A DNA stretch of 64,000 bases, taken from the IMG/VR virus record IMGVR_UViG_3300027845_000169, positions 1-64,000 of that record; one strand, 5' to 3'. Below the pieces are notes generated by a model. That model saw only the letters and a program-made list of their open reading frames with translations, had not been told where the DNA came from and did not search any database. This document shows, piece after piece, positions 1-64,000 of the stretch (within the stretch, counting starts at the first letter, position 1; every line of letters starts with the position of its first letter). The DNA is from a virus. Its lineage: Duplodnaviria; Caudoviricetes. Both the position numbers and the translations under genes were made by a program.

Positions 1-1130
1 GAGGCTCAGCTGCAGCCCGAGGTTGTAGCGGAAGTCATGTGGGGGAAGGTTTCCTTGTCCCGATGGGTGATGGCTTCTGCGGAGAGTGAGAAAGCAAGTT
101 TTGGGGGAAGGCCCTCTCCTCTTGAGGTTCTTCTGTGTAAAACTTTACACAAAGAGGACCTCTCAAATGTTTCGTCCCAAGATTTGGGCTAAACTTTGGG
201 TGACCGTCCAGGGTGGGGCGCAATTAATGTCACCGGTGACACTTGCGCCCGGGTAATTGTGCGCTACCTCCAATAATTATTCCAAAACTTTGTTAAAGTT
301 GAATGCTGCTTTCCGTCTTCTGGTCCTGTGGGTCCTATGTTTGTAACAAACTTTGTGTTGTTCCGAAACCGGTTGGATGGGTGTTGGATGGGTGCTGCAA
401 GTCACTTCCAATTATCTTCCAAAAGTAAAAGTTTGGGACGAAACTGGATACCACAACTACTTCAGCCAGCGCAACCCCGGGAGCACAGAAGAGAGTTGGC
501 CATTTGAAAAGAAGTTTCCGAGCAAAAACGATGGACTGCGAGCCTGTGTAAAGTTAGGAGTGTCTGACTTCTGGTTACACCTGGGAGTGCACCCTGGCAG
601 CAGCAGTTTTTTTCGTCCCGGAATACAAAACTTTGGGAGGAGGTGATGGCGTAGTTGTCCCGGTCCCCGGGTGGCGGAAAAGTTGCTGTGCTGCAACTAC
701 ACCAATGCGCCCCATGGCGTAACTCCTACAATGCGCTTCCTAACTTTTGGGTTTTTCAAAATGGGAATAAGAGGTTCCTACGAAACCTCCGAGAACTACG
801 GCGACACAGTTTGTAGTTAAGGCTCCTAACTTTCGCCGGTGTGGGTATCTTGAATACTTAAAGACAGCCTTTGTGGGTATCCGTTTGGCCAAAGTTGAAT
901 ATAATTGAGCATAATTGACTACAATTGACTAAAGTGAGCCAATATATTTTTTGGATACCCTTTCGGACACTTTTGGGGCTTGAATCGCCGCTATGGTATC
1001 CGAATTAGATAATAGGGTTGCCTCATCTTCCCCCAAATACGACACTCGGAGTATTTGGACCAGGTGGGAAGTGAACCTGCCTAAATTGCAGGTGTGGCCA
1101 ACCCGTTATTAAGGTGGGATGGATGATATT
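1..1130. other. Non-coding, repeat-rich region (possible genome terminus or replication origin)
   Basis: No credible gene over ~1.1 kb in an otherwise gene-dense sequence; recurring AACTTT and GGTATC/GATACC words, short direct repeats and a palindrome. Confidence 0.5.
216..250. repeat. Inverted repeat / palindrome
   Basis: GGGCGCAA (216-223) pairs with TTGCGCCC (243-250), enclosing perfect 14-bp palindrome TGTCACCGGTGACA (228-241). Confidence 0.8.
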
Positions 1131-1136
1131 AAGTAG
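1129..1136 (+). promoter_or_regulatory. TATA-like promoter TTAAGTAG
   Basis: 29 nt before ATG 1158; same motif and spacing recur before dozens of genes. Confidence 0.75.
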
Positions 1137-1157
1137 CAAGACCTATGAAAAGAGAGT

Positions 1158-2120
1158 ATGCACCCTATTAAGGACCCAAGATTGTGGGCTTTAGGTGGTG
1201 TTGGCCTACTCATTTACCTTCAAACAGAACACGGTTTGTTTGGTGGAGGCTCTTTCTATGGCAAGGCAGAACATGAAGAAGATGAAGATATTTCATCCTG
1301 TTCGTGGTGTAGTGACGACATCGTATCCGAAAAAGATGAGAGATACATTAGAGGAGAATTAATTTGTGAGGAGTGCGAAAGTGCTTGGCATGAACAACCT
1401 GCTGATGGAGGCTTTGGGGCTGAAGGCGAAGATATGTGGAAAGCACCAACTTTCCGAGAAGAAGTTAATGAAATTGCTTGGGGTAACATGACGGACCGTG
1501 AACCTTTTGAAGATGAAGAAACTCTTGAGAAACTTCATGAGTATGCTATCAAATCTTTTGGATTTGAAGAGTTGAGGGTTGTATTACTGAAAGAAGGTAA
1601 CATAAGTCCAGCAGTTCAAGACATACTGGAAGAGGAAGCCTATGAAGCAGAAAGCCACGCTTTGATGGCAGACATGACTGGAATTATGCCACCGTCTGCT
1701 CTATGGAATGAGGAAGATGATGAGGCAGATTTGGATTCATCAAACTATTTCGCCGAAACGATTATAGGTGATGACTTCCACGCTGAATACATGGCAGACA
1801 GTAAGAGTGGCGGGTCATCCAGCCGATTTATGAAACCAAGCGAGGTCATTGACCTATTCAAGAAAGCAAATGGCACACTTGTTAGTGTAACATTTGTCAA
1901 GCGCACCAATGGCGAAGTCCGTAAGATGCTCGCTCGCACCTCCGTTAAGAAGGGTGTCAAGGGTGTCGGACTCAAGTTCAGTCCAAAGAACAAGAACCTT
2001 ATGGGAGTTTATGACTTCCAAAAAGTCCGTGAGGGTGCTGACCCTTGGAAATGCTACCGTTTCGTTCCTGTTGATGCAGTTCTCTCCATGCGAGTTCGTG
2101 GTAAGACCTACACCGCATGA
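1158..2120 (+). CDS. Membrane-anchored mosaic protein (N-terminal TM helix, CxxC module, acidic modules, C-terminal SH3/WYL-like domain)
   Basis: LWALGGVGLLIYL hydrophobic start; CSWC/CEEC; C-terminal TFVKRTNGEVRKM...VYDFQK...YRFVPVD resembles small phage SH3-barrel proteins; FGAE/YEAE/FHAE delimiters. Confidence 0.7.
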   Translation: MHPIKDPRLWALGGVGLLIYLQTEHGLFGGGSFYGKAEHEEDEDISSCSWCSDDIVSEKDERYIRGELICEECESAWHEQPADGGFGAEGEDMWKAPTFREEVNEIAWGNMTDREPFEDEETLEKLHEYAIKSFGFEELRVVLLKEGNISPAVQDILEEEAYEAESHALMADMTGIMPPSALWNEEDDEADLDSSNYFAETIIGDDFHAEYMADSKSGGSSSRFMKPSEVIDLFKKANGTLVSVTFVKRTNGEVRKMLARTSVKKGVKGVGLKFSPKNKNLMGVYDFQKVREGADPWKCYRFVPVDAVLSMRVRGKTYTA

Positions 2121-2153
2121 AGTTTCAAGTAGGAGATTGCTCAATCATCTATT

Positions 2154-2639
2154 ATGAATGAGGCAATGGTCGCCGAGGCATTGATGAATCTTAATGGCTT
2201 ACGAGCCAAGATAACAGTTCCTAATATGCTTCGCACAATGAGTTTATCTTCAAGAGGGCCTCATGCAACATCGGCTAAGGCTATCGTTAAGGAGTGGGCT
2301 GACAATGGTTGGCTCAATGGTGATGAGAAGTTAGGTTTCAAACCAACTAAAGAAGGTTTGGCTATCATTAGAAAGAAAGTGGTGGAAGAACCTTGGCTGG
2401 CAGAAGCCGAAGAATTGATTGATAAACTTGGAACTCCTAATTTACCGGAAATCAAATGGCGTGAAGAATTGAAACATCATAGTGAATGGTTCAAAGTTGC
2501 TCGTTGGCCTTTCCTCAAAGATTCAAGATTTTACTTGCGTGGTATCAACAATAAGGGAGAAGATAAACCACATTCACCACCCGAAGATGGATGGGTTGAA
2601 GGTGAAATCCCCTTAGATTGGATTCCATTAGGTGAGTAA
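2154..2639 (+). CDS. Hypothetical protein
   Basis: 161-aa ORF, co-oriented with neighbours. Confidence 0.6.
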   Translation: MNEAMVAEALMNLNGLRAKITVPNMLRTMSLSSRGPHATSAKAIVKEWADNGWLNGDEKLGFKPTKEGLAIIRKKVVEEPWLAEAEELIDKLGTPNLPEIKWREELKHHSEWFKVARWPFLKDSRFYLRGINNKGEDKPHSPPEDGWVEGEIPLDWIPLGE

Positions 2640-2641
2640 GT

Positions 2642-2974
2642 TTGCCTTACAAGGATAGGTCCAAAAGACTTGCTTATGCTAAGGCATACAACAAGAAACA
2701 TTATGAATCCAATCCCGAATACCACAAAGCCAAGGCTAAAAGGTCAAGGCAGACTGTGAAAGATTGGTTCAAAGATTTGAAGTCAAAACTGTCGTGCAAA
2801 GTTTGTGGTGAAGATGACCCCGTGGTATTAGACTTCCACCATCGTGATGAAACAACCAAAGAGTTCAGCATTTCCGAAGGACTGCGAAGGTATTCTCGGC
2901 AAAGAATGTTGGATGAAATAGACAAGTGTGATGTGATGTGTGCTAATTGTCACCGCCGTCATCATCATGGATAG
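2642..2974 (+). CDS. HNH endonuclease
   Basis: CKVC...LDFHH...CANCHRRHH zinc-binding HNH signature. Confidence 0.85.
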   Translation: MPYKDRSKRLAYAKAYNKKHYESNPEYHKAKAKRSRQTVKDWFKDLKSKLSCKVCGEDDPVVLDFHHRDETTKEFSISEGLRRYSRQRMLDEIDKCDVMCANCHRRHHHG

Positions 2975-3006
2975 GCTTTAAGTAGCGGAACTGACCATAG
3001 AATACT

Positions 3007-3135
3007 ATGCTCTCATTCTCACAACTTTTTGCTGATATTGAAATGGAGCAAGAAGCCAAAATTATAACTCTTTTTGGTGTTGCTACTATGCTGGGTGGTA
3101 TGGCTCTTATGGCAGTAAGTCATTATGGGAAGTGA
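3007..3135 (+). CDS. Small membrane protein (42 aa, not in ORF track)
   Basis: MLSFSQLFADIEMEQEAKIITLFGVATMLGGMALMAVSHYGK; TTAAGTAG at 2978, exactly 29 nt upstream. Confidence 0.6.
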   Translation: MLSFSQLFADIEMEQEAKIITLFGVATMLGGMALMAVSHYGK

Positions 3136-3352
3136 AATTATGCGTATGAATAATTATCCGGACGGGACTCCGATACCCGAAGCCCTACCTCAAGCCTACA
3201 AAGAAGGAAACTTAGCCCGCAATTGTGGTAACTGCTCCTTCGTCATGTTCTTAGACAATAACTACTATTGTGGTAAGTTTTCCGGCAATCCCGAAGTTCG
3301 TGCTAACTGGGTTTGTGCTGCTTGGAAACCTGCTATGCAACCTAAATCATAA
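3125..3352 (+). CDS. Small HiPIP-like four-cysteine protein
   Basis: CGNCSF...YCGKF...NWVCAAW resembles the high-potential iron-sulfur protein Cys pattern. Confidence 0.5.
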   Translation: MGSEIMRMNNYPDGTPIPEALPQAYKEGNLARNCGNCSFVMFLDNNYYCGKFSGNPEVRANWVCAAWKPAMQPKS

Positions 3353-3390
3353 GCCAAGGTTTATCTATGATACCGCACCCATAGGTCGGT

Positions 3391-4329
3391 ATGGAACATA
3401 AATGGTATGGCGACCATTCTGTTCAAACTGCTATATGGGCTATGGCTCGTAATCATGAAACTAAGTTTCAAATAGTGCATCGTGAAGGTGAAGTATTCGG
3501 CATTCGCCGCAGAAGAATGTGGGGAAGTGATGCCATAAAAACTGAATTGCAGACTTTATCTGCAAATCAAAGACCAATTGGAATCTTCATCAGCACTAAT
3601 GCTATCAATTGGAAAGTTATTCCACCGGATTTACTACCTCCTTCGTTGAGAAAGAAGGGAACAAGTGGTTACGATAACACCGCATTGAAAGGTTACAAGA
3701 AAACTTGGGACGGCTTATTGACTCCGGCAGCCTTGGAAGCCGTTGAAATGGATTTCATGGAAGTTTGGGACAATGGAAAGATTATGGTTTTTGACTTTGA
3801 CGATGAAGATAATCCGATGGCTGCCTTCAAAGCCGCACGACTGACACAAGATTATTTGGAAAAGGAACATCAAGTCAAAGGGGTGATGGTATTTAGTGGG
3901 AACAAAGGTTTTCACATTTGGGTTGCACCTACGGATGCTGAAAGTTTGGCAGGTTGTGTGCTCCAAGATTTCCGAACACAAGGGGACCCTTTGAAACAAC
4001 AAGGCCAACTTTACGCAAACTTTGTGAAACAAACAGTTTTGGCTGCCACGGGTAACTCTTTGCCAAATTATGATTTGTCGCCTAACTATCGTCAAGGTAT
4101 TGTTAGGTGTCCGTATTCCATTCACGAGAAGTCCGGACAAATTGTATGGCCACTTTCTCCAACTGAAGTTTTGGAATTACAAAAGTTTGAGGACAAAGTT
4201 CTGGACCCCGAAGGAGTTGCCCGGGTGCTCCACAGTTGGGACACTCCAAACTTTGTGGATTCTAAGAAAGGTTTGAGTTACTTTCCGCCTTGCACGAGTG
4301 TGCACTCAAGAAATATGTGGCGACTTTAG
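3391..4329 (+). CDS. priS: Archaeo-eukaryotic primase, catalytic small subunit-like
   Basis: VFDFD (motif I), FSGNKGFH (motif II), RCPYSIHEKSG. Confidence 0.8.
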   Translation: MEHKWYGDHSVQTAIWAMARNHETKFQIVHREGEVFGIRRRRMWGSDAIKTELQTLSANQRPIGIFISTNAINWKVIPPDLLPPSLRKKGTSGYDNTALKGYKKTWDGLLTPAALEAVEMDFMEVWDNGKIMVFDFDDEDNPMAAFKAARLTQDYLEKEHQVKGVMVFSGNKGFHIWVAPTDAESLAGCVLQDFRTQGDPLKQQGQLYANFVKQTVLAATGNSLPNYDLSPNYRQGIVRCPYSIHEKSGQIVWPLSPTEVLELQKFEDKVLDPEGVARVLHSWDTPNFVDSKKGLSYFPPCTSVHSRNMWRL

Positions 4330-5051
4330 TTCTTCTTCTTGCCAGTTAGAATAAGGACTGCACCTAATCCAATTATTCCAATTAACATCGGGCTAATTCC
4401 TACGGGCGGTGGTGTTGAACCTTGAATGGCAGCGTTTGGGTCACCCGAAGTAGTAGTCGTAGTAGTGCTTCCATCTTGTGGTAGCCCATAATCAATTTCC
4501 TCTTGCTCCTTTTCCGGAACATAAAGTTTGTATTCAATACAACCGGAAGGTTTAGCACAATTTCCGGAGGCTTTACCTACACAGGCTTCAATAGTATAGT
4601 TACCTGCACGGTCAAAAAGATATTCTTTGTAATTTTCATTAGGGCAATCTCCCTCACCTTCAACTCCCGAAATATCATTGTTGTGAATAACTTTAGTTTG
4701 GCCATCGGTGGACCTCCATGTTACTTTGACAGTTCCCTTATGTTTAGCAGTTTCGTCATAATGATAACCTGTCCCTGCTCCGCTGGTATCCTTTCCTCGG
4801 AATGATACAATCGCTGATGACTCAAATGGTATTTGTTCTTCGGGCGTTCCACGAATACCAATTTTCATACGGTGTCGTGTTCCACAATTATTGTAAGGGT
4901 CCTTTTGATACCATCCATCATTATTAGGGTCCGTTTCTGTCATCCATGTTACATCATCGTAATTCCACGGACATTCGGCATGAAAAGTTTGGGACTCGGA
5001 AGCATAGACATAGGAATATGGACCATTAGATACAAAGTAGTTGAAACTCAT
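4326..5051 (-). CDS. Cys-containing beta-rich protein with C-terminal membrane anchor
   Basis: Thr/Pro linker followed by TM helix and KKKN; similar to 62469-63329. Confidence 0.65.
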   Translation of the reverse strand: MSFNYFVSNGPYSYVYASESQTFHAECPWNYDDVTWMTETDPNNDGWYQKDPYNNCGTRHRMKIGIRGTPEEQIPFESSAIVSFRGKDTSGAGTGYHYDETAKHKGTVKVTWRSTDGQTKVIHNNDISGVEGEGDCPNENYKEYLFDRAGNYTIEACVGKASGNCAKPSGCIEYKLYVPEKEQEEIDYGLPQDGSTTTTTTSGDPNAAIQGSTPPPVGISPMLIGIIGLGAVLILTGKKKN

Positions 5052-6109
5052 TATTGTTCTCCTCCTAATATGAAGTAGGCACCGAATAACATTACCATGA
5101 CTAATATAATTTGATTATTAGGGTTACTGGAAGACTGGGCTAAACCTCGGGTAGTATAAGATTGAACCGAAGGTTTTGAAGAGGCGACCTCACCTGCATT
5201 AGTTAATGCTGGGCTTGCTCGGACAATCGGGGCTAACTTATCACCCATTGCTTGAACAACATCTATGGTATAAGTGTGATTGAAACCACCCGGAACTGGG
5301 AAACGGCAATCATATTTATTAGTGTCAATGAATCCATAAGCGTCTTGTTTGATGCGGTGATACATCCACGCTATTTCTGCTGCCAATATCGCCCAACCTG
5401 CGGCGGCGGCTGCGGCACAACCTACACCCATAGTAAATGGTGCAGTCCCACACCCAACGAAAAACATTGCAGCAACAAGGGCTAAATCAACAATCAGCGG
5501 AAGTATATCTTCCATGTAAAACTCTAAGGCTTTCTCAAAGTCGCTTCTTTCGGCTGATGCAGAATATCCATAATGGCAATCAAGGTATAATGGACCCGGT
5601 GGCCAATCATCTTCAATATAGAACTCGGTTTCTAACATTCCATTAGAGTCCGTTTCAAGAGTCCGACTGCGAACATTTACCATCATAGAAGCCGGTGAAA
5701 GAAGGGGTAAAAGTTCCTCCACCAAGGCATCTGTGTTTTTAATTAGTCTGTCTTGCTCCTCCGGAGTTTTGGTATCCAAAAGTTTTCGCATTTCATTCAT
5801 CATGTAACCCATGTTGAGTGCGGTGAGAGAAACAGTTACTCTATCGGACTTGGCTTTGCTATCATCTCCCAAAGTTTTGACTTTGATGAATACTTTATCA
5901 CCATTGCCGACTTGAGGATAAACGAACTCGGTAGTCCCTTCGGAAGTGGTAATCTTATCCAAAGTTCTCGGCATTCCTTCGTTACTGCGAACGATAACTT
6001 CCGATTTGAAGCCAGTATTACAATCGTAATCTTCTTCATACCATATTTGGTCGGGACTTTTGCCGCTTTGCATCCAATTAACCAAAGAATCACTCTCCGC
6101 TATCTTCAC
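5051..6109 (-). CDS. Membrane protein
   Basis: Long central hydrophobic hairpin and C-terminal TM helix. Confidence 0.65.
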   Translation of the reverse strand: MKIAESDSLVNWMQSGKSPDQIWYEEDYDCNTGFKSEVIVRSNEGMPRTLDKITTSEGTTEFVYPQVGNGDKVFIKVKTLGDDSKAKSDRVTVSLTALNMGYMMNEMRKLLDTKTPEEQDRLIKNTDALVEELLPLLSPASMMVNVRSRTLETDSNGMLETEFYIEDDWPPGPLYLDCHYGYSASAERSDFEKALEFYMEDILPLIVDLALVAAMFFVGCGTAPFTMGVGCAAAAAAGWAILAAEIAWMYHRIKQDAYGFIDTNKYDCRFPVPGGFNHTYTIDVVQAMGDKLAPIVRASPALTNAGEVASSKPSVQSYTTRGLAQSSSNPNNQIILVMVMLFGAYFILGGEQ

Positions 6110-6758
6110 CGGAGTCGTCTTTGGTTACTGAATCTTTAACCTTTTTACCTGCAATCGCTGGGATAACGGCGGCGGCTACTAAGAATATAACGAAACCAAC
6201 TGCGAGAGAAGACACTCCCGGATTATCACCCATCCAGCCCAGCGTTCCATTGACTGTATCAGCACCGGCTTCACCTAAAACATCTCCAAGTGCATTTACG
6301 GCTCCTCCGCCGAATCGGAAGAAAGCCCAACCTATACCTACGAGAGCACCATATTGACCTGCTCTTTTAGCAAACCATTTTCCACTCTTTGTCATCATGG
6401 TTGTGTAATACTGTTTTCTAATTTGATTCCTTGCTATTTTCCTTGCTAAATCCGGCCCAATAGCCCCTGCACTTTCTTTCACAATTTGTTCTGCAACTGT
6501 TCTTGTCAGTCCTTCTCGGGCTGCTTTCCCCATCCCTTCGGTAAGACCTTCCTTGACTAACTGTTGGGCCATTTCTTTTCCTACTTTTTCGGCTGCTTCC
6601 TGTTTGACTTGTTTTTGAAGTGCCTCTTTACCTACTAATGCAAGAGGATTAGCATTGAAAATCTGTTTATTGTAGTTCACACTACTTGCACCCAAGACCA
6701 GCGGAATGACTACATTCCCAGTCGTATGGTGTTGAAAAGGATTATGAACAGCACTCAT
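6090..6758 (-). CDS. Membrane protein
   Basis: Two hydrophobic segments; TTAAATAG on - strand at 6780-6787 is 29 nt from ATG 6758. Confidence 0.65.
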   Translation of the reverse strand: MSAVHNPFQHHTTGNVVIPLVLGASSVNYNKQIFNANPLALVGKEALQKQVKQEAAEKVGKEMAQQLVKEGLTEGMGKAAREGLTRTVAEQIVKESAGAIGPDLARKIARNQIRKQYYTTMMTKSGKWFAKRAGQYGALVGIGWAFFRFGGGAVNALGDVLGEAGADTVNGTLGWMGDNPGVSSLAVGFVIFLVAAAVIPAIAGKKVKDSVTKDDSGEDSGE

Positions 6759-6834
6759 AGGCATAAGTTGTCTGTCCCACTATTTAATGCCTCACACCGG
6801 AACTTTTACATAGTGAAAACTCCTAAGAGCGTTC

Positions 6835-7002
6835 ATGAGTGATAAAGCAGATGAGAAAACCTACATCCAGCGTGTGGGTATTTGTCGCCGATGCCCTCAT
6901 GCTAAATCCAAAATGTTAGGTTCCCATTGTGAGTTGTGCGGGTGTAATATCCGTTTGAAGGCTCGTGTGAAGGGCGAACAATGTCCTATCAACAAGTGGT
7001 GA
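6835..7002 (+). CDS. Small Cys-rich zinc-binding protein (DUF6171-like; not in ORF track)
   Basis: MSDKADEKTYIQRVGICRRCPHAKSKMLGSHCELCGCNIRLKARVKGEQCPINKW: CxxC...CxxCGC...CPxxKW. Confidence 0.65.
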   Translation: MSDKADEKTYIQRVGICRRCPHAKSKMLGSHCELCGCNIRLKARVKGEQCPINKW

Positions 7003-7033
7003 AATTAAATAGTCGTAAGGCTAATTGATTATC

Positions 7034-8350
7034 ATGCCTGTCCGTCAAGTAGGAAAAAATTGTTACCAATGGGGTAATCAAAAGAAGTATTGCGGACCAA
7101 ATGCTAAGAAAAAAGCCATTCTTCAAGGTATTGCTATTGAAAATACTGGATGGAAGGAAGCGGAGAATTGGGGACGGGTAAAATCTCATCAACCTGTTCG
7201 TGATGCAACCCGAGGTTGCTACCCGTGTCCCGATTGTGGAAATCCGATGAGGGAAACTAATTCCGGAAGTTTTGGTTATTATTGTGCTTGTTACAAGTGT
7301 GGGGCAAATTATATTACCAAACCTTTGAAAGCAGAAGAAGAAAGGTGTTGTAAAGAATGCAATGTTGCTACGGGCCTAACTACTATTCAAACTGGAACTT
7401 ACTGTTACGAGTGCTTACCAATAAACTTAGGTGCCGAAGACGACTACACGAAAACTTATGGTGAGCAGCAAGGAACTATTCGCCGGAAACTTAAGAATAA
7501 AATTATGAAACAAGCAATCATGGGAACTAAGGCCGGTCAATGGTCCGCTCGCAAGTCCCAAGAACTCAAACGGCAGTATGAAGCAGCCTGTGAAAAGAAA
7601 AGTTTGGCTCCCTACAAAGGCAAGAAGACAAGTGCTCAAAAAGATTTGACCTCATGGACCAAACAAGATTGGACTACTAAGAGTGGAAAACCTTCCAGTA
7701 AAACAGGTGAAAGGTATTTACCTAAGAAGGCGATTAAGTCCCTCACCGACAAAGAATACAAGAAAACCAGTTCAAAGAAAAGAAAGGATAGTAAGAAAGG
7801 CAAACAATTCAGCAAACAACCCAGCGGAATTGCTAAGAAGGTAGCACAATACCGTGCCGAAATAGAATCCAAACCTTATCGTGTAGTTATCTCTCGTTCC
7901 ACCAACGATGCTAAGAAATTAATGGCTGTCTTTTATGATGGAGAGGATAAGAAAGTTAAGACTACACATTTTGGAGCAAGAGGGTCCAGCGACTATACGA
8001 AACATGGAGATAAGGAAAGAATGGAAAGATACCTTGAGCGACATGGTGGAGGATTTGAAACAAGCACCAAAGAAAATTGGAAAGACCCCATGACTGCGGG
8101 TGCACTCTCCCGATGGATTCTTTGGAATAAACCCGACCTTGGCCGAAGTTTCAATGACTATTTGCGCCGCTTCAATCTCAAAGGTGAGTTAAAAGTTTCT
8201 AAGTCTGCTGAAACTGGAATTGAAAAGTTTGGAGCAACTACGAAAGAGGACTTTCTTTCTGTAACCCAAGGGGTTACAGAAAGAAAACTACATTGGGTTC
8301 CAATCTTTTGTGGTATGGGATTGGCCTTCTTGACTTTCCGTAACCGTTAA
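7034..8350 (+). CDS. Mosaic multidomain protein (Zn ribbons, DUF5872-like and DUF5754-like domains, C-terminal TM helix)
   Basis: GQWSARKSQ...WTKQDW...GERYLPKKA and HFGARGSSDYTKH...RYLERH...LSRWILW resemble small viral domain families; TTAAATAG at 7005, 29 nt before ATG 7034. Confidence 0.7.
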   Translation: MPVRQVGKNCYQWGNQKKYCGPNAKKKAILQGIAIENTGWKEAENWGRVKSHQPVRDATRGCYPCPDCGNPMRETNSGSFGYYCACYKCGANYITKPLKAEEERCCKECNVATGLTTIQTGTYCYECLPINLGAEDDYTKTYGEQQGTIRRKLKNKIMKQAIMGTKAGQWSARKSQELKRQYEAACEKKSLAPYKGKKTSAQKDLTSWTKQDWTTKSGKPSSKTGERYLPKKAIKSLTDKEYKKTSSKKRKDSKKGKQFSKQPSGIAKKVAQYRAEIESKPYRVVISRSTNDAKKLMAVFYDGEDKKVKTTHFGARGSSDYTKHGDKERMERYLERHGGGFETSTKENWKDPMTAGALSRWILWNKPDLGRSFNDYLRRFNLKGELKVSKSAETGIEKFGATTKEDFLSVTQGVTERKLHWVPIFCGMGLAFLTFRNR

Positions 8351-8375
8351 GTGGGTGCTTCCCTTATAGAATAAT

Positions 8376-8984
8376 ATGATGGCTACTGTAAAGGATGTTC
8401 CCGAGGGTAAGGGTATGAGCGGTCATGAGTTATATGAGTTACCGGATGACCCTTCTGCTTACGAGAGAAGAATGGGAAACAATACAACTTATGTGCCCCT
8501 AACTGTATTCTGTCCTTCATGTAGTGATATTGTTCAGTATGACCGCCGTATCAATGCTGTGGTTCCAAAATGGACTGTCATGGAGTCGGACTATGTATTC
8601 AATATCATATATGACGAAGATGAAACGGGGACCTTTGCTCGTTGCGGTGCTTGTAATCACGACCTCCGAAGTGAGGTAAAAGGATTGGCTTCTAAGACAC
8701 AACCCAAACAACGAAAGCGAAAGAAGGAGCGAACTTTGTTAGCCCCGGCTGAATTGTTAGACGGTGGTATCTATCACAATGGTTATTTTGCTTGTTCCAT
8801 AAGTGAGTTCAAGCGAGTGGCCAAAAAAGGACACGAAGTTAAGAGTGGTATATCACCAGCCGTGGAGTTTGGTGGCACTACTTATGTAATATCTCTTTCA
8901 AAGTTTATCACATTTTGGAAAGAAATGGAAATTGAAAATGAAACTATGGTAGGAATCCCACGCATATATTGGAAGGAAGTGTGA
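8376..8984 (+). CDS. Hypothetical Zn-ribbon protein
   Basis: CPSC...CGAC; TTAAGTGG 29 nt upstream. Confidence 0.65.
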   Translation: MMATVKDVPEGKGMSGHELYELPDDPSAYERRMGNNTTYVPLTVFCPSCSDIVQYDRRINAVVPKWTVMESDYVFNIIYDEDETGTFARCGACNHDLRSEVKGLASKTQPKQRKRKKERTLLAPAELLDGGIYHNGYFACSISEFKRVAKKGHEVKSGISPAVEFGGTTYVISLSKFITFWKEMEIENETMVGIPRIYWKEV

Positions 8985-9021
8985 GAAGGCATTAAATAGG
9001 TGAAAAGACGAAGGTAATAAT

Positions 9022-9708
9022 ATGAAAGATGGTGACGAGTTTGACAGACTTCACGATGAATACCTTGCTTTCCTTGATGAAGGAGCAGGTGATTACCTAC
9101 AAGAACACGCCGAAATTATGCAAGACTCCTTGGGTTTGGATTCAGCAGATACGGTCCCAGTCGTTGGGATTAATCCATTAACTGCGGAACCTTATATTAT
9201 GACCCTCGCAATGGTTGGCTACAAAGAAATTAATGGTGAAATGTATCAATGCAGTCTTGCATGGTATCCATTTCCAAAACTTCCGGTTGAAGTAATGCGT
9301 CTTTTGCATAAGAAAGAAAATACTCTTATGGCTGATGACGGAGATGATGAAGACATCGTGGCCGAATTACTCCGAAGAAGATTGGCTATTGTAGCACTTA
9401 TTGAAGATACAGACGATGCCGATGCTGTCGGTTGGAAACAAGTTTTGAAAGAAGTTCAAACAGGCCAGCGGAATACTAATTTTGAAGATGCTATGGGTGC
9501 AGATGAAATCATGGACGACTTTGGTGAACAACTAACAGGAATGTTAGGTGATTTACTTTCCGGTAGTATGGATGATATGACTTTCGGAGATTTAGTCCGT
9601 ATGATTGCTGACGCTCAAGAGTTTGACAAGCGGGTTGAACCTGTGGTTGCTAAGGCTGATGAAGACTTCACCGAATGGGATGACACTTTCGTTTCCGATT
9701 GGGAGTGA
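9022..9708 (+). CDS. Acidic hypothetical protein
   Basis: 228-aa ORF with TTAAATAGGTG promoter at 8992. Confidence 0.65.
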   Translation: MKDGDEFDRLHDEYLAFLDEGAGDYLQEHAEIMQDSLGLDSADTVPVVGINPLTAEPYIMTLAMVGYKEINGEMYQCSLAWYPFPKLPVEVMRLLHKKENTLMADDGDDEDIVAELLRRRLAIVALIEDTDDADAVGWKQVLKEVQTGQRNTNFEDAMGADEIMDDFGEQLTGMLGDLLSGSMDDMTFGDLVRMIADAQEFDKRVEPVVAKADEDFTEWDDTFVSDWE

Positions 9709-9742
9709 AAGTATAAATAGGTGAAATAACCCTGTTTAGCAC

Positions 9743-9991
9743 ATGGCGGGAACCGATAAGAGAGGCATGGCAATTGCTATGGATGGAAGAGTGGTAAGAC
9801 ACTCCGAAGCACGATGGACTGTAATTGGCGATACAAAACCAAGAAAGCACTACACCGTATTAAACTTCAATCCAAAAATGAAATGCGATTGCCCGAATCA
9901 TCAACGCTTCAAACATGACTGTAAGCACATTAAGGCTGTGAAAGTCATGTTAGCACAAGAACAATTCGGTTTAGACTTTAGAATGGAGTGA
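9743..9991 (+). CDS. SWIM zinc-finger protein
   Basis: CDCP...CKHIKAV (CxC-xn-CxH). Confidence 0.8.
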   Translation: MAGTDKRGMAIAMDGRVVRHSEARWTVIGDTKPRKHYTVLNFNPKMKCDCPNHQRFKHDCKHIKAVKVMLAQEQFGLDFRME

Positions 9992-10281
9992 ATAAAATGG
10001 TAGGAAGTAGCAGACAAAAATGGATTGACAGTATTCTTGGAATGATGGCGGCTGAAAAGCGTGGTTTTGGGGTTGATGAACTAAGACAGAAACTATTAGG
10101 TCGTTTGCGTAATGCACCATCGGCACGACAAATCACAAGTAATCTCAAAATTGACAAGCGATTCCAAACTCTTGGTAAAACCATGACTGGTAGCCTAATG
10201 CGTAATCGTTCACATGAAGTGTATGTATTCGGTATGACTGATAATCAATATGAGCATGAACATCCGTTCCGACAAAAGTGA
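9988..10281 (+). CDS. Small basic protein, possible winged-helix
   Basis: 97 aa; PSARQITSNLKIDKRF resembles archaeal wHTH proteins. Confidence 0.5.
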   Translation: MNKMVGSSRQKWIDSILGMMAAEKRGFGVDELRQKLLGRLRNAPSARQITSNLKIDKRFQTLGKTMTGSLMRNRSHEVYVFGMTDNQYEHEHPFRQK

Positions 10282-10327
10282 TTCCTAAGTCGTAAAGTTT
10301 ATTAACTACGGTATCTGTGGTATTAAT

Positions 10328-10777
10328 ATGGCGAAGCGTAAATCAAAGAAGACGGCTGAAAAGACAGACCCACTTACTACTCCTGTTCATTGGAAAACAG
10401 GAGATATTATCAAGAAGAGTGCTATCGTAAAATTGTTTCCAAAAGACATTATCGTTCAACCACAATGGGGTGGTCGTGAAGGGCAACTTAAGAATCTCCT
10501 AACTGATAAGGAATACAAAGTTAGGCTTGCCCGAGTTAATAAGGATAAAACATGGCGTTCCTATTCTTTATGTTCCGAAACTATGTCCTTTGGATTCTCC
10601 GAAGGGACTCTTGAGGAGTTTCATAGATTCGTCAAGCCACTTGTCCGATTTGCAGACATACCTAAAGGCGAGAAAGGTAAAGTCAAAAAGACAGAAGACG
10701 AAAACCCAAAGCCTAAGAAAACTAAGAAAACCAAATCTAAAGGTAAAAACACTTCAAGACCCAAGAAGACTACTTAA
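10328..10777 (+). CDS. Lys-rich hypothetical protein
   Basis: 149-aa ORF with basic termini. Confidence 0.6.
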   Translation: MAKRKSKKTAEKTDPLTTPVHWKTGDIIKKSAIVKLFPKDIIVQPQWGGREGQLKNLLTDKEYKVRLARVNKDKTWRSYSLCSETMSFGFSEGTLEEFHRFVKPLVRFADIPKGEKGKVKKTEDENPKPKKTKKTKSKGKNTSRPKKTT

Positions 10778-10791
10778 AGGAGTGCTAACGC

Positions 10792-10802
10792 TTAAATAGG
10801 TG
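10792..10802 (+). promoter_or_regulatory. Promoter TTAAATAGGTG (replication/early class)
   Basis: 30 nt before tfb ATG 10822; near-identical at 8992, 9713, 12453, 15987, 18488, 33040. Confidence 0.7.
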
Positions 10803-10821
10803 AAAGGAAGAAGGTGTGATT

Positions 10822-11787
10822 ATGAGTGATGAGGAAACAACCCCACAAAGACCCGATGTGGCACAATGCGAAGAATGCGGTAGCAAAGATGTTAAAGATG
10901 ATGAAAATGGATTTCCATGCTGCCAACAATGTGGATTAATGCAATCCAGTCTTTCTATTGACTACGGTAAAGACAATCGTGTGTTCTCCGATGGCTCCGG
11001 CATGGAGAGTGAGCGTTGGGGAATGCCAAAGACAGATTTGATTCACGATGGTGGACTATCCACCGACATTTCATGGCAAAACAAAGATTACTCCGGTAAT
11101 CCACTTGCTAAAGGAATGGCTTCTAAGATTCACAGGCTACGCCGACAACACCAAAGAACCCGTATTAAGGATGCAACCGAGCGAAACCTTGTAGTAGCCT
11201 TAGCGGAATTACAAAGATTGGCTGGCCAAATGGGACTGCCACAAACTATCAAAGAGTCTGCGGCTCGTCATTACAAAAATGCAGTAAAGATGAAGTTAGT
11301 GCGTGGGCGTTCAATTGAAGGAGTCGTAGCGGCTTCGCTTTATCTTTCATGCAGAATGGCTGATGCTCCAAGAACATTGGATGAGGTCGGACATTATTCA
11401 AGAACAGGTCGTAAGGAAATTGGCCGCACCTACCGTGCTATCGTCAAAGCCCTCAAGATTAAAGTTCCACCGGCTGAACCACATGGCTATGTTCCTCGGT
11501 TCTGCACTTCATTGAATCTTCCAACACCCGTTCAAGTCCGAGCATTGCGACTTGTGCATGAGAATGAGAAATCAAATGGGATGGCAGGTCGTGGCCCTAC
11601 TGGGATTGCGGCGGCGGCAGTTTATCTTGCAGCCATGTTAAAAGGACACAACCGCACTCAAAGAGAAGTGGCCGTAGCCGCAGGTGTAACCGAGGTAACT
11701 ATCCGCAACCGTTTCAAAGAAATGTGTGCAGACTTTGGATTCAACCCATCCAACCCTCAAGAAGACGACTTGAAGAAAGATGAGTAG
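10822..11787 (+). CDS. tfb: Archaeal transcription initiation factor IIB (TFB)
   Basis: N-terminal Zn ribbon CEEC/CQQC, HDGGLSTDI, ERNL, RGRSIEGVVAASLY, PRTLDEV, GRGPTGIAAAAVY, TQREVA..AGVTEVTIRNR. Confidence 0.95.
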   Translation: MSDEETTPQRPDVAQCEECGSKDVKDDENGFPCCQQCGLMQSSLSIDYGKDNRVFSDGSGMESERWGMPKTDLIHDGGLSTDISWQNKDYSGNPLAKGMASKIHRLRRQHQRTRIKDATERNLVVALAELQRLAGQMGLPQTIKESAARHYKNAVKMKLVRGRSIEGVVAASLYLSCRMADAPRTLDEVGHYSRTGRKEIGRTYRAIVKALKIKVPPAEPHGYVPRFCTSLNLPTPVQVRALRLVHENEKSNGMAGRGPTGIAAAAVYLAAMLKGHNRTQREVAVAAGVTEVTIRNRFKEMCADFGFNPSNPQEDDLKKDE

Positions 11788-11818
11788 TTTTAAGTGGGTC
11801 CCTGCATCATCTTGACGC

Positions 11819-12424
11819 ATGGATATTGGTTATTTTGTCGTTTTACTCGGCATAGCCTTGATGCTTCCTCTTTTGTATTACCTATCAAATATCATTGCTC
11901 AATGGGTTAATGATGGCGAAGTCGTTGTGGAACCTACAATAGAGATTCCGGACTTACAACCAATTATTGATAGTCTGCACGAAAGTGTGGCTAACTTACA
12001 TACGGACCTTGAATCTTGGCGTTACATAGCCAATGAGCGTGAAGAACGGGCCAATAGTTTGGAAGCAGATAAGGTAGGCTTAGAAATGACAATAGAAACT
12101 TTGAGGGGAGAAGTTTTGCATCAAAAGGGAAGGGCTGCTTCGGCACATACTACCCGAGGCCAACTTCTTGAGAAATGGACTCCCTTCGTGTCAGCGGAAG
12201 GTATAGAAGAACATTGGCGTGTGGAAGATTGGCAATTCCTCGGAGCACCTATTGACTATGTAGTATTTGATTGGCGACAAGACAAAGTGGAAAACTTAAC
12301 GAGTGGGAAGATTGTCTTACTTGATGTGAAGAGTGGGAAAAGTCAATTGACTTCCAAACAAAGAAGAATCCGTGATTTAATCAAAGCAGGGCGTGTTGAA
12401 TGGCGAGAGATTCGCTTAGATTAG
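11819..12424 (+). CDS. Holliday junction resolvase-like PD-(D/E)XK endonuclease with N-terminal TM helix and coiled coil
   Basis: FLGAPIDYVVF...DVKSGKSQLTSKQRRIRDLIKAGRVEW, typical of the Endonuc_Holl family. Confidence 0.8.
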   Translation: MDIGYFVVLLGIALMLPLLYYLSNIIAQWVNDGEVVVEPTIEIPDLQPIIDSLHESVANLHTDLESWRYIANEREERANSLEADKVGLEMTIETLRGEVLHQKGRAASAHTTRGQLLEKWTPFVSAEGIEEHWRVEDWQFLGAPIDYVVFDWRQDKVENLTSGKIVLLDVKSGKSQLTSKQRRIRDLIKAGRVEWREIRLD

Positions 12425-12482
12425 AACTCAAAAGATTCAAGACCCTCAAAGGTTAAATAGGTGAAAGGAGTGTGGATATATT

Positions 12483-12920
12483 ATGACGGGCGTAATATCA
12501 GTCAATATCAATGCGAATGATGGCTTTCAAGCCAATAGATGGACGAAGAATGGTGAGCGTGGACTTGCCGACAGGGTGTATGTTGATACTCCCGAAGGAA
12601 CGAAAGTAGGCTACTACGATTTGGTGAAAGGCCGATGGATGATGGATAAATCCAATACATCCGTAGGTATGGGAATCTTGTCGGATTCAACAGGGGCTAA
12701 GATTAGTCTTGAGATTGTTGGAAAGGATGATGTTCACATCGGAATGAAGACAGTTTTGATGCCGCATGAAGGCCCTATCTTCGGACAGGGAACTAACTTG
12801 GCCAAAGATTGGCTCGTAGCAAATGGTGAAGCAAACGATATGTCTATTGCCGAGTTCCTTGATGCTTGTATGGCTGGCGGAGAAGCATGGCTAACAATGC
12901 ACCGCCAAAAGTATAATTGA
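12483..12920 (+). CDS. Hypothetical protein
   Basis: 145 aa; TTAAATAGGTG 30 nt upstream. Confidence 0.65.
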   Translation: MTGVISVNINANDGFQANRWTKNGERGLADRVYVDTPEGTKVGYYDLVKGRWMMDKSNTSVGMGILSDSTGAKISLEIVGKDDVHIGMKTVLMPHEGPIFGQGTNLAKDWLVANGEANDMSIAEFLDACMAGGEAWLTMHRQKYN

Positions 12921-12930
12921 GCGTGATTAC

Positions 12931-13281
12931 ATGAGTGCTAATAAGATTGTGGAAGTAGGTTTGTGCGGTCCCGGCCGACACCCTATTACTAATCAAGATG
13001 GCGAATCCATTGATGCCTTCATTTTTGAAGGTCAAGTGGCCAATCCATTAGACTTTCTATCACACATTAAGCGTTCCACAGAATATCTTCAAGCAGTTAA
13101 AACTGATGCTACCGATGCTTTAGTCCTCTATGTGACTGGGCTAACTCCGGTGCTAACTTCCTTCCTTCAAGTTTGGGAATGGACTCAAGAAGTGGTGCGT
13201 GAACAGGGCAACAACCCTCCGCAATTGATTTTGATGCACTATGATAGGGATTCGGAATCGTATGTCCCTCAACACTTTTAG
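12931..13281 (+). CDS. Hypothetical protein (Rossmann/CARF-like motif)
   Basis: LYVTGLTPVL...LMHYDRDSESY. Confidence 0.55.
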   Translation: MSANKIVEVGLCGPGRHPITNQDGESIDAFIFEGQVANPLDFLSHIKRSTEYLQAVKTDATDALVLYVTGLTPVLTSFLQVWEWTQEVVREQGNNPPQLILMHYDRDSESYVPQHF

Positions 13282-13286
13282 GTGAT

Positions 13287-13454
13287 ATGATGCAGTATCG
13301 GATTGATATTGGAAGTGGAAATCTCCTTGTGTTTGAGGATGATGGCGATAAGCACTTGAAAGTTTTAGTCGTTGATTCTAAAGACCAAAAGACTGGTATG
13401 TATCTTGGCCGATGCTTGCGTTCCGATGTGAAGCGTTTAGGCCGAGGAATGTAA
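13287..13454 (+). CDS. Small hypothetical protein (55 aa, not in ORF track)
   Basis: AGGTGA ribosome-binding-like site before ATG; fills the gap between flanking genes. Confidence 0.5.
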   Translation: MMQYRIDIGSGNLLVFEDDGDKHLKVLVVDSKDQKTGMYLGRCLRSDVKRLGRGM

Positions 13455-13497
13455 TTTATACACAATGCTTAAATACCCCACATACTGTGGAGTAGTC

Positions 13498-13767
13498 ATG
13501 AGCCGCCGAGGAATTGTATTTAGCACCCGACTTGAGAACGACATTGACTTGTATATGCAAGAACAGCGTGAGCCGATAGACCCAAGAACGGTCATCAGTA
13601 ATCTTTACACCCGCCGAGTGTGGGGCAAACTTGCTCGCACACCAAAGCGACTCGCTTACTATTTCAAGAGGTCGGGACACTATGTTCAAATCGGTGCTTC
13701 ACGCCCGTTCAATTACATTTGGTCGGATAACTACGATAGTAGGACTCATGGCCCTCGTCATAATTAG
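13498..13767 (+). CDS. Small basic hypothetical protein
   Basis: TTAAATAC at 13469 is 29 nt before ATG 13498. Confidence 0.55.
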   Translation: MSRRGIVFSTRLENDIDLYMQEQREPIDPRTVISNLYTRRVWGKLARTPKRLAYYFKRSGHYVQIGASRPFNYIWSDNYDSRTHGPRHN

Positions 13768-14222
13768 AATATATCATCTTCGTGAGCAATTGCTTCGGCT
13801 TCTTCTTGGGGTTTATCTCCAATGAATCCAAAGGTCATGCTGGGCTTTAGATTTTCTGCTTTACAATAATCCTCAATAAGTGATGAGGTTCCGGTTACGG
13901 ATTCTTCCATCTTCTTGAGGCTACCACGCCAAACTAATTCATATTGAGTATAGACTCCCTCTTTGAATTGTAAAGAACGGCGTTGTATATGCAAATCACG
14001 ACCTGCGGCAAATAACTTCATTTGCTCAAAGAGTGGGTGTGATTCGGGAGCGACATGGCGTTCTCCGAATGTGAATCTCATCATATATCCTACTGGTTGG
14101 ACTTCTTTTGGTTGTTGTGAGTAATACTCAATAGCCTCTCCTAAATCCATAACTTGTGGTTCGTCTGCACAATTGCATTCGTTCTCTTCGCAACACTCGG
14201 GGTCATCATTTGTAATACTCAT
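13764..14222 (-). CDS. Hypothetical protein, paralog of 14320-14703
   Basis: VGYMMRFTF...ELVWRG versus GGYLMRYTF...DFVWEG. Confidence 0.65.
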   Translation of the reverse strand: MSITNDDPECCEENECNCADEPQVMDLGEAIEYYSQQPKEVQPVGYMMRFTFGERHVAPESHPLFEQMKLFAAGRDLHIQRRSLQFKEGVYTQYELVWRGSLKKMEESVTGTSSLIEDYCKAENLKPSMTFGFIGDKPQEEAEAIAHEDDIF

Positions 14223-14319
14223 TCTTTACACCAACAATTATCTGCACAGACACCTTCTGTGTGAGTGCCGTAATCTATGACACCACCAAGGATGTGTGTT
14301 CTGTTTTCATCCTTTTTAC

Positions 14320-14703
14320 TCATTCTTCTTCACCAACTTCTTCCATTGTGAACTCGGGTGGGAGGAAAACAAGGTGAGATAGCATAGCCTTCTCTCCAAT
14401 AACTTCCACAATCTTTTCCCTCATTGGAAATAATGAATCTTCAAAAGTTGTGAGGGGTCCTTCCCACACAAAGTCCAGTTGAGGGACCATTACCATACCA
14501 TCGTTCAAAACTCTTTGTTCAAAGTAAAAGTTTGCTGACTCCGAACTTTTCTTCAGTTCAGTTACCAGTTCGTTTTCGGGCGACAACATTGTTTGGTCCA
14601 AAAATGTGTATCGCATCAAGTAGCCTCCAACTTCTTGACCGGATTTGATACCAGCCTTGATAACTTCTCTCAAATCTTTTTGTTCAGCCTCGGTTCCTAA
14701 CAT
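14320..14703 (-). CDS. Hypothetical protein, paralog of 13764-14222
   Basis: Shared motifs as above. Confidence 0.65.
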   Translation of the reverse strand: MLGTEAEQKDLREVIKAGIKSGQEVGGYLMRYTFLDQTMLSPENELVTELKKSSESANFYFEQRVLNDGMVMVPQLDFVWEGPLTTFEDSLFPMREKIVEVIGEKAMLSHLVFLPPEFTMEEVGEEE

Positions 14704-15254
14704 TACATCCGACCTCCCATTCCAGCAACATATTGTTCTAAATCAAATCCTTCCCATTTCTTAGTGATGTCTAACATTACTTTCAATTCCGCTGCAAGGC
14801 TTTCCGTAGGGACACGCTGCTCTTTCACAATCTTTTCTTGATTGGGGATGTGATAGGTAGTAACTTGAGTATAGTATTTGTTTTGAAGTAGGCTGGATAA
14901 AACCATTCTTGCCATATCTGCATTTCTTTGACTATCCAAAGTAACCTTAACTTTTTCTTCATTAGAAGTGGTAACAAGGTCTGCGTAATGTCTTTGAACT
15001 AATTTCATGTAAGTGTCCGGTTCAGTTTCCAAAAGTTGGGTCAATCTTGCTGGGTCGCTGCCAGCCAACCTTTCTAACTCTTCAAAGAAGTTACCAACTA
15101 CTCCTAATGACAATCGCAATGGTTCTGCCATAATGTTGAATAATACAAAGTATAAGTCATCTTTGTCTTGTCCGTCTTTCATGTGAACATCCGCATGAAC
15201 ATTCACTACCATATCCTTAGTCATTGTCAATTTTACTTTACCAATCTTTTTCAT
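14703..15254 (-). CDS. Hypothetical protein
   Basis: GGAGGT before ATG 15254; operon-like overlaps. Confidence 0.6.
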   Translation of the reverse strand: MKKIGKVKLTMTKDMVVNVHADVHMKDGQDKDDLYFVLFNIMAEPLRLSLGVVGNFFEELERLAGSDPARLTQLLETEPDTYMKLVQRHYADLVTTSNEEKVKVTLDSQRNADMARMVLSSLLQNKYYTQVTTYHIPNQEKIVKEQRVPTESLAAELKVMLDITKKWEGFDLEQYVAGMGGRM

Positions 15255-15487
15255 ATAGGGACCTCCGTTTTTTGGCAAGCGGCACAAGTGTATGCAAAAC
15301 CGCCCTCCGAAATATCAAAGTTTGTGGCACATATCCGACACTTACGATAACGCCATCTCAATAAATAAACTTGATTTTGGCCTTTCGCATCCGAAAAGTT
15401 GATTGCATCTTCATTCTCAATTAGAAGACTACCGCCCTTGACGGAGAGAGTATGTCCCTCTTTTTCGGCCCAATCAGTAAGTGACAC
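15251..15487 (-). CDS. Small Zn-ribbon protein
   Basis: CRIC...CAAC; TTAAGTAG on - strand (15509-15516), 29 nt before GTG. Confidence 0.6.
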   Translation of the reverse strand: MSLTDWAEKEGHTLSVKGGSLLIENEDAINFSDAKGQNQVYLLRWRYRKCRICATNFDISEGGFAYTCAACQKTEVPI

Positions 15488-15562
15488 GCCTTTACAGGCG
15501 ATTAGTTACTACTTAATGGTTCACAGGTATTCATTAAATAGTCGTAACTTCATTATATGAAC

Positions 15563-15979
15563 ATGAGAAAGAGAGGCACTAAGGTATGGGGTGGGAAGAC
15601 CACAGTTAATGATTGGATGATGCGTTATATTGGATTACCAATTGTTTGGGGTTGGCTGGTTGCGGCTTTAGGAATTGTAGCAATGGGTGTTTATGACCCA
15701 ACTGCCGTTATGCCAATGTTAGAAGGTTACATTGCCCTTCTTGCCATTGTTGGAACCTTAGCAACACTAATCGTAACTTCTATGCTGGAACTTTGGAAAT
15801 CCGAACAGACACAAGAAATCTCAACGATGGAAGATAGAATCGCTCATCGTCACCGAATGGAAGAAATGGAAATGGCTCACGCACACCGGTTAGCGGAAAT
15901 AGAAGCAACCGGTAAATATGTTGTCCCAATTAAGAAGAATACCTTGGAAGAAGATTTGAAAATCACCAAGAAAGAATAG
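15563..15979 (+). CDS. Two-TM membrane protein
   Basis: Two hydrophobic helices; TTAAATAG at 15534, 29 nt upstream. Confidence 0.65.
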   Translation: MRKRGTKVWGGKTTVNDWMMRYIGLPIVWGWLVAALGIVAMGVYDPTAVMPMLEGYIALLAIVGTLATLIVTSMLELWKSEQTQEISTMEDRIAHRHRMEEMEMAHAHRLAEIEATGKYVVPIKKNTLEEDLKITKKE

Positions 15980-16016
15980 GGAACGGTTAAATAGGTGGGT
16001 AACAAGTAGCCCTACT

Positions 16017-17084
16017 ATGAGCGCCAATCCGGGCAAGAATGCGATATATGGTTTGAGAAATAGAAGTTATAGGGTATCTCGTGGTGGCTTTCGCCCTACA
16101 AGTGCTTCCTGTATCATCAAAGATGAATACGGTTATGACAAACAAATTGGAAAATGTCATAGAGCAGAATGGTTCCGATTGAATGGAGTCAAGGCAACTA
16201 ATCCTCCTACTGATAGGTCGCATGGCATCTTCGCAACAGGAAATGGAATGGAAGATTACTTCCAAGAAGTATGGAAGAATCAAGGACTTCTCCTTGACGG
16301 CAATGTGCTTAACTATGGCCCCGTTGGACCTGACCCAAGAATCATTATTTCCGGAGAATCGGATATTATCGTTTGGGACCACGAATTAGATGCAGATGGT
16401 AAAGTTACGAAGATTCATCGTGATAGGGCTATCGGTATTGAAATGAAAACTTGCCGAGGTTATTTTGCTAAGAAAGCAGTATTTGGTATTGGTAATAAAA
16501 TGTATGTGCATGGGGCACCTAAGTATGAACACATTATGCAGACGGCTATGTATCTAATGATGCGTGAAAAGCACGAAAAGCATTACAATGTAAAGATGGA
16601 TTACTACATCATATTCTATTTCGCTGTTGATACCGGAGAATATACTCAATTCAAAATCAGCCTATCTAATGGCTACGATGGAGATGTTATCGTGGAAACA
16701 ATGGACGGTAAAACCATTGAACCGGATATTGCATATCAATTAATTGCAGGTAAAACTCTCAACGCTTGGGAAGGCTTGAATACGGATAACATTCTTAAGA
16801 GATATTCCGAATTAGCCGACAAACTTGAGGAACCTAATCCTCCGCCTCGTGATTATCAGTTGCGATACGATGAACCAACCGTCAAGCAGAAATTGGAAAC
16901 CAATGATTTATCAAAGACCAAATATAATGAATGGCTCAAGAAGCCTCTCGCCGAAGTGGGCGATTGGCAATGCTCTTACTGTGATTTCAAATCACATTGC
17001 TACCCTGTGAGCATCTTTTCCGAAGATGTTGAAAAGGGGATACTAACTGTGGATGAAGCCATAAGAGAATTAGGTTACGAATGA
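16017..17084 (+). CDS. Cas4-like PD-(D/E)XK nuclease
   Basis: SGESD...IEMKT...QTAMY and C-terminal CSYCDFKSHC plus an N-terminal Cys (Fe-S cluster pattern). Confidence 0.75.
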   Translation: MSANPGKNAIYGLRNRSYRVSRGGFRPTSASCIIKDEYGYDKQIGKCHRAEWFRLNGVKATNPPTDRSHGIFATGNGMEDYFQEVWKNQGLLLDGNVLNYGPVGPDPRIIISGESDIIVWDHELDADGKVTKIHRDRAIGIEMKTCRGYFAKKAVFGIGNKMYVHGAPKYEHIMQTAMYLMMREKHEKHYNVKMDYYIIFYFAVDTGEYTQFKISLSNGYDGDVIVETMDGKTIEPDIAYQLIAGKTLNAWEGLNTDNILKRYSELADKLEEPNPPPRDYQLRYDEPTVKQKLETNDLSKTKYNEWLKKPLAEVGDWQCSYCDFKSHCYPVSIFSEDVEKGILTVDEAIRELGYE

Positions 17085-17092
17085 TTCTTGGA

Positions 17093-17641
17093 TTAAGCCT
17101 CTAAGAAAGAAGGCACTACATCCCAATTACCAAAAGTAATAACACCTGCACCCGCAGGGGTGGTAACTGTTTGTTTTTGAGGTTTAGTAGGTGCCATTGT
17201 TGGAACCGGAGTTGAAAATGGCATTGCAGTTGCTTTTGGAGGTTGGACTCCAATTGTAAATCCAGGGGATATTTGTAGTCCGGCACTCGTGTTGCCCTTA
17301 TCATCAAGAATGGTAAGACCCTTGGCGGAATTATCGCATGGCATAATGATTGGCATTCCGGGCATCTCTTGACGAATTGTTCCCTGCCCTCTTGCAGTCG
17401 TTTCATCAAAAACAATAATTGGGTCGGCCGAAGTTGCTGCAAGGTAACCTGCATCTTTTAGAACAGTTAATCCATTGGGAAAGAATACTCCATAATTTTG
17501 AGAACCTCCTAATACGAAATAGAAACCAGTATTTGCTGGGAATCTCGTATCTTTAGTAAGTTCCACCAATTCACAAGGATTGGCACTCTTCATAGCACCT
17601 TGGGCCACCGTCTGCCAAAACTTATAGTTGGTCGCACTCAT
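17093..17641 (-). CDS. Hypothetical protein
   Basis: TTAAGTAG on - strand (17663-17670), 29 nt before ATG 17641. Confidence 0.6.
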   Translation of the reverse strand: MSATNYKFWQTVAQGAMKSANPCELVELTKDTRFPANTGFYFVLGGSQNYGVFFPNGLTVLKDAGYLAATSADPIIVFDETTARGQGTIRQEMPGMPIIMPCDNSAKGLTILDDKGNTSAGLQISPGFTIGVQPPKATAMPFSTPVPTMAPTKPQKQTVTTPAGAGVITFGNWDVVPSFLEA

Positions 17642-17666
17642 ACTATTCACTTATCTATCTCGCTAC

Positions 17667-18434
17667 TTAAAGACTGGCAGCCTTGACTACAATAATTGCG
17701 GTATCATCGGTTTTACCACCCTTATGTTCATAACCTGCTTCCCGGGAAGTTCTCTCAAATGGAGTCGGCTCCAAACTTTCTCCTTTTTCAGTAGCCGCAA
17801 TTACTAATGTTTCTGCAATGTCGGAGGCCGTAGCGTTACCCATACTATTGATAATGTTCATAATTTCATCATCAAACAAGTTGTCAAACAACCCATCTGT
17901 TCCAAGAACGAGCATATCTTCCCCTTCTAAATTGATTACAAACCTTTCCCCATCTTTTGGTTCTTGAGCATATATCACACCACCAGCCATCTTTCCTAAA
18001 CAAAATGGTCTGTTAAACTCAATCTCTTGTTCGGTAGGTTGATGTGTCATGTTACCATCAGTAACTACAAAGAACGATGAATCACCAAGATATATCATTT
18101 CAACTTTATATCCCCAACTTGTAGGTTTCAAGACCCCTATGATTGCAGTTGCGGCTCCTATATGGTCGGTCCGGTCAAATGACTCTTGGAGAATAGTGAG
18201 TGGATTATCTTCATCTTCATTGAAAACTTGTTCAGCGTGATACATTAAATCTGCTGCAAAGGGTCCAGCGGAAACGCCTCTTTTAGAGAGCCAAGAACCT
18301 ACACCATCGGAAACTCCTACCATGTAAGTTGAATCTAAAGAACGGTAGGAAACTACAAAAGCGTCCTCTCCACCAAAAATGGCCTTTTCCGGATGAGGGA
18401 TATAGGCGTAGCCAATATCAAGTGGGAAGGTCAT
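17667..18434 (-). CDS. PP2C-family protein phosphatase (PTC7-like)
   Basis: GGEDAF, GVSDGVGSW, LGDS, LGTDGLFDNL, GGKTDD motifs. Confidence 0.9.
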   Translation of the reverse strand: MTFPLDIGYAYIPHPEKAIFGGEDAFVVSYRSLDSTYMVGVSDGVGSWLSKRGVSAGPFAADLMYHAEQVFNEDEDNPLTILQESFDRTDHIGAATAIIGVLKPTSWGYKVEMIYLGDSSFFVVTDGNMTHQPTEQEIEFNRPFCLGKMAGGVIYAQEPKDGERFVINLEGEDMLVLGTDGLFDNLFDDEIMNIINSMGNATASDIAETLVIAATEKGESLEPTPFERTSREAGYEHKGGKTDDTAIIVVKAASL

Positions 18435-18516
18435 AGTTCCTCATTCACACGCCGACTATTTCAAAGGTTCTTCTCCACCCCATTGGGTTAAATAGGTGGT
18501 GTCGGTATGCAATACT

Positions 18517-20727
18517 ATGCTTGTGACGGCAGAAGTTAGTGGTAATACATACCCTTTTCGCCACATTCTCCAAAAGAGATTTGGACTTAAATGGAAGCGT
18601 AATCATGGAGTATTCTCTAAGCGAATGGAAAACTCCGGCAACAACCTTAGACGGCTGGCCGAATACTGTAATGAGTTCCGATTAACCCTACGAGTTAATG
18701 GAGCGGTAGCCGGTGGAGTGAGGGGAGAAGGTAGTAAGAATGGCGGGGCCATTGACGACTTTGACCTGTTCGTATTAGACATTGAAGGCAAGGAATCTCC
18801 CATTCCCGGAAAGTTAGGTGGGATGCCACCCGCTCCGGGTCCTTCGGAAGACGACCTAAAGTTTGCCGAGATAGCAGTTTGTCCCGATACTGTTCCCAGT
18901 TTTGATGTAACGCCTTGGTTTGAGGGAACTCGCTTCCCCGAGCCGAGGGATGAACAGGCTCAACTTCTCCCCTTAATAACGGAAGCACTACATGAGGGTT
19001 ATGAAAACATTATTGTGGAATGTCCTACTGGCAGCGGAAAGTCTGCCCTTGCCATGATGATTCCCAAGATGTTGGATAGTGATGCGTATATCAGCACTCA
19101 TTTGAAAGGGCTACAAGCACAGTATATGAGAGAAATGCCGTTCATGCGGAGCGTCATGGGACGGGCTAACTATACCTGCAATCTCCATGTTCCAGCAGGG
19201 TTAAGAAATGTTGAAGCGGCTGATACTGCGTTAGCACTACATGAAGACGGCCTTGAAGATACATCCATTACACCACCCAAGGCTAATCTTGCACCGTGCA
19301 GAACTTGTGGCCCTAAGTTTAAGTGTTCTTACAAACCACCTGCCAAAGAGGGTCGTTACGATTGGAAAGCAGACCCCGATAAGATGTGCGATTACTTCGC
19401 CGCACTAACCAATGCTCAACGAAGTCGCTTCTTTATTTCTAATAACTATTACCTTATGGGATTGGGTCAAGCGGGTGAGGCTATGTTGCCTACTCGGGAT
19501 TTATTGATTTGTGATGAAGCACATCATCTTCCCGATGCACTTACCAGTTTCTATGCAATGGATATTTCCATCCGTCATTTAGAAAGATTAATTGGCTTTC
19601 CTACCTTTGATGATACTACTAAGGCTGATGACAATAGTGTGGCTCGTCAAAGAACTCGTGCCTTGGAACCTTGGAGTCCTTCAACTAAAGATGCTTGGGG
19701 TTTTCCAAAAGTTCCATCCATCAAACCTAAAACTGAAAATCGTATTCGTGATATTGGGTCAAAAGTTTGGTTGGCTTACTTGGGGAAACTAAGACAGAAG
19801 ATTGCGGCCCGTATTGAAGCAGAAGAATACGAGGAAAAAGACCTATCGTTTGCTTACAATTATGTTCAAACTTTGTTGCATCTTGAAGTTTCTTTGGAAA
19901 ACAATCATGATAATTGGGTGTGGACTAAAGATGATGAAGACGACCCTATGTTTGTATCTTTCAAACCAATAGAAATTGGAGAGGATGCTGAATCTATGTT
20001 GTTGCGTTTAGGCCGTCAGCGAATCTTTATGTCGGCTACTATTCCTTCACCGGAAGTTTTCATGCGTGAATTAGGAATGAATAAAGAGAAAACTTTGTTC
20101 CTCAAAGTGGATTATTCATCCTTCCCTACTGGCAACCGTCCTATCATAACTACAATTAAGGGAGGTAAGATGAGTTACGGTGGGCGGAACGATGATGCGT
20201 TCACGGAAACTGCAAACGCCATTCTTCAAATTATGGACTTGCACGACCACGAAAAGGGAATTATACTTCCATATACTAACGAAATTGAAGAAAAGTTGTA
20301 TGATGAAATCAAAAGATTGGACCCCGATGCACACGATAGACTGATGACTCACACCAAAGAGGCTACGGATAGGGAAGAAGTCTTAGCCGAGTTTGAAATC
20401 TGTCCGGACCCTGCGGTATTATTATCCACTTATGTCAATCAAGGATACGATGGCAAACATTGTGGTTTCGCTATCATTGTCAAGATACCATTCCCACCCT
20501 TGGGTGATGTGAGGACTGTCAAAAAGATGGAAAGAGATGAAGATTGGTATAAGGCTGAAACAGCAGGTTCCTTAATTCAAATGTGTGGTAGGGTAGTCCG
20601 AAGTGTGGACGATACTGGGATTACTTACATAGTGGACCCGAGTTTTGACTTTCACTACAATAAGGGAATCAATAATCAACCTCTCAAGAACTATATGCCT
20701 TCCTATATTGACGAAGCCATAATGTGA
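18517..20727 (+). CDS. SF2 DNA helicase, XPD/Rad3/DinG family
   Basis: Q motif PRDEQ, CPTGSGKS, Cys cluster, DEAHH, MSAT, KIPFP, QMCGRVVRS. Confidence 0.9.
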   Translation: MLVTAEVSGNTYPFRHILQKRFGLKWKRNHGVFSKRMENSGNNLRRLAEYCNEFRLTLRVNGAVAGGVRGEGSKNGGAIDDFDLFVLDIEGKESPIPGKLGGMPPAPGPSEDDLKFAEIAVCPDTVPSFDVTPWFEGTRFPEPRDEQAQLLPLITEALHEGYENIIVECPTGSGKSALAMMIPKMLDSDAYISTHLKGLQAQYMREMPFMRSVMGRANYTCNLHVPAGLRNVEAADTALALHEDGLEDTSITPPKANLAPCRTCGPKFKCSYKPPAKEGRYDWKADPDKMCDYFAALTNAQRSRFFISNNYYLMGLGQAGEAMLPTRDLLICDEAHHLPDALTSFYAMDISIRHLERLIGFPTFDDTTKADDNSVARQRTRALEPWSPSTKDAWGFPKVPSIKPKTENRIRDIGSKVWLAYLGKLRQKIAARIEAEEYEEKDLSFAYNYVQTLLHLEVSLENNHDNWVWTKDDEDDPMFVSFKPIEIGEDAESMLLRLGRQRIFMSATIPSPEVFMRELGMNKEKTLFLKVDYSSFPTGNRPIITTIKGGKMSYGGRNDDAFTETANAILQIMDLHDHEKGIILPYTNEIEEKLYDEIKRLDPDAHDRLMTHTKEATDREEVLAEFEICPDPAVLLSTYVNQGYDGKHCGFAIIVKIPFPPLGDVRTVKKMERDEDWYKAETAGSLIQMCGRVVRSVDDTGITYIVDPSFDFHYNKGINNQPLKNYMPSYIDEAIM

Positions 20728-20760
20728 AGGTTCAAATAGGAGAAGGCAACTGGTGATAGT

Positions 20761-21330
20761 ATGGACCGAATCGCAATCTGTGGAGTTATGGCTTCCGGTA
20801 AAACATATCTTGCAGACGCACTCCATGAAGAGTTGGGTTATACGAAGTTTTCCTTGGCTACGGGAGTGAAAGACCTCGGACGAGATGTATTCTTGATGGA
20901 GGGGAAAGACCGAAAACTTCTCCAACAAATTGGGATGAAGATGCGACAAATTAATGCTGATGTATGGATTAATTTATTGATGCGAAAAGTCGTAACTGCA
21001 CAGAACGACCTCAAGGCTATGTTTGGCTCTCATTTAGATATGAGAGTAGTAGTGGATGATTGCCGTTTTGTAAATGAAGTAAGAGCCTTCAAAGAAGCGG
21101 GCTATACCCTAATTAGGATTCATATTGATGATGACCTTCAAATTAAAAGGCTCAAGAAAACCTATGGAAATAAAGCCGACCAACATATCAATAATCGGAA
21201 AGACGATAGCGAAGCCGAAATGGGATATATGAATGATGACTTGTTTGATTTAGTCGTTAATGCCTCCGATGAGCAAAGAGTAGTGGAGCAAGTATTAAAC
21301 TTTATCCGAACTAAGAATCCCAACGCTTAA
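20761..21330 (+). CDS. Deoxynucleoside monophosphate kinase-like P-loop protein
   Basis: GVMASGKT, RKLLQQIG, VVDDCRFVNE. Confidence 0.8.
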   Translation: MDRIAICGVMASGKTYLADALHEELGYTKFSLATGVKDLGRDVFLMEGKDRKLLQQIGMKMRQINADVWINLLMRKVVTAQNDLKAMFGSHLDMRVVVDDCRFVNEVRAFKEAGYTLIRIHIDDDLQIKRLKKTYGNKADQHINNRKDDSEAEMGYMNDDLFDLVVNASDEQRVVEQVLNFIRTKNPNA

Positions 21331-21356
21331 ATAGCAGTTAGGTCCTATATTCTAAC

Positions 21357-23480
21357 ATGGTTGAAGAAATCCAACTACTTAATCCTGATAATGGCCAAAT
21401 TAAGGCTGTCAAATACACAAAAGGTATGCAATTTGTTGCCCCTTGGATTCCAATACAAATAAGACAATTAAAAGGTTCAAAAGATAATGAAAAGGAACCT
21501 GTTAATGGAACTCTTTCGGGTGTTTCAAGATACTTAACTAATTTTTGGCCTAATCTTTACAACGATTACGATGCACTTTCCGAAAGGATGAATGTTATGG
21601 GTAGTCCAACAGAAATCACTATGTTTATGGCTGAATTAAGTTTGTTCTCAAACTTTGCTATCAGTTTTGTTAGCCCGAGTGAAGTTATCGTCAGTTATGA
21701 TACTAAAGCGGGAGTCGGTCAAGGCCCATATTCCACAACAGGAGTCCGTGAGATTGCTAAGGAAGATTTAATCCGTCAAGAAAAGGGACAAGGAAGTTCC
21801 GGCCTCCAAGGTTCCGGTGGCGGCGGCGGTAGTAGTCAAAGCCAAGGTCAAGGTCAAGGAGAAGGCGAAGGCGGAGGTCAAGGAGAAGGTGAAGGTTCCG
21901 GCGAAGGCGGAAGCGGAGAAGGCGGTCAAGGTGAAGGCTCCGGAGAGGGAGGTCAAGGCGAAGGTGAAGGACCGAGTTCCGGACAAACCCCTGCTGAAAG
22001 AGCGAGAGAAAAAGGCCGAGAAGCCGCAAAATTACAATCACAAGGTCAAGGTCAAGGTCAAGGAGGCCAAGGACAGGGACAAGGACAAGGTAGCGGAAGT
22101 GGCTCCGGAAGCGGTAGCGGTTCCGGTAGTGGTTCGGGTTCCGGTTCGGGAAGTGGAAGTGGAAGTGGAAGTGGAAGTGGAAGTGGAAGTGGTTCCGGTA
22201 GTGGGAGCGGTTCGGGCGAAGGTTCGGGCGAAGGCTCCGGTGAAGGTTCCGGAGAAGGTAGCGGTGAAGGTTCCGGTGAAGGTGAAGGTCAAGGAGAGGG
22301 ACAAGGCGAAGGCGGAGAAGGTGAAGGCGGTTCCGGTCAAGAAGGCGATTGCCAAGAATGCGCCGATGCCGCAGAAGCCGCCAAAGATTCAATTCAAGAT
22401 GGAGATTCCCCACAAGAGGCAATGGAAAAGGCTCAAGCAGCCGTGGACGCTGCCAAAGATGCAGGGGCAGCCGCCGATGCTAATAACGCTGGCGACCAAG
22501 AACAACTTGAAAGAGCCAAAGAAGCCGCTCAAGAAGCAATTGATAAGGCAGAAGCAATTAATCAAGAAGCACAAAAGAATGCCTCAAGTGAAGAAGAAGT
22601 TAGCCAAACCGAGTCTAACCAACAGGAAATTGAACAAATGCGAGAGGATGTGGACGGAATTGACGCATCTCAATCACCATTAGACAGACAAAGGGAAAAA
22701 GTTAGTGACTTAGCCGACCAAGCAGAACAAGCAGCCAGTAACATTCCCAAATCCCAGACTCAAGAAGAGGTAACCGAAAATAGAAAGGAAGCCGTGGATA
22801 AAGCAGTTGAATGTTATGAAAATGCTGATGTGGCCGACCCACCTCAAGCAGAAGATGTGGACCGTGCTAAGACTGCGGCCCAAGAAGCAGTTAGTATGGA
22901 CCCAAACATTAGTCCCGAAGAATTAGAAGAAATTACAGAACAATTGGACGCTATTCCATCACAAGAAGATGCACTACGAGAAGCCTTTGAAGAATCCGGA
23001 CTTCCCGAGGACTTGTTTGAAGAGTTCAAGGCTGGCTGGGATGATTTCATGGAAGGCTTGCGTAATCAACAAGATGGTGGAAATCTAAAAGTTAGGCCCA
23101 TTGACAAAGAGGACGGAAGAAAGACCGATGTAAGCCAATGGCTGAATCGTGGCGACTCAACAGCCTCTTATTATGTGGATGTGGGAACTGGAAAGATTGA
23201 ATTATTAGACAAAGCACCTCCTTATGGTAGTGATTTAGTTATGGTTGCACCATACAATACTGGTGATAAGGACCGTCAAGGCCAACCTTTGGTAGTTCCA
23301 ACAGTCATTCAAGGTGTAGGTGAGTGGTGGTATCAAACCGGAAACCGTAAAGAAGACCTCGTTTATGAGGATGGTAGCACACTTCGTATCAAAAATGGCA
23401 GTTTTTGGATGGATAATCCGGATGCAATGCGGTTCTTTGAAGTTGAGAAAGACGGTGATGACCTCATAGTGCGCTATTGA
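21357..23480 (+). CDS. Large protein with Gly/Ser/Glu/Gln low-complexity linker and acidic helical region
   Basis: 707-aa ORF; (GS)n, GEGS and GQG repeats; promoter at 21327. Confidence 0.75.
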   Translation: MVEEIQLLNPDNGQIKAVKYTKGMQFVAPWIPIQIRQLKGSKDNEKEPVNGTLSGVSRYLTNFWPNLYNDYDALSERMNVMGSPTEITMFMAELSLFSNFAISFVSPSEVIVSYDTKAGVGQGPYSTTGVREIAKEDLIRQEKGQGSSGLQGSGGGGGSSQSQGQGQGEGEGGGQGEGEGSGEGGSGEGGQGEGSGEGGQGEGEGPSSGQTPAERAREKGREAAKLQSQGQGQGQGGQGQGQGQGSGSGSGSGSGSGSGSGSGSGSGSGSGSGSGSGSGSGSGSGSGEGSGEGSGEGSGEGSGEGSGEGEGQGEGQGEGGEGEGGSGQEGDCQECADAAEAAKDSIQDGDSPQEAMEKAQAAVDAAKDAGAAADANNAGDQEQLERAKEAAQEAIDKAEAINQEAQKNASSEEEVSQTESNQQEIEQMREDVDGIDASQSPLDRQREKVSDLADQAEQAASNIPKSQTQEEVTENRKEAVDKAVECYENADVADPPQAEDVDRAKTAAQEAVSMDPNISPEELEEITEQLDAIPSQEDALREAFEESGLPEDLFEEFKAGWDDFMEGLRNQQDGGNLKVRPIDKEDGRKTDVSQWLNRGDSTASYYVDVGTGKIELLDKAPPYGSDLVMVAPYNTGDKDRQGQPLVVPTVIQGVGEWWYQTGNRKEDLVYEDGSTLRIKNGSFWMDNPDAMRFFEVEKDGDDLIVRY
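22149..22190 (+). repeat. Perfect tandem repeat (GGAAGT)x7 encoding Gly-Ser
   Basis: Read directly from sequence. Confidence 0.9.
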
Positions 23481-23517
23481 GGTAAGCATTAAGTAGTGGT
23501 TTCGTTAAATGTATGCT

Positions 23518-23778
23518 ATGCTACGGTGTTATGCTTGCGGTGGATTTCCTACCGAAGATGGAGATACTGAAAAGTTTGCTCACGCCGATTGGTGCGAGAA
23601 ACAAGATTGTCCCAATTGTAAGCAAGTATTTCGTGGTTATATCGGGGCGCAGAACTGTCCGTTTTGCTTAGACCCGAAAGGTAAAAAGCGATACGAGAAC
23701 GATGCAGGGGCTTTCGTGCCGTTATTAAACAGTAAAGGAAAGTCCAATTTGGACCAAGAAACAGGATTGGTGGCATGA
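23518..23778 (+). CDS. Small Cys-rich zinc-finger protein
   Basis: CYAC, HxxxC, CPNC, CPFC; TTAAGTAG at 23489, 29 nt upstream. Confidence 0.6.
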   Translation: MLRCYACGGFPTEDGDTEKFAHADWCEKQDCPNCKQVFRGYIGAQNCPFCLDPKGKKRYENDAGAFVPLLNSKGKSNLDQETGLVA

Positions 23779-24809
23779 TGAACCCTAATAAATACGCAAA
23801 GTGGCAATTAGAATGGGCTAAGTTCACCGATGATTCAGTTAAGAGAATCAAAGAATACTCGGACGATACTCACCTTGAGCGTGAATGGATGTGTTACATC
23901 TATGAACAAGACTATGGAATTATGGTTGCTGGTAAGTCAATGCCACATCTATACCGTGATGACAGCGGAAAGGAGCAAACATTCCGTAGCAAAGAAAGAG
24001 CAGAAGAATATATGGTGGGGCACGGAATTACCGGAGCCGTTACACCAGTTTATCAAATGGGGAATGTTTCATACGGTGATGAATCCCGCATTGAAGTTAA
24101 TCCGGAATCAAAATCAACCCAAGACAACGCAGTTCGTGGACTCAAAAAAGAAAATAAAAGATGGACTATCCACGGACACCCACTCAAAGACGGCAAGATT
24201 TACACAGGTCGTCAATACTTCTCATCCACAGATATTTTGGATGAATATGTGAATACAAGAGATACTAACTCACCAGTCGTTCAATTCGTAGTATTCCCAC
24301 ACGAACAAGTTGATACAAATACAGGTCGCAAAGTTTTGCACAACAGATGCAGGGTTCTTATATTCCCCGATAGTGCAACAATTCAAAAGGCTATGAAAGA
24401 AGCGTCACCAAATACGGACCCTATGGCAATCAGCCGTGAAAACGGATTCAATAAAAACCAAGCCGATGGAAGTTTGGCAAACGAAATTGGGGCTGACTGG
24501 TTCCAATTCCAAGAAGCCTTGGGTAAAATGGGTTATATGGGGATAGTTGATATTGAAGGAAAGAAAGCCGGTGGTAAGGGAGCAGAAGGCGGTTCCACAC
24601 ATCTTGATACTGAACAAAATGAGGGTATGGGAGAATCATTTGGAGCAGAAGGACAGACAGCACTATTAATGGATGCTTTGAAAGTTGGGGCTTTAGCAGT
24701 TTTCGCTTTCGTGGCGACATCCAAACTTATGGGACACATAAAAGCCTCCGAGAGCAATGTTATAGATAACATGAATGCGGAGGAGGGTCCACATTGGTGG
24801 CATCAGTAA
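23775..24809 (+). CDS. Membrane-anchored protein with JAB/MPN-like metal motif
   Basis: ERE...IHGHP...FSSTD; C-terminal TM helix preceded by FGAE. Confidence 0.55.
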   Translation: MMNPNKYAKWQLEWAKFTDDSVKRIKEYSDDTHLEREWMCYIYEQDYGIMVAGKSMPHLYRDDSGKEQTFRSKERAEEYMVGHGITGAVTPVYQMGNVSYGDESRIEVNPESKSTQDNAVRGLKKENKRWTIHGHPLKDGKIYTGRQYFSSTDILDEYVNTRDTNSPVVQFVVFPHEQVDTNTGRKVLHNRCRVLIFPDSATIQKAMKEASPNTDPMAISRENGFNKNQADGSLANEIGADWFQFQEALGKMGYMGIVDIEGKKAGGKGAEGGSTHLDTEQNEGMGESFGAEGQTALLMDALKVGALAVFAFVATSKLMGHIKASESNVIDNMNAEEGPHWWHQ

Positions 24810-25795
24810 ATCTTATACAACCACGGGTGCGTGAAGGCACATCCGTCATGGGTATTGTAGGGAACTTAGACGAAGCCACAATTTATTGTGTGAAAGATGG
24901 GACTTACGAATGGGACGAGATAGCCTTTGAAGCAGATACCATCGGTCCGTATATTGGTAAGGGAATCGGCGGTATGGTTTTCCGATTGAAAGATGAAGAG
25001 GACCAATTCATTAACAAAGTTTTGAAAATAGTAAAACTTTTGCCAAGTGATATGACATTCGTGGAGTATGCAGAACAGCAGCCTATCGGATTACACCAAA
25101 AGGCTTGGGAATCTTTAGTCGGTTCCAAAGTTTTGGCTATGAATCAGTTTCAAGCAGACTTGATGACTACCTTGGCAGCCATTAACAAGGGTATTTACCC
25201 ACAAAGTTCCAAGACCCCTAAAGTTCCAAAGGCGTTACCTATTGTGTATTCATGTGCTCAAGGTGAAATGAATGAAGCCTTTAGAGAGAAAGTGTTTGAA
25301 GCCGAAAGGAATCATCCTTTTGATAAACAGTCGTTCCAACTTTTCCAAGATAACTTCCCCGTAGGAACACACATTGCTTACTGGATAATGGAATACATAC
25401 CTTGCACGGAAGAATCCGACCCTCCCTTCTGTGGTTTTGCCCCGTCAGCGGAAAATAGACCCAAGACAGCCCCCGAACTGGCAGCAGACCCAAGATTCCG
25501 AAAAGAACAGAAAGGTTATCAAGATGTTAGCAAGTTCCTATATGATATGGGCTGGGTCGTAAGAGATACAATTAATCCGGGAAACTTTGGATACCGTAAA
25601 GATGGGAGCGTAGTATTCTTTGATTTGTTCGTTATTCCGTGGCCTCCAAGTCGTATGGATGGTGAATTGAGGCAGATGGCACACTCGCTCATAGGCAAAC
25701 AAGACATTATAGATTACCGAAACAGTATCAAAAACGGCCATTATTTCAATAGACGCTCTCAATCGGGTGGATATAGTGCTGAAAACAGCCGTTAG
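24794..25795 (+). CDS. Protein kinase-like protein
   Basis: IGKGIGGMVF (Gly loop), VLKI, IMEYI, DTINPGNFG, VFFD. Confidence 0.7.
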   Translation: MVASVNLIQPRVREGTSVMGIVGNLDEATIYCVKDGTYEWDEIAFEADTIGPYIGKGIGGMVFRLKDEEDQFINKVLKIVKLLPSDMTFVEYAEQQPIGLHQKAWESLVGSKVLAMNQFQADLMTTLAAINKGIYPQSSKTPKVPKALPIVYSCAQGEMNEAFREKVFEAERNHPFDKQSFQLFQDNFPVGTHIAYWIMEYIPCTEESDPPFCGFAPSAENRPKTAPELAADPRFRKEQKGYQDVSKFLYDMGWVVRDTINPGNFGYRKDGSVVFFDLFVIPWPPSRMDGELRQMAHSLIGKQDIIDYRNSIKNGHYFNRRSQSGGYSAENSR

Positions 25796-25884
25796 GGTAT
25801 CCATTATTTATGAAGTGCGATAGTTTAAGTAGGTTATCACCACCATGAGATATTACCCCGCAATGAGGCGGACTAATAAACGAG

Positions 25885-26337
25885 ATGATTAAGATGGCAA
25901 AAAACGATATAGAAAACTTTTTAGCAGAACTAAGTGAACAGAATGAGGCAAGGGCAGCCGACAGTAAGCCTACCTTCGTTGAGCGTGATACGCTTAAGGC
26001 GGAGTTTGATGTGCTTTACAAAGGCTACATTATGGAAGGCTTTACACCCGGTATTGAAGGCAACTACGGTATTAACACCGCAGTCCGTTGCATCAACCCC
26101 GAAGATGGACGAAGAATGACTCTTTGGCTATCCGGTTACACTTGTGAACACTTTGAAAGCGTAGTAAATGCGGTTCAAAACGATGGCAAGACTTTCCCAA
26201 TGACTATGGATTTCCTACTTCATAAGAAAGAATCTTCCGGTGGACGCACATACAACCGCTTCTCCGCACTTGTGCGTGAGTGTGGTGACGATGTTACCAT
26301 CCCAGCGGTTCCAGAAGACCAACTACAAGACAACTGA
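25885..26337 (+). CDS. Hypothetical protein, possible ssDNA-binding protein
   Basis: Beta-rich 150 aa with acidic tail and GRTYNRF, next to the helicase; function inferred. Confidence 0.5.
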   Translation: MIKMAKNDIENFLAELSEQNEARAADSKPTFVERDTLKAEFDVLYKGYIMEGFTPGIEGNYGINTAVRCINPEDGRRMTLWLSGYTCEHFESVVNAVQNDGKTFPMTMDFLLHKKESSGGRTYNRFSALVRECGDDVTIPAVPEDQLQDN

Positions 26338-26613
26338 TTAGGTTTCATTACCTAAACTGACACACTCCCGCTTCGGTGGGTGAGGACTAAGAGGCTTGAG
26401 CGAAAGCAATGACAGTTTCCCTCCCCGCCGGAGAGGTTGATACGATTCCTAACGGGTTCATCTCGTTGGGGTTCGCCTCCGGCCTTCCGGGGGCGTGGTG
26501 ACATTTAATGTTAGCGTAGTGATTCTTCCGTCCTATCACTTCTAAGTGGACTTAAACTAAGCCCACCTTTTGATTTATGCTATCAGTTACTACGCCGCCG
26601 GTTGTGCCACCGG
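26338..26613 (+). ncRNA. Candidate structured non-coding RNA
   Basis: Nested stems with G-U pairs (GGCGTGGTGAC 26492 / GTTACTACGCC 26586), C(UUCG)G and GC(GAAA)GC tetraloops. Confidence 0.45.
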
Positions 26614-26654
26614 ATTAAGTGATGTTAAGTAAGTAATGGTGATATGGTGTTGAT

Positions 26655-28346
26655 ATGGTCGCAGACATTCCGAAGGATATAACTACCTTCGCCCAAGATT
26701 GTGTTAGCGGCAAGCACACCAACAGACCCTATACTGACCGAAGCGTTTCTATTGAAGGTGCATACTATTCCCAAGTTACGGGTGAGTATGTTACTGGAAC
26801 AGGCATTTGTCTAAAGTTAGAAAGTGGACCACTTACAAAGAAAGAAGCCCGCAAGGTGGGACTAAAGTTTGCCATTTCCGATGGTAACTTCCAAGTCAAT
26901 TGTATGGCTCATAATGGAGCCACAGTTACATTACCGGCGAGTAAATCTTCGGAAGAGATGACACACATTCTTAAGACCGTTACTGATTCAATTCGTAATG
27001 GAAACAAAGTCGCATTTAGTGGTGCATTCATCACTCATAATCGTGACCTTGTATTCGTCATTGATAGTATAGCACCGTTGAAAAATATGCAACATAGTCA
27101 AATGACTGATGTGCAACTTGACGAGTTCCTTGCACTTTGTAAGGCTAACAAAACTAACCCACTTGAGTTAATGATGAGGGATGATACCCTTTGGTCGGAG
27201 TTATTCGCCCGTGATTATCTCAAGAAGGCTATCCTTCTTTATTGTCTATCGCCCCTGCGTAAGCAAGACATGATGCACATTGGTATTGTATCATCAGTCG
27301 GCGAAGGGAAAGACCACTTGATTGAAAGAGTCATTGAACCTTTAGTTCCAGTAGGTGTAGCATCCAGCGGAAAACTATGCACAATCCCCGGATTGTTTGG
27401 AGCCATGAGTGGTGAAGACATCAACTCCATTGAGTTAGGTTTGATACCTAAACACAACAATGAAAGATTAGCAGTTTCCGAGTTTCAAACTTGGGATGAT
27501 GAAGTATTCGGAGAATTGATGAATACGATGGCTAATGGATATTTCACCATGCAGAAGGGACAGGTTGATACCCGCCGTGATGCCAAAGCGAATATGTTAT
27601 TCCTTGGAAATCCCCCGCACTATTGGGATGAAGAAGCCGGACACGAAGGTAAAGATATGCTTCAAGCGTTCGGACAATACACAACCCAAATCATGAGTCG
27701 CTTAACACTCATCTTTACTCAAATGTCTTTGGCCGGAGATGATGCCAAGGATAAGATTAGAGAGAACATCATGAGGACGATGGATGGCCAGTTCTCTAAT
27801 GGAGGTTCGGAAGAAGCGGCCAAACTTTGGAGAGCATTCTTCCGTGAGTATTTGAGAAAAGTTAGCGACAGTAACCCTACAATCGGAAAGTTAGCCGGAA
27901 TCATTAACAGCACTTATGACGAAATTGAGGAAAGGCCACAATTCAAATCTGCCTTCTTACTTCGTAGTAACAATGATTACAGAAAATACCAAGAGTTCAC
28001 GAACCTAATCAAAGGTTTCGCCAAACTTTCCGGTTCTAAGAAAATAACTGTAAAACATTTGATGCTGGCAAGACAAATCTTTGAAGAAAGTCTAATCACA
28101 CTTATTGATGAGTTCCCAACTACTGCTATGAACATGGGAGTGGACTATGAATTACTCACCTGCCTTGAGTTAGCAAAAACTTCGGGACGAATGTTTGATA
28201 ATGCCAGTCAATTGAAACGGGCTGGCGACATGACACAACAACAATTAGACACGCTGGTTCATGTAGGAGCCATTGCCGAAATGTCCGGTGGAGAGTATCT
28301 CATAAATGAGGATTTTGATATGAATGGTTTGGAGGAATCACCATGA
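26655..28346 (+). CDS. mcm: Divergent MCM-like AAA+ helicase
   Basis: HIGIVSSVGEGKD (Walker A-like), TIPGLFG, IELGLIP, LAVSEF (Walker B-like), LFLGNP, IMSRL. Confidence 0.65.
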   Translation: MVADIPKDITTFAQDCVSGKHTNRPYTDRSVSIEGAYYSQVTGEYVTGTGICLKLESGPLTKKEARKVGLKFAISDGNFQVNCMAHNGATVTLPASKSSEEMTHILKTVTDSIRNGNKVAFSGAFITHNRDLVFVIDSIAPLKNMQHSQMTDVQLDEFLALCKANKTNPLELMMRDDTLWSELFARDYLKKAILLYCLSPLRKQDMMHIGIVSSVGEGKDHLIERVIEPLVPVGVASSGKLCTIPGLFGAMSGEDINSIELGLIPKHNNERLAVSEFQTWDDEVFGELMNTMANGYFTMQKGQVDTRRDAKANMLFLGNPPHYWDEEAGHEGKDMLQAFGQYTTQIMSRLTLIFTQMSLAGDDAKDKIRENIMRTMDGQFSNGGSEEAAKLWRAFFREYLRKVSDSNPTIGKLAGIINSTYDEIEERPQFKSAFLLRSNNDYRKYQEFTNLIKGFAKLSGSKKITVKHLMLARQIFEESLITLIDEFPTTAMNMGVDYELLTCLELAKTSGRMFDNASQLKRAGDMTQQQLDTLVHVGAIAEMSGGEYLINEDFDMNGLEESP

Positions 28347-28666
28347 AGGATTTGACTTGGTATTACTTGAGGGAATCTTATTACCCACAATTCAAAGAGG
28401 GTGTAACCAAGATGCCTTGGGATGAAAGGTTCTCGGTGCTTAGGGAATTATATGATGCTAAAGAAGAATTACCTTGGGAAATAAGAACGGAGGACCCAGT
28501 AGCGGATATGATGAATTGGGTCGCCAAGAAAGGAGATGAAGCATACTTCACATTCTTTTGCCACGGTATCAATGTCAATAATGATGGGTCGTTCAAACTA
28601 CACCGGAATATCAGTTTATCCTTGGGAAGAAACGGCCTAACTAATACTGATGACCCAAATGTATAA
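28343..28666 (+). CDS. Hypothetical protein
   Basis: 107 aa; GGAGG before an overlapping start. Confidence 0.6.
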   Translation: MKDLTWYYLRESYYPQFKEGVTKMPWDERFSVLRELYDAKEELPWEIRTEDPVADMMNWVAKKGDEAYFTFFCHGINVNNDGSFKLHRNISLSLGRNGLTNTDDPNV

Positions 28667-28691
28667 ATACATGAGTCCCATATCATGAAAC

Positions 28692-29324
28692 ATGGCGTGG
28701 GAATTACTCGTTGATGATGAAAGAGAAATTGGAGTATTTACTTGTAATACAGCAGATGTGGCCTTCGGTCCACTTGTGAGTATGCACGGTAAAGATGTGA
28801 TGGGATTTTACAATTGGTGGAACGATGTTATCGGGAAATATAACGACCCACGCACTATGAATGACACGGACTTGCACAATGCAGTTTTCCGATGGTATGG
28901 AGTCCAATACGAAATAAAGTTTGAAATGGTTGTGGGAGATAAAGTTTTTGAAGGGGAATACTATCCCTTGGACTATGTATCTATGAAGGGCCTATATGAT
29001 GAGTCGGATGAGTTTTACGAAGAATGGGACTTAGATGATTGGACTAATGTGATGGAGTCGGTTTTCAAAAACCGTGAATGTGATATGGAAGGAGATGGAG
29101 GCCAAATGTCGGGCTACCTTCACACAAAAATAACATTGAATGAAGACGAAGAGTATATTCGTAATCCGGACACTAACGGACCGATGTGGAGAATCGTTGG
29201 AATCAAGAATGGTTGGAAACGCTCAAGTTGGGGTGGGTCCGAAACATGGCAATGGTTCAACAAAGATGGCGAAAGTGTAGGTCAAGGTAGCAAGGCTCCT
29301 TGGGATGAAGAGAACAAAGACTAA
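28692..29324 (+). CDS. Hypothetical protein
   Basis: 210 aa; ATAAATAC 29 nt upstream. Confidence 0.6.
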   Translation: MAWELLVDDEREIGVFTCNTADVAFGPLVSMHGKDVMGFYNWWNDVIGKYNDPRTMNDTDLHNAVFRWYGVQYEIKFEMVVGDKVFEGEYYPLDYVSMKGLYDESDEFYEEWDLDDWTNVMESVFKNRECDMEGDGGQMSGYLHTKITLNEDEEYIRNPDTNGPMWRIVGIKNGWKRSSWGGSETWQWFNKDGESVGQGSKAPWDEENKD

Positions 29325-29349
29325 ATAGTAGTCCCTCTTCGGATGAATC

Positions 29350-29760
29350 ATGTTGTTCACAAATTACCGACACGCAGCCGGTTGCATTGTTCGTGATGCC
29401 GATACTCAAATGATATTATTACTTCGCCGTTCAATTAATGAAACTTCGTTTCACGGAATGTGGGAACTTCCCGGCGGTAAATTAGAAGAAGATGAATTGC
29501 CCGAAGAAACTGCTCTCAATGAAACTACCGAAGAAACCGGACTCGGTATCTATCAAAAATTAGTTAAAACTGACCTTAAATTAGATTACCATATAGACCA
29601 CGACATGAAAAAGATTTACTATGGATTCCTCGTTGAAACCAAAAACCCAACTGTGGAGTTATCCGATGAACACGATGGCTTCATGTGGATTACTGTTGAA
29701 GGTGCTCTAAGTATTGAACCACTTAGTCATCATGCACATTTCTTGCTTTCGCAATTGTGA
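29350..29760 (+). CDS. NUDIX hydrolase
   Basis: WELPGGKLEEDELPEETALNETTEETGL Nudix box; LSDEH. Confidence 0.9.
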   Translation: MLFTNYRHAAGCIVRDADTQMILLLRRSINETSFHGMWELPGGKLEEDELPEETALNETTEETGLGIYQKLVKTDLKLDYHIDHDMKKIYYGFLVETKNPTVELSDEHDGFMWITVEGALSIEPLSHHAHFLLSQL

Positions 29761-29771
29761 AAATTAAAAGA

Positions 29772-29843
29772 TGCTGGGTGTCGGGTTCAAGACCCGACTG
29801 ACTCCCACTTCTCCCCTCAGTTCGGTTAGGAGCCTTTCCCAGC
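29772..29843 (-). ncRNA. Candidate 72-nt tRNA-sized structured RNA with its own promoter
   Basis: GAACCATTAAGTAT promoter (- strand; TATA at 29865-29872) predicts a start at 29843, the first base of terminal stem GCTGGG/CCCAGC-A; two internal stems; followed by TCTTTTAATTT. Confidence 0.55.
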
Positions 29844-29919
29844 AAGGGAGAATAGTGTTTCCTTATACTTAATGGTTCCGTTCCACAGTATTAAGTAGGA
29901 AGTCACTCAATATGAGAAC

Positions 29920-30906
29920 ATGGCTATGACTCCGGAGATGGAAAGGCGAGCCATGCTTGCCGTTGATAGGATGCTCACACTCAACGAGGGATTATATTCA
30001 GCCGCTCGTAATGTGGGGACGACTCGTGCAACCGTTTTGAAATGGTTGGCCTTGAAGAACATTGGATACCGAAAGGTAGCCTATGGTCGCTACAAAATTG
30101 AGCCTCCGATGGAAGCCCGTGTCCGCCAATTTTTGAGTGGAATGGCACAAGGTCGTTCGGCTACTGCGGCCGCAAAAAGGGCTGGAACAACTCTTAGAGC
30201 CATGCAAAAACAAACTCTTAATGACGGAACTGGTAAGCAAGTGCCAATCATTGGAAAGGTTGGTAATCGTTGGGAGTCTAACTTTGTCCCTCTTTACGAC
30301 CACAGCATGGTTGTCTATGGAAAGTTAGTAGGTTTAGAAGAAAGTTTGCAGGGACGACCCGGACAAACGGCTGGACCAAAAGCCCAAAGAAACCAAAAGA
30401 AAGCGGACGAAGATTATGCCGACATTTGGTGGCAATTTGATTTGAATAACTTTGTGAGTTCTTTGAGTGCTGCTGGTGCCGCTGCGTTTTGGAAGCCAGC
30501 CTTGGTAACTTACTTACGCCAAACTTTGGAGGCTCCCTCTATTACTAATGCTAATGTGGCCAAGACTTTTGTGAAGAATGCAAAAGTTACGGCTCATGCG
30601 TTATCTAACGGCAGAATTGATGGAGCGGGGAAACTTGGGGAATTGACGGTGTTAGAAGATATGATGGAAAGATACGATTTGCGTTTAGATAAAACCATCA
30701 ACACAGGTGTGGACGACAACCGTGCGTCCGTGACAAACATTCCCGACTTCGTAGCCAAGACTGACCCCAAAGTAACGAGTCAGCGGAATACGGACGGCTA
30801 CTTCCAAGTATTCTTTTTGAGAAAGGGTGGCTTAGAAGTTTATCCACCAGCCCCCGGATTAAAATTAGTGTTCAATTACAGCGTAGCAGACGAGCGTATT
30901 GCTTAG
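29920..30906 (+). CDS. Hypothetical protein with two N-terminal HTH-like repeats
   Basis: LYSAARNVGTTRATV and ATAAAKRAGTTLRAM; TTAAGTAG 29 nt upstream. Confidence 0.65.
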   Translation: MAMTPEMERRAMLAVDRMLTLNEGLYSAARNVGTTRATVLKWLALKNIGYRKVAYGRYKIEPPMEARVRQFLSGMAQGRSATAAAKRAGTTLRAMQKQTLNDGTGKQVPIIGKVGNRWESNFVPLYDHSMVVYGKLVGLEESLQGRPGQTAGPKAQRNQKKADEDYADIWWQFDLNNFVSSLSAAGAAAFWKPALVTYLRQTLEAPSITNANVAKTFVKNAKVTAHALSNGRIDGAGKLGELTVLEDMMERYDLRLDKTINTGVDDNRASVTNIPDFVAKTDPKVTSQRNTDGYFQVFFLRKGGLEVYPPAPGLKLVFNYSVADERIA

Positions 30907-30959
30907 ACTCCTAACTTTGGTGTAATCTTTTAAGTAGGAAGTAACCGACTTCAAACACT

Positions 30960-31472
30960 ATGTCCGACCTTCCAAGTGATAGTCCTAACAAAATGAAGCC
31001 CGCAGCCTTGCTTACTGGTGCATTAGCCGGTATGTCTTTAGTGCTAACCCAAACTGATATGTCCGAGTATTCCCTTTACACCGCCGTGGGTGCTGGATTT
31101 ACTTTCATTACTTATCTTTACCTACGCAACAAAGCAAAGATTATTGCCGTAGTTGATGAGGGAATTGAAGATTTGACAGGTATTGACCTCTCCGCAGAAG
31201 ATGTGGAAAAGTTAGTGGACCAAGCAGCAGACTCCGTAGGAGATATTGCTTCCGATGCTCTCGCCGCCGCCGAAGAAGGTAAAGATGTTGCCGATGCTAT
31301 CAAAGACGCAGTTGAAGATGAGATTCACGAAGAAATCGGAATTGAAATTGAACTTGACGAACTTACAGTAAAAGGTTTGAAGAACGAACTCAAACAATTA
31401 GGACTTTCCACTAAAGGTAGGAAGGCTGAATTAGTCGCTCGTCTAACCGAGGCAATGTCAAAAGGTGAATGA
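30960..31472 (+). CDS. Membrane-anchored SAP-domain protein
   Basis: Two N-terminal TM helices; C-terminal LTVKGLKNELKQLGLSTKGRKAELVARL SAP motif. Confidence 0.8.
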   Translation: MSDLPSDSPNKMKPAALLTGALAGMSLVLTQTDMSEYSLYTAVGAGFTFITYLYLRNKAKIIAVVDEGIEDLTGIDLSAEDVEKLVDQAADSVGDIASDALAAAEEGKDVADAIKDAVEDEIHEEIGIEIELDELTVKGLKNELKQLGLSTKGRKAELVARLTEAMSKGE

Positions 31473-31474
31473 AC

Positions 31475-31633
31475 ATGGATTGGAAAAAGATTGGACTTTA
31501 CTCAAGCCTTACTTCCATTGTGTCCTCTATCGGCATTTATGCTATGCACGATGAGAACTTAGGTATCTTTGTAGGATTATGGGCTTCTGCTCTTTTGCTA
31601 CTGACAGACCGCATGGCTGAATCTAATGAATGA
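31475..31633 (+). CDS. Small two-TM membrane protein (not in ORF track)
   Basis: MDWKKIGLYSSLTSIVSSIGIYAMHDENLGIFVGLWASALLLL; AGGTGA upstream. Confidence 0.55.
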   Translation: MDWKKIGLYSSLTSIVSSIGIYAMHDENLGIFVGLWASALLLLTDRMAESNE

Positions 31634-31856
31634 AGATAATCGCAAAGCGGTTTGGAAAGCAATTCAAACTACTGGTGATTTGTTAGTCGGCAGACTGCCC
31701 GAATCTTCAAGACATCCTAATGGCCGTAATCCATACGCTCATGTCGCCTTGTGCGTCAAGAATAAGTTTGGTTGTAGTTACAAAGATATTCCCGATGAGG
31801 ATATTATGGATGTTATAGAATACCTTGAATGGCTAACTACGAAATCAGTTTCTTGA
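31626..31856 (+). CDS. Small hypothetical protein
   Basis: 76 aa; HPNGRNPYAHV...SYKDIPDE. Confidence 0.6.
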   Translation: MNEDNRKAVWKAIQTTGDLLVGRLPESSRHPNGRNPYAHVALCVKNKFGCSYKDIPDEDIMDVIEYLEWLTTKSVS

Positions 31857-33002
31857 TTTCTTTTCTTGGTCTGCTTTGATAACTGACTTCAAAAGTGCTT
31901 CCCACTCATCCGCTTTATTCTCAAGAGTTTGTTCACCAGCCCATGCTTTTCCGGCTTCCCTGTAAGGGAGGGTTAATTCGGGATTATCCATGTAAGTTTC
32001 CAAGGTGCGGGCAACTACACTAATGTAATCGTTGTGTTCCATATCAACGCCCTCGGCTCCACGCTTTGGAATGAGGACTCCTCTATCACCGATGGTGTGA
32101 GGCATAGAACCAAGTTCCGATGCAATAATAAAACAACCTGCTCTTTGGGCTTCCAAAGCACAAATGCAATAAGTTTCCACGAAGTCGGTAGGATATAGAA
32201 GGATGTCGCACTCCGCCCAAGCCTTCTCAATTTCCTCATCACTAACATATCCAAATAATTCAATGTCGTGTGGGGACTCTTCCACAAGTTGTCTTAGGGA
32301 TGGAGTTTTCCAATCAAAGAATCGGAAAGTGCGGCCCGGATAAGGAGCATTGTCATCATCTTCATACTCGGCTTGATGGCCATAGATGTGAAATGAAATC
32401 TTACCGTGCTTCTCGGGGTCTATTTTGTTGATGACTTCTAAAGCAGAACAAAGACCTCTATTCCAACCGGAAATCCAAACCATACGATTCTTGACTTTCT
32501 CAATTCCGCTGGTGTCAAGTTTAGGGGCATCTAAGCCATGACCTATTTCGTTGAAGTGGTGGTGTGGTATATTGTAATGTTGCATCATTCCATAAGTGTG
32601 GGATGGAGTGAGTGTGACGGTCTTAGAACAAAGTCCACCTTCCACCAAGTTGGCGTAAGTCTGCCTACCATCCTCATAAAAGACAGTATTCTCATAGCCT
32701 GTGAGTGGTCTTACATCATGTTGCCAAAATACAGTAGGGACTTGCTTACATTCTTCATAAAGCCAATAGTTAAGGTATCGCTGAACAATAACTACATCAA
32801 AATCAAGAGCGTTCATAGTTGGCAAAGGTCTTGACCTCCAACAGAAGATTTCAACATGGTGACCTCGCTTAACGAGTTCAACGGCCATTTGTGCTAATGA
32901 CCTCTCACTTCCCCATCCACCGCCGGGAAGTTCCCAATCTTCAGTAACTACTGTGTGTGCATCAAAGACAGGGGAATAACCAGTCCAATAAGCGATACGC
33001 AT
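31845..33002 (-). CDS. Glycosyltransferase, GT-B fold (GT4-like)
   Basis: GGGWGSE, DILLYPT..ETYCICALEAQRAG (Ex7E). Confidence 0.85.
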   Translation of the reverse strand: MRIAYWTGYSPVFDAHTVVTEDWELPGGGWGSERSLAQMAVELVKRGHHVEIFCWRSRPLPTMNALDFDVVIVQRYLNYWLYEECKQVPTVFWQHDVRPLTGYENTVFYEDGRQTYANLVEGGLCSKTVTLTPSHTYGMMQHYNIPHHHFNEIGHGLDAPKLDTSGIEKVKNRMVWISGWNRGLCSALEVINKIDPEKHGKISFHIYGHQAEYEDDDNAPYPGRTFRFFDWKTPSLRQLVEESPHDIELFGYVSDEEIEKAWAECDILLYPTDFVETYCICALEAQRAGCFIIASELGSMPHTIGDRGVLIPKRGAEGVDMEHNDYISVVARTLETYMDNPELTLPYREAGKAWAGEQTLENKADEWEALLKSVIKADQEKKSRN

Positions 33003-33069
33003 AATAGCCCATACGGTAATTTCCTACTTAATGGTTCTTTGAAATAGGTGTTTGCACCTATGCCTAATC

Positions 33070-36000
33070 ATGAGCCGTGCTGTTAAGCAACCTCAAGTTG
33101 TGGACTATGAACCCTACTATGAGATGCTTCAAAAAGATACAGACGAGGTTTATGATATTGCTAACCGGTGCAGAAGTCAAGGCTATGACCCCGAATTGAA
33201 AGTTGAGATACCTCAAGCCAATGACTTGGCAGACCGCACACAAAAACTTTTGAACTTCTTACACCCAAGAAACACGGCAGCACAAATCCGTGAATTGACG
33301 GAACTGCACGAAGGAAATAGAGAGTTAGTGGCTTTGGACCTCGCCAAGATTGTTTGTGCCGAAACTTTCCTATATGCTAAGACTTCTAAATGTCAAGTTT
33401 GTGATGGTAAAGGAACTATCAAAAAAGGATATAGAACGAGGGACTGCCACGCTTGTGAAGGTAGTGGATTGAAATTAGATTACACTAAAGATTTGATAAC
33501 TAATACTTGGGAAGAAACTTTGGAGGCAATGGAAAACTTTGCAGACATCAAGAAAACAACCAAGACAAGAATGGCACTTTGTATCTATCATGGAATCTGT
33601 GCAGGGTTAGCAGTCTTGACCGAAGGAATCCTTGTGGCTCCACTTGAAGGTGTAGTTTCATGTAGGATTATAGACAATGCCAGCGGAAGCCGAAGTCTTG
33701 CGATTAACTTTGCTGGACCAATTCGTTCTGCTGGTGGAACAGGTCAAGCGTTATCAGTTTTGATTGGAGATATTCTTCGCCGACAATTCGGATTGGAACC
33801 TCCGGAAATGACTTTTGAAGAAATTGAAAGATACAAAGAAGAAGTTATGAAATATGGTCGTGGTCTGCAATACCGTCCATCTAATCCTCAAATTGAAGTT
33901 CTATGTAATAACTGTCCGGTCTATCTTGATGGAGAGGGTGTGGGTGAAGAAGTAAGCGGACAAAGAGATTTGCCGAGAGTCCCCACGAATAAATGTCGTG
34001 AAGGTGCCCTATTGGTATTATGTGAAGGCATGGTATTGAAGGCTCCAAAGATTCTCAAATATACAGACGCACTTGGGTTTTCCGAGTGGGAATGGTTGAG
34101 AGAGTTCGCACCTAACAAAGAAGAAGAAGATGATGGGCCTAAGACCTTACAACCTATCAATAAGTATCTCGCAGACATGGTAGCGGGGCGACCAATCTTT
34201 TCACAACCAATGCAAGTAGGCGGGTTCCGACTTAGGTATGGTCGTTCCCGATTAGCAGGGTTGGCAACTACGGCAGTCCACCCATCCACTATGAAAGTTG
34301 TGGCAGGGTTTTTCATTACAGGAACTCAACTGAAATATGAACGGCCCGGAAAAGGAACGGTGGTAACTCCTTGCGATAGTATAGAAGGCCCCTATGTTCA
34401 ATTCACAGATGGGTCGGGTAAAAGGATTAGAGAACCTTCGGAATTACCGGACGGGTTACCAACTGACCCTTATTGGCCGATAGAAAAGATTTGGGATATT
34501 GGAGAATTACTCGTTCCAGTCGGTGAGTTTTTGGAAAATAATCATACTCTTGCCCCCTCACCTTATGTAAGAGAATGGCACGAACAAGTTATAGAACAGC
34601 ATACTGCGTCCTATCCTACCTCATTTATAGAAAGTTTGGAACAATCCGAGCAGTTGGGAATACCGATTGCCCCGGAATACATTGCTTACTATAATGAAGT
34701 GAGCATAGAAGATATAGAACGCTTGGCTGCGGACACAAAAGTTGATGTTCATACTCAATCTATAACTGTTGCTAAAGATTCAAGACCCACGATTTATGCG
34801 TTAGGAATTGATATAGATAAGGATGGGAAAATAGAAGGCGATAAGGGCGTGTTTTGGGGCTGGGTAGTATCACAGACCTCAAATAGTAAGGCAACGCCAC
34901 AGGACGGCTTAGAATGGGTAAATATGAGGCTTCCAGAAGGAGTTGAGGCTCTTTCAGCCGTTACACTCCGAATTGGAGCAAGAATGGGTAAGCCGGAAGG
35001 TTCTAAGCCAAGAGAAATGAAACCTGCTATTCATGGACTTTTCCCAGTTGGTTTTAAGGTGGGGACAAAAAGATTAATGCGAGATGCCGCCGCCAAGAAA
35101 GTTAAGATTGAAGTTGGCCTAAGACTGGATGAAGAAACTGGCGAACATACTTGGCAAAGGTTCCTCAAAAATCCCGATGGAAGTTTCCGTAAAACTAAGT
35201 TTGTGGAATTACAACAACAAAATGTTGGGTTCAATGATTTGTGGGAACAATCCCTCAAAGATGCAGACTTATTGGGGACTCCCGAAGTTAAGGGAGTCAA
35301 GGGAATGACGAGTGTGGAAAAGACTCCGGAATCAATGTTGAAAGGGGTTTTGCGTTACAAAAATGGAGTATCAGTATTCCGTGATGGGACACTACGATGG
35401 GACATGGTTGATATTACCATGACTCATTTCCGTCCGGCAGAAATCGGCATGACAATAAAGCAAGCACATAAGTTAGGATATACTTACGATGTTTTCGGGG
35501 ACCCCTTGACAGATGAAAACCAAACTTGTGAATTGAGGGTGCAAGATGTAGTATTGCCAACTAACTGTGCGGACAATCTTGTAAAGGCTACTAAGTTTTT
35601 AGACGATTTGTTAATTAGACAATATGGAGAAAAGGCTTACTATAATGTGGATAGTCCACAAGATTTAATAGGACACTTGGGTATGGGTATCGCACCTCAC
35701 ACAAGTGGGGCTATCGTTTGTCGTATCATCGGATTCAGTAATATAAAGGGACACTACGGACATCCATTTTTCCATGCGGCGAAACGCCGTAATTGTGATG
35801 GAGATATTGACGCATTTATGCTATTGCTTGATGGAGTTCTAAACTTTAGTAGGGCTTTCCTCGCAGGGCATAGGGGCGGTCAAATGGATGCACCATTGAT
35901 TCTCACTATGCGTATCAATCCAAGTGAAATTGACAAAGAGGCTCTCAATGTTGATACTTCTATGCAATATCCAATTACATTTTATGAAGGGACACAATCA

Positions 36001-36612
36001 TACCCCGATGCTAAAGATGCGCTCAAGTTAGGTGTTGAAACTGTTGAAACGAGATTGGGTAGTCCAGCGGAACTTAGCGGTTTTGGTTTCACACACGACA
36101 CAGAAGATTGTGGGGCCGGGCCTATTATCAATCCATATACAGAATTAGAATCCATGCGTCAAAAGACAATGGCTCAATTCGCTCTTGGAGATTTACTTCA
36201 TGCCGTTGATAATAAACAACAGGCTTCCAAACTTATTGACCGACATTTGATTAGAGATATGAGAGGTAACCTTCGGGCATTCGGACAACAAAAAGTTAGG
36301 TGTCCTAAATGTGGAGCGAAATATAGACGACCACCTATCACGGGTAAATGCAGAACTTTGTTATCGGAAAAATCGTCCGAAGAGTCGGTGACCGGAGAAC
36401 ACGAAGTTGTTTATTGTGATGGCCAAATTATTCTTACGGTGTCAAAAGGTTCTGTTAAGAAGTATGACTCATTGATGAATGACCTTGTGGATAAATATGG
36501 ATGCGATAATTACATTCAACAATTGTATTACCATGTGAGTGATTGGGTATCTCAAACATTTGACGATAACGACATGACCGAGCAAACTAAGTTAGATTTA
36601 GATTTCCTTTGA
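33070..36612 (+). CDS. polC: DNA polymerase D large subunit (DP2)
   Basis: LAVLTEGILVAPLEG, FAGPIRSAGGT, GGFRLRYGRSR, IGARMGKPE, VKGVKG, APHTS, HPFFHAAKRRNCDGDID, RGGQMDAPL, GNLRAF, CPKCGAKYRRPP; TGAAATAGGTG 30 nt before ATG 33070. Confidence 0.95.
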   Translation: MSRAVKQPQVVDYEPYYEMLQKDTDEVYDIANRCRSQGYDPELKVEIPQANDLADRTQKLLNFLHPRNTAAQIRELTELHEGNRELVALDLAKIVCAETFLYAKTSKCQVCDGKGTIKKGYRTRDCHACEGSGLKLDYTKDLITNTWEETLEAMENFADIKKTTKTRMALCIYHGICAGLAVLTEGILVAPLEGVVSCRIIDNASGSRSLAINFAGPIRSAGGTGQALSVLIGDILRRQFGLEPPEMTFEEIERYKEEVMKYGRGLQYRPSNPQIEVLCNNCPVYLDGEGVGEEVSGQRDLPRVPTNKCREGALLVLCEGMVLKAPKILKYTDALGFSEWEWLREFAPNKEEEDDGPKTLQPINKYLADMVAGRPIFSQPMQVGGFRLRYGRSRLAGLATTAVHPSTMKVVAGFFITGTQLKYERPGKGTVVTPCDSIEGPYVQFTDGSGKRIREPSELPDGLPTDPYWPIEKIWDIGELLVPVGEFLENNHTLAPSPYVREWHEQVIEQHTASYPTSFIESLEQSEQLGIPIAPEYIAYYNEVSIEDIERLAADTKVDVHTQSITVAKDSRPTIYALGIDIDKDGKIEGDKGVFWGWVVSQTSNSKATPQDGLEWVNMRLPEGVEALSAVTLRIGARMGKPEGSKPREMKPAIHGLFPVGFKVGTKRLMRDAAAKKVKIEVGLRLDEETGEHTWQRFLKNPDGSFRKTKFVELQQQNVGFNDLWEQSLKDADLLGTPEVKGVKGMTSVEKTPESMLKGVLRYKNGVSVFRDGTLRWDMVDITMTHFRPAEIGMTIKQAHKLGYTYDVFGDPLTDENQTCELRVQDVVLPTNCADNLVKATKFLDDLLIRQYGEKAYYNVDSPQDLIGHLGMGIAPHTSGAIVCRIIGFSNIKGHYGHPFFHAAKRRNCDGDIDAFMLLLDGVLNFSRAFLAGHRGGQMDAPLILTMRINPSEIDKEALNVDTSMQYPITFYEGTQSYPDAKDALKLGVETVETRLGSPAELSGFGFTHDTEDCGAGPIINPYTELESMRQKTMAQFALGDLLHAVDNKQQASKLIDRHLIRDMRGNLRAFGQQKVRCPKCGAKYRRPPITGKCRTLLSEKSSEESVTGEHEVVYCDGQIILTVSKGSVKKYDSLMNDLVDKYGCDNYIQQLYYHVSDWVSQTFDDNDMTEQTKLDLDFL

Positions 36613-36621
36613 GGGGAGAAG

Positions 36622-36843
36622 TTAGCCATACATAGAGTAGTCTTCCTTAGTCGGAGGCTTCTCTTCTTTAGCGTTTAATCTGCTTCCCAAGGTAACTTCT
36701 AACAAAGACTTCAAAACTTGTTTGATTTCTGCCAACTCATTACTAATCTCATCCACCGATTCATGGACTTCATCAACTTTATGTCCTAAGCGAGTCACCG
36801 TCATTCTTTTCGGTGTGACAACTGTCATATCGTCCTCGGGCAT
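36622..36843 (-). CDS. Small coiled-coil protein
   Basis: Heptad pattern; TTAAATGG 29 nt before ATG 36843. Confidence 0.55.
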   Translation of the reverse strand: MPEDDMTVVTPKRMTVTRLGHKVDEVHESVDEISNELAEIKQVLKSLLEVTLGSRLNAKEEKPPTKEDYSMYG

Positions 36844-36899
36844 GATGTTCATTTGTCATTACTACCATTTAATAGTTAGCCTGTTTGCTTGTTTATAAG

Positions 36900-37985
36900 T
36901 CACTCAAACCAAGGCAGATTCGCCCTTAATCTTTGCTTCTCCCCTTCTGGGACATCATGCCTTTCCAGCAAACTTTTAGTAATTTCTAAGGCTCTCTCCA
37001 TATTTTCAATTTCATAATATGCCATTGCTGCGGAATCATCAACCATCCAATTATATTGTGGTTGCATGAACAACCCCATGGTATTCCACTCTTCAACTTG
37101 TTCGTATAACTCAAGTGCCCTCCGTAACAGTTTCCAATTCCCCAAAGTTTTACCATGCAACAAAAGTTTGAAGTAAGCATCTGGTCGCTGCGTAACACTT
37201 TCAATAGCCTTGAATAAATAATCTGCATCTTTCGTCATTTCCCAAATGGCTAACCAAGATTCATAGATTTCTTCATCCCAGCCACCCATACAGGTTCGCA
37301 TTTTGTAATAACGAATTGCATCAGCCCAGTAAGGTTCCCCTGCGTCTTTGCACGATTGTGCTAAATAGAATGTATATCGTTGAAGTAAGAAAGGGTCCTT
37401 TTCCTCATTCATGGCAGCAAGCAGGGTGCTTCTATCATTCACATAAAGTTGTGCTCCTTTCGCTCGGCCTCCGCCATCGTAATGATGGTTGATACTGATT
37501 GTATTCAAGACCCCTCCTGTTTGCTCTTGACCGTCACCAGTATAGCCGATAAACTCGTGGACGACTGAACGCCAGCGATAGGAAGTTTGAGAATTGATAA
37601 GCCAAGGGAGCCAATGAGTCATGGAACCTCCCACTACTGCCAGCATATAAGAATCTATATCGGTGGAAAGTTTGGAAGTCCATTTCTCATCGGTGACTTC
37701 CAAAGTATGGTCCGCATCAAGGTAAATGTAAAAATCACAAGCGGACGAGTCGGCTTGGTCCAAACATTGATTGCGAGCATCAGCAAATCCATTCCAAGGT
37801 GAGTCAAAAACTTTGCCAACGGTATTGCCTTCAAAATAGTCCAAAACTTTCTGCTTTGTGTTGTCGGTGGTCTTTTCATCCACACCAATACAAAAGTAGT
37901 CAAGATAGGGTGCAATAGTGTCTAAGCACCGCTCAATGTTGGCCTCTTCATTATAAAGAGTCATCAATAGTCCTATCTTAACCAT
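36900..37985 (-). CDS. GT2 glycosyltransferase with TPR-like C-terminus
   Basis: YNEEANIERCL, GFADARN, YLDAD, VVHE, FYLAQS. Confidence 0.85.
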   Translation of the reverse strand: MVKIGLLMTLYNEEANIERCLDTIAPYLDYFCIGVDEKTTDNTKQKVLDYFEGNTVGKVFDSPWNGFADARNQCLDQADSSACDFYIYLDADHTLEVTDEKWTSKLSTDIDSYMLAVVGGSMTHWLPWLINSQTSYRWRSVVHEFIGYTGDGQEQTGGVLNTISINHHYDGGGRAKGAQLYVNDRSTLLAAMNEEKDPFLLQRYTFYLAQSCKDAGEPYWADAIRYYKMRTCMGGWDEEIYESWLAIWEMTKDADYLFKAIESVTQRPDAYFKLLLHGKTLGNWKLLRRALELYEQVEEWNTMGLFMQPQYNWMVDDSAAMAYYEIENMERALEITKSLLERHDVPEGEKQRLRANLPWFE

Positions 37986-38026
37986 AGGAATTGATAATCA
38001 TTGGACTTACTTAATGGTTCTTAGTA

Positions 38027-43933
<5,907 letters not shown>

Positions 43934-43973
43934 AGGAATCCTTTATTCGTGCTGCTACTTAATAGTTTAAGTA

Positions 43974-44912
43974 TCAAGCAGTTTGCACGGTTTGTTGCCT
44001 TCCGGTGTCTTGGGTGTAATCTCTTTGTTCAGTCCAACCGCAAAAACACGCCTCAATAGTTCCTGTGGTAATAGATACACCGGGATTTGTTGCGTTAATA
44101 ACACGGAAAACTATCTGTTCGGTAACTACGATTGGCATATCATAGTGCCATTGGTCGGCTTTGGGTGTAATGGCGGACCATTGAAAGTTATTCCATTCTT
44201 GATATAGGCCACCATCAACCCATATTTGATAGAAAATACCAGCATTTGAAAGTGCTTCTGTATGGCCAAAAGAGGCGATATGGTAGTAATCTCCACGATT
44301 ACCTGCACTTATTGTTCTGCCCGTAGCAGCCGAGGTGGAAGTTGAAGTAACTGTATTACTACCAATAATACCGCCGGAGTTGGCTTTATTATTATTAGCC
44401 GCAGTAGGTGGAGCAGTCGCAGTTCCAGTAACCGAGCGAACATTTGGAGGTGGTGCTCGTCCAGTAAATGTAGTAGGAGTTGGTGAAAATTGACCGTTAG
44501 AAGCAATATCAGTCCAAGAATTAGAGCCTTGAATATCTGCTACATTCAAAACTACGGCATCAAGATATTGACCGGTAGCAAGATTGTATGAGGCACCGGT
44601 GGAGAAATCATACTTAGAGCGAAGAGTTACATTCGCTGAATTATATTTTGGAACTAAATGCCACGGATAATTGGAATAATTTACGCCGACTGAACGCTCA
44701 AGGAACTCAACTGCGGGTCTAACATCCCTTTTATATGTAGCAGGGTCAATTCCCGGCCTAAGAACTTGAGTTTGTTGTGTAGTAGTGGTGCTCACCGAAG
44801 AAATCGGTGGTGGGTAGGCATCAACCCCGTCTGCCGCTTGGGAATAGCCCGATTGTAGGGCTTTCTTACGATATGGACGCTTCAAATCACGAATGTTCTC
44901 GTTACCGCTCAT
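43974..44912 (-). CDS. Putative virion structural protein (beta-rich, Thr/Ser linker)
   Basis: In structural cluster; promoter 29 nt before ATG 44912. Confidence 0.6.
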   Translation of the reverse strand: MSGNENIRDLKRPYRKKALQSGYSQAADGVDAYPPPISSVSTTTTQQTQVLRPGIDPATYKRDVRPAVEFLERSVGVNYSNYPWHLVPKYNSANVTLRSKYDFSTGASYNLATGQYLDAVVLNVADIQGSNSWTDIASNGQFSPTPTTFTGRAPPPNVRSVTGTATAPPTAANNNKANSGGIIGSNTVTSTSTSAATGRTISAGNRGDYYHIASFGHTEALSNAGIFYQIWVDGGLYQEWNNFQWSAITPKADQWHYDMPIVVTEQIVFRVINATNPGVSITTGTIEACFCGWTEQRDYTQDTGRQQTVQTA

Positions 44913-44954
44913 AGTATTCACTTACCCTTCCCGCTACTTAAAGGATAACATTAC

Positions 44955-45800
44955 TCACCCAATATAGTCTTGCCGTGCCTTCTCCATATCCAAATATGCT
45001 TTGGAAACTGCAAGGTATTTTTGCCAAGTTTCAGTTTCAAGACCCTGTTGCTTCACTAATTGACGGCGAAACCACTCGGCATTATCCACATTTACAGGGA
45101 TTCCAAGTTTCAAAAGTTCTTCAGCGATTAAGGCATCACTTCCGCTAAAGAGCCAATACTGAACGAACACTTGAGCCAATTGAGGGCCTTCAAAACGCTG
45201 ACCGCCGGAAATAAAACCTTCTTTGGGGGCGATTCTTACATTAGTTGGAGCAGCCCCACCTCCCGGTGTATAGGTAGCCAAATTAGTCATGTAATTTTTA
45301 ATATCATTCATCATAGTATATCGCACATCCCATGTAACGAAAGGTTCAATATAAATGGGTGGATTGAGCATATAGTGAGAAGGTCTAATCCCTTCAGTTT
45401 CGGGGAACGGAGCCGCATTTCCGGATATTCCAATAGATGATACATTCTGTGGGTCTTGATAATATCCCGTAGTATCAACCCATATATTGACGAAACCATT
45501 AGGAATCCAACGAATAAGGACCACTTGACCGGTTGAAGTGATGTCCCAAGACACATTGTTACCCTCCGCCATCATAATTCCGGGAGTGCTACCGAAACGG
45601 TCAATAACTACGAAACTTCCATCTCGCACCATGTTAGATTCAGTTACATTGTTCCCATAACCACCTGTAAAGATAGAGAATGTTTCCCCTGCATCGGGTA
45701 ATAAATCATCCACAAACGGTGTTTGAGGGTTAAAAACGGTTTGACTATCATTCCATTCCACATAGAGTTGCCAATCATAAACTTGTTTAGTGATAGCCAT
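44955..45800 (-). CDS. Putative capsid-family protein (paralog 4)
   Basis: KQVYDW, SIFTGGYGNN, FVVID, PPIYIEP..TWDV, SGSDALIAEELLKLG shared with 58280-59574. Confidence 0.6.
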   Translation of the reverse strand: MAITKQVYDWQLYVEWNDSQTVFNPQTPFVDDLLPDAGETFSIFTGGYGNNVTESNMVRDGSFVVIDRFGSTPGIMMAEGNNVSWDITSTGQVVLIRWIPNGFVNIWVDTTGYYQDPQNVSSIGISGNAAPFPETEGIRPSHYMLNPPIYIEPFVTWDVRYTMMNDIKNYMTNLATYTPGGGAAPTNVRIAPKEGFISGGQRFEGPQLAQVFVQYWLFSGSDALIAEELLKLGIPVNVDNAEWFRRQLVKQQGLETETWQKYLAVSKAYLDMEKARQDYIG

Positions 45801-45864
45801 TATATCATCCTCCAAAGTAATTTCAAAAAGTTAGGGATGAGGGACTTACCCGCTTCAGCAATCA

Positions 45865-46644
45865 TTAATCCACTCTCCTTGGTCCAGTTGGCATACGAGC
45901 CATCTTCTCTTGGAAAACTTCGTGGCGAATTAACATTCGGCGGTAACCGTTGATGTTGGTTACTGTAATTGGAAATCCATTTTTAAGTAATTTCATAGCA
46001 ATAGCCGCATCTGCTCCATCTAACAATAAGTATTTGACATAGCAATAAGAAACTTGTGCGTCATTATAAATGGTATTGTCTTGGTCTTCCTTTGGATTGG
46101 TATAAATGATGTCCCAAACTTGGCCGGGAAGAATATAAACAGGCGTTGGTAATCCATTCTTAAATGCTTCAAAAGTATAGATTGGTTGAACTTCTTGTAA
46201 TTCTTTGGGAGCGTCTGTAACTGCTTGTAAGTTATGGTCGGGGAACGGAACTGCTGCACTCGGCAAACCTTTTGAGGGGCGACCATCCGGAGTTTGGAAG
46301 TAATAAGTTTCATTCACTCGGATTTGAATAAATGCGTCTTGATTAGGTGATTCACCAATTCTTGCTGATTGACCGTCCCATCCGCTGATACTGTCTATAA
46401 CTATAAATTGTGCGGCACGAAGGGATGCGGGAATATCAAGATTATTTCCACGGCCGCCTGTGAATATACTCATCCCATCTTTAGGTAATCGGACAGAAAA
46501 GATTGGATTATTGAAGGCACCGGCTGACGCTCCAAAGTTCGGAGGTGTTAAAACGGGGTGACCTTGTGTGGAAGTAAAACCAGCATCATATTGTTGCTCG
46601 GTAATTAAATTGCGCCACTCATAGGCTTGACGGCGGATACCCAT
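45865..46644 (-). CDS. Putative capsid-family protein (paralog 3)
   Basis: RQAYEW, SIFTGGRGNN, QIRVNETYYF, VYILPGQVWD, KYLLLDGADA. Confidence 0.6.
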   Translation of the reverse strand: MGIRRQAYEWRNLITEQQYDAGFTSTQGHPVLTPPNFGASAGAFNNPIFSVRLPKDGMSIFTGGRGNNLDIPASLRAAQFIVIDSISGWDGQSARIGESPNQDAFIQIRVNETYYFQTPDGRPSKGLPSAAVPFPDHNLQAVTDAPKELQEVQPIYTFEAFKNGLPTPVYILPGQVWDIIYTNPKEDQDNTIYNDAQVSYCYVKYLLLDGADAAIAMKLLKNGFPITVTNINGYRRMLIRHEVFQEKMARMPTGPRRVD

Positions 46645-46684
46645 ACCATACAGTTAGTGATACCGCTACTTAAGGGTTCACGCT

Positions 46685-47131
46685 TTAACGGCAAGCAACT
46701 TTTTGAATTGCCAACTCACCAATTAAGGTAATTTTGACTTTTCGTGTTTGACCAGCCGTAACTTCTGCATTGTTAGTTACAGTTATTTGAAGTGGTTGTT
46801 GGAAAAGACAAAGAATCGGGCATGAGAATGCAAGAACTTGTCCTCCGTTAGCAAGGTTAGTTTGTAACCATGAAATATCAAATGAATTGGAAGGAACATA
46901 GTTTGGTCCGACACCAATTGCTAAGTTGAAGTCAATTAAACTTGTCGCTGATGCGCCAGTTGCGTCATCAAGGATTTGGACTGCTACTGCATAGAGTCTA
47001 ACTTCTTCGTTGTTTGCTTGATTAGTGAAGATAGAAACTACATTGGATGTGTTAGCCGAAATCGCACCTAAAGTTGCATCAAAAGTGTGAGAGGTAGTGT
47101 AAATCTCCGGTTGTGGGTCTTGGTTTGCCAT
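46685..47131 (-). CDS. Small beta-rich protein (possible penton/minor capsid)
   Basis: Alternating hydrophobic strands, LQITVTN...VKITLIG; position in structural cluster. Confidence 0.5.
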   Translation of the reverse strand: MANQDPQPEIYTTSHTFDATLGAISANTSNVVSIFTNQANNEEVRLYAVAVQILDDATGASATSLIDFNLAIGVGPNYVPSNSFDISWLQTNLANGGQVLAFSCPILCLFQQPLQITVTNNAEVTAGQTRKVKITLIGELAIQKVACR

Positions 47132-47187
47132 TCTCGTTCACCTGTTATGCCTACTACTTCTCCGTCTTGCTACTTAAAGTATTCCCT

Positions 47188-47502
47188 TCATTCAAGGGGG
47201 AATGAAGACTCCCACTTATTATCCATTTTTGTGGCCTTTCTGCGGCGCAGCCACACAAATACCAAAAACAAAAAGAGGCCATCCAATAGAAACGCCCAAG
47301 GCCCTAAAGCCTCAAGGTCACTAAGCATGGCTTCCGAGAGAATGATAGGGTGAAGGGTGTTTTCCCGCACAACCATAGCCGTAAGCCATGTCGCACTCAT
47401 GAATAACACTAAGAGGACAGCAGCCCATTTATTGTGCCATTTTAGGGACATACCACTACTATTGACATTCTTGATATTTAATGGAATCGCCCTATTGCTC
47501 AT
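47188..47502 (-). CDS. Small membrane protein
   Basis: Two hydrophobic helices. Confidence 0.6.
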   Translation of the reverse strand: MSNRAIPLNIKNVNSSGMSLKWHNKWAAVLLVLFMSATWLTAMVVRENTLHPIILSEAMLSDLEALGPWAFLLDGLFLFLVFVWLRRRKATKMDNKWESSFPLE

Positions 47503-47990
47503 TCGTGTCTTACACTACCGAATAAGTCATCTTCGGTGTATTCCGCTGGCGGTGCTTCCACTTTGGGTTCGGGAGGAACTATCTCTTGTCCTTTGACTTC
47601 AATGTATTGTCTAAACAATCCATAAAGTTTAGGAGCCATGTCTTCCATTTCCTCTTCCAAGGAGTTACCCCTCTTTTCGGCTTCGTGTATGACATAAGTT
47701 TGCATCATACTAATTGTTTTGACGGCTCGGTAAAAATCGGGTGTGAAAACGGTCCGATAAGTTTTGGAAATAGAGTCTGCGGAGCGTTGGGCTAAGATAG
47801 CAAGAATTACTGCCGCTAAGTTAGTGGAGGCTATAAATCCTAACAATTGCCAATTACGCCATTCAGTAGGGCTTAGGGTAAGAGCAATAATTTGAATGAT
47901 GGCCCAAACACCTACGGCTAATCCAATCATTTGACGAGCCGTTACAAACTCACCCATAACTAAGGCGGACATTTCATCTTCTTTCGTCAT
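47499..47990 (-). CDS. Membrane protein
   Basis: Two N-terminal TM helices. Confidence 0.6.
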   Translation of the reverse strand: MTKEDEMSALVMGEFVTARQMIGLAVGVWAIIQIIALTLSPTEWRNWQLLGFIASTNLAAVILAILAQRSADSISKTYRTVFTPDFYRAVKTISMMQTYVIHEAEKRGNSLEEEMEDMAPKLYGLFRQYIEVKGQEIVPPEPKVEAPPAEYTEDDLFGSVRHE

Positions 47991-48475
47991 ACTGCCACCC
48001 CTATGATTAAATACTCTTCGCCTTCAACCTCATGATTTCCGGTGATTCGGTAACCATATTCTTTTAACATTTGTCCCACCTTCTTCTCCCATCTTCGTCC
48101 TTTATCTAATAGAAAAATGGTATCTCGGAATATCCCTTGATTGGCTAACATGATGAAATCCTCAATATGATACAAAGTCATGGTGTGTCTGCCTACTTGA
48201 AACTTCTCAAAGTCATAGTCAATAGTATTCTCTTCTAACTGCCGAGTAAAGAAGTCATCACCCATTTGCTGACGGATGGCAACTGATACATCGTCACCAG
48301 CCCTCAAAGTTTCACTAAATATCAACCATTCTCTTTCAATAATAGAATCCCAGCGTTGTTTTTGAGAATCATATTCGGCACCTAAAGTTTGCCTTCTTGA
48401 AGCCCAATACTGCTCACGCCTTGCAGCAAGATAATCGCTCCAAAGGATTTCTTTATTCATCTCGCTATCGCTCAC
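47987..48475 (-). CDS. Hypothetical protein
   Basis: TCAAGTAG 29 nt before GTG start. Confidence 0.6.
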   Translation of the reverse strand: MSDSEMNKEILWSDYLAARREQYWASRRQTLGAEYDSQKQRWDSIIEREWLIFSETLRAGDDVSVAIRQQMGDDFFTRQLEENTIDYDFEKFQVGRHTMTLYHIEDFIMLANQGIFRDTIFLLDKGRRWEKKVGQMLKEYGYRITGNHEVEGEEYLIIGVAV

Positions 48476-48512
48476 TCTAAAGGATAGCAGGTGCGACTAC
48501 TTGAAAGTTCAC

Positions 48513-48761
48513 TTACAGGGCTGATTTTGCGCCCATTTGCCTTTCTGCGGCTTCAACTAAAAACCCACTTACAATACTGGCCGTAAGAACGACAGCAGCC
48601 ATGATAGCCAACTCTTTAGCATCGGGCAAAGTTTTGAAAGCATCCATAAAAGTTTGGCGAGTAGCCTTACTTTCTGCCATTGAGTAATGGATAATGGATT
48701 CAGTCATAAAGACGGCAAACACAATTCCAGTAACGACTATCTGTTTATATTGCAGTTTCAT
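48513..48761 (-). CDS. Small membrane protein
   Basis: Two TM helices. Confidence 0.6.
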   Translation of the reverse strand: MKLQYKQIVVTGIVFAVFMTESIIHYSMAESKATRQTFMDAFKTLPDAKELAIMAAVVLTASIVSGFLVEAAERQMGAKSAL

Positions 48762-49060
48762 ACGCCACCATTCTCCATTTTCAGCAAACCTTCATAAAAA
48801 GCAATCCCTACAATAACTACGGGAATACCCATTAATATCCTATCGGTGGCGGAAAATGCGTCTTTAGGCCAGCCATGACGAGCGTATGTCCTCATTACAT
48901 TAACCATCATAGAACCAAAGAATGCAGCAGAACCAACGGCTGGAATTAGAACTCCAACCCAAGCATCACGGGCTGCTTCTTCTTGAGCGGTATTATCAGC
49001 AGCAAACTTTTGCTTGATGACTTTCTGCTCATCTTTCGTATGTGTGGTTTTCTTAGCCAA
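48758..49060 (-). CDS. Small membrane protein
   Basis: Two TM helices. Confidence 0.6.
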   Translation of the reverse strand: MAKKTTHTKDEQKVIKQKFAADNTAQEEAARDAWVGVLIPAVGSAAFFGSMMVNVMRTYARHGWPKDAFSATDRILMGIPVVIVGIAFYEGLLKMENGGV

Positions 49061-49064
49061 GGTA

Positions 49065-49502
49065 TCACCCTTTTATCTTTTCATAAATAGATGCGACTCC
49101 AATGAATGCAAAAGAAGCCATAATAACTGGAACTGCAATGTCGCCCAATGTGTTATAACTGTCTGTAACCATATCAGCGTGTCCCATTGTTCCATATTGG
49201 GGTGCCTCACCCTCTTCGCCTTCTTCATGTTCGGCTTGATACTGGGGTGGTAACTCATTTTTAGGCACAACTGCGGTAACTTGGTCCGGCTCTTGTGCTT
49301 CACGGCATCCATAAACATTCCATAGCGGATTACAAACTCTTTCTTCACCAATGCGGCGAGCGGTTGAACCCGGCATTGAATAGAATAAATAATACCAATC
49401 TTGAGGGTCTGCTCCACTTGAAGGTAAGATTTGATTCGGAGCAAAATTATTTGTTCCGCTAATCGGAGCAATAGTATCGTAACCTAACCAATTTGTTCCC
49501 AT
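49065..49502 (-). CDS. C-terminally anchored membrane protein
   Basis: C-terminal TM helix; YQAE motif. Confidence 0.6.
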   Translation of the reverse strand: MGTNWLGYDTIAPISGTNNFAPNQILPSSGADPQDWYYLFYSMPGSTARRIGEERVCNPLWNVYGCREAQEPDQVTAVVPKNELPPQYQAEHEEGEEGEAPQYGTMGHADMVTDSYNTLGDIAVPVIMASFAFIGVASIYEKIKG

Positions 49503-49506
49503 CTAA

Positions 49507-49962
49507 TCAACCAAACCTTTTCATGATAAATGCGCCAGCCATTGCGGAAACACCCACAGTAGCGACTACGGTGCCGAGAACTTTAGCATATTGCATAGAT
49601 TCAAGACCCTGACTTCTCCCCTTAGTTTGAGAAGATGAAGAAGATGATGACGAACTTGGACCTCCATTGACGAAGGCTGAACCGGAAACATCTTGAGTTC
49701 CGGAACCTGCGGCACCGGGAGCCACATAGGGAAGACCTGCTTCTCCATAAGGTTGGTAGGCTTGGCCATCTTGATTAAGTGTAGTTAGCGTTGGCACCCA
49801 TGCTATCCATGAAGCGGATGATTGGGCTTTGGAGATAGGTTGGCCGTCCGAAGTATAGCCAATAATCTCTTGTTTGGCTCCGGATGCAGTATTTACATAA
49901 CATCGGCGATTGTATAAATCTCCGGGGTCGCAAGTAATGTTGTAACCGGGTGGTGTTGCCAT
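49507..49962 (-). CDS. C-terminally anchored membrane protein with Ser-rich linker
   Basis: Poly-Ser then TM helix; TTAAGTAG 29 nt upstream. Confidence 0.6.
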   Translation of the reverse strand: MATPPGYNITCDPGDLYNRRCYVNTASGAKQEIIGYTSDGQPISKAQSSASWIAWVPTLTTLNQDGQAYQPYGEAGLPYVAPGAAGSGTQDVSGSAFVNGGPSSSSSSSSSQTKGRSQGLESMQYAKVLGTVVATVGVSAMAGAFIMKRFG

Positions 49963-50007
49963 ACCTAACTTTTGTCAATGCGACTACTTAATGGCTATGC
50001 GTGTATC

Positions 50008-50235
50008 TTACATAGAATGGCCAGCAGAAGGCGATATGATGTCCCCTATATCTTTATGCTTCCAGTATAAAATACCCATTCCCATAATGAATGGGAAGAC
50101 AATGTTCATGAATTGACGGTCCGGAAAGATGTAAGCATCTTCAAACTCTTGAATAGATGAAAAGATACTGGCGGCTGCAATAACAAACAGGACACCCGTT
50201 AGAGTATCTTTGGTTTGACTACTAACCATTTGCAT
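50008..50235 (-). CDS. Small membrane protein
   Basis: Two TM helices. Confidence 0.55.
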   Translation of the reverse strand: MQMVSSQTKDTLTGVLFVIAAASIFSSIQEFEDAYIFPDRQFMNIVFPFIMGMGILYWKHKDIGDIISPSAGHSM

Positions 50236-50242
50236 TCCCCGC

Positions 50243-51958
50243 TCACTCGTCACCGAGTTGGCGGAAAAGGTCGGAAATCTTGTCGCTATACTTGTATGCT
50301 GCAATCAATCCTACTACTAATCCTACACCGGCTGCCATACTGATACCGCTACCGTCTGCCTCAAAAGAGTCGGAAGGTCCAGCAGGTGGACCACCTTCGC
50401 CGGATGGGGCTTCAGTTAGTGGGTCGTAATCTAATGGGGATGGGCCGTCTTCGGCTTCATATTCATCATGTCCGCCGCAACTTGCTTCAAAACATTCTGC
50501 ACAATACAAATCTTCGGCATTACTAATGAACTCCGCTGAAAAAGCACCTGCGTCTGCATCTGCTTCGGACCAGCCAAAGTTTGCATCGGGTCCACCTTCA
50601 CCAGATGGAGATGCAGTTAGTGGGTCATAATCTAATGGATGTGATTCCATAGGGGCTGAACTTTCTTCTGCTCCGAACTCAAGGTCATAGCCCTTGCGTG
50701 TTTTCTTGGAAAGTTTCTTCTCAATTTCCCTAATTGCTCCGGATTCGGAACTCATTGCAGGGCCATACCAAGTGCGAGCACCGTAGCCAATTCTTCCATA
50801 AGCGTTAGCGGGCATAAACATACCGTTGTCTAACTTTAGAACTGTGAATAAATGATATTTGTTAGTGGAAACTCCTTCTTTCATAGTGTAGTATTTAGGG
50901 CCGAAAGCAATAAAGTTACCACGAGCAAGAGTGTAAGGTGTTCCGTTGATAAGTGCGGCCATGCCCTTGTTCACATCTCCGGGTCCGGATTGATAAACAG
51001 CCATTGCCTCAAAGTGGTCCGATGGTGCGGATTCATCCAAATGAGGTCCCGGTGTTTCGCTTAGTGGGTCATAATCATGTGCGGTTGCATCTTCAGCGTG
51101 AAGTGGTGTATAGTTAGCGTCAGCAGTTTGGCTACCGATAACATGACCGGAACCTGCTGGGAAAGTTGAAGGGTCAGCCACAACTGGCTCACCTTCTTCG
51201 GCGTAGTATTGTGTAACGCCGTGTCCGAGTGGAGCCTCAACGACTACACTTTCAACACCGTCAAAGTCTTCTAAGGAGGCGAGGTCGCCACCAAATGCTT
51301 CTGCGGAAAAAGAGGCTGCTGGTCCGCCGTCATCCATTGGAGTTTCAGCAGTTGGGTCATAGGCCATAGGCTCGGAGCCTTGTGGAGAGTCTGCGGTTGC
51401 ACTAACTGATGATTGCTCAACAACGGAGGGAGCGATTGTTTCACCGCTTTCCTCGGTGTAAGCGTTATCAACTTCGGGTTGTTCAACATCTGCTTGTTCT
51501 TCAATATCGGTTACTTCGGTTGGAGTTTCAACTCCGTCACCTTCGGCACCCATCTTAGCGAGTTTGGCCATCTTTTTCTTACCGTATTTCTTCATACCGA
51601 TAACTGCGGCAGTAGCGTCACCAATCTTTTCTGCTTCTTCCGGTGACTTACCCTTTTTCTCGTATTCTTCGGCAATATCGTCCGAAAGGTTATCAAATCT
51701 TTTTCCGGAACCAAGTTTTGGTTCTGCATCAAGAACGATGGTGTTATTTTTGGTTGCTGCGGTTACTCCGGCAGACTTCATAGAATCGTGAACGGCCTTG
51801 CTACACATAGATGTGCAATTGTATTTCTTGCCACTATCCATGTAGTGACCCTTAATTTGATATTTGCTCCCTTTGCTGGTAACCATGTGGGTTACTCCAT
51901 CAACGGTTGCATCAACCTTTCTCTTAAGTCCAACGCAATACATATTGTGTGTTGCCAT
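50243..51958 (-). CDS. Mosaic acidic protein with WGR-like domain, YDP repeats and C-terminal TM anchor
   Basis: NKYH...AYGRIG...KKTRKGY (WGR-like); four YDP[LT] repeats; many xAE delimiters. Confidence 0.7.
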   Translation of the reverse strand: MATHNMYCVGLKRKVDATVDGVTHMVTSKGSKYQIKGHYMDSGKKYNCTSMCSKAVHDSMKSAGVTAATKNNTIVLDAEPKLGSGKRFDNLSDDIAEEYEKKGKSPEEAEKIGDATAAVIGMKKYGKKKMAKLAKMGAEGDGVETPTEVTDIEEQADVEQPEVDNAYTEESGETIAPSVVEQSSVSATADSPQGSEPMAYDPTAETPMDDGGPAASFSAEAFGGDLASLEDFDGVESVVVEAPLGHGVTQYYAEEGEPVVADPSTFPAGSGHVIGSQTADANYTPLHAEDATAHDYDPLSETPGPHLDESAPSDHFEAMAVYQSGPGDVNKGMAALINGTPYTLARGNFIAFGPKYYTMKEGVSTNKYHLFTVLKLDNGMFMPANAYGRIGYGARTWYGPAMSSESGAIREIEKKLSKKTRKGYDLEFGAEESSAPMESHPLDYDPLTASPSGEGGPDANFGWSEADADAGAFSAEFISNAEDLYCAECFEASCGGHDEYEAEDGPSPLDYDPLTEAPSGEGGPPAGPSDSFEADGSGISMAAGVGLVVGLIAAYKYSDKISDLFRQLGDE

Positions 51959-52006
51959 GACTTCTATTTGGACCTTCCACTACTTAATGGTTGCCAACCT
52001 ACCTTA

Positions 52007-52612
52007 TTAGAATGGTGAGGATGGGGTCTTGTTATTTCGGCGATAAAAGACAGGTTGTTGTCCTATTGCAGCACCGTAAGCATTTGAAGTGGAACCGAAT
52101 CCTCCGAAATCAACAGGTCCGGGAGTTGCAGTATGAAGTTTCCAATCGGAAGTATCTCCAAGTAAATCAAATTGTTGTCTTGGTTTCGCAGCCGCAGCAG
52201 CCTGTTGTTTGGCTTGCACGGCTTCCGCTTCCTTAACTTCCATTTCTTCTTCCATTTCTTGAACAAAGTTTTCGGCTTCGGAAACTAAGGATTCGTATTT
52301 ACCGATTTCATCTTGGGCCTTAACACCACGAGATACACGGCCAAGGCCAAACGATAATGGAATCCAACCAAAAGCAACACTTACAAACTTTCCATAATCA
52401 GTTCCCGATTCATCGGGTTGAAAGATTTTGCCTTCGTATTTGATACGGTCTAACATACGGACGGCTAAGACACCACCGCCAACTAATAAGGCTGCAAGTG
52501 TAATGTTGTTGCCTGTGGTTTCAGCAGCCAATGGTGAAGGCAAAGCCTCGGCTTCTGCATCTTCTTCACCTGCAAGAACTCTATTTCGCAGTTCTGTAAA
52601 ATCAACTAACAT
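52007..52612 (-). CDS. Membrane protein with coiled coil
   Basis: Two hydrophobic segments and an Ala/Glu-rich helix. Confidence 0.6.
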   Translation of the reverse strand: MLVDFTELRNRVLAGEEDAEAEALPSPLAAETTGNNITLAALLVGGGVLAVRMLDRIKYEGKIFQPDESGTDYGKFVSVAFGWIPLSFGLGRVSRGVKAQDEIGKYESLVSEAENFVQEMEEEMEVKEAEAVQAKQQAAAAAKPRQQFDLLGDTSDWKLHTATPGPVDFGGFGSTSNAYGAAIGQQPVFYRRNNKTPSSPF

Positions 52613-52631
52613 TTATCTTTCACTCCGTATC

Positions 52632-52994
52632 TCAATTAAGCCCAACTGTTCTTCCGTTAAAGTTTTGGCCAAAGGATACGACAGTTGCACGATTTACATA
52701 CGCTGCCATTGCTGGATTGTTCACATTACCGTTCATACCCGTAGCATCACTAACTCCATAGTTAGTCATGTTTTGACCTACTGCTTGTCCTCCCAACAAT
52801 TGAACATCCGTCATCACTTGTGATACGGACCCTTCATTTCTTTTTATGGCAGAAGTTGGCGGAGCATCAGTCGCTATGAAGTCAGCACGATACTCGGCAG
52901 ACTTAGAAGCCATGAATGAATCTAACCAACCAAGTTTCCAAGCGGCAACGCCGACTACTACGCCGACAACAACGGAACTAAGTGCAATCTTCAT
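52632..52994 (-). CDS. N-terminally anchored small protein
   Basis: N-terminal TM helix followed by KSAE and YRAD; promoter 29 nt upstream. Confidence 0.6.
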   Translation of the reverse strand: MKIALSSVVVGVVVGVAAWKLGWLDSFMASKSAEYRADFIATDAPPTSAIKRNEGSVSQVMTDVQLLGGQAVGQNMTNYGVSDATGMNGNVNNPAMAAYVNRATVVSFGQNFNGRTVGLN

Positions 52995-52999
52995 ATCGT

Positions 53000-53146
53000 T
53001 TAGTTACCTGTGCGACTACTTAAAACCACGCCCGCAAGCCCAGATAAGGCAGCCGCCGCAACTACAAGAGAAACGGAAAACAAGAAGGCACCACCGGCCA
53101 ACTTAAATCCAGTTTTTACAGGTTGTTCTATTACTATTTTAGTCAT
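53000..53146 (-). CDS. Small membrane protein (48 aa, not in ORF track)
   Basis: MTKIVIEQPVKTGFKLAGGAFLFSVSLVVAAAALSGLAGVVLSSRTGN; GGAGTGA upstream. Confidence 0.5.
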   Translation of the reverse strand: MTKIVIEQPVKTGFKLAGGAFLFSVSLVVAAAALSGLAGVVLSSRTGN

Positions 53147-53151
53147 TTATA

Positions 53152-55215
53152 TCACTCCTTTTTATCATCAATCATTTGAGCGGAAATATATCCAATCGCT
53201 AATCCACCTATCAAACCAAGTGGCTTGGCCCAGCGAGGAACTTGGTCTTCAGCCTCCATGTCCTCGTCCTTGGGTTTATCATAGGTCATCCTGTTTTCTC
53301 TCATCCATTGGCCTTCGCACCCATCTCCACAGAATGCGTAATCCCCTTCATCACCCCACTTATTGTATATGGTGATTTCTTCCATTCCCTGCGGGTAATC
53401 ATTACTTCCTATACCACAGTTTTGGCAATGGAGTTCTCCCTCATCTTCGGCACCGAAAGAACCACTAACTTCAATCTCAACATCTTTTCCATCTTCATCA
53501 GTAGTATAGTGTGTATGGCTTATCCATGAATCAGTATTACCATCGTTAAAAGCATCTTCCATAACTCCTTTCATTTCTTCATTTACATAACCATCGTCAA
53601 TCAAGTCGTCATGCTCATGTGGATGAGGTTCAGTTTCCCAATGGTAATCTTTAACAACTTTCTTGGTAATTACTATTTCATCAGTTCCTTCAGCACCATA
53701 AGTAATACAAGGGTCTTTTCCACACCCACAATTCTTTTTACCTTCAGCACCATACTTTTTCATGTGGCTGGCTTGTTCTTGTTTAGCCCAATCCATGAAA
53801 GACAAAGTTTGGTGTTCGGCACCATAGGCTTCTTTTGGAGTCACAAATGTTCCATCTTTTTTATAATGGTCTAAGCCATCCATAGGGTAATCATATTTCA
53901 AAACGGAAAGGGCATCTAAATACTCCATATCTCCCATCTCATGGGTTTCTTCCCATCCTTCAATGTAGTCTGCTACTGCTTTTGTTTGTGCTTCTTCGGA
54001 TAATTCTTTGAAAGAGTATATTTTTATCTCACCTTCTGCATCCATGTTATTCCGTCCAATAACTTCCAATATGTATTCCCATTCTTCCGTCATTGCATCG
54101 TCATGATTTACATTGATAGTAGCACATTCTTTGACTTTCTTTAGCACTTCTCGTAAATGCTTGACTTCTGCTTCCGAACTTTCGCCTTCTGCACTCTTCT
54201 TCTTGAAACAGCCACAATCAGCGTCAAAGTATTCGGAATCGTAAAGAGCCATTTCCGCTCGCAAGGTATCGGACATTAGCCCACTACCTTCACAGTATGA
54301 ACAATCTTCATCACCTTCGGCACCCATTCCATCACAAGAGAAACAAGGTTCATCATAGCCTTCTGCTTCCATCATATCGTCTAACCATTCATCACTTTCA
54401 CATAGAGGACAAGCCAAAACGAAATCATATCCGCCTCCACCACTTCCGTCTGCGTCAATGAATATCAAATCTTCGTAAGTTCCATCCCATGCACAATCAA
54501 GACAAGAGATTTCATCCTCTAATTCATCATCCATAGCGGCTACCATTTCAGCCTTTTTAATATCAGTTGGATGTTTGAAAGAATGTTTGGGCTTACAATA
54601 GTCAGCAGCAGTCTTTCGGGGACCTCTTGGCTTAGTGGACTTTTTGTATTCAAAAGTTTGGGGAATATGACCTGCTAATTCATTCTTGTCGGAGTCAAAC
54701 TTAGGGCAACGAATACCATGATTCTTATAGGGTATAACTTTGAAATCGCCGTCATCACCTACTGCCTCTAACTCTCCAATGACTCCACTACAAAGAACTG
54801 GGTCCCCATTATCTCGGTGAACGAGGTAAGAGCCAATAACGCTGGCCTTGGTAGGGTCATCAACTTTAGGAGTAACGATAAAACGGTGAGTTTCTCCACG
54901 GTTCTTAACCATCATGTGCATTCCGGGTTGAGATGCAGCATCCCAAACAGTCCGAGCAATAAAGAATGGAGATTTATTATCATAGAAACGGCAATAACTT
55001 CCTTCCTTACGCTTGCCAATATAATTCTGCTTATCATTATAATGCTTGGCTGGATAGTGAGCCTCTAACTTAAACTTACCATTAGAAAGTCGGCGATTAA
55101 TACTAATCTTTTCCGGAAGTGCCTTGAAGTCAATAGGTGTTCCAAAGACTTGAGTTATACCCTTTGGATTAACGACTCCTTTGACCTTTGGACGACTTTG
55201 TTTCTTTGTGGCCAT
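53152..55215 (-). CDS. Mosaic polyprotein-like protein with Cys modules and C-terminal TM anchor
   Basis: Basic N-terminal domain then ~10 short modules (CLDC/CPLC, CFSC/CSYC, CGC, CQNC) separated by xAE; TTAAATAG 29 nt upstream. Confidence 0.7.
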   Translation of the reverse strand: MATKKQSRPKVKGVVNPKGITQVFGTPIDFKALPEKISINRRLSNGKFKLEAHYPAKHYNDKQNYIGKRKEGSYCRFYDNKSPFFIARTVWDAASQPGMHMMVKNRGETHRFIVTPKVDDPTKASVIGSYLVHRDNGDPVLCSGVIGELEAVGDDGDFKVIPYKNHGIRCPKFDSDKNELAGHIPQTFEYKKSTKPRGPRKTAADYCKPKHSFKHPTDIKKAEMVAAMDDELEDEISCLDCAWDGTYEDLIFIDADGSGGGGYDFVLACPLCESDEWLDDMMEAEGYDEPCFSCDGMGAEGDEDCSYCEGSGLMSDTLRAEMALYDSEYFDADCGCFKKKSAEGESSEAEVKHLREVLKKVKECATINVNHDDAMTEEWEYILEVIGRNNMDAEGEIKIYSFKELSEEAQTKAVADYIEGWEETHEMGDMEYLDALSVLKYDYPMDGLDHYKKDGTFVTPKEAYGAEHQTLSFMDWAKQEQASHMKKYGAEGKKNCGCGKDPCITYGAEGTDEIVITKKVVKDYHWETEPHPHEHDDLIDDGYVNEEMKGVMEDAFNDGNTDSWISHTHYTTDEDGKDVEIEVSGSFGAEDEGELHCQNCGIGSNDYPQGMEEITIYNKWGDEGDYAFCGDGCEGQWMRENRMTYDKPKDEDMEAEDQVPRWAKPLGLIGGLAIGYISAQMIDDKKE

Positions 55216-55249
55216 GTGCTTTATTGCACTCGCCTACTATTTAATGACT

Positions 55250-55660
55250 TCATTCAAACCGTGCAATCTGTCGGTGGATAGCATCAAGAGGAACTCCATG
55301 CGTATTTCGGTCTGCATAGACCTGTGCATCCCTTAATGAAGGCTTCAAGACCACATAGACAACTTGATAACCGGCCGCTTCTGCACTCCTTACATAGCCT
55401 TCATATTCCCATTCTTGGGTGTTGGTATTATCACAAATTACCACATCATGCTTCCCTAACGAATCACGAAAGGCCGTGTAATTCTTTTGGTGGTTATCAC
55501 CAAGCAGGGATGGGTCAAATTGATAATTTCCGTTGCTATCATAGAAGTAGGAATCGGTGGAGTGAATAATGCCATTGGCTCCCGCCAATTGCTGTGCGAG
55601 TGTGGACTTGCCACTTCCGGAAACTCCACGCATAATATAGACTGTCTTGTAGTTGCTCAT
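55250..55660 (-). CDS. P-loop kinase (AAA_33 / polynucleotide-kinase-like)
   Basis: MRGVSGSGKST, HSTD, ICDNTN, RNTHGVP. Confidence 0.85.
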   Translation of the reverse strand: MSNYKTVYIMRGVSGSGKSTLAQQLAGANGIIHSTDSYFYDSNGNYQFDPSLLGDNHQKNYTAFRDSLGKHDVVICDNTNTQEWEYEGYVRSAEAAGYQVVYVVLKPSLRDAQVYADRNTHGVPLDAIHRQIARFE

Positions 55661-55699
55661 GATTGAGGGGAGAAGAACCTCTCTAATAAACCTTGCGGT

Positions 55700-57100
55700 T
55701 CATCCGAATGAAGCATCGTGTGATACTGCCACCACATCATCTTCGTCATCCTCAAACATTAAGTCACGCTTGGCCAAGTCTTTCTTAGCACGGTCACGGT
55801 GGGCCAACATAAGTTTGGTTGCCGACTCTAAATGTTTTTGCGATACTTTGGCCTTTTTTGCATCATATTGAGAATCTTCTAAGGCCATCACAAACGCATT
55901 CCTAACTATTTCTTCTATGTAGGCTCCCGACAATCCTTTAGTTTGTTTGACGATAGATTTCATATCAACGATTCCTTTCACAGTTAATGACTTGAGGTAT
56001 TTCTCAAAGATTCTTCCACGAAGTTTCTCATCGGGATAACCTAATTCCATGCGAGCGTCAAATCTTCCGGGTCTGTCTGTCAAAGCCCAATCAAGTTTGT
56101 CAGCATGATTAGTAGTAGCAAGGGTAACTACACCGGAGTTAGACTCCACTCCGGAGAGTGCGTTGAGGAACTCACCCAATAGTGGATGGTCGCCATCGTA
56201 ACGACTTACTCCACCGAGAGTATCTAAGTCCTCAAAGATTAGGAGGGTTGGGGCTAACTTTTGAGCCAGTTTGTAAGCATCTCCAATATCTCCGACATCT
56301 TCAATACTTTCACGAGTCACTACCATTGTAGTAACATCAACATCATTCATCAAAACATTGCAGGTCAAAGTTTTCCCAGTTCCCGGCGGTCCAGTAATCA
56401 AAACTCCTCTTGATAGTTTGAGGGAATGACCTTTGAATACATCCATGTTGTTCAAGAAGTCCACTACATTCCGCTGCAAGGTCTGTCGGTGTTCCTTAGA
56501 GATAACTACATCATCCCAACCATTTTCGGGAGATTCAGTAATGAACTTGTAATTGGAATAAAACTTCTCCCCTTTGAGGAGGCAATTATCATAAAAGTAA
56601 GCCATAAAGTTTTGCCAAAGATTCTTACCAACCTTACATTTATGGTCAAACATTATGCGTAAATCAAGGTTCAGTCCATCGTATGGAAGGAATTGAATGG
56701 CTACGGCAGCATCGGAGGTTTTGTGCTTAAGATGTGCAATAAGTTTGAGTGGGATTTTATACACAGTCCCTTTCAAATTGAAATCGTGATAGATAGGACT
56801 AACAGAAGAATTACCGTGTCCGTAATTGACTACATCACAAACTTCATAGTTTTCTCTAATATATCGCCAAAAGCATTCCATAGTAACGGCGAACTCTTTT
56901 TCACTAACTTCTTGAACTTTAGTTTCAATCAATTCACCATCAATCCAAGCCTTAGCATCTGCGTCTGCCTTGTCTATATGAGGGAGTGTATTCCTCAATG
57001 TTTCAAGACCCATTAGGAAATCTGTCATTGGTTCTGTATCAAGGCTAACATCTCCCATCGGAGTGTTCATTACGAGTGTCGGGGGCATTGGTTGGCTCAT
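55700..57100 (-). CDS. AAA+ ATPase (classic clade, CDC48/FtsH/PAN-like)
   Basis: GVLITGPPGTGKT, LIFEDLD, ATTNH, DRPGRFD, GLSGA; promoter 29 nt before ATG 57100. Confidence 0.9.
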   Translation of the reverse strand: MSQPMPPTLVMNTPMGDVSLDTEPMTDFLMGLETLRNTLPHIDKADADAKAWIDGELIETKVQEVSEKEFAVTMECFWRYIRENYEVCDVVNYGHGNSSVSPIYHDFNLKGTVYKIPLKLIAHLKHKTSDAAVAIQFLPYDGLNLDLRIMFDHKCKVGKNLWQNFMAYFYDNCLLKGEKFYSNYKFITESPENGWDDVVISKEHRQTLQRNVVDFLNNMDVFKGHSLKLSRGVLITGPPGTGKTLTCNVLMNDVDVTTMVVTRESIEDVGDIGDAYKLAQKLAPTLLIFEDLDTLGGVSRYDGDHPLLGEFLNALSGVESNSGVVTLATTNHADKLDWALTDRPGRFDARMELGYPDEKLRGRIFEKYLKSLTVKGIVDMKSIVKQTKGLSGAYIEEIVRNAFVMALEDSQYDAKKAKVSQKHLESATKLMLAHRDRAKKDLAKRDLMFEDDEDDVVAVSHDASFG

Positions 57101-57125
57101 GTTCTTGAACTTGGCAAACACCTAC

Positions 57126-58148
57126 TTAATGGGGTGCAAACCAAGGCTTAGAAATGTCGGAGTCTAAATCATCAAGCCCAGTAAGGACTTGTGGGCGATT
57201 AACACCACCTGTGACGGCGACTAACCAATCGGCATACCCTTCTTTCAATTCCATATTAGAGTGTTCAATAAGAAACTCTTCGGAAGGTCTTGGATGGCGG
57301 GCCATACAAATGTCACCTGCCTCCTTAAACTTAGCCCATATACCGCCTTCGGCATACTTAGCGGCCGTCTGTGGGCCAGCGTTAGTTGTGTTGTCTTCAT
57401 GGAGTCTATGATAGCCACCTACGGCATCACATTGCACGACAACACCTAATGGAGAGAAAGGGGTAAGGCTATCCTTAGAATCGCCATGCTGAACAATAAC
57501 TCTCATCCAGCAATCGGTATCTTCCACAATAGCCAAACGGTCATCAAATCCGCTAATGGCTTCTAACCTATCTCGGCGAACGACAACTTGTGAAGTAATG
57601 GGTGGCATTCCCATTAATCGGAAATATGTATGAGTCGGTTGGATTCTCCACGCCTCGGGATAATAACCAATAGTGGTTTCCCAAGAAGTAACCTCACCGC
57701 CTTTCAAACTTTCCATTGGAATGTGTGTATCTGCGGCAGTATAAATTACCAAAGGGTCGGATAACTCATCGTCACCCCATGTAGGCGTGTCTTTAGCATC
57801 CAAAACTTCTTGAATGAAAGCAAGATGGTCGGCATACCAATAATCATCAGCGTCCAAAAAGGCAACCCAAGGTGCATCACCATGAGCGATACCTTGATTT
57901 CTTGCCCCGCCTACACCTTCAACATCGGAACCTTGTTTCAAATAAACGAATCTCGGGTCCAAATTAACATAGTGCATACAGACATTAGTAATCCCATCTG
58001 CTAATTCATCTTCGGCTGGTGTGCCATCAACAATGATGACTCGCCAATCTTGAATCTTTTGAGCGATTACGCTATCTAAACATTCAGTTATCCATTTAGG
58101 TTTAACTTTGTAAATAGGAATTATGACATCGTATGTAACGGAACTCAT
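57126..58148 (-). CDS. GT2 glycosyltransferase
   Basis: VIIPIY, IIVDG, GVGGARNQG, AFLDADD, EDTDCW. Confidence 0.9.
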   Translation of the reverse strand: MSSVTYDVIIPIYKVKPKWITECLDSVIAQKIQDWRVIIVDGTPAEDELADGITNVCMHYVNLDPRFVYLKQGSDVEGVGGARNQGIAHGDAPWVAFLDADDYWYADHLAFIQEVLDAKDTPTWGDDELSDPLVIYTAADTHIPMESLKGGEVTSWETTIGYYPEAWRIQPTHTYFRLMGMPPITSQVVVRRDRLEAISGFDDRLAIVEDTDCWMRVIVQHGDSKDSLTPFSPLGVVVQCDAVGGYHRLHEDNTTNAGPQTAAKYAEGGIWAKFKEAGDICMARHPRPSEEFLIEHSNMELKEGYADWLVAVTGGVNRPQVLTGLDDLDSDISKPWFAPH

Positions 58149-58183
58149 GCTCCATTACTATGTCGTCTTCCTACTTAACTGTT

Positions 58184-58254
58184 GCTCCCAAGGGGAGCCA
58201 ATCGGGAGCCAGCCTTTCGGCTATGTGGTTCCTTCATGGCCCCCAAAGGGGTCA
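58184..58254 (-). terminator. Three tandem hairpins downstream of the putative capsid operon
   Basis: GCTCCC/GGGAGC, GGAGCCAGCC-TTTC-GGCT..TGGTTCC and TGGCCCC/GGGGTCA. Confidence 0.45.
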
Positions 58255-58279
58255 AGTAGTCGGTGGTTCTATCTTACAC

Positions 58280-58918
58280 TTACTGTGCAGATAGTAGGCT
58301 TCTCTTATACCAATCCACATTTCCAGGGTTGATGCTTATTCCCATCTCTAACAGTTTGTTAGCGATAAGAGCGTCCGGCCCGTCATATAGAGTGTATTTA
58401 GTAAAGCATCTTAGGCTTCCGCTAACACATTGAGTTGCTGCTGTTGGCAATCCTGTGTTGTTATACCATGTAACCAATACATCCCAAACTTGTCCCGGTA
58501 GGACATAAACATCTGGGTATAGGTTGAACGAAGGTTGGAAGTTCACAGACCTTGGGTAAGGACTTGCTGAACCTGGGATACCATCGTTTGGCACATTGTC
58601 TGGGTCAAGGAAATAATCAGTTGTGTTGATTCTCACTTGAACGAAAGCACGAGGGCCTCCCATTCCGCTTCCAGCAGTTCCCACGGTTAGACCACGGTAT
58701 GTGCCGGATGTTCCGGATGAAAGGAATGCTGTTGGAGTAACTGCAATATCTTCAATAACAACGAACTCGGTAGCAGAAGTTTCTGCTGGCTTTGTGATGT
58801 TGTTACCTAATCCACCAACGAAGATGGAGATTTGCTGTCCGACATTGGATGCAATATCCACTACTGCTGATGAGTAGTTAGTTGCGTCCCATTCATAGAC
58901 TTGGCTTCGCATTGACAT
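58280..58918 (-). CDS. Putative major capsid protein (paralog 2)
   Basis: Highly similar to the adjacent gene (MSMRSQVYEW, GNNITKPAET, FVVIEDIA, RINTTDYF, YPDVYVLPGQ, KYTLYDGPDALIANKLLE); beta-rich; capsid role inferred. Confidence 0.55.
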   Translation of the reverse strand: MSMRSQVYEWDATNYSSAVVDIASNVGQQISIFVGGLGNNITKPAETSATEFVVIEDIAVTPTAFLSSGTSGTYRGLTVGTAGSGMGGPRAFVQVRINTTDYFLDPDNVPNDGIPGSASPYPRSVNFQPSFNLYPDVYVLPGQVWDVLVTWYNNTGLPTAATQCVSGSLRCFTKYTLYDGPDALIANKLLEMGISINPGNVDWYKRSLLSAQ

Positions 58919-59574
58919 TAAGCACCAACTCCTTGTGCAGCAGCCATAGCAGCCGCAGATGCAGCAGCCTGTTGCTGTTCAATAAGTGAACGCTTATACC
59001 AATCAACATTGTTTGGGTTGATTGTGACACCAAGTTCCAAAAGTTTGTTAGCAATAAGAGCGTCCGGTCCATCGTAAAGTGTGTATTTAACGAATGCTGC
59101 GACAACATCTGTTGATGTTGATGCTCCGCCACCTACACCATCACGAGTGGTGTAAAGAATCTGCCATGTTTGGCCCGGTAGGACATATACATCTGGGTAT
59201 AGGTCAAAGGACTTTAGCAAATTGTCGGTTCCGCTTGCAGTTGAAGCACTACCACGAGGGTAGGGGCTTGCAAGTCCCGGGATTCCCAACATATTTGTTA
59301 CATCGGGGTTTTGGAAGTAGTCAGTCGTATTAATACGAATCTGGACATTTCCATTTGCTTGTGCGGAACACGCAATGTCTTCAATTACAACGAACTGTGT
59401 CGCTGTTGTTTCGGCTGGCTTGGTAATGTTATTTCCATATCCACCAATAAACAAATCTAACTCACGGTTTGCGGGCAATTCCACAGGCAAGTCGGATGTG
59501 GTTCGGCGAAGTGTGGAAGTCTTACCCGTAGGCGCTAAATTGGCCCACTCATATACTTGGCTTCTCATACTCAT
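58918..59574 (-). CDS. Putative major capsid protein (paralog 1)
   Basis: As above; preceded by promoter at 59630-59637 and a 5' leader hairpin. Confidence 0.55.
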   Translation of the reverse strand: MSMRSQVYEWANLAPTGKTSTLRRTTSDLPVELPANRELDLFIGGYGNNITKPAETTATQFVVIEDIACSAQANGNVQIRINTTDYFQNPDVTNMLGIPGLASPYPRGSASTASGTDNLLKSFDLYPDVYVLPGQTWQILYTTRDGVGGGASTSTDVVAAFVKYTLYDGPDALIANKLLELGVTINPNNVDWYKRSLIEQQQAAASAAAMAAAQGVGA

Positions 59575-59629
59575 TTTATATCATATCCTGTCGTGGCTTG
59601 CACGACTGTTTATTAATATCTTTTTTTGA

Positions 59630-59637
59630 CTACTTAA
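59630..59637 (-). promoter_or_regulatory. Promoter TTAAGTAG (structural/late class)
   Basis: CTACTTAA on + strand, upstream of the putative capsid operon. Confidence 0.65.
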
Positions 59638-59767
59638 AGGGTTCGGTTTAGAAAGGAAACCATTTATGATTTGAAATCCCTACTTTATATTACACGCACA
59701 CACGAGGGGTGCGATTTTGCTAAGGCTTACGCAGGGACCTTCAAAAAGTTAAGTCTTCTAAACGAAC

Positions 59768-59983
59768 TTACTTGCGGATAGCACAAATGCCAGCCACAGT
59801 TAGGAAAGTTCCGAGAACCCATTGAACTCCAATGTCCTTACCCATAAAGGTTAGAACTGGTAGGTCAAGCATTCCGAGGACAGGTTGGTTAGCAGACATC
59901 ATCATGTGAAGTCCACCTACAACAGTTGCTACTGCAACGAGCGTTCCTTGTGCGTTCATCCAATTACAAAGTTTATCAAACAT
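59768..59983 (-). CDS. Small two-TM membrane protein
   Basis: Hydrophobic; GGTGA upstream. Confidence 0.6.
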   Translation of the reverse strand: MFDKLCNWMNAQGTLVAVATVVGGLHMMMSANQPVLGMLDLPVLTFMGKDIGVQWVLGTFLTVAGICAIRK

Positions 59984-60002
59984 TCTTAATCACCATTTAT
60001 AT

Positions 60003-60248
60003 TTAAGCAGAAGCCGCCTTACGAATCCCGAGCGGGTCAAATCGGCGACCAGCCAAGATAGCGACTCCCATTAGTAGGGTTAGCGCACCTGCGAATTGCA
60101 TTATGCTGAATCCAACATAAGGTAGGGGTTTAGTGAATGAATCCATTGTAGCACCAACGGCAACTGCAAGACCAACTATTGTTAGACCTGCACCTACAAC
60201 TCGGCGACTCACGATTACATCTTTAACTTCTTCTATTACTTTTACCAT
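60003..60248 (-). CDS. Small two-TM membrane protein
   Basis: VGAGLTIVG...DPLG; similar to 60266-60520. Confidence 0.6.
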   Translation of the reverse strand: MVKVIEEVKDVIVSRRVVGAGLTIVGLAVAVGATMDSFTKPLPYVGFSIMQFAGALTLLMGVAILAGRRFDPLGIRKAASA

Positions 60249-60265
60249 ATTATTCAACTCCTTAT

Positions 60266-60520
60266 TCAAACTTCCTCGGATACTCCAAGTGGGTCTATTT
60301 CTTTACCAATAAGTTTCTTGGAAAGAACAGCAACACCAATGGATAGTGGGATTATAGAGAGGACACGACCAACTGTTAGCCATGATTGACCGAACAAAGT
60401 CTTTTCCATCATATCGGAAAGTCCGCCACCTACAAAGTGAACAGCACCGACAAGAACGAGAGCACCACCAACGGTCCAATCGTTAATCAACATTCCTTGA
60501 ACTTTACTTACCATATCCAT
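60266..60520 (-). CDS. Small two-TM membrane protein
   Basis: VGGALVLVG...DPLG; GGAGGT upstream. Confidence 0.6.
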   Translation of the reverse strand: MDMVSKVQGMLINDWTVGGALVLVGAVHFVGGGLSDMMEKTLFGQSWLTVGRVLSIIPLSIGVAVLSKKLIGKEIDPLGVSEEV

Positions 60521-60521
60521 T

Positions 60522-61505
60522 TTAGAAACCTCCTTCTGCACCGAAGTCAAAACTTACACCGTGACCGGAGCCACCAGCGGAAGGGTATGACGCTGAAAGA
60601 ACGAATGGGTTTTCGGACTCGGCAAAGCCTGTGCTTCCCGGTCTAATGTATGCTCCCCAAATATCTTCTTGGCCACCAACATATTCTTTCTTGGTTACAG
60701 GAGCGTCCGCACTAATTGTTGGGACATCTTCTGCATACCAAACTGGTGGTTGGTAAGAAGGTGTGACTGGTGTGATTGATGCAACAAATGGGTTGGACCT
60801 TTTATCCATTGTTCCCATTGCGAGTGCATCAGTAGCAGCCGTGAAATCGTTAATTCCTAAGTCGCTTGGTGCTTGGAATCCTGTGCTCATGCTTTCTGCT
60901 CCAAAGTTTTGAGTGATTGTTCCAGCCATTGTGGAACCTTCAACTACTGAATCAAGTGGAACACGCTCTTGAGGTGCGTATCTGTCAGCCATCTGTTGTG
61001 TTGCATATACGAATGATTGGTCGTCTTCAACCAATTCTCCGGTTTCTGCCATAGGGCGAGTATCGTATGTTGCACCGACTTGACCGAGAACTCGGCCATT
61101 TCCGTCAGGTTGTAAGATGAACTCACTACCAAATGATGAACTTCCGCTTCTTAGCCATCCGCCAAGTTGCTTAAATCCGGGAACATTAAAGTAACCCAAA
61201 AGGTGAGCAAGTCCAACACCAGCAGTTAGGGAACCAAAAGTAGTTCCAAAGGCTCGTGTGCTTGCATCCTTAGTTGCGGCCCAGCCTACTATGGCTGCTC
61301 CACCTACAAGGAGGGTTCCGGTGCGTAGGATATTTCCAGCAGCACCAATTCGGTCAAAGGGCATCATTGTGAAGATACCACCAGCGATTGCAGCCGCAGC
61401 GACACCAGCAACACCATAATAAAGGGTCTTGCTTTGTAGTGTATCAACTCCGGATTCAACAAGGTCGGTGATACCGTCTGTCGTCTTGCTTACAAGGTCG
61501 GTCAT
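60522..61505 (-). CDS. Membrane protein with xAE-delimited C-terminal region
   Basis: Three N-terminal TM helices; FGSE, FGAE, WYAE, FGAE. Confidence 0.65.
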   Translation of the reverse strand: MTDLVSKTTDGITDLVESGVDTLQSKTLYYGVAGVAAAAIAGGIFTMMPFDRIGAAGNILRTGTLLVGGAAIVGWAATKDASTRAFGTTFGSLTAGVGLAHLLGYFNVPGFKQLGGWLRSGSSSFGSEFILQPDGNGRVLGQVGATYDTRPMAETGELVEDDQSFVYATQQMADRYAPQERVPLDSVVEGSTMAGTITQNFGAESMSTGFQAPSDLGINDFTAATDALAMGTMDKRSNPFVASITPVTPSYQPPVWYAEDVPTISADAPVTKKEYVGGQEDIWGAYIRPGSTGFAESENPFVLSASYPSAGGSGHGVSFDFGAEGGF

Positions 61506-61531
61506 ATTATCCATTACTCCTTCGCCGCTAC

Positions 61532-62431
61532 TTAAAGACTCCTACCGTTGCTATAAAGCGAAGCCGAGCGTGGAACTCGGACTCCTTGCGTTATGTGTGA
61601 GTTGGGCTTATTACCCAACGCATCTCTCACGGTTCCCATTTGGGAACGGGTCAATGGTGCGGGAATATGTGATGGGCCTCCAAAGCCTCCTACTTGGTGG
61701 CGAACGCCTTGTGCGTGTATAGTAACATTAGTTGAGTTAAAAGATTGAGCGGACATCGGTTGCGACCCATTTGCGGTCTTAGCCAATGCAGGGGTCAAAG
61801 TAAGTTCTGCTCCAAAAGGTGTCATTACGCTTTCGGCGTATGAAACATCCGGAGATGTAACCATTTGACCTGCTGCTTGATTAGCAGTTTGAGGTGTAGT
61901 GAAATCGGGATTAGAGGTAGCACGGTTGGCGTGTTGAATAACAAGATTGCTGATTTGTCTTTTGAATCCAGCAGTAAAGTCATTTCTGTTTTCAATAACT
62001 CCTAAGAATCGGTTAAGTGAATAAGTCCCTTGTCTTTGGATATTGACTGTTTTGACAGTTTCAGTATCTCCGGAATCCCCTCCAAAGAATCCCATAAACT
62101 TTTGTCCCATTGTTTTAGGAACTTCTTCCACACGGTAAAGGGTCCAAACTTGTCCCGCAGGGTTAAACTCTAATTCATAACCTGCACCAATGTTTTGAGA
62201 AAGAGGTCCCATTGATTCTGCTTGGCTAACTTTACGAGTTGAAGTTGCACGAGATAACGGGTTGTTAGTCATCGTCCCTAACTTTGTTCCTAAGATTGCT
62301 TCTGCACCTTTGGCACTTGAAGAATAGGAAGTTAGTTGATAACGACCACCATGATTATCCATTACACCGTGCATAGCATTTTCCATAGGGCCACGCTTGA
62401 GGGTGTTTTGAATCGCTATATCCAAGTTCAT
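61532..62431 (-). CDS. Hypothetical (putative virion) protein
   Basis: Promoter 29 nt before ATG 62431; KGAE, SYAE, FGAE. Confidence 0.6.
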   Translation of the reverse strand: MNLDIAIQNTLKRGPMENAMHGVMDNHGGRYQLTSYSSSAKGAEAILGTKLGTMTNNPLSRATSTRKVSQAESMGPLSQNIGAGYELEFNPAGQVWTLYRVEEVPKTMGQKFMGFFGGDSGDTETVKTVNIQRQGTYSLNRFLGVIENRNDFTAGFKRQISNLVIQHANRATSNPDFTTPQTANQAAGQMVTSPDVSYAESVMTPFGAELTLTPALAKTANGSQPMSAQSFNSTNVTIHAQGVRHQVGGFGGPSHIPAPLTRSQMGTVRDALGNKPNSHITQGVRVPRSASLYSNGRSL

Positions 62432-62468
62432 GTTATTCACTACTCCTTCTCGCTACTTAAAGACTCCT

Positions 62469-63329
62469 TCAAAACTGCATAAATGATTGTCGGCTGATTC
62501 GTGGCATGAATATAGGACGGGTGAACTCGGCCTTGTATGTTTCCGCTGCGCTGGCCTCGGCTCCACAATCTTCCGGAACGACTCTAAAGACATCTCCATC
62601 GTATTCAACAGAATGAGATGTGTCGGCATTTCTTTTGTATGTGTAGGTAACCTTTACAGTCCATACCCCACAAGATGATTCATTATTAGGAATACGGAAC
62701 TTTCCATTTAGATTACTCCATGATGTCTTTCCGGGACCTCGGCTTTGACCTCCGGCCACGGTCATAACTCCACTATCGTCTGCATAAGTCTGCCCTTGAG
62801 GGTCAGTCCAAACAACGGTCCATGACAAACCACCATCACCACCACCGGCTCCGCCATCAGCGTAAGGTGGAAGCCAACATTTCTTATCAACATAGCCTTT
62901 TGATGCTCCATATTCACCACAGTTAGCCTTGCTGGTGTTATAGACGGATAAATCTAATTCCCACTCCACTTCTTGATTGACGAAGTATTGTTCTTGATTA
63001 GTTTCAAAATCTTCCATCTTAATTCCTTTAGGCTTATATGCTGCGTTGCTAAACTCCTTTTTCTTTTGGCTGTTAAACCAAACCTTTTTCTCGGCATGAT
63101 GTTCTTCACGATATTTATCGCAATTACAAGGGCCTACATTTGAAGAATCGTCACCATCAGTTGTTTCTGTGGTTGAAGTGTCGTCAGTATTGTCAGTTGT
63201 TGTTGTAGTTGTCGTAGTTGCTGCTGGTGTAGTTGCTGCCGGTAATGTGCTTGCTGAACTTTGGCTGTTCATATACCATATCAGTCCGCCACCTATTGCC
63301 GCTATACCAATTAATTTATTCCGGTCCAT
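62469..63329 (-). CDS. N-terminally anchored Cys-containing beta-rich protein
   Basis: TM helix, poly-Thr linker, HHAE before the globular domain; similar to 4326-5051. Confidence 0.65.
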   Translation of the reverse strand: MDRNKLIGIAAIGGGLIWYMNSQSSASTLPAATTPAATTTTTTTTDNTDDTSTTETTDGDDSSNVGPCNCDKYREEHHAEKKVWFNSQKKKEFSNAAYKPKGIKMEDFETNQEQYFVNQEVEWELDLSVYNTSKANCGEYGASKGYVDKKCWLPPYADGGAGGGDGGLSWTVVWTDPQGQTYADDSGVMTVAGGQSRGPGKTSWSNLNGKFRIPNNESSCGVWTVKVTYTYKRNADTSHSVEYDGDVFRVVPEDCGAEASAAETYKAEFTRPIFMPRISRQSFMQF

Positions 63330-63330
63330 C

Positions 63331-63990
63331 TTAATCACTTCTTTTCATATTTGCTATAATTGGTAATAGGAGAGCCACTCCGGACGCAACCGCAATTGGC
63401 ATCCAGTTAGTTTTCTGCTCGGCTTCCTTTACCATTTGTATAGGAACGGGAGATAGAGATTCAAGAGCCTTGACCTCCATTGATGGTGGAAGGTAATTTA
63501 CAATTTTAGAGGCTGGCACTCGTTGAACGATGTGTCGTGCAGCGGAAGGTGTTTCTCCTTCATAGTGTCGGCGACTCCACAAAGTAGCCGCAATCTTTAC
63601 CTTAGAAATCTCTTCATCAAATCCGGCTGCCTTGAGTGTAGCCCAAATCATCTCCAAAGTATTGGTTCCTTCTTCGTGTCCGTCCTCACCTTTTGGTGGG
63701 AACAACCATGATTGATAATCAGCCAAAGGCATGGCTGCAATATCCACTCGGTCTTCGGCCATTGAAACTTCAAAGTTATAGTCGTTAGGACTCTCCATGT
63801 ATGGTGCTGGGACTGGTTCACTCATTGGACCACCTTCTTCCATAGGGTCAATTCCACTTGGTTCCAGTAGGTGTGGTGCGTCTAAGTTTCCATGTTCACC
63901 TGCATTCGGCAAAGTTTCCACATTATCTTCCGACATAGTAGGTTCTTCAATAACGGGTTCGTCTTCCGGTTCATCTCCGACTTCCGACAT
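63331..63990 (-). CDS. Acidic protein with C-terminal TM anchor (possibly truncated by window edge)
   Basis: Reading frame stays open to the window end; SMAE and KEAE before the TM helix. Confidence 0.6.
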   Translation of the reverse strand: MSEVGDEPEDEPVIEEPTMSEDNVETLPNAGEHGNLDAPHLLEPSGIDPMEEGGPMSEPVPAPYMESPNDYNFEVSMAEDRVDIAAMPLADYQSWLFPPKGEDGHEEGTNTLEMIWATLKAAGFDEEISKVKIAATLWSRRHYEGETPSAARHIVQRVPASKIVNYLPPSMEVKALESLSPVPIQMVKEAEQKTNWMPIAVASGVALLLPIIANMKRSD

Positions 63991-64000
63991 AAGTGCCTTC

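Follow-up and report, generated by a model that had tools for sequence, protein, structure and literature searches.

A short motif, [F/Y/M]-x-A-E with K or W also in the first position, is strongly over-represented in the proteins of the virus studied here. As judged from the sequences, it is probably a recognition site for endoproteolytic processing. The enrichment is real, is selected at the protein level and persists in distant relatives; the enzymes as a class are excepted. The motif forms the C-terminal end of a protein module, and this module is the unit that is gained, lost and reordered among relatives. The window analyzed is the first 64 kb (64,000 nucleotides) of a virus record of 150,353 bp, which is possibly incomplete (CheckV 53%). 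The record encodes archaeal PolD, MCM, TBP and TFB, and its source is a large virus of marine archaea. Terminase, portal and HK97 capsid families are not among the Pfam and PHROGs families listed for it.

The initial annotation had proposed a broader pattern, [FYMLW].A[ED], as a delimiter in membrane-anchored mosaic proteins. All 13 ORFs that it named exist and contain the tetrapeptides quoted for them (for the ORF placed at 7034, a TTG lies further upstream, at 7025). For the statistics, ORFs of at least 50 aa were called greedily with the first ATG, GTG or TTG as the start. This gave 206 ORFs in the 150-kb record, of which 205 were counted after exclusion of a collagen-like ORF of 1968 aa. 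Enrichment over shuffled controls was borne out: the loose pattern occurs 160 times (86.9 expected, z 8.3) and the core pattern, [FYM].AE, 72 times (24.9 expected, z 9.8). The window alone contains 37 core motifs (10.5 expected). The full breadth of the pattern did not hold. The variant counts, with [FYM].AD at 31 versus 22.7 and [ILV].AE at 53 versus 42.1 (both counted as at expectation), indicate that Asp in the last place and Leu in the first contribute little. Gly is preferred in the second position ([FYMLW]GAE, 24 versus 3.5 expected; FGAE, 10 versus 0.6), and Gly or Asp after the Glu. K and W also serve in the first position, with Lys 1.9-fold in excess.

Acidic, Ala-rich linkers might produce such a motif by composition, and A-E dipeptides overall are somewhat in excess (312 versus 227.6 expected). 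The controls rule out this explanation. None of 1000 per-protein shuffles reached the observed 72. Shuffling inside blocks of 20 aa, which controls for local composition, gave an expectation of 24.6, and none of 300 such shuffles reached the observed count. The reversed motif, EA.[FYM], is at expectation (21 versus 23.8), and the near-miss motifs [FYM].SE (19 versus 21.9) and [FYM].GE (21 versus 27.3) are not enriched. The probability that the signal is an artefact is negligible; about 25 of the 72 matches, or about a third, are nevertheless expected to be attributable to chance.

The motifs are concentrated in certain proteins. The 15 Pfam-assigned enzymes (replication and sugar enzymes) hold 4 motifs, close to the 4.4 expected, and the remaining 190 ORFs hold 68 (20.1 expected), in agreement with the earlier remark that the replication enzymes carry the motif only sporadically. 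Six proteins hold 36 of the 72 motifs. Without these six, the non-enzyme ORFs still show 36 motifs versus 17.9 expected (z 4.3). We call a protein tail-anchored-like when a hydropathy scan finds a single hydrophobic helix within ~45 residues of its C-terminus and none upstream. Eighteen ORFs are of this kind and form the strongest class (22 motifs, 3.0 expected); eight contain the core motif and ten lack it. Contrary to the proposal, the motif is not limited to membrane-anchored proteins: ORFs with neither a TM helix nor a known function are also enriched (36 versus 13.8). Similarly, the placement of the motif beside the terminal helix applies to eight of the 18, which have some x-x-A-E at most 40 residues upstream of the helix (spacing 9–38 residues), and not to the other ten. 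Some sites lie 5–40 residues from N-termini and others near C-termini. An archaeosortase-type C-terminal sorting signal, akin to PGF-CTERM, was rejected on the grounds of this spacing before the helix and of the internal position of most copies. The proteins concerned are listed in Table 1.

Table 1. Motif carriers in the window and the candidate enzyme elsewhere in the record. Numbers after a motif are residue positions in the protein.
Protein	Position	Strand	Architecture or context	Motifs
320 aa	1158..2120	+	basic C-terminal domain after the last site	FGAE 86, YEAE 162, YFAE 197, FHAE 207
241 aa, tail-anchored-like	4326..5051	-	Thr-rich stalk, C-terminal helix	FHAE 23-26
441 aa	7025..8350	+	two Cys-ribbon modules, DUF5872, DUF5754, C-terminal anchor	at junctions: KEAE, LKAE, LGAE, YRAE, KSAE
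344 aa	23775..24809	+	hydrophobic helix	KGAE; FGAE 289, 15 residues ahead of the helix; MNAE 333, near the C-terminus
333 aa, doubtful member	24794..25795	+		FEAE 168; YSAE 327, near the C-terminus
145 aa, tail-anchored-like	49065..49502	-	C-terminal helix	YQAE 88, 34 residues ahead of the helix
571 aa, mosaic	50243..51958	-	WGR domain, C-terminal anchor	core (7) at 136, 217, 251, 428, 473, 485, 500; plus LDAE, LHAE, FEAD
120 aa	52632..52994	-	N-terminal helix before the sites	KSAE, YRAD; no core motif
687 aa, mosaic	53152..55215	-	basic N-domain (~1-285), string of small modules, C-terminal hydrophobic anchor	core (8) at 282, 297, 391, 464, 488, 506, 587, 653; KSAE 340
330 aa	60522..61514	-		FGAE 204, WYAE 259; FGAE 324, three residues from the C-terminus
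302 aa	61532..62440	-		KGAE 44-47, conserved in 6/6 aligned sequences; FGAE 209, less conserved
289 aa	62469..63338	-		CGAE; YKAE 268, near the C-terminus
234 aa, tail-anchored-like	63331..64000 (gene extends to base 64035 of the record)	-	C-terminal helix	no core motif; KEAE 9 residues before the helix
Zincin-like candidate enzyme	record bases 81440-82633, outside the window	-	HExxH; adjoins a packaging-ATPase gene	

Recognizable domains show where the motif falls in the longer proteins. In the 7025 product, YRAE (276–279) lies between DUF5872 (154–263) and DUF5754 (287–340), and KSAE lies 29 residues ahead of the anchor. In the 50243 product, FGAE (428–431) directly follows the WGR domain (365–425, Pfam). 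The idea that the sites mark domain boundaries is supported in both proteins. No Pfam family matched the 1158 product, and the AlphaFold model of the 53152 mosaic protein (pLDDT 34) is unusable for placing its sites in exposed linkers.

Evidence on the role of the motif as a boundary comes from the families of the two large mosaic proteins, in both of which modules are gained, lost and reordered at the motif. The 53152 product has 46 database relatives (377–1203 aa searched), in which the head and the anchor are constant and the modules between them vary in number, content and order. Of 1137 BLASTP block ends, 330 coincide with the Glu (+0 to +2), as against 78 of 1105 positions chosen at random. 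Of 711 block starts, 178 lie at −3 to −1; the peak is at −1, so that the first two motif residues move with the upstream module. Splitting 44 of the relatives at the motif gave 385 segments in 96 families, with 54 singletons, and segment families 13 and 3, 6 and 3, and 16 and 3 are each found in both orders. A test by global alignment gave only a weak signal (indel edges at most two residues from a site, 15.7% versus 9.4% at random). In the 50243 family, 46 relatives contain 243 motifs (29.1 expected), and 71 of 468 HSP ends coincide with the Glu, compared with 8 of 464 random positions.

Some relatives of the 50243 product contain tandem 42-residue units, each ending in MNAE, and some modules must therefore come from duplication. 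The motif could on this basis be a relic of array building, either by descent from one duplicated unit or as a junction favored by recombination, with no role in the protein. We consider this very unlikely. The modules span unrelated Pfam domains (WGR, DUF5754 and DUF5872) and the 96 sequence families above. The Ala codons of the motif (GCT/GCA/GCC/GCG, 24/32/32/12%) follow genome-wide usage (29/33/28/9%), which leaves at most five fixed bases per junction; the use of all four codons points to selection at the protein level. Moreover, the motif also stands at conserved terminal positions of non-mosaic proteins.

The three sites of the 60522 product are retained by five relatives, the least similar of them at 43% identity; A-D, S-E and a first-position L occur as variants; the tail beyond the last site ranges from 3 to about 25 residues, and site 204 is lost in the most distant relative. 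Other carriers are less certain. Both sites of the 24794 product are lost in a distant relative, and the 62469 product, with one occurrence only, may be a chance case. The FHAE of the 4326 product could mark a short N-terminal propeptide.

Among metagenome loci, 19 of 23 show the motif at z of at least 2.7. The clade that carries it is one of marine-archaeal viruses of roughly 136–155 kb. Two contigs at 26–54% protein identity contain 44 motifs versus 14.7 expected and 35 versus 11.9; their A-D, S-E, G-E, A-Q and reversed controls are flat, except for S-E on one contig (z 2.0). Single sites mostly lack positional conservation at this range. In the distant relatives, A-E is kept at 1/13 and 3/12 aligned motif sites, and at 9/75 and 15/51 other A-E dipeptides. 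In a nearer relative (L025), it is kept at 4/5 motif sites versus 9/20 other dipeptides.

We propose that the main substrates would be the mosaic precursors, with a conserved head, a variable string of modules and often a single C-terminal membrane helix. The modules are small self-contained units of 15 to about 140 residues, each ending in the motif: zinc ribbons, short helices, WGR, DUF5754 or DUF5872 domains, and many orphans. A cut at every site, either behind the Glu or at the Ala-Glu bond, would separate the modules from each other and detach them from the anchor, and other proteins would be trimmed of short N- or C-terminal peptides. The anchor may be placed in a virion membrane and the pieces packaged. 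The earlier interpretation is thus partly supported; cleavage, the virion membrane and the cargo are suggestions drawn from sequence.

The same observations could describe a tag that is never cut: a signal for docking or packaging, or a Glu that becomes modified, present at each module for an assembly factor to bind. The enrichment, the choice of substrates and the cassette boundaries speak for a selected four-residue tag at module ends and not for cutting as such. An extended element, G-H/Y-G-V with the motif 4–5 residues on, is common to four unrelated proteins and could be a binding epitope, and searches of the record yielded no classical protease. On the other hand, sites that lie 3–8 residues before a C-terminus and are followed by tails of unconstrained length, and likewise those 5–40 residues from N-termini, are more typical of processing than of docking, and an intact chain hardly explains a tag between all unrelated module pairs and ahead of the anchor. 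An uncut tag is in our judgment unlikely, and processing remains the preferred reading.

Virion maturation proteases offer the closest precedents for such processing. For T4 gp21 and phiKZ gp175, one short Glu-ending motif marks many virion proteins, from which short terminal propeptides are removed. In the internal proteins of T4, a conserved leader for targeting and cleavage is joined to a variable body, a parallel to the plug-in system proposed here. In SPN3US, gp245 cleaves head proteins behind A-X-E, and a propeptide is cut at several places (PMC10052503). The motif of the present virus is likewise short, ends in Glu, is repeated within precursors and occurs near termini; it is over-represented in presumed virion proteins, as assigned by gene neighborhood, and this excess is absent from the enzymes as a class. 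It differs in having Ala directly before the Glu (x-A-E as opposed to A-x-E or L-x-E) and the aromatic residue or Met two places further back. The presumed substrates differ as well, being long strings of shuffled modules of which many are membrane-anchored. An assemblin-fold prohead protease of family S77 or S78 is not apparent: six-frame searches of the 150-kb record, which may be incomplete, with PF03420 and PF04586 found nothing up to E 10.

A second precedent is African swine fever virus (ASFV), a large DNA virus whose particle has an internal membrane. Its protease pS273R cuts the structural polyproteins pp220 and pp62 at a short motif, and pp220 is tethered to the membrane. The pp220 tether is a lipid, unlike the C-terminal helix seen here. 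In ASFV, adenovirus and poxviruses, Ulp1-like cysteine proteases cut at sites that read Gly-Gly-X or Ala-Gly-X. The adenovirus site resembles the present motif in its hydrophobic P4 and small P2. We know of no cassette shuffling in these polyproteins. A system of the Ulp1/adenain type, as in viruses with vertical jelly-roll capsids, finds no support: C48 (PF02902) and C5 (PF00770) matched nothing in the record up to E 10, and the enriched motif ends in Ala-Glu, whereas the Gly-Glu variant is not enriched. None of the protease models named in the initial annotation has a detectable homologue in the record, and no Pfam peptidase family is among those listed for the 188 ORFs scanned. The scan covered the large ORFs and three pooled runs at E ≤0.01 and ten mosaic ORFs at 0.01, and hence all ORFs but 18 of under 62 aa; the families listed do not include six weak ones of one batch.

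The search for a protease elsewhere in the genome yielded one candidate, a zincin-like protein. In this protein an HExxH helix is accompanied by another conserved His as the third metal ligand, and the HExxHxxxHP and SDIxVN blocks are conserved in 13 of 15 aligned relatives (the 13 that cover the region). A wide structural search with its AlphaFold model (pLDDT 85) gave zinc metallopeptidases in 21 of the best 22 rows, among them ZMPSTE24, selecase, ERAP1, BlaR1, abylysin and BepA, at Z scores of 4.8–6.9, a level that is common. The best matches are minimal zincins (selecase, abylysin and jannalysin; Ste24, BepA and HtpX of M48), with Z 6.9–5.8 over 97–162 aligned residues. The candidate differs from these in an extra beta-rich C-terminal half and in matching no Pfam family. 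Its look-alikes in the Atlas bear the name DUF2201_N (score 0.90), and DUF2201_N (PF13203) itself fails to match. Foldseek returned nothing at E ≤0.001, and only 22 cluster representatives of 1.84 billion resemble the protein. The zincin assignment, based on the HExxH motif and modest Z scores, is that of a candidate. A homologue is present in the bins of 3/3 distant relatives, with the same gene order on the two contigs examined. This co-occurrence with the enrichment, in its own genome and in all three relatives, leads us to suggest tentatively that the zincin-like protein may be the enzyme that cuts the x-A-E sites.

A host enzyme is equally possible as the cutter. In SSV1 (Fuselloviridae), an unknown protease processes the major capsid protein VP1 so that a conserved Glu becomes its N-terminus; residues immediately before the site are essential, and no viral protease is recognizable (PMC5748691). 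This archaeal virus, of 15 kb, offers a single site in a single protein, whereas here the motif is proteome-wide and accompanied by module arrays. By analogy, an archaeal host protease might cut here, possibly between Ala and Glu to give products that start with Glu, with the zincin-like gene otherwise employed. That gene is grouped with a VWA-like gene and a large AAA+ gene, a setting that may have nothing to do with maturation, and a canonical viral protease is not detectable in the record. Yet the enrichment at 26–54% identity and the constant presence of the zincin-like gene fit a virus-borne enzyme at least equally well. We regard a host protease of this kind as a real but minor possibility.

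Hypervariable cassettes between short conserved recognition motifs, as in the arrays seen here, are also known from cyanobactin precursors of the PatE type and from prohormones. The cores in those precursors span a few residues, and dedicated enzymes modify them; the modules here are mini-domains in genes of the virus structural region. A wider and more speculative picture, which is possible but doubtful, is that of an undescribed clade of PolD viruses with a proteome-wide x-A-E code, a new family of zincin-like peptidases, tail-anchored arrays released piecewise and a module arms race. If it is correct, a four-residue ending would turn any new domain into a deliverable module, and the fast turnover of modules between near-identical strains would mirror an arms race with the host. 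The hypervariable arrays of captured mini-proteins would each be made as one tail-anchored precursor, possibly inserted through a viral Get3/ArsA homologue. An ATPase of the Get3/ArsA family is present in the virus (ArsA_ATPase in Pfam, 2e-59, record bases 98250–99443), and a distant relative has an orthologue with 43% identity.

The core motif [FYM].AE (Phe, Tyr or Met, any residue, Ala, Glu) is strongly enriched in the proteins of the record. ORFs were called as the longest non-overlapping reading frames of 50 aa or more, which gave 206 in the record; we left the collagen-like ORF out of the statistics and obtained expected counts from per-protein shuffles. There are 72 core sites against 24.9 expected (sd 4.8), and none of 1000 shuffles reaches 72. 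The recurring motif noticed in the initial annotation is therefore borne out against composition-matched controls. Shuffling in 20-residue blocks gave the same outcome (72 vs 24.6 expected). Among the same ORFs, the narrower forms [FYMLW]GAE (24 vs 3.5 expected), FGAE (10 vs 0.6) and GAEG (12 vs 1.6) are also overrepresented. The reversed motif is not enriched (21 vs 23.8 expected), and the near-miss patterns [FYM].AD, [FYM].SE, [FYM].GE and [ILV].AE show no significant enrichment. Around all 301 A-E dipeptides, Met, Phe, Lys and Tyr are enriched two places before Ala. Gly is favoured at the second motif position (20 of the 72 core sites) and directly after Glu (17 of 72). A signal acting at the level of DNA was rejected: the motif Ala uses its four codons as they are used in the rest of the genome, so the constraint acts on the protein and not on the DNA.

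The motif is not distributed evenly. The 15 ORFs with a clear enzyme assignment carry 4 core sites (4.4 expected), in agreement with the suggestion that it is only sporadic in the replication enzymes; the remaining 190 ORFs carry 68 (20.1 expected). Half of all core sites lie in six proteins, which we name by ORF start: the 1158, 50243 and 53152 products of the window, and the products at 74854, 108657 and 120286 of the record. The 18 ORFs with a single C-terminal hydrophobic helix, the anchor, contain 22 core sites against 3.0 expected. Fifteen of these 22 are in two proteins, and a core site is present in 8 of the 18 ORFs. Other TM proteins have 11 sites (4.8 expected), and ORFs without a TM helix or known function have 36 (13.8 expected). 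The initial annotation had placed the motif in membrane-anchored proteins. The excess in tail-helix ORFs upholds that link, but the eight carriers among 18, the enriched non-TM ORFs and the concentration in six proteins make it real but partial. An archaeosortase-type signal was rejected on the position of the motif relative to the helix. Self-processing of the 2A-like or intein-like kind was set aside, as none of its signatures was noticed in an informal look.

The modular context of the motif was examined in relatives of the 53152 product, a mosaic tail-anchored protein. We found 46 relatives in a collection of 5.8 billion proteins (lengths of 377–1203 aa searched). An N-terminal region of about 340 residues is common to most of them, and the C-terminal hydrophobic helix is likewise present in most; between head and helix they vary in length and content. 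Each relative has 1 to 9 core sites, and none lacks one. When the relatives are split in silico at the motif, the same small units recur in differing number and order. Among them are a 24-residue helix, an 18-residue Cys-rich peptide, a 61–66-residue Cys-ribbon domain and an 83-residue acidic unit. Clustering of 385 segments from 44 relatives gave 96 families, of which 54 are singletons. The head is fixed (families 0, 2, sometimes 8, then 1) and so is the anchor; the middles are variable, and several pairs of segment families are found in both orders.

Module boundaries were located from the internal ends of BLASTP blocks between relatives, a procedure that does not presuppose the motif. These local-alignment block ends replaced global pairwise alignments, in which indel edges within 2 residues of a site gave a weak signal (15.7% vs 9.4%). 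In the 53152 family, 330 of 1137 block ends fall on Glu or the next two residues, compared with 78 of 1105 random positions, and 178 of 711 block starts are on one of the three residues that precede Glu. Starts peak on Ala and ends have no peak ahead of the motif, which assigns the first two motif residues to the upstream module. As judged from these alignments, each module ends, at its C-terminus, with the motif. An independent family, that of the 50243 product, shows the same pattern, with 243 sites against 29.1 expected in 46 matches and block ends on Glu in 71 of 468 cases vs 8 of 464. An attempt with 12 locus-derived 50243 relatives had yielded too few boundaries (4 ends, 4 starts) and was redone with database relatives. 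Gain and loss of modules at the motif in related genomes, predicted in the initial annotation, is thus seen in both families, and Pfam domain limits place the motif at domain edges as well. YRAE lies between DUF5872 and DUF5754 in the 7025 product, and FGAE lies two residues after the WGR domain in the 50243 product. An AlphaFold model of the 687-aa 53152 product, built from a 12-row alignment, had a pLDDT of 34 and was unusable for linker mapping.

One unit of the 53152 relatives also occurs in the 120286 product of the record itself, whose anchor is N-terminal instead. Sequence comparison indicates that modules move between carriers. Strains that are nearly identical differ mostly in these arrays of modules; this suggests diversifying pressure, as on host-interaction factors, and marks the arrays as likely factors of this kind. 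In two relatives of the 50243 product (L021 and L022), tandem units show that modules have been duplicated, with one motif per period. We also observed an extended element, G-H/Y-G-V followed 4–5 residues later by an A-E site and often preceded by S-V-V-V/E-x-A-P, in four otherwise unrelated proteins and their relatives. The coordinates of the features discussed here are collected below.

Features in the window, the record and related loci (W, window coordinates; R, coordinates of the whole record)
Feature	Position	Strand	Remarks
Tandem 42-residue units	L021 4526-6358; L022 13205-14869		50243 relatives; three to four units, each ending MNAE
Extended-element carriers	W 50243-51958, 60522-61514; R 95112-95993, 108657-110726
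Zincin-like protein, 397 aa	R 81440-82633	-	HExxH motif; outside window; no Pfam family
Conserved block	R 76890-86380	-	HerA/FtsK-type ATPase, VWA-like, 748-aa ORF, zincin-like, 1235-aa AAA+ (AAA_lid_2)
Classic AAA ATPase	W 55700-57121	-	Pfam AAA + AAA_lid_3; N-terminal region of about 230 residues without assignment
Adjacent proteins, 212 and 218 aa	W 58280-58918; 58918-59574	- (both)	no core motif
ArsA/Get3-family ATPase	R 98250-99443	-	Pfam 2e-59; outside window
PolD large subunit DP2	W 33052-36612	+	Pfam, three domains, E 1e-80 to 1e-120
PolD small subunit DP1	R 137873-139213	-	Pfam DNA_pol_E_B + Metallophos; outside window
Collagen-repeat protein, 1968 aa	W 38027-43933	-	Pfam 2e-223

The motif persists across the clade while single copies turn over. 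Enrichment at z of at least 2.7 was found in 19 of 23 metagenome loci; those below were L017, L024 (z 1.6), L027 and the shorter neighbour of L026, which was set aside, and three of them are short or have few ORFs. On two distant contigs, whose proteins are 26–54% identical to those of the window, the counts are 44 vs 14.7 expected (136 kb, z 7.8) and 35 vs 11.9 expected (61 kb, z 6.8). The controls are flat on both except for [FYM].SE on the 136-kb contig (z 2.0). In the 60522 product, three sites are kept in relatives down to about 43% identity, with the variants A-D, S-E or Leu at the first position, and the tail past the last site is 3 to about 25 residues long. At 26–54% identity, single sites are conserved no better than other A-E dipeptides. 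Proteins with an orthologue on the two distant contigs contain 34 and 25 sites, of which 13 and 12 are alignable; A-E is kept at 1 of 13 and 3 of 12 of these, vs 9 of 75 and 15 of 51 other A-E dipeptides. On our reading, the majority of true sites are in linkers and arrays that evolve fast and cannot be aligned, and many isolated hits in folded domains, for example YKAE in the helicase, belong to the roughly 25 chance occurrences.

The tag looks like the sites of a processing protease, and we infer cleavage from its placement and constraint. It ends every module of unrelated origin and precedes the membrane anchor; it also lies a few residues from the N- or C-termini of other proteins; selection acts at the protein level, with no enrichment in enzymes; and it persists clade-wide despite the turnover of single copies. 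The processed-polyprotein reading of the initial annotation thus gains from the enrichment, the module-end position and the shuffling, and loses from the partial anchor link and from single sites that are not kept at distance. Polyproteins of ASFV are a parallel for the processing of structural proteins at a short motif. A parallel for motif-directed, multiple cuts is gp245, the prohead protease of the giant phage SPN3US, which cleaves after A-X-E several times per propeptide (PMC10052503). Among archaeal viruses the parallel is VP1 of SSV1, which after maturation begins with a conserved Glu, generated by an unknown protease (PMC5748691). Processing of virion or structural proteins at a short motif is a known kind of system; the cassette architecture is unusual. 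Full-text literature searches, which covered text outside subscription journals and supplements, returned no polyprotein system of an archaeal virus.

If the bond after Glu were the one cleaved (P4 aromatic or Met, P2 Ala, P1 Glu), a Ser or Cys protease would be a fitting enzyme. If instead the chain were opened between Ala and Glu (P1' Glu), a metallopeptidase would fit, and the case would resemble that of SSV1. We infer that the anchor would sit in a virion membrane and that freed modules would be packaged or delivered. Should these sites prove to be cleaved, they would form the first proteome-wide maturation code described for an archaeal virus within the literature searched. The mature products, propeptides and released peptides of dozens of orphan genes, in a clade widespread in marine metagenomes, could then be read from sequence. 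The cassette architecture gives a simple rule for the way in which such viruses take up and exchange small domains.

The protease was expected elsewhere in the genome, and there no classical candidate appeared. The record has no match to Pfam C48, C5, S77, S78 or DUF2201_N, regular-expression scans of it for signatures of Ser and Cys proteases yielded no convincing match, and pooled Pfam scans of 148 ORFs contained no peptidase among the families listed (25 of 31 families in one batch). Scans for HExxH gave two matches, one of which is the zincin-like protein. Of 1.84 billion cluster representatives, 22 are related to it, and H-E-x-x-H-x-x-x-H-P together with a downstream S-D-I-x-V-N block is kept in the relatives that cover the region. 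Its model (pLDDT 85) had no significant Foldseek match. In a wide structural search, zinc metallopeptidases made up 21 of the best 22 rows at Z 4.8–6.9, a range common for this tool, so the matches support a zincin fold without proving it. The bins of all three distant relatives contain the gene, with gene order preserved on the two contigs examined, and the conserved block around it has the same gene order in the 136-kb relative. The HerA/FtsK-type packaging ATPase of this block has a C-terminal helix of its own, with MAAE ahead of it. We regard the zincin-like protein as a candidate enzyme for the x-A-E sites, tied to them by co-occurrence. One candidate peptidase with defined substrates, in a system without a cultured host, is open to experiment.

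The gene of the classic AAA ATPase directly precedes the main mosaic gene on its upstream side, and synteny is kept in all relatives; its product may be a membrane-extraction or unfolding partner. The ArsA/Get3-family ATPase has a 43%-identical orthologue in the 136-kb relative, and the genome that encodes it has about 18 ORFs for tail-anchored-like proteins. Such an ATPase is in keeping with the production of many tail-anchored proteins by the virus and may be a virus-borne insertion factor for them. The 58280 and 58918 products are by far the most conserved of their region (about 79–84% identity vs 33–49% for neighbours) and have no sequence match in Pfam, PHROGs or the PDB. For the capsid type, five beta-rich ORFs gave nothing in PHROGs or Pfam, and a search in Atlas gave unnamed viral clusters only.

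The record, an IMG/VR virus entry of which the window is bases 1-64,000, is linear (150,353 bp), with a CheckV completeness estimate of 53% and no terminal repeat between its first and last 3 kb. Contigs of relatives from independent assemblies measure 146–154 kb despite that estimate. A first scan of genome contigs for relatives gave nothing. Contigs of 117–154 kb encoding relatives of window proteins are present in several public assemblies, and syntenic relatives were obtained from marine metagenomes and three bacterial MAG bins. IMG/VR gave no match to any of five queries (two proteins of the window, an alignment and two relatives of the zincin-like protein), nor did the GenBank phage collection for the zincin-like protein or the 58918 product. 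Genome contigs of the clade up to 136 kb (L029, L030 and L031) sit in MAG bins labelled Acidiferrobacteraceae and Rickettsiales, and one cluster member is labelled Crocinitomicaceae. The contigs in bacterial bins are evidently binning artefacts and carry no evidence on the host.

The replication and transcription genes identified by Pfam in the record comprise MCM, an SF2 helicase, an ATP-dependent ligase, PCNA, primase, TBP and TFB. Pfam also assigned an archaeal-type Holliday junction resolvase, a ribonucleotide reductase and many glycosyltransferases, besides the classic AAA, ArsA/Get3-family and HerA/FtsK-type ATPases. The initial annotation had found no PolD small subunit, which is correct for the window; DP1 is encoded in another part of the record. 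The DP2 of the distant 136-kb relative shares 54% identity with that of the window. A 2024 paper names PolA, PolB and PolC as the only DNA polymerases common among DNA viruses (PMC11348598). The same full-text searches returned no description of a PolD-encoding virus clade, and this clade of archaeal viruses is apparently undescribed. The stretch of the collagen-like ORF has 50–57% G+C compared with about 43% elsewhere. Glycosyltransferases flank this ORF, and one of them is a weak match to a prolyl-hydroxylase substrate-binding domain.

Follow-up and report, generated by a model that had tools for sequence, protein, structure and literature searches.

A large marine virus contig encoding an archaeal-type PolD replisome and candidate jelly-roll capsid proteins

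The window analysed here comprises the first 64,000 nt (about 43%, from the left) of IMG/VR record IMGVR_UViG_3300027845_000169, referred to as G000, which is one contig (150,353 bp) with 184 ORFs covering 93% of the sequence. Two further records, G001 (166,176 bp, with an inverted terminal repeat of 3,464 bp at 99.4% identity) and G002 (160,342 bp, with an inverted terminal repeat of 99 bp), are collinear with it in gene order; 99 of the 184 ORFs were matched in G001, 106 in G002 and 93 in both. Because the relatives show these lengths and termini, we infer that G000 is a near-complete linear dsDNA genome with a full length of about 160-166 kb and inverted terminal repeats; its completeness according to CheckV is only 53%. 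The genes are arranged in two convergent arms (Table 1). From position 36622 to the end of the window all ORFs lie on the minus strand, as originally predicted, whereas the plus arm is mixed and includes 10 minus-strand ORFs between 4326 and 33002 (manual count in the ORF list). The cumulative GC skew is maximal at 36 kb and then declines to the contig end, the skew flipping where the arms converge (36.6-36.9 kb). The proposed division into a replicative plus arm and a structural minus arm did not hold: beyond the window, the minus arm carries genes for DP1, PCNA, a ligase, a FEN-like nuclease, PolX and RNR.

Table 1. Features located in the window, and one ATPase gene further along the contig
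Feature	Position	Strand	Basis
AEP (PriS/PrimPol-like) primase candidate, weak	3391..4329	+	sub-threshold Pfam, NCBIfam
DUF5754 + DUF5872 protein	7025..8350	+	Pfam DUF5754 E 1.3e-18; DUF5872 E 8.7e-6
Transcription factor B (TFB/TFIIB)	10816..11787	+	Pfam TFIIB repeat E 6.6e-44
Hjc-like Holliday-junction resolvase family nuclease	11819..12424	+	Pfam Endonuc_Holl E 9.2e-17
Cas4/PD-(D/E)XK-like nuclease candidate, weak	16017..17084	+	PDDEXK_1 13.2 bits, E 0.0036, sub-threshold
PP2C/SpoIIE-type phosphatase	17667..18434	-	Pfam SpoIIE E 1.3e-5; PP2C E 1e-4
XPD/DinG/YoaA-like SF2 helicase	18496..20727	+	Helicase_C_2 E 1e-14; ResIII E 7e-8
Nucleotide (dNMP-type) kinase	20761..21330	+	AAA_18 42.2 bits vs 29.4, E 1.3e-10
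MCM-like AAA+ helicase candidate	26655..28346	+	Pfam MCM P-loop 29.1 bits vs cut-off 23.3
NUDIX hydrolase	29350..29760	+	Pfam NUDIX E 4.4e-20
SAP-domain DNA-binding protein	30960..31472	+	Pfam SAP E 6.4e-12
GT1-family glycosyltransferase	31845..33002	-	Glyco_trans_1_4 E 2.8e-11
PolD large (catalytic) subunit DP2, final plus-arm gene	33052..36612	+	Pfam DP2 x3, TIGR00354
Junction of two convergent gene arms	36613..36899	.	ORF map; cumulative GC skew peak
GT2 glycosyltransferase	36900..37985	-	Glycos_transf_2 E 5.3e-13
Collagen-like protein, 1968 aa, candidate surface fibre (inferred)	38027..43933	-	Pfam Collagen E 2.3e-223
Jelly-roll family paralogue, 286 aa	44955..45815	-	BLASTP to candidate B E 2e-33; alignment
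Jelly-roll family paralogue, 259 aa	45865..46644	-	BLASTP to candidate A E 9e-31
Cluster of small proteins, 6 with predicted TM helices	47188..49962	-	hydropathy scan
Classical AAA+ ATPase (CDC48/FtsH/PAN-like)	55700..57121	-	Pfam AAA E 8.3e-19
GT2 glycosyltransferase	57126..58148	-	Glycos_transf_2 E 4.1e-21
Jelly-roll protein, candidate major capsid protein B, 212 aa	58280..58918	-	paralogue of family; tandem neighbour
Jelly-roll protein, candidate major capsid protein A, 218 aa	58918..59574	-	model + SPV1 VP4 match
Three small membrane proteins adjoining tandem jelly-roll genes	59768..60550	-	hydropathy scan
HerA/FtsK-type ATPase, tail-anchored, outside window	contig 76890-78113		HerA, phrog_2666 matches

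Eight functions had been named in the plus arm, and six of them (DP2, TFB, the resolvase-like nuclease, the XPD/DinG and MCM-like helicases and the dNMP kinase) were recovered at their places above a curated family cut-off or with a strong E-value. The remaining two, PriS-like and Cas4-like, exist as ORFs with sub-threshold matches only. DP2 contains three Pfam DP2 domains (E 2.6e-120, 6.2e-83 and 1.5e-80) and scored 990 bits against TIGR00354 (cut-off 702); DP1, with OB and phosphoesterase domains, reached 454 bits against NF003118 (cut-off 445). Fpg was also detected on the contig. The MCM-like ORF, 49-51% identical to its counterparts in G001 and G002, had no NCBIfam match and returned only weak ChlI matches from the PDB. 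The XPD/DinG-like helicase matched the YoaA (E 1.3e-28) and DinG models, and the kinase stayed below threshold with the DNMK model (25.4 vs 27.1 bits, E 1.3e-5). For the PriS-like ORF, LigD_Prim-Pol (26.4 bits, cut-off 27.4, E 6.2e-6) and DNA_primase_S (23.7 bits, cut-off 26.8, E 6.8e-5) were both sub-threshold, NCBIfam PriS gave E 9.3e-5 and the PDB sequence search no match; homologues in G001 and G002 share 35-36% identity with it. The other weak candidate (48-50% identity to its counterparts) was not matched by the Cas_Cas4 profile; its sequence shows D..ExK and, at the C-terminus, CX2CX5C, the motifs on which the Cas4-like label is based. Judged from these matches, G000 encodes an archaeal-type replisome of DP1 and DP2, PCNA, an MCM-like ATPase, a FEN-like nuclease and an ATP-dependent ligase, with a weakly matched AEP primase candidate; enzymes for nucleotide supply and for repair are encoded too, as is a TFB.

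As in cellular archaeal PolD systems, DP2 is full-length with all three Pfam domains, DP1 combines the OB and phosphoesterase domains and PCNA is present. The PolD of G000 differs in sitting on a virus record and in a DP2 whose identity to the cellular DP2s compared does not exceed 47%. Virus-linked DP2 sequences form a separate monophyletic clade (starred support of 100), and all 19 of them have NCDGDID as the catalytic stretch; among the 79 other rows, NCDGDED occurs in 53 and NCDGDID in none.

The TFB scored 353 bits against PRK00423, under the cut-off of 384, and its top PDB chains were 1d3u_B (E 2.9e-50) and 1ais_B (E 3e-50). A count over both strands of the contig gave 109 copies of a TATA-like motif, TTAA[AG]TA, of which 52 lie exactly 29-30 nt upstream of start codons of the 184 ORFs. 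The viral TFB would recruit the host RNA polymerase to these promoters, and the resulting mRNAs may be leaderless.

The comparison of marker genes pointed to Thermoplasmatota. In a FastTree phylogeny, DP1 falls within this phylum (99, starred) as sister to G045/G013/G025 (98, starred), and DP2 groups with the same genomes (SH-aLRT 96, starred; IQ-TREE mixture model, quick search). When the three genomes were left out, the viral DP2 clade stood beside Poseidoniia, the support values of 89 and 92 being unstarred. The best cellular matches of the TFB are likewise from Thermoplasmatota (G025, 330 bits, 52%; G013, 328 bits, 51%), against top scores of 289 bits for the phylum to which G008 belongs (Asgard) and 208 bits for Nitrososphaerota. 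Long branches (0.68-0.88) lead to both the viral group and its cellular sister, so that long-branch attraction is possible. DP1, DP2 and TFB all indicate one Thermoplasmatota lineage, which probably hosts the virus or donated its replication and transcription genes; on this gene content the host is probably archaeal. The MAG labels of close relatives conflict (Thorarchaeota, Rickettsiales and Woesearchaeota).

The contig carries five paralogues of a jelly-roll family, a fold which is in itself common. This family comprises 1,820 clusters at 90% identity and 335 at 50%. Two of the paralogues, candidates A and B, are encoded in tandem and form the best-conserved pair among full-length proteins, with 76-78% (A) and 68-72% (B) identity in G001 and G002. 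The model of candidate A was of high quality (pLDDT 90.7, pTM 0.83), and the first model of candidate B reached a pLDDT of only 62.5, with cupins heading its match list. For candidate A, VIA placed the capsid protein VP4 of SPV1 (PDB 6oj0) at the top (Z 8.5, rmsd 3.1, 134 aa) as the sole chain with Z of at least 8 among 48,161, a value just above the best Z of 7-8 that is typical of models without a true match. Foldseek also ranked the SPV1 capsid first (E 1.1e-3, prob 1.0), and in BFVD it was fifth (E 1e-3); the further VIA matches included CUB domains, cupins, and cement and fibre proteins of phages. The family profile revealed no sequence similarity to VP4 and VP7 of HCIV-1 (hhalign probability 0.3% and 0.2%) or to PDB sequences. 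In complex prediction the tandem pair scored 0.76 and the best of three controls 0.00. Of 80 solved complexes 58 attained this mark, as did 2 of 110 mismatched pairs; two paralogues of any homodimer would probably also pass. The runs shared at least 93% of contacts, with a partner pLDDT of at least 89. Binding between candidates A and B is predicted, and the models suggest them as candidate non-HK97 major capsid proteins.

As to packaging, the choice left by the original prediction between a terminase and an FtsK/HerA/A32-type ATPase fell to the latter kind. The HerA/FtsK-type ATPase, 17 kb from the tandem jelly-roll pair, matched HerA in nine PDB sequences and five NCBIfam models and had weak DUF87 and TraG matches; a single TM helix is predicted at residue 382 of 407. 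Pairwise BLASTP aligned it with the putative ATPase ORF13 of HCIV-1 (25% over 191 aa, E 2e-8), with P9 of PRD1 (E 0.002 over 48 aa) and with B164 of STIV (E 0.27), and there is a further resemblance to DNA translocases, CedD among them (E 4.5e-6). The absence of recognisable HK97, portal and terminase motifs extends to the whole contig: Terminase_6N, Phage_capsid and Phage_portal had no six-frame match at E <= 10, the Pfam scan of 70 ORFs and the PHROGs scan of 10 yielded no HK97, portal or tail family, and the NCLDV-capsid and A32 profiles matched nowhere on the contig. Standard head-tail genes and ribosomal or other cellular core genes, named beforehand as incompatible with the prediction, were found neither in the ORFs scanned nor at the left end of G001, a complete relative.

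According to the hydropathy scan, 14 of the 26 ORFs starting at 44-64 kb encode at least one TM helix; over the whole contig such helices are predicted for 39 of 184 ORFs, and 12 products look tail-anchored. An ArsA_ATPase (ArsA/Get3 homologue) was found as well (E 2e-59). This gene content points to an internal membrane in the virion. We therefore consider it fairly likely that G000 represents a large virus of marine archaea with its own PolD replisome, a tailless jelly-roll shell over an internal membrane and HerA/FtsK-type packaging. The membrane and the archaeal host, both part of the original proposal, are deductions. In such a virus, replication would proceed inward from both ends, co-directional with the genes, and the Hjc-like nuclease would resolve replication intermediates. 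The tandem pair would form a heterodimer in a tailless shell of single-jelly-roll proteins, the remaining paralogues acting at vertices or as decoration. The membrane beneath would bear many small and tail-anchored proteins, the latter inserted by the virus-encoded ArsA/Get3 homologue, while the membrane-anchored ATPase would pump DNA into the shell; glycosyltransferases and the collagen-like protein may decorate the surface.

It appears unlikely that G000 is instead a linear extrachromosomal element of non-viral nature (for example a linear plasmid, or something akin to a mini-Borg), with a HerA/CedD-like translocase serving DNA transfer and the jelly-rolls having another role. The preprint bioRxiv 10.1101/2024.11.05.622173 describes Borgs and mini-Borgs of Methanoperedens as linear, with terminal inverted repeats, consecutive single-jelly-rolls resembling those of HCIV-1, glycosylation clusters and PCNA, some mini-Borgs having packaging ATPases, and leaves the viral nature of Borgs open. 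The layout of G000, a linear, probably archaeal element whose two arms are each coded mainly on one strand, fits these features by description, and its ATPase weakly matches the CedD and TraG P-loop models. However, the ATPase is nearest to a virion packaging ATPase, IMG/VR classes G000 to G003 as virus records, and the ORFs scanned included no genes for conjugation or plasmid partitioning. The jelly-roll pair, moreover, is the most conserved, occurs very widely and finds its closest structural counterpart in a capsid protein. Borgs differ further by sizes of up to 1.1 Mb, by PolB instead of PolD and by soil and wetland methane oxidisers as hosts.

Rather improbable is a head-tailed, Caudoviricetes-like archaeal virus with HK97, portal and terminase proteins too divergent for detection and jelly-rolls as decoration, cement or fibres. 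Caudoviricetes do make up 92.93% of the archaeal viruses in the database of PMC13465236, and the VIA matches include jelly-rolls of tailed viruses (KHP40 cement, Z 5.6; HFTV1 turret, Z 5.4; tail fibres, Z 5.1-5.2). The best PHROGs family of the ATPase (phrog_2666, E 1e-15) provides the sole label 'terminase large subunit' on the contig, but B164 of the tailless STIV receives the same label, and the only packaging-type ATPase is the HerA/FtsK-like one alignable to that of HCIV-1. Numerous large ORFs carry no annotation; they are, however, poorly conserved in G001 and G002, which argues against a portal or capsid identity, for which conservation is expected.

The families DUF5754 and DUF5872 occur in large eukaryotic viruses. 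A giant-virus-like virus of a marine eukaryote with acquired archaeal replication and transcription genes is nevertheless very improbable: the collagen repeats, TSP1 (found by Pfam among the contig ORFs), SAP and DUF domains look eukaryote- or giant-virus-like, a PP2C domain occurs too and one oligo-dT RNA run has a small word share (0.17), but NCLDV capsid, A32 and PolB had no match, RNA polymerase and capping enzyme are absent from the ORFs scanned, the TFB scores best against the archaeal-type TFB core and Thermoplasmatota genomes, the fixed promoter spacing is consistent with archaeal leaderless transcription, and the polymerase is PolD, confined to Archaea according to PMC10721889.

Among described viruses, Halopanivirales/Sphaerolipoviridae such as HCIV-1 (KT809302) share with the favoured archaeal virus the linear dsDNA, the tailless design (probable for G000) with a HerA/FtsK-type packaging ATPase, two small capsid genes in tandem (VP7 and VP4; candidates A and B in G000) and the jelly-roll fold (candidate A vs an HHIV-2 chain, Z 5.4; P23-77 VP17, Z 5.3). 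HCIV-1 differs by a genome of 31,314 bp against about 160 kb and by capsid proteins without detectable sequence similarity; G000 in turn has its ATPase away from the capsid genes and with a C-terminal membrane anchor, and possesses its own PolD replisome and TFB. SPV1 (Portogloboviridae) provides the best structural match, at only 11-15% identity and with borderline scores. This tailless virus of archaea has an internal membrane and a small, circular genome and is not known to encode a packaging ATPase. Magroviruses are head-tailed, with HK97 capsid, portal, terminase and PolB, whereas G000 has no match to the first three and a PolD. What they have in common (PMC5434244) are the abundance in the ocean, planktonic Thermoplasmatota (Marine Group II archaea) as hosts and archaeal-type replication genes of their own.

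A full-text search of the literature turned up no description of viruses that encode PolD, and among the GenBank records of phages and archaeal viruses there was no relative of DP2, the HerA/FtsK-type ATPase or the jelly-roll protein, which supports the earlier suggestion of an apparently undescribed lineage. The virus is large, marine and widespread: at least half of the sampled words from 55-62 kb are present in 15 sequencing runs. Among the other genes of the window, the AAA+ ATPase matched FtsH_fam (E 1.1e-33) and CDC48 (E 2.3e-32), and the collagen-like gene has a GC content of 0.56-0.59 against about 0.43 in its surroundings.

The replication and transcription functions named in the original prediction were all found at their positions within the window. 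Strong matches were obtained for DP2, TFB, the Hjc-like nuclease and the XPD/DinG-like helicase, and the MCM-like ATPase scored above its family cut-off. The dNMP kinase passed the generic kinase model AAA_18 and did not pass the DNMK model, and the PriS-like and Cas4-like proteins both stayed under the curated cut-offs. DP2 comprises the N-terminal, central and catalytic Pfam domains (E 1.5e-80, 6.2e-83 and 2.6e-120) and reaches 990 bits against TIGR00354 (cut-off 702). Beyond the window the contig carries genes for PCNA and for DP1, the latter combining an OB fold with an Mre11-like phosphoesterase (DNA_pol_E_B, Metallophos and OB domains; NF003118, 454 bits, cut-off 445). Since these join the DP2 gene inside the window, the genome (G000) encodes the large (DP2) and the small (DP1) subunit of the archaeal family D DNA polymerase (PolD) together with the corresponding clamp. 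The minus arm had been described as a structural arm; it is not a purely structural one beyond the window, where ligase, PolX, ribonucleotide reductase, PCNA, DP1 and other non-structural functions are located. The observation of a cell-like archaeal toolkit beside a tailless-looking virion module was confirmed, and the proposal of a possibly undescribed lineage of large, membrane-containing archaeal viruses is supported. We regard G000 as probably representing the near-complete genome of a large, tailless and likely membrane-containing virus that has its own PolD replisome and infects marine Thermoplasmatota-like archaea.

Positions (nt) and arms of features on the G000 contig and in one related record
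Feature	Position	Arm	Remark
NUDIX protein		plus
SAP-domain protein		plus
PP2C		plus
DUF5754/DUF5872 protein		plus
Glycosyltransferase		plus
Cas4-like protein	16017-17084
Low-complexity protein	21357-23480		707 aa
Convergence point of the arms	36613-36899
Collagen-repeat gene	38027-43933		1968 aa
Jelly-roll family ORF	44955-45815
Jelly-roll family ORF	45865-46644
Jelly-roll family ORF, protein B	58280-58918	minus	tandem pair
Jelly-roll family ORF, protein A	58918-59574	minus	tandem pair
'New_glue'-like ORF	62469-63338		low complexity
Depth peak in RNA run X15	62677-63343
ATP-dependent ligase	69331-70584	minus
Packaging ATPase candidate	76890-78113		407 aa
VWA protein (weak)	78154-79176
AAA_lid_2 protein	82673-86380		1235 aa
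ArsA/Get3-type ATPase	98250-99443	minus	L002:14250-15443
Jelly-roll family ORF	103318-103845
PCNA	119187-119957	minus
DP1	137873-139213	minus
UDP-glucose dehydrogenase fusion		minus	beyond window
TSP1 and TSP3 repeat proteins		minus	beyond window
Class II nucleotidyltransferase with HD domain		minus	beyond window
PolX		minus	beyond window
Ribonucleotide reductase		minus	beyond window
FEN-like nuclease		minus	beyond window
Fpg/Nei		minus	beyond window
Further glycosyltransferases		minus	beyond window
GmrSD-like/HNH nuclease and UvdE UV endonuclease	L095:8548-12701		left end of relative G001

The choice between a terminase and an FtsK/HerA/A32 packaging ATPase, which had been named as a check, was examined on the whole contig. 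The one packaging-type ATPase found is of the HerA/FtsK type, and six-frame searches at E <= 10 gave no match to Terminase_6N (the sole terminase model run), Phage_capsid, Phage_portal, Capsid_NCLDV (PF04451) or Pox_A32 (PF04665). The candidate is a P-loop protein with weak DUF87 and TraG matches, a match to phrog_2666 (E 1e-15), matches to nine HerA-type PDB sequences (best E 1.1e-5) and to five NCBIfam HerA or CedD models, and one predicted membrane helix at the C-terminus. In pairwise BLASTP it shares 25% identity over 191 residues with the putative ATPase ORF13 of HCIV-1, a member of the Halopanivirales (E 2e-8), and the alignment extends from Walker A through the Q-R-P stretch. PRD1 P9 was aligned over 48 residues only (E 0.002) and STIV B164 barely (E 0.27). 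A large AAA_lid_2 protein is encoded near the packaging ATPase, two genes from the weak VWA protein, and both may form a MoxR/VWA-type pair.

A head-tail virus whose design escapes detection is the alternative to be weighed here. Very divergent HK97 or portal forms could escape profile searches, and structure prediction in this question comprised two folded proteins. On the other side, no recognisable HK97, portal or tail protein was present among 70 ORFs of the contig compared with Pfam or 10 ORFs compared with PHROGs, in agreement with the first impression of the window, and the 10 ORFs scanned at the left end of the collinear relative G001 contained no head-tail genes. We consider a tailless virion the more probable reading.

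The candidates for its shell are five ORFs of one jelly-roll family, which comprises 1,820 clusters at 90% identity (Tara sequences included) and 335 clusters at 50%, without a Pfam domain in any member. Two of these ORFs form a tandem pair encoding the candidate capsid proteins A and B, the most conserved full-length protein pair between G000 and its relatives (68-78% identity). A first jelly-roll model was poor (pLDDT 62.5); with a more diverse alignment of 66 rows, protein A was modelled as a sandwich of eight strands with two helices after it (pLDDT 90.7, pTM 0.83). The best match of this model was the capsid protein VP4 of Sulfolobus polyhedral virus 1 (SPV1, Portogloboviridae; Foldseek E 1.1e-3, prob 1.0). 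With VIA, which is independent of Foldseek, VP4 was the sole chain with Z >= 8 among 48,161 (Z 8.5, rmsd 3.1, 134 residues; next 6.6), and in BFVD it was found at rank 5. The scores of these model comparisons are borderline and the jelly-roll fold is common. The family profile had no match among PDB sequences, and hhalign probabilities against HCIV-1 VP4 and VP7 were 0.3% and 0.2%, with a sensitivity limited by the single-sequence template. The ESM Atlas yielded only the family's own unnamed clusters, with PM2 P2 and PRD1 P3-like capsid domains as the nearest named clusters at 0.76-0.77, which is chance level.

For the tandem pair, complex prediction gave a score of 0.76 versus 0.00 for the best of three controls, a mark attained by 58 out of 80 solved complexes but by only 2 out of 110 mismatched pairs. 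At least 93% of the contacts were shared between runs, and the partner pLDDT was at least 89. These models support binding of the two proteins to each other; since they are paralogues, the result may mirror no more than a homodimer-type interface. Jelly-roll relatives of 400-450 aa were considered as fused double jelly rolls and rejected, as their extra length is instead an insertion of about 200 aa that follows the first strand. In P0248, P0259, P0260, P0273, P0289 and P0296 (415-454 aa) this insert is G/T/S-rich and may represent a surface tower domain.

Indirect signs of a membrane component of the virion come from a crude hydropathy scan, in which at least one membrane helix was detected in 39 of the 184 ORFs and in 14 of the 26 ORFs starting between 44 and 64 kb. 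Twelve ORFs, including that of the packaging ATPase, resemble genes for tail-anchored proteins. The contig furthermore encodes an ArsA/Get3-family ATPase (E 2e-59), which is 52-54% identical in the relatives. Get3 is known for inserting tail-anchored proteins, and because of this role the viral homologue would insert such proteins and may be a dedicated membrane-insertion helper. The long collagen-repeat gene is richer in G+C (0.56-0.59) than the genome as a whole (0.44) and is barely conserved: G001 matches it over 84 aa and the second collinear relative, G002, not at all. A protein with long GS/GE/GQ low-complexity runs is without a homologue in either relative.

G000 is a single contig of 150,353 bp, listed as a virus and labelled 'linear' in IMG/VR, with a CheckV completeness of 53%; the window comprises its bases 1-64000. 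A simple greedy ORF call placed 184 ORFs on 93% of the contig, whose G+C content is 43.8%; a tRNA search over the whole contig and an Rfam search within the window at gathering score were negative. Three related IMG/VR records, all with a DP2 of 56-57% identity, were recovered with the jelly-roll family profile, and a scan of genome contigs with DP2 alone recovered no relative. Two of the records are collinear with G000: G001 (166,176 bp), which has an inverted terminal repeat of 3,464 bp at 99.4% identity, and G002 (160,342 bp) with a 99-bp repeat. Matches to the 184 ORFs of G000 were found for 99 in G001, 106 in G002 and 93 in both. The first genes of G000 lie about 12-16 kb and its last genes about 162 kb into G001, so that mainly the termini are missing from G000 and the CheckV value is apparently an underestimate. 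At the left end of G001, a region absent from G000, two putative nucleases are encoded near the terminal repeat (see table). Among 50,697 GenBank phage and archaeal-virus records, tblastn detected no relatives of the ATPase, the jelly-roll protein or DP2, and seven matches to TFB with 25-29% identity.

In G000, genes are mostly directed rightward between 3.4 and 36.6 kb and almost wholly leftward from there to the contig end; G001 and G002 likewise consist of two arms with one coding strand each. The cumulative GC skew has its maximum at 36 kb, near the convergence point of the arms, and falls steadily thereafter, which is consistent with inward replication from both termini or with a strand bias of transcription. 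A linear form, terminal inverted repeats and two single-strand-coded arms are shared with Borgs and mini-Borgs as portrayed in bioRxiv 10.1101/2024.11.05.622173, and a non-viral linear element is the alternative that draws on this likeness. According to that paper, PolB is present in all Borgs; the polymerase here is PolD, and we give the viral reading, with its candidate capsid and packaging genes, the higher probability. A eukaryotic host is improbable: double-jelly-roll capsid, A32 ATPase and PolB, which characterize the Nucleocytoviricota, were not found here, with PolD as replicase and no PolB among the ORFs scanned.

The catalytic stretch of DP2 reads NCDGDID in 19 of 19 virus-linked sequences instead of the canonical NCDGDED, with the aspartates retained. 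Among the 79 other DP2 rows, NCDGDED occurred in 53 and NCDGDID in none, and 26 had no regex match (one of them mis-oriented). NCDGDID is, within this alignment, a clade marker of virus-linked DP2s. A TATA-like motif was also seen: TTAA[AG]TA occurs in 109 copies on both strands of the contig, 52 of them exactly 29-30 nt before predicted start codons and accompanied by an A-rich position at -34. In archaeal promoters this spacing fits a TATA box with transcription start at the start codon. No Shine-Dalgarno-like signal was evident at the predicted starts. Because no RNA polymerase gene was found among the ORFs scanned, the host RNA polymerase, guided by the viral TFB, would likely transcribe the viral genes.

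Marker trees had been proposed as a further check; DP2 was placed by phylogeny and TFB by best scores. All 19 virus-linked DP2s form one clade with a support of 100 in FastTree (91 rows, seven partial or intein-bearing rows left out), and the same clade was obtained in two IQ-TREE mixture-model trees of subsets of 37 and 30 rows. In a pattern scan, no cellular DP2 exceeded 41% identity to the viral DP2. Two closer hits, on contigs of metagenome-assembled genomes (MAGs) labelled Rickettsiales and Woesearchaeota, are read as mis-binned relatives. Before sampling was extended, the viral clade adjoined Poseidoniia with supports of 89 and 92, a position flagged as long branches meeting. After addition of the DP2s from three Thermoplasmatota genomes (G045, G013 and G025), it joined these three (SH-aLRT 96, IQ-TREE). 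DP1 falls inside Thermoplasmatota (99) as sister to the same three genomes (98, FastTree). TFB scored best in G025 and G013 (330 and 328 bits, 52% and 51% identity); elsewhere the best hits were 289 bits in the phylum of the Asgard genome G008 and 208 bits in Nitrososphaerota. DP1, DP2 and TFB all point to one Thermoplasmatota lineage, as far as long branches and quick or FastTree searches can indicate. Binning gives an inconsistent host, because the MAG labels of near-identical DP2s include Thorarchaeota. Close relatives in public MAGs labelled Rickettsiales, Woesearchaeota or Thorarchaeota (L013, L014, P0397 and P0398) are probably mis-binned viral contigs.

In its workings the virus appears closest to the tailless archaeal viruses with a membrane in the Halopanivirales (kingdom Helvetiavirae), and to SPV1. 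The likeness to the Halopanivirales consists in the packaging ATPase homologous to HCIV-1 ORF13. In the Halopanivirales two tandem single-jelly-roll capsid proteins co-assemble; here tandem paralogues with a jelly-roll model, as candidate capsid proteins, are predicted to bind. The group also has an internal membrane and upright jelly rolls, and the signs of a membrane in G000 are the indirect ones given above. G000 departs from the group in its capsid sequences, in the gene block and in genome size. In HCIV-1 the ATPase (9191-9913) and VP7/VP4 (12712-13967) are about 2.5 kb apart and here the corresponding genes are separated by 17 kb; the genome of HCIV-1 has 31 kb, and the G000 lineage has about five times that size. 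If the virion is read correctly, these viruses would exceed all other tailless archaeal viruses in size by a wide margin.

PolD is confined to Archaea according to the abstract of PMC10721889 and is regarded as restricted to archaeal cells; here it occurs on virus records with DP1 and PCNA. A search of the full-text literature, restricted to main texts, found no report of a PolD-encoding virus, and none is named in passages of PMC7544198, PMC12669031, PMC12153180, PMC11706807, PMC13465236 and two preprints. A further-reaching reading, which we hold only tentatively and consider rather unlikely, is that these 'large' archaeal viruses form a lineage of high rank and worldwide distribution, an archaeal counterpart of giant viruses. 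Its single-jelly-roll, membrane-lined and HerA-packaged virion would be scaled to about 160 kb, giant-virus-like traits (collagen fibres, many glycosyltransferases, an own membrane-protein insertion factor) would have evolved independently, and the NCDGDID PolD would be a private, ancient branch since early Thermoplasmatota history. In that case PolD would not be a purely cellular enzyme, and the predicted tandem heterodimer would be a living model for the origin of double-jelly-roll capsids. The scaling of a jelly-roll shell to a genome of about 160 kb, two-gene jelly-roll capsids as precursors of double-jelly-roll capsids and viral shuttling of replicative polymerases among archaea become testable.

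The viral PolD clade is found in thousands of metagenome sequences: of 8,000 candidates that were scored, 5,747 matched DP2 at E <= 1e-10, a count that includes cellular DP2s. In 15 runs, among them one metatranscriptome as well as metagenomes of marine water and sediment, half or more of the words sampled from 55-62 kb were present. Given its occurrence in many such data sets, the lineage may be relevant to how abundant marine archaea turn over. In three further metatranscriptomes, each from a different study, the contigs fall mainly on 57.7-60.8 kb, where the tandem jelly-roll genes are located, and in a fourth RNA run all 30 bins were covered. This is a weak hint at expression, because 55-62 kb was itself the query by which the runs were picked, an expression ranking cannot be derived from contigs and RNA libraries may contain DNA. 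In RNA run X15 one bin reached a word depth of 109, against some 3-5 in the remaining bins; since this bin overlaps the low-complexity 'New_glue'-like ORF, cross-matching is likely. Run X6 (2025), which bears an organism name as label and not 'metagenome', contained 98% of the sampled words of 55000-62000 and could be a link to the host.

What the first reader, a model, noticed from the sequence alone, without database searches (positions are those of the whole stretch)
7034..8350. Recognisable small viral domains fused at xAE junctions
Seen: N-terminal module / KEAE / CPDC-CYKC ribbon / LKAE / CKEC-CYEC ribbon / LGAE / GQWSARK-WTKQDW-GERYLP domain / YRAE / HFG-DYTKH-LSRWILW domain / KSAE / TM helix. 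From memory, the last two domains resemble DUF5872 and DUF5754, which occur as small viral proteins, including in large eukaryotic DNA viruses. That the boundaries coincide with the motif independently supports the delimiter hypothesis.
Basis: partly seen in the sequence, partly recalled or inferred. Interest (0 to 1): 0.7.

Follow-up and report, generated by a model that had tools for sequence, protein, structure and literature searches.

The report
Tail-anchored viral polyprotein with xAE seams
One gene of a large ocean virus of archaeal type strings six small protein modules together, including two widespread viral proteins of unknown function, with every joint marked by the same four-residue tag that looks like a cut-here signal, though no cutting has been shown.

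Summary
ORF 7034-8350 (+) encodes 438 aa: N-module / KEAE / Cys4 ribbon / LKAE / Cys4 ribbon / LGAE / DUF5872 / YRAE / DUF5754 (Tlr6F) / KSAE / short C-terminal hydrophobic anchor.

Pfam places DUF5754 (67.2 bits) and DUF5872 (26.8 bits, 0.7 below cut-off) inside the predicted segments.

The seams are real module boundaries:
- A 98%-identical relative lacks exactly the two ribbons, from KEAE to LGAE.
- The second ribbon sits after DUF5754 in 20 relatives.
- Stand-alone DUF5872 genes of other viruses stop at the YRAE position in 65 of 68 loci.
- Stand-alone Tlr6F starts at the residue after YRAE.
- Relatives insert Cu/Zn-SOD, HD, PNK-phosphatase, GNAT and other modules at these seams.

[MFYL]-x-A-E is enriched 2.6-fold genome-wide (z=10) and in two related viruses, but not in 80 unrelated viral loci. 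All four Ala codons are used, so selection acts on the peptide.

Best reading (about 0.6): a membrane-anchored polyprotein cut at these tags. Cleavage is unproven and the protease is unidentified. Candidates are a membrane-anchored JAB/MPN-like protein (23775-24809) and an HExxH protein outside the window.

This scan noted the same tag earlier in other genomes of this virus group. I found no published description.

The parts
7005..7012 (+). TTAAATAG promoter-like octamer, 29 nt before the ATG
   Evidence: Sequence read. The sister octamer TTAAGTAG occurs 23 times in the window against 1.77 expected.
7034..8350 (+). Whole ORF, 438 aa plus stop: modular tail-anchored polyprotein
7034..7165 (+). 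N-terminal module (44 aa), ending in KEAE (7154-7165)
   Evidence: AF2 pLDDT is 88-91 over residues 1-30. GW[KR]EAE ends this module in 23 of 121 family proteins and is followed by 5 different sequences.
7166..7336 (+). Cys4 zinc-ribbon module 1 (CPDC...CYKC), ending in LKAE (7325-7336)
   Evidence: It has no counterpart among the 120 listed relatives and is absent from the 98%-identical P0002.
7337..7438 (+). Cys4 zinc-ribbon module 2 (CKEC...CYEC), ending in LGAE (7427-7438)
   Evidence: The same module lies after DUF5754 in P0004. C[LF]PINLGAE occurs in 61 of 121 family proteins: 20 after DUF5754 and only this one before it.
7439..7861 (+). DUF5872 module, ending in YRAE (7850-7861)
   Evidence: Pfam. 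PHROG phrog_14910, E 2e-28, ends at the junction. The stand-alone 129-aa P0156 aligns 7-128 to 151-277. Stops of stand-alone genes fall at the junction in 65 of 68 loci.
7862..8212 (+). DUF5754 / Tlr6F module plus a 10-residue spacer, ending in KSAE (8201-8212)
   Evidence: Pfam 67.2 bits. The stand-alone 101-aa P0233 aligns 1-100 to 280-385. KSAE follows this module in 66 of 77 family occurrences.
8213..8347 (+). C-terminal tail with hydrophobic anchor (8294-8338)
   Evidence: AF2 pLDDT is below 50 over this tail.
23775..24809 (+). Candidate processing enzyme: JAB/MPN-like protein with a C-terminal TM helix flanked by KGAE, FGAE and MNAE
   Evidence: Conserved TIHxHP...FSxxDI and an invariant upstream Glu. 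AF2 pTM 0.72. Foldseek rows are nearly all MPN/JAB, best E 1.9e-3. VIA Z 5.7-7.6. No Pfam hit.

Best explanation
ORF 7034-8350 encodes a modular, C-terminally membrane-anchored polyprotein of a roughly 150-kb marine virus with an archaeal-type gene set (TFB, TBP, MCM, a PolD subunit).

It has six modules:
1. a small N-terminal module
2. a Cys4 zinc ribbon
3. a second Cys4 zinc ribbon
4. a complete DUF5872 unit
5. a complete DUF5754/Tlr6F unit
6. a tail anchor

Each seam carries [K/L/Y]-x-A-E, the local form of the genome-wide tag [M/F/Y/L/K]-x-A-E.

Shown:
- The tags are the exact boundaries at which relatives gain, lose and move modules.
- Two modules equal free-standing small proteins of other viruses end to end.
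- The tag is selected at the peptide level.
- It is specific to this virus lineage.

Inferred:
- After the hydrophobic tail inserts the precursor into a membrane (cell or virion), a dedicated endopeptidase, probably virus-encoded, cuts at each tag, most simply after the Glu.
- Cutting frees the small proteins and, in relatives, enzymes such as Cu/Zn superoxide dismutase, where the virion is built or inside it.

The enzyme is not identified. The candidates are the membrane-anchored JAB/MPN-like protein at 23775-24809 and an HExxH (DUF2201_N-like) protein at genome position 81440-82633.

My odds: the tags are true module delimiters, about 0.95; they are cut, about 0.6; the cutter is the JAB-like protein, about 0.2-0.25.
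For: Domains and structure:
- Both Pfam envelopes lie inside tag-bounded segments.
- In the AF2 model, 4 of 5 tags lie in 4 of the 7 segments with pLDDT under 50. The fifth ends helix 264-275, in the lowest 10-residue block (61) between blocks of 81 and 85.

Module gain, loss and movement:
- P0002 is 98% identical but lacks residues 48-138, exactly from after KEAE to after LGAE.
- Ribbon 2 is found after DUF5754 in P0004 and in 20 family proteins in all.
- Cutting 121 family proteins at AE gives segments that cluster with at least 80% reciprocal coverage into cassette-like architectures.
- BLAST right-hand block ends pile up on the Glu: 317 at offset 0 against 18 at -1, of 3587. 28% lie within 3 residues of an AE, against 1-12% for ten control dipeptides.

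Conservation at the junctions:
- After DUF5872, P1 is Glu in 65 of 67. P2 is A 50, T 5, N 4, H 3, S 3, G 2. The next module is DUF5754 in 35 and something else in 32.
- [ASG]E lies within 7 residues upstream of DUF5754 in 71 of 72, whatever module precedes it.
- KSAE follows DUF5754 in 66 of 77, and in 5 the gene simply stops there.

Natural termini:
- Stand-alone DUF5872 genes stop at positions 275-279 (the AE is 275-276 in 438-aa numbering) in 65 of 68 loci.
- Stand-alone Tlr6F begins at the residue after YRAE.

Cargo in relatives: Sod_Cu, HD_4, PNK3P, PolyA_pol, GNAT and Aldo_ket_red modules are inserted at the seams.

Peptide-level selection and lineage specificity:
- All four Ala codons are used at the tags; the five sites of this gene use GCG, GCA, GCC, GCC and GCT.
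- Enrichment is z=10.1 in this genome, and 8.0 and 9.1 in two related viruses.
- It is -0.7 in 974 ORFs of 80 unrelated viral loci.

Precedent: SPN3US gp245 cuts head proteins after A-x-E (passages of PMC10052503).
Against: - No proteomic or biochemical datum shows a cut.
- No canonical maturation protease was found. Peptidase_S77, Trypsin_2 and Prok-JAB found nothing in the record. No peptidase family appears among the 25 families listed for each of two Pfam scans covering 132 ORFs, but 35 and 6 further families were not shown.
- The record may be incomplete (CheckV estimate 53%).
- The JAB-like candidate has only moderate fold support (no Foldseek row at E 1e-3 or better; VIA Z under 8). I recall JAMM enzymes as cutting after Gly-Gly, not after Glu.
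- One tag-like site (LPAE) sits inside a DUF5872 domain of a relative.
- One relative has YRAK in place of YRAE.
- The family proteins are kin, so the junction counts are not independent events.
Confidence: 0.6

Rival explanations
1. The protein is never cut. It works as one multi-domain tail-anchored membrane protein. The tag is a conserved module-end signature read by something other than a protease, for example a common docking partner or chaperone, or it simply marks linkers that tolerate cassette insertion.
For: No cleavage has been shown and no canonical protease was found. Many phage polyvalent proteins are transferred or packaged unprocessed (passages of PMC5512222). The genome encodes an ArsA/Get3-like ATPase, so the tail-anchor part needs no protease to make sense.
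Against: A docking signal would not need to sit at every seam, nor in tandem (AETFEAE). Nor would it need to coincide with the natural first and last residues of free-standing homologues. Near-invariant Glu with a variable small residue before it and a bulky residue at -4 is the pattern of a protease subsite logo. Some relatives end the gene, or start a separate gene, at the tag (P0132, P0035).
Confidence: 0.27
2. The precursor is cut at the tags by a host (cellular) protease rather than a viral one.
For: No viral protease is identified with confidence, and the record may be only part of the genome.
Against: The tag is enriched in three related viruses but not in other viral loci. Two metalloprotease-like genes are conserved in these viruses. 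I did not test host proteomes for the tag.
Confidence: 0.1
3. The tag is a footprint of a DNA-level joining mechanism: a short recombination or cassette-exchange site that happens to translate as Ala-Glu.
For: Modules are exchanged exactly at the tag.
Against: The Ala codon is GCA 33%, GCC 32%, GCT 21%, GCG 14% at 141 tags, close to genome usage. The five sites in this gene use four different Ala codons and both Glu codons. The conserved -4 residue is a class (M/F/Y/L/K), not a codon.
Confidence: 0.02
4. Chance or composition: AE is a common helix dipeptide in a Lys/Glu/Ala-rich protein.
For: AE alone is only 1.35-fold enriched genome-wide. Five against 1.9 expected in this protein is modest on its own.
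Against: With the -4 residue, the count is 5 against 0.53. All five lie at independently defined boundaries. Control patterns are flat.
Confidence: 0.01

Closest known systems
Head-maturation proteolysis of T4-like and giant phages (T4 gp21; phiKZ gp175; SPN3US gp245)
   Same: Many virion proteins carry a short Glu-ending motif at which a phage protease cuts, sometimes at several sites in one protein. For gp245 the motif is A-x-E at P3-P1, with cleavage C-terminal to Glu (passages of PMC10052503). The T4 and phiKZ motifs are recalled, not read here.
   Different: The register differs: here the small residue is at P2 and a bulky or Lys residue at P4. No Peptidase_S77 relative is in the record. 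In SPN3US all gp245 cleavages other than the protease's self-cleavage produce N-terminal propeptides (passage), whereas here whole functional modules would be separated. The precursor here is membrane-anchored, and the virus is of archaeal type.
Polyproteins of large eukaryotic DNA viruses cut by Ulp1/adenain-like cysteine proteases (ASFV pp220/pp62 with pS273R; adenovirus adenain).
   Same: Structural or core proteins are made as a chain and cut at a short motif with a small residue at P2. I recall the adenain consensus as (M/I/L)-x-G-G, which has the same hydrophobic-x-small pattern.
   Different: P1 is Glu, not Gly. I did not search for an adenain or Ulp1 family specifically, and none was among the families listed.
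Polyvalent proteins of phages and conjugative elements (Iyer et al. 2017, PMC5512222; abstract and passages read)
   Same: Between 2 and 15 unrelated domains sit in one polypeptide, are predicted to be packaged and delivered, and sometimes include a zincin-like peptidase module proposed to release the parts. A small HELGH module occurs in 3 of 121 family proteins and in G002.
   Different: That class is not defined by a recurrent seam motif or a tail anchor. The window's own protein has no peptidase module.
Free-standing Tlr6F (DUF5754) and DUF5872 proteins of polinton-like viruses, virophages, Nucleocytoviricota and phages
   Same: The sequences are homologous end to end: 59% identity over 100 of 101 residues for P0233 and 62% over 122 of 129 for P0156.
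   Different: Elsewhere they are separate small genes, although some phage-like contigs have a DUF5872 C-half next to, or fused with, a Tlr6F-like protein. Here they are consecutive modules of one anchored precursor. Their function is unknown everywhere (passage of PMC4642659).
JAMM/MPN+ deubiquitinases acting on the Leu-Arg-Gly-Gly tail (Rpn11, CSN5, archaeal JAMM1, CBASS Cap3)
   Same: The candidate at 23775-24809 models as an MPN-like fold and keeps H-x-H-P...S-x-x-D and an upstream Glu. I recall the ubiquitin tail as hydrophobic-x-small-small, like the tag up to P2.
   Different: There is no Pfam JAB hit. The spacer between HxHP and SxxD is longer. The protein has a C-terminal TM helix. 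It would have to accept Glu at P1 and act as an endopeptidase on linear chains. Its substrate is unknown.

Membership tests
Pfam DUF5754 (PF19058; Tlr6F) | Score above the curated cut-off over the whole profile | tested here: met
   67.2 bits against 27.4, profile 1-49 of 49, residues 287-340. The equation of Tlr6F with PF19058 is from a passage of PMC12220804.
Pfam DUF5754 (PF19058; Tlr6F) | Unit corresponds to the small (about 100 aa) free-standing viral protein | tested here: met
   P0233 (101 aa) aligns 1-100 to 280-385. Atlas clusters of 103-114 aa are mostly Nucleocytoviricota.
Pfam DUF5872 (PF19197) | Score above the curated cut-off | tested here: inconclusive
   26.8 bits against 27.5 in this protein, profile 4-112 of 116. 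The same module scores 28.1, 31.1 and 28.4 bits in P0024, P0042 and P0108, but 23.1-27.7 in seven others.
Pfam DUF5872 (PF19197) | Clear homology to proteins that are on record as members | tested here: met
   62% identity over 127 columns to P0156, a 129-aa protein with precomputed PF19197. phrog_14910 E 2e-28 and phrog_17747 E 4e-7.
Zinc ribbon (Cys4) | Two CxxC pairs flanking a short beta hairpin | tested here: met
   CPDC/CYKC and CKEC/CYEC in the sequence. Short strands are modelled at 72-94 and 115-124 with pLDDT 54-63. Metal binding cannot be tested here.
Tail-anchored membrane protein | Single hydrophobic segment within about 30 residues of the C-terminus and no N-terminal signal | tested here: inconclusive
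   The only strongly hydrophobic stretch is 424-438 (15 aa, mean 1.79), which is short for a helix spanning a bilayer. 54 of 121 family proteins have such a stretch in their last 40 residues; many of the rest may be fragments.
Protease-matured viral polyprotein (as a kind) | Recurrent short motif exactly at module boundaries | tested here: met
Protease-matured viral polyprotein (as a kind) | Cleavage at the motif shown | not testable with these tools
   No proteomic data were at hand. The complex prediction gave no verdict and counts neither way (see Tried and rejected).
T4 / phiKZ-type prohead protease system | Peptidase_S77-type protease encoded by the virus | tested here: not met
   PF03420 found nothing at E up to 1 in the 150-kb record. 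The record may be incomplete.
T4 / phiKZ-type prohead protease system | Motif register small-x-Glu (A-x-E) or Leu/Ile-x-Glu | tested here: not met
   Here the small residue is at P2 and the bulky one at P4. The gp245 motif is from PMC10052503.
JAB/MPN+ (JAMM) metalloprotease, for the candidate at 23775-24809 | Glu ... H-x-H ... S-x-x-D metal and catalytic motif | tested here: met
   E37, H133, H135, S150 and D153 are invariant in 4 full-length sequences. The motif is kept in all rows of A3 that cover it. The spacer is 13-16 residues; I recall about 7 as usual.
JAB/MPN+ (JAMM) metalloprotease, for the candidate at 23775-24809 | MPN fold | tested here: inconclusive
   The Foldseek top rows are almost all MPN proteins, but with E 1.9e-3 to 7e-2. 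VIA gives Z 7.6 for CSN5, and 6.6 with rmsd 3.5 over 120 of 130 residues for PfJAMM1. All are under the Z 8 caution line.
JAB/MPN+ (JAMM) metalloprotease, for the candidate at 23775-24809 | Match to a Pfam JAB-clan model | tested here: not met
   Prok-JAB found nothing in the record. There is no Pfam family at E up to 10 for the protein. One of 13 relatives hits DUF4329 at E 0.014; that DUF4329 belongs to the JAB clan is recalled.

The most novel reading that the evidence does not exclude
[M/F/Y/L/K]-x-A-E is a cut-site code of a so far undescribed lineage of large marine archaeal-type viruses. It is read by a virus-encoded, membrane-anchored JAB/MPN metalloprotease acting as a Glu-directed maturation endopeptidase. 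The code lets the virus load freely shuffled cargo onto a membrane as tail-anchored precursors and then release it. The cargo includes Tlr6F and DUF5872, two of the most widespread viral proteins of unknown function, and enzymes such as Cu/Zn-SOD. That would give Tlr6F its first cell-biological context (a delivered or virion-associated protein) and give JAMM enzymes a new role.
Probability: 0.2. Interest if true: 0.85.

Novelty: new variant of a known kind. Interest (0 to 1): 0.7.

Why it matters
Tlr6F (DUF5754) is conserved in nearly all polinton-like viruses, several virophages, many giant viruses and some phages, yet has no known function (passage of PMC4642659). DUF5872 is similarly obscure.

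In this virus lineage the two are consecutive, exactly delimited modules of one membrane-anchored precursor. The same precursor carries superoxide dismutase, HD, phosphatase and acetyltransferase modules in relatives. This suggests both are delivered or virion-associated proteins and that they work together.

The seam tag is a compact, testable hypothesis for a maturation system in archaeal-type viruses. My searches found no such system in print.

The tag also gives a practical rule for splitting the many mosaic ORFs of these viruses into their real functional units.

Tried and rejected
Fold-based function for the modules:
- Foldseek against PDB with the whole 438-aa model gave no row at E 0.001 or better. 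The weak rows (E 0.1-0.5) were reverse transcriptase, integrase and RNase-H-like chains.
- VIA-align against 48,161 chains gave no Z of 5 or more.
- The model is multi-domain and over 400 residues, so single domains were barely tested.

Protease hunt:
- Prok-JAB, Trypsin_2 and Peptidase_S77 found nothing in the record.
- Pfam on eight tag-rich or candidate proteins found only a WGR domain.
- Pfam over 78 and 54 further ORFs listed no peptidase among the 25 families shown for each. 35 and 6 further families were not shown, and 4 ORFs spanning block ends and 3 ORFs over 900 aa were left out.
- The HExxH protein (genome 81440-82633) had no Pfam, NCBIfam or PDB sequence match. The Atlas feature search puts it near DUF2201_N 'putative metallopeptidase' clusters (score 0.90, a lead only). 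It is conserved at 26-27% identity in G001 and G002.
- A GDSG-containing protein (61532-62440) had no Pfam hit and I dropped it.
- The PDB profile search with A3 hit only de novo designed TIM barrels over 30 residues, which I take as spurious.
- The small HELGH module in some relatives has no homologue in this genome, so it cannot be the general enzyme.

Complex prediction: JAB-like domain residues 1-263 with residues 365-420 of the polyprotein and zinc gave score 0.01, 'no answer'. I count it neither for nor against.

Scans that gave little:
- The first IMG/VR scans with single proteins found nothing.
- One alignment was too loose to scan with.
- A MAFFT alignment of the protein with stand-alone relatives misplaced the C-half of DUF5872. 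I used pairwise BLASTP instead.
- The 20-kb windows around the JAB-like gene of G001 and G002 alone showed no tag enrichment (z -0.9 and 0.8). The whole records did.
- No paralogues of the six modules exist elsewhere in this genome, so the N-module is not a shared leader here.
- Rfam and tRNA scans of the window were empty.

The PgVV proteomics table (Tlr6F peptides in particles), the SPN3US cleavage tables and the PLV gene tables could bear on whether Tlr6F is a virion protein. I saw only passages of those papers.
Full report
WHAT IS THERE

The window is the first 64 kb of a 150,353-bp single-contig virus record, classed as linear, with a CheckV completeness estimate of 53%.

Its genes are of archaeal type. 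Pfam finds TFIIB (6.6e-44), TBP (9.2e-52), MCM, an archaeal Holliday-junction resolvase and the DNA_pol_E_B fold of a PolD small subunit, next to ribonucleotide reductase and many glycosyltransferases.

The ORF of the finding runs 7025-8350 on the + strand. The real start is probably ATG 7034. TTAAATAG lies 29 nt upstream, its sister octamer TTAAGTAG occurs 23 times in the window against 1.77 expected, and relatives start MPVRQ.

Numbering below is from the TTG (441 aa) unless stated otherwise.

THE OBSERVATION

The five AE dipeptides are at 46, 103, 137, 278 and 395, as KEAE, LKAE, LGAE, YRAE and KSAE.

- Pfam gives DUF5754 at 287-340 (67.2 bits, cut-off 27.4, whole profile) and DUF5872 at 154-263 (26.8 bits, cut-off 27.5, profile 4-112 of 116).
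- PHROGs adds phrog_14910 (E 2e-28), whose match ends at R277, directly before the AE of YRAE, and phrog_17747 (E 4e-7).
- NCBIfam finds nothing.
- The C-terminal hydrophobic stretch 424-438 is the most hydrophobic part of the protein but only 15 residues long.

IS THE MOTIF MORE THAN CHANCE?

In this protein alone, 5 AE against 1.9 expected is weak. With the residue two places before the Ala it is 5 against 0.53.

Over 180 called ORFs of the genome:
- AE is 1.35-fold over expectation.
- The residue at -2 from the Ala is enriched for M (2.6x), F (2.2x), K (2.0x) and Y (1.8x).
- [MFYL]xAE occurs 105 times against 41.1 in shuffles (z=10.1).
- Seven control patterns stay between z=-1.4 and 1.4.
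- The tag is concentrated: 111 ORFs have none, 43 have one and 26 have two or more. The top ones have 9-11 against about 1 expected.

At the 141 tags the Ala codons are GCA 33, GCC 32, GCT 21 and GCG 14%, close to genome usage. The five tags of this gene use four Ala codons. Selection is therefore on the peptide, not on a DNA site.

COMPARATIVE ANATOMY

A word-index search found 409 relatives of 240-767 aa; I analysed the best 120. Many come from contigs of 148-166 kb. One is named by NCBI as a DUF5754 protein of a Thorarchaeota MAG.

They share the DUF5872 and/or DUF5754 core but differ in everything around it.

- P0002 is 98% identical to the window's protein yet lacks residues 48-138, that is, both ribbons, from just after KEAE to just after LGAE.
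- The second ribbon, ending ...CLPINLGAE, lies after DUF5754 in P0004. It occurs in 61 of the 121 proteins: 20 times after DUF5754 and only here before it. At least 19 different sequences follow it.
- The N-module ending GW[KR]EAE heads 23 proteins and is followed by five different modules.
- Cutting all 121 proteins after every AE gives 733 segments. Of 32,516 non-self BLAST hits among those of 12 aa or more, 15,416 cover at least 80% of both segments. The resulting 75 clusters turn the proteins into strings of cassettes; the window's protein reads 8-u-2-0-1-26.
- In whole-protein BLAST, internal right-hand block ends fall on the Glu of an AE 317 times and one residue earlier 18 times, of 3587. 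28% lie within 3 residues of an AE, against 1-12% for ten control dipeptides, several of them commoner than AE.

JUNCTION LOGOS

- After the DUF5872 end ([YF]R), P1 is Glu in 65 of 67 (K once, D once). P2 is A 50, T 5, N 4, H 3, S 3, G 2. The next module is DUF5754 in 35 and something else in 32.
- Within seven residues upstream of the DUF5754 core there is [ASG]E in 71 of 72 cases, 37 of them after a module other than DUF5872.
- After DUF5754 comes KSAE in 66 of 77, RSAE in 3, RSAD in 2 and other in 1. In 5 the gene ends there (VKRS-stop).

These proteins are kin, so the counts are not independent events. The point is that the tag persists while the neighbours change.

FREE-STANDING RELATIVES

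At least 7873 proteins under 240 aa match; only 8000 candidates were scored.

- The 129-aa DUF5872 protein P0156 aligns residues 7-128 to 151-277.
- The 101-aa Tlr6F-like P0233 aligns 1-100 to 280-385, so it starts at the first residue after YRAE.
- Of 68 DUF5872 matches in those loci, the in-frame stop falls at query positions 275-279 in 65. The AE is 275-276 in 438-aa numbering.

So the LGAE-YRAE and YRAE-KSAE pieces are complete copies of proteins that other viruses make as separate genes.

Literature:
- PF19058 is Tlr6F (passage of PMC12220804).
- Tlr6F is conserved in nearly all polinton-like viruses, several virophages, many 'Megavirales' and some phages, with no known function (passage of PMC4642659).
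- A few Tlr6F peptides were seen in purified PgVV particles, below threshold (passage of bioRxiv 10.1101/2022.07.28.501842).
- A haptophyte giant virus lists one DUF5754 and one DUF5872 gene (passage of PMC12085832).
- Atlas clusters of DUF5754 are 103-114 aa and mostly Nucleocytoviricota.

CARGO IN RELATIVES

Pfam on ten relatives confirms Sod_Cu (9.4e-42), HD_4, PNK3P plus Hydrolase_like, PolyA_pol, DUF1737, Aldo_ket_red and GNAT modules.

Of 28 envelopes (this protein and the ten relatives), 22 hold no AE. Of the 6 that hold one:
- four have G or E at P4,
- one is at the envelope's edge,
- one (LPAE inside DUF5872 of P0034) fits the tag.

The tag is thus bulky/Lys-x-A-E in an exposed linker, not any AE.

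STRUCTURE

AF2 with a 40-row alignment gave mean pLDDT 65.5. Four of the five tags lie in four of the seven segments under pLDDT 50 (40-60, 95-102, 129-135 and 392-438 in 438-aa numbering). YRAE ends helix 264-275 in a local confidence dip.

No fold match of use was found.

LINEAGE SPECIFICITY AND CANDIDATE ENZYMES

Three IMG/VR records of 123-166 kb carry a relative of ORF 23775-24809. All three also carry modules of the polyprotein family inside open frames of 920-1106 aa. The matches start or end at the tags: query 132-276, 132-277 and 275-394.

Tag enrichment by set:

| Set | [MFYL]xAE observed | Expected | z |
|---|---|---|---|
| This genome (180 ORFs) | 105 | 41.1 | 10.1 |
| G001 (whole record) | 98 | 44.3 | 8.0 |
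| G002 (whole record) | 105 | 44.0 | 9.1 |
| 974 ORFs of the 80 unrelated loci | 173 | 182.5 | -0.7 |

ORF 23775-24809 (344 aa):
- It has only 47 relatives among 1.84 billion representatives.
- It keeps E37, H133-x-H135-P and S150-x-x-D153.
- It models confidently over 1-263 (pTM 0.72).
- Its Foldseek rows are almost all MPN/JAB (Npl4 MPN 1.9e-3; BRCC36 2.7e-3; a Caldiarchaeum Rpn11 homologue 3.7e-3), with none at 1e-3 or better.
- VIA Z values are 5.7-7.6.
- Its C-terminal TM helix is flanked by KGAE, FGAE and MNAE, which would fit self-release.
- No Pfam model recognises it.

A second candidate is a 397-aa HEMAH protein in the late arm. It is conserved in G001 and G002, carries no tag and lies near DUF2201_N 'putative metallopeptidase' clusters by language-model features only.

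I cannot choose between them, and co-occurrence within one lineage proves little.

READING

Shown: the tags are the evolutionary and structural seams of a cassette protein, and two cassettes are whole Tlr6F and DUF5872 units.

Inferred: the chain is anchored by its tail and cut at the tags. The near-invariant Glu, a small P2 and a bulky P4 look like protease subsites. Tandem tags (AETFEAE), genes that stop or start at the tag, and the SPN3US precedent (A-x-E) fit this.

Against: there is no direct evidence of cutting and no recognised maturation protease.

Searches for 'archaeal virus' + polyprotein + 'maturation protease' (0 papers) and for JAMM / virion / polyprotein / 'archaeal virus' (90 papers holding 3 of the 4 terms; none of the 10 listed was relevant by title or abstract) found no description. 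DUF5754 or DUF5872 occur in 2 papers and Tlr6F in 17, none on a fusion.

Earlier notes of this scan report the same tag in other genomes of the group and on this genome. They gave me the leads to look for a zinc or JAB enzyme, which I then tested here.

Noticed in passing
G000 98253-99443 (-), outside the window (locus L086): The virus encodes an ArsA/Get3-like ATPase (PF02374, 202 bits, E 4.7e-61) inside its late arm. From memory, Get3/ArsA proteins deliver tail-anchored proteins to membranes. That would suit a genome full of proteins with terminal hydrophobic anchors.
   Followed up: partly
loci L008, L034, L071 (also L022, L060): In unrelated phage-like IMG/VR contigs the C-terminal half of DUF5872 is directly followed by a Tlr6F-like small protein (L008) or fused to it without any AE tag (L034, L071). 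In L022 and L060 the two halves of DUF5872 lie in different reading frames (L022 in the query's frame with stops between the two halves, L060 with a frame change), read as separate genes. The DUF5872-then-Tlr6F order therefore recurs outside this virus group.
   Followed up: partly
window 6836-7003 (+): A 55-codon ORF with two CxxC pairs ends 30 nt before the polyprotein start, just upstream of its promoter octamer. It was not in the 60-aa ORF list (sequence read).
   Followed up: no
window 38027-43933 (-): A 1968-aa ORF sits in a 6-kb stretch of 56-59% G+C in a genome of about 43%. There are many overlapping ORFs on the other strand, as expected of a compositionally odd, probably repetitive gene.
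   Followed up: no
relatives P0022, P0024, P0026, P0031, P0054, P0057: Some relatives replace YRAE with FRNE, FRHE or YRTE. These are followed by an acidic, Trp-rich spacer (WDDVEW...WQEDVEW) that itself ends in xSE or xAE before DUF5754.
   Followed up: no
G002 151891-154662 (-) and P0094, P0113, P0116: A 109-aa module with WHELGH (zincin-like) ends some polyproteins of the family. It is absent from this genome.
   Followed up: partly
records G001, G002, G003 (loci L087-L089): Two related records of 160 and 166 kb are classed as having inverted terminal repeats, and one of 123 kb as a provirus. The ITRs would mean linear genomes of about this size despite CheckV estimates of 61-65%.
   Followed up: no
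window 50243-51958 (-): A polyprotein with 9 tags holds a WGR domain (E 4.1e-5) at residues 364-424, between tags at 286 and 428.
   Followed up: no
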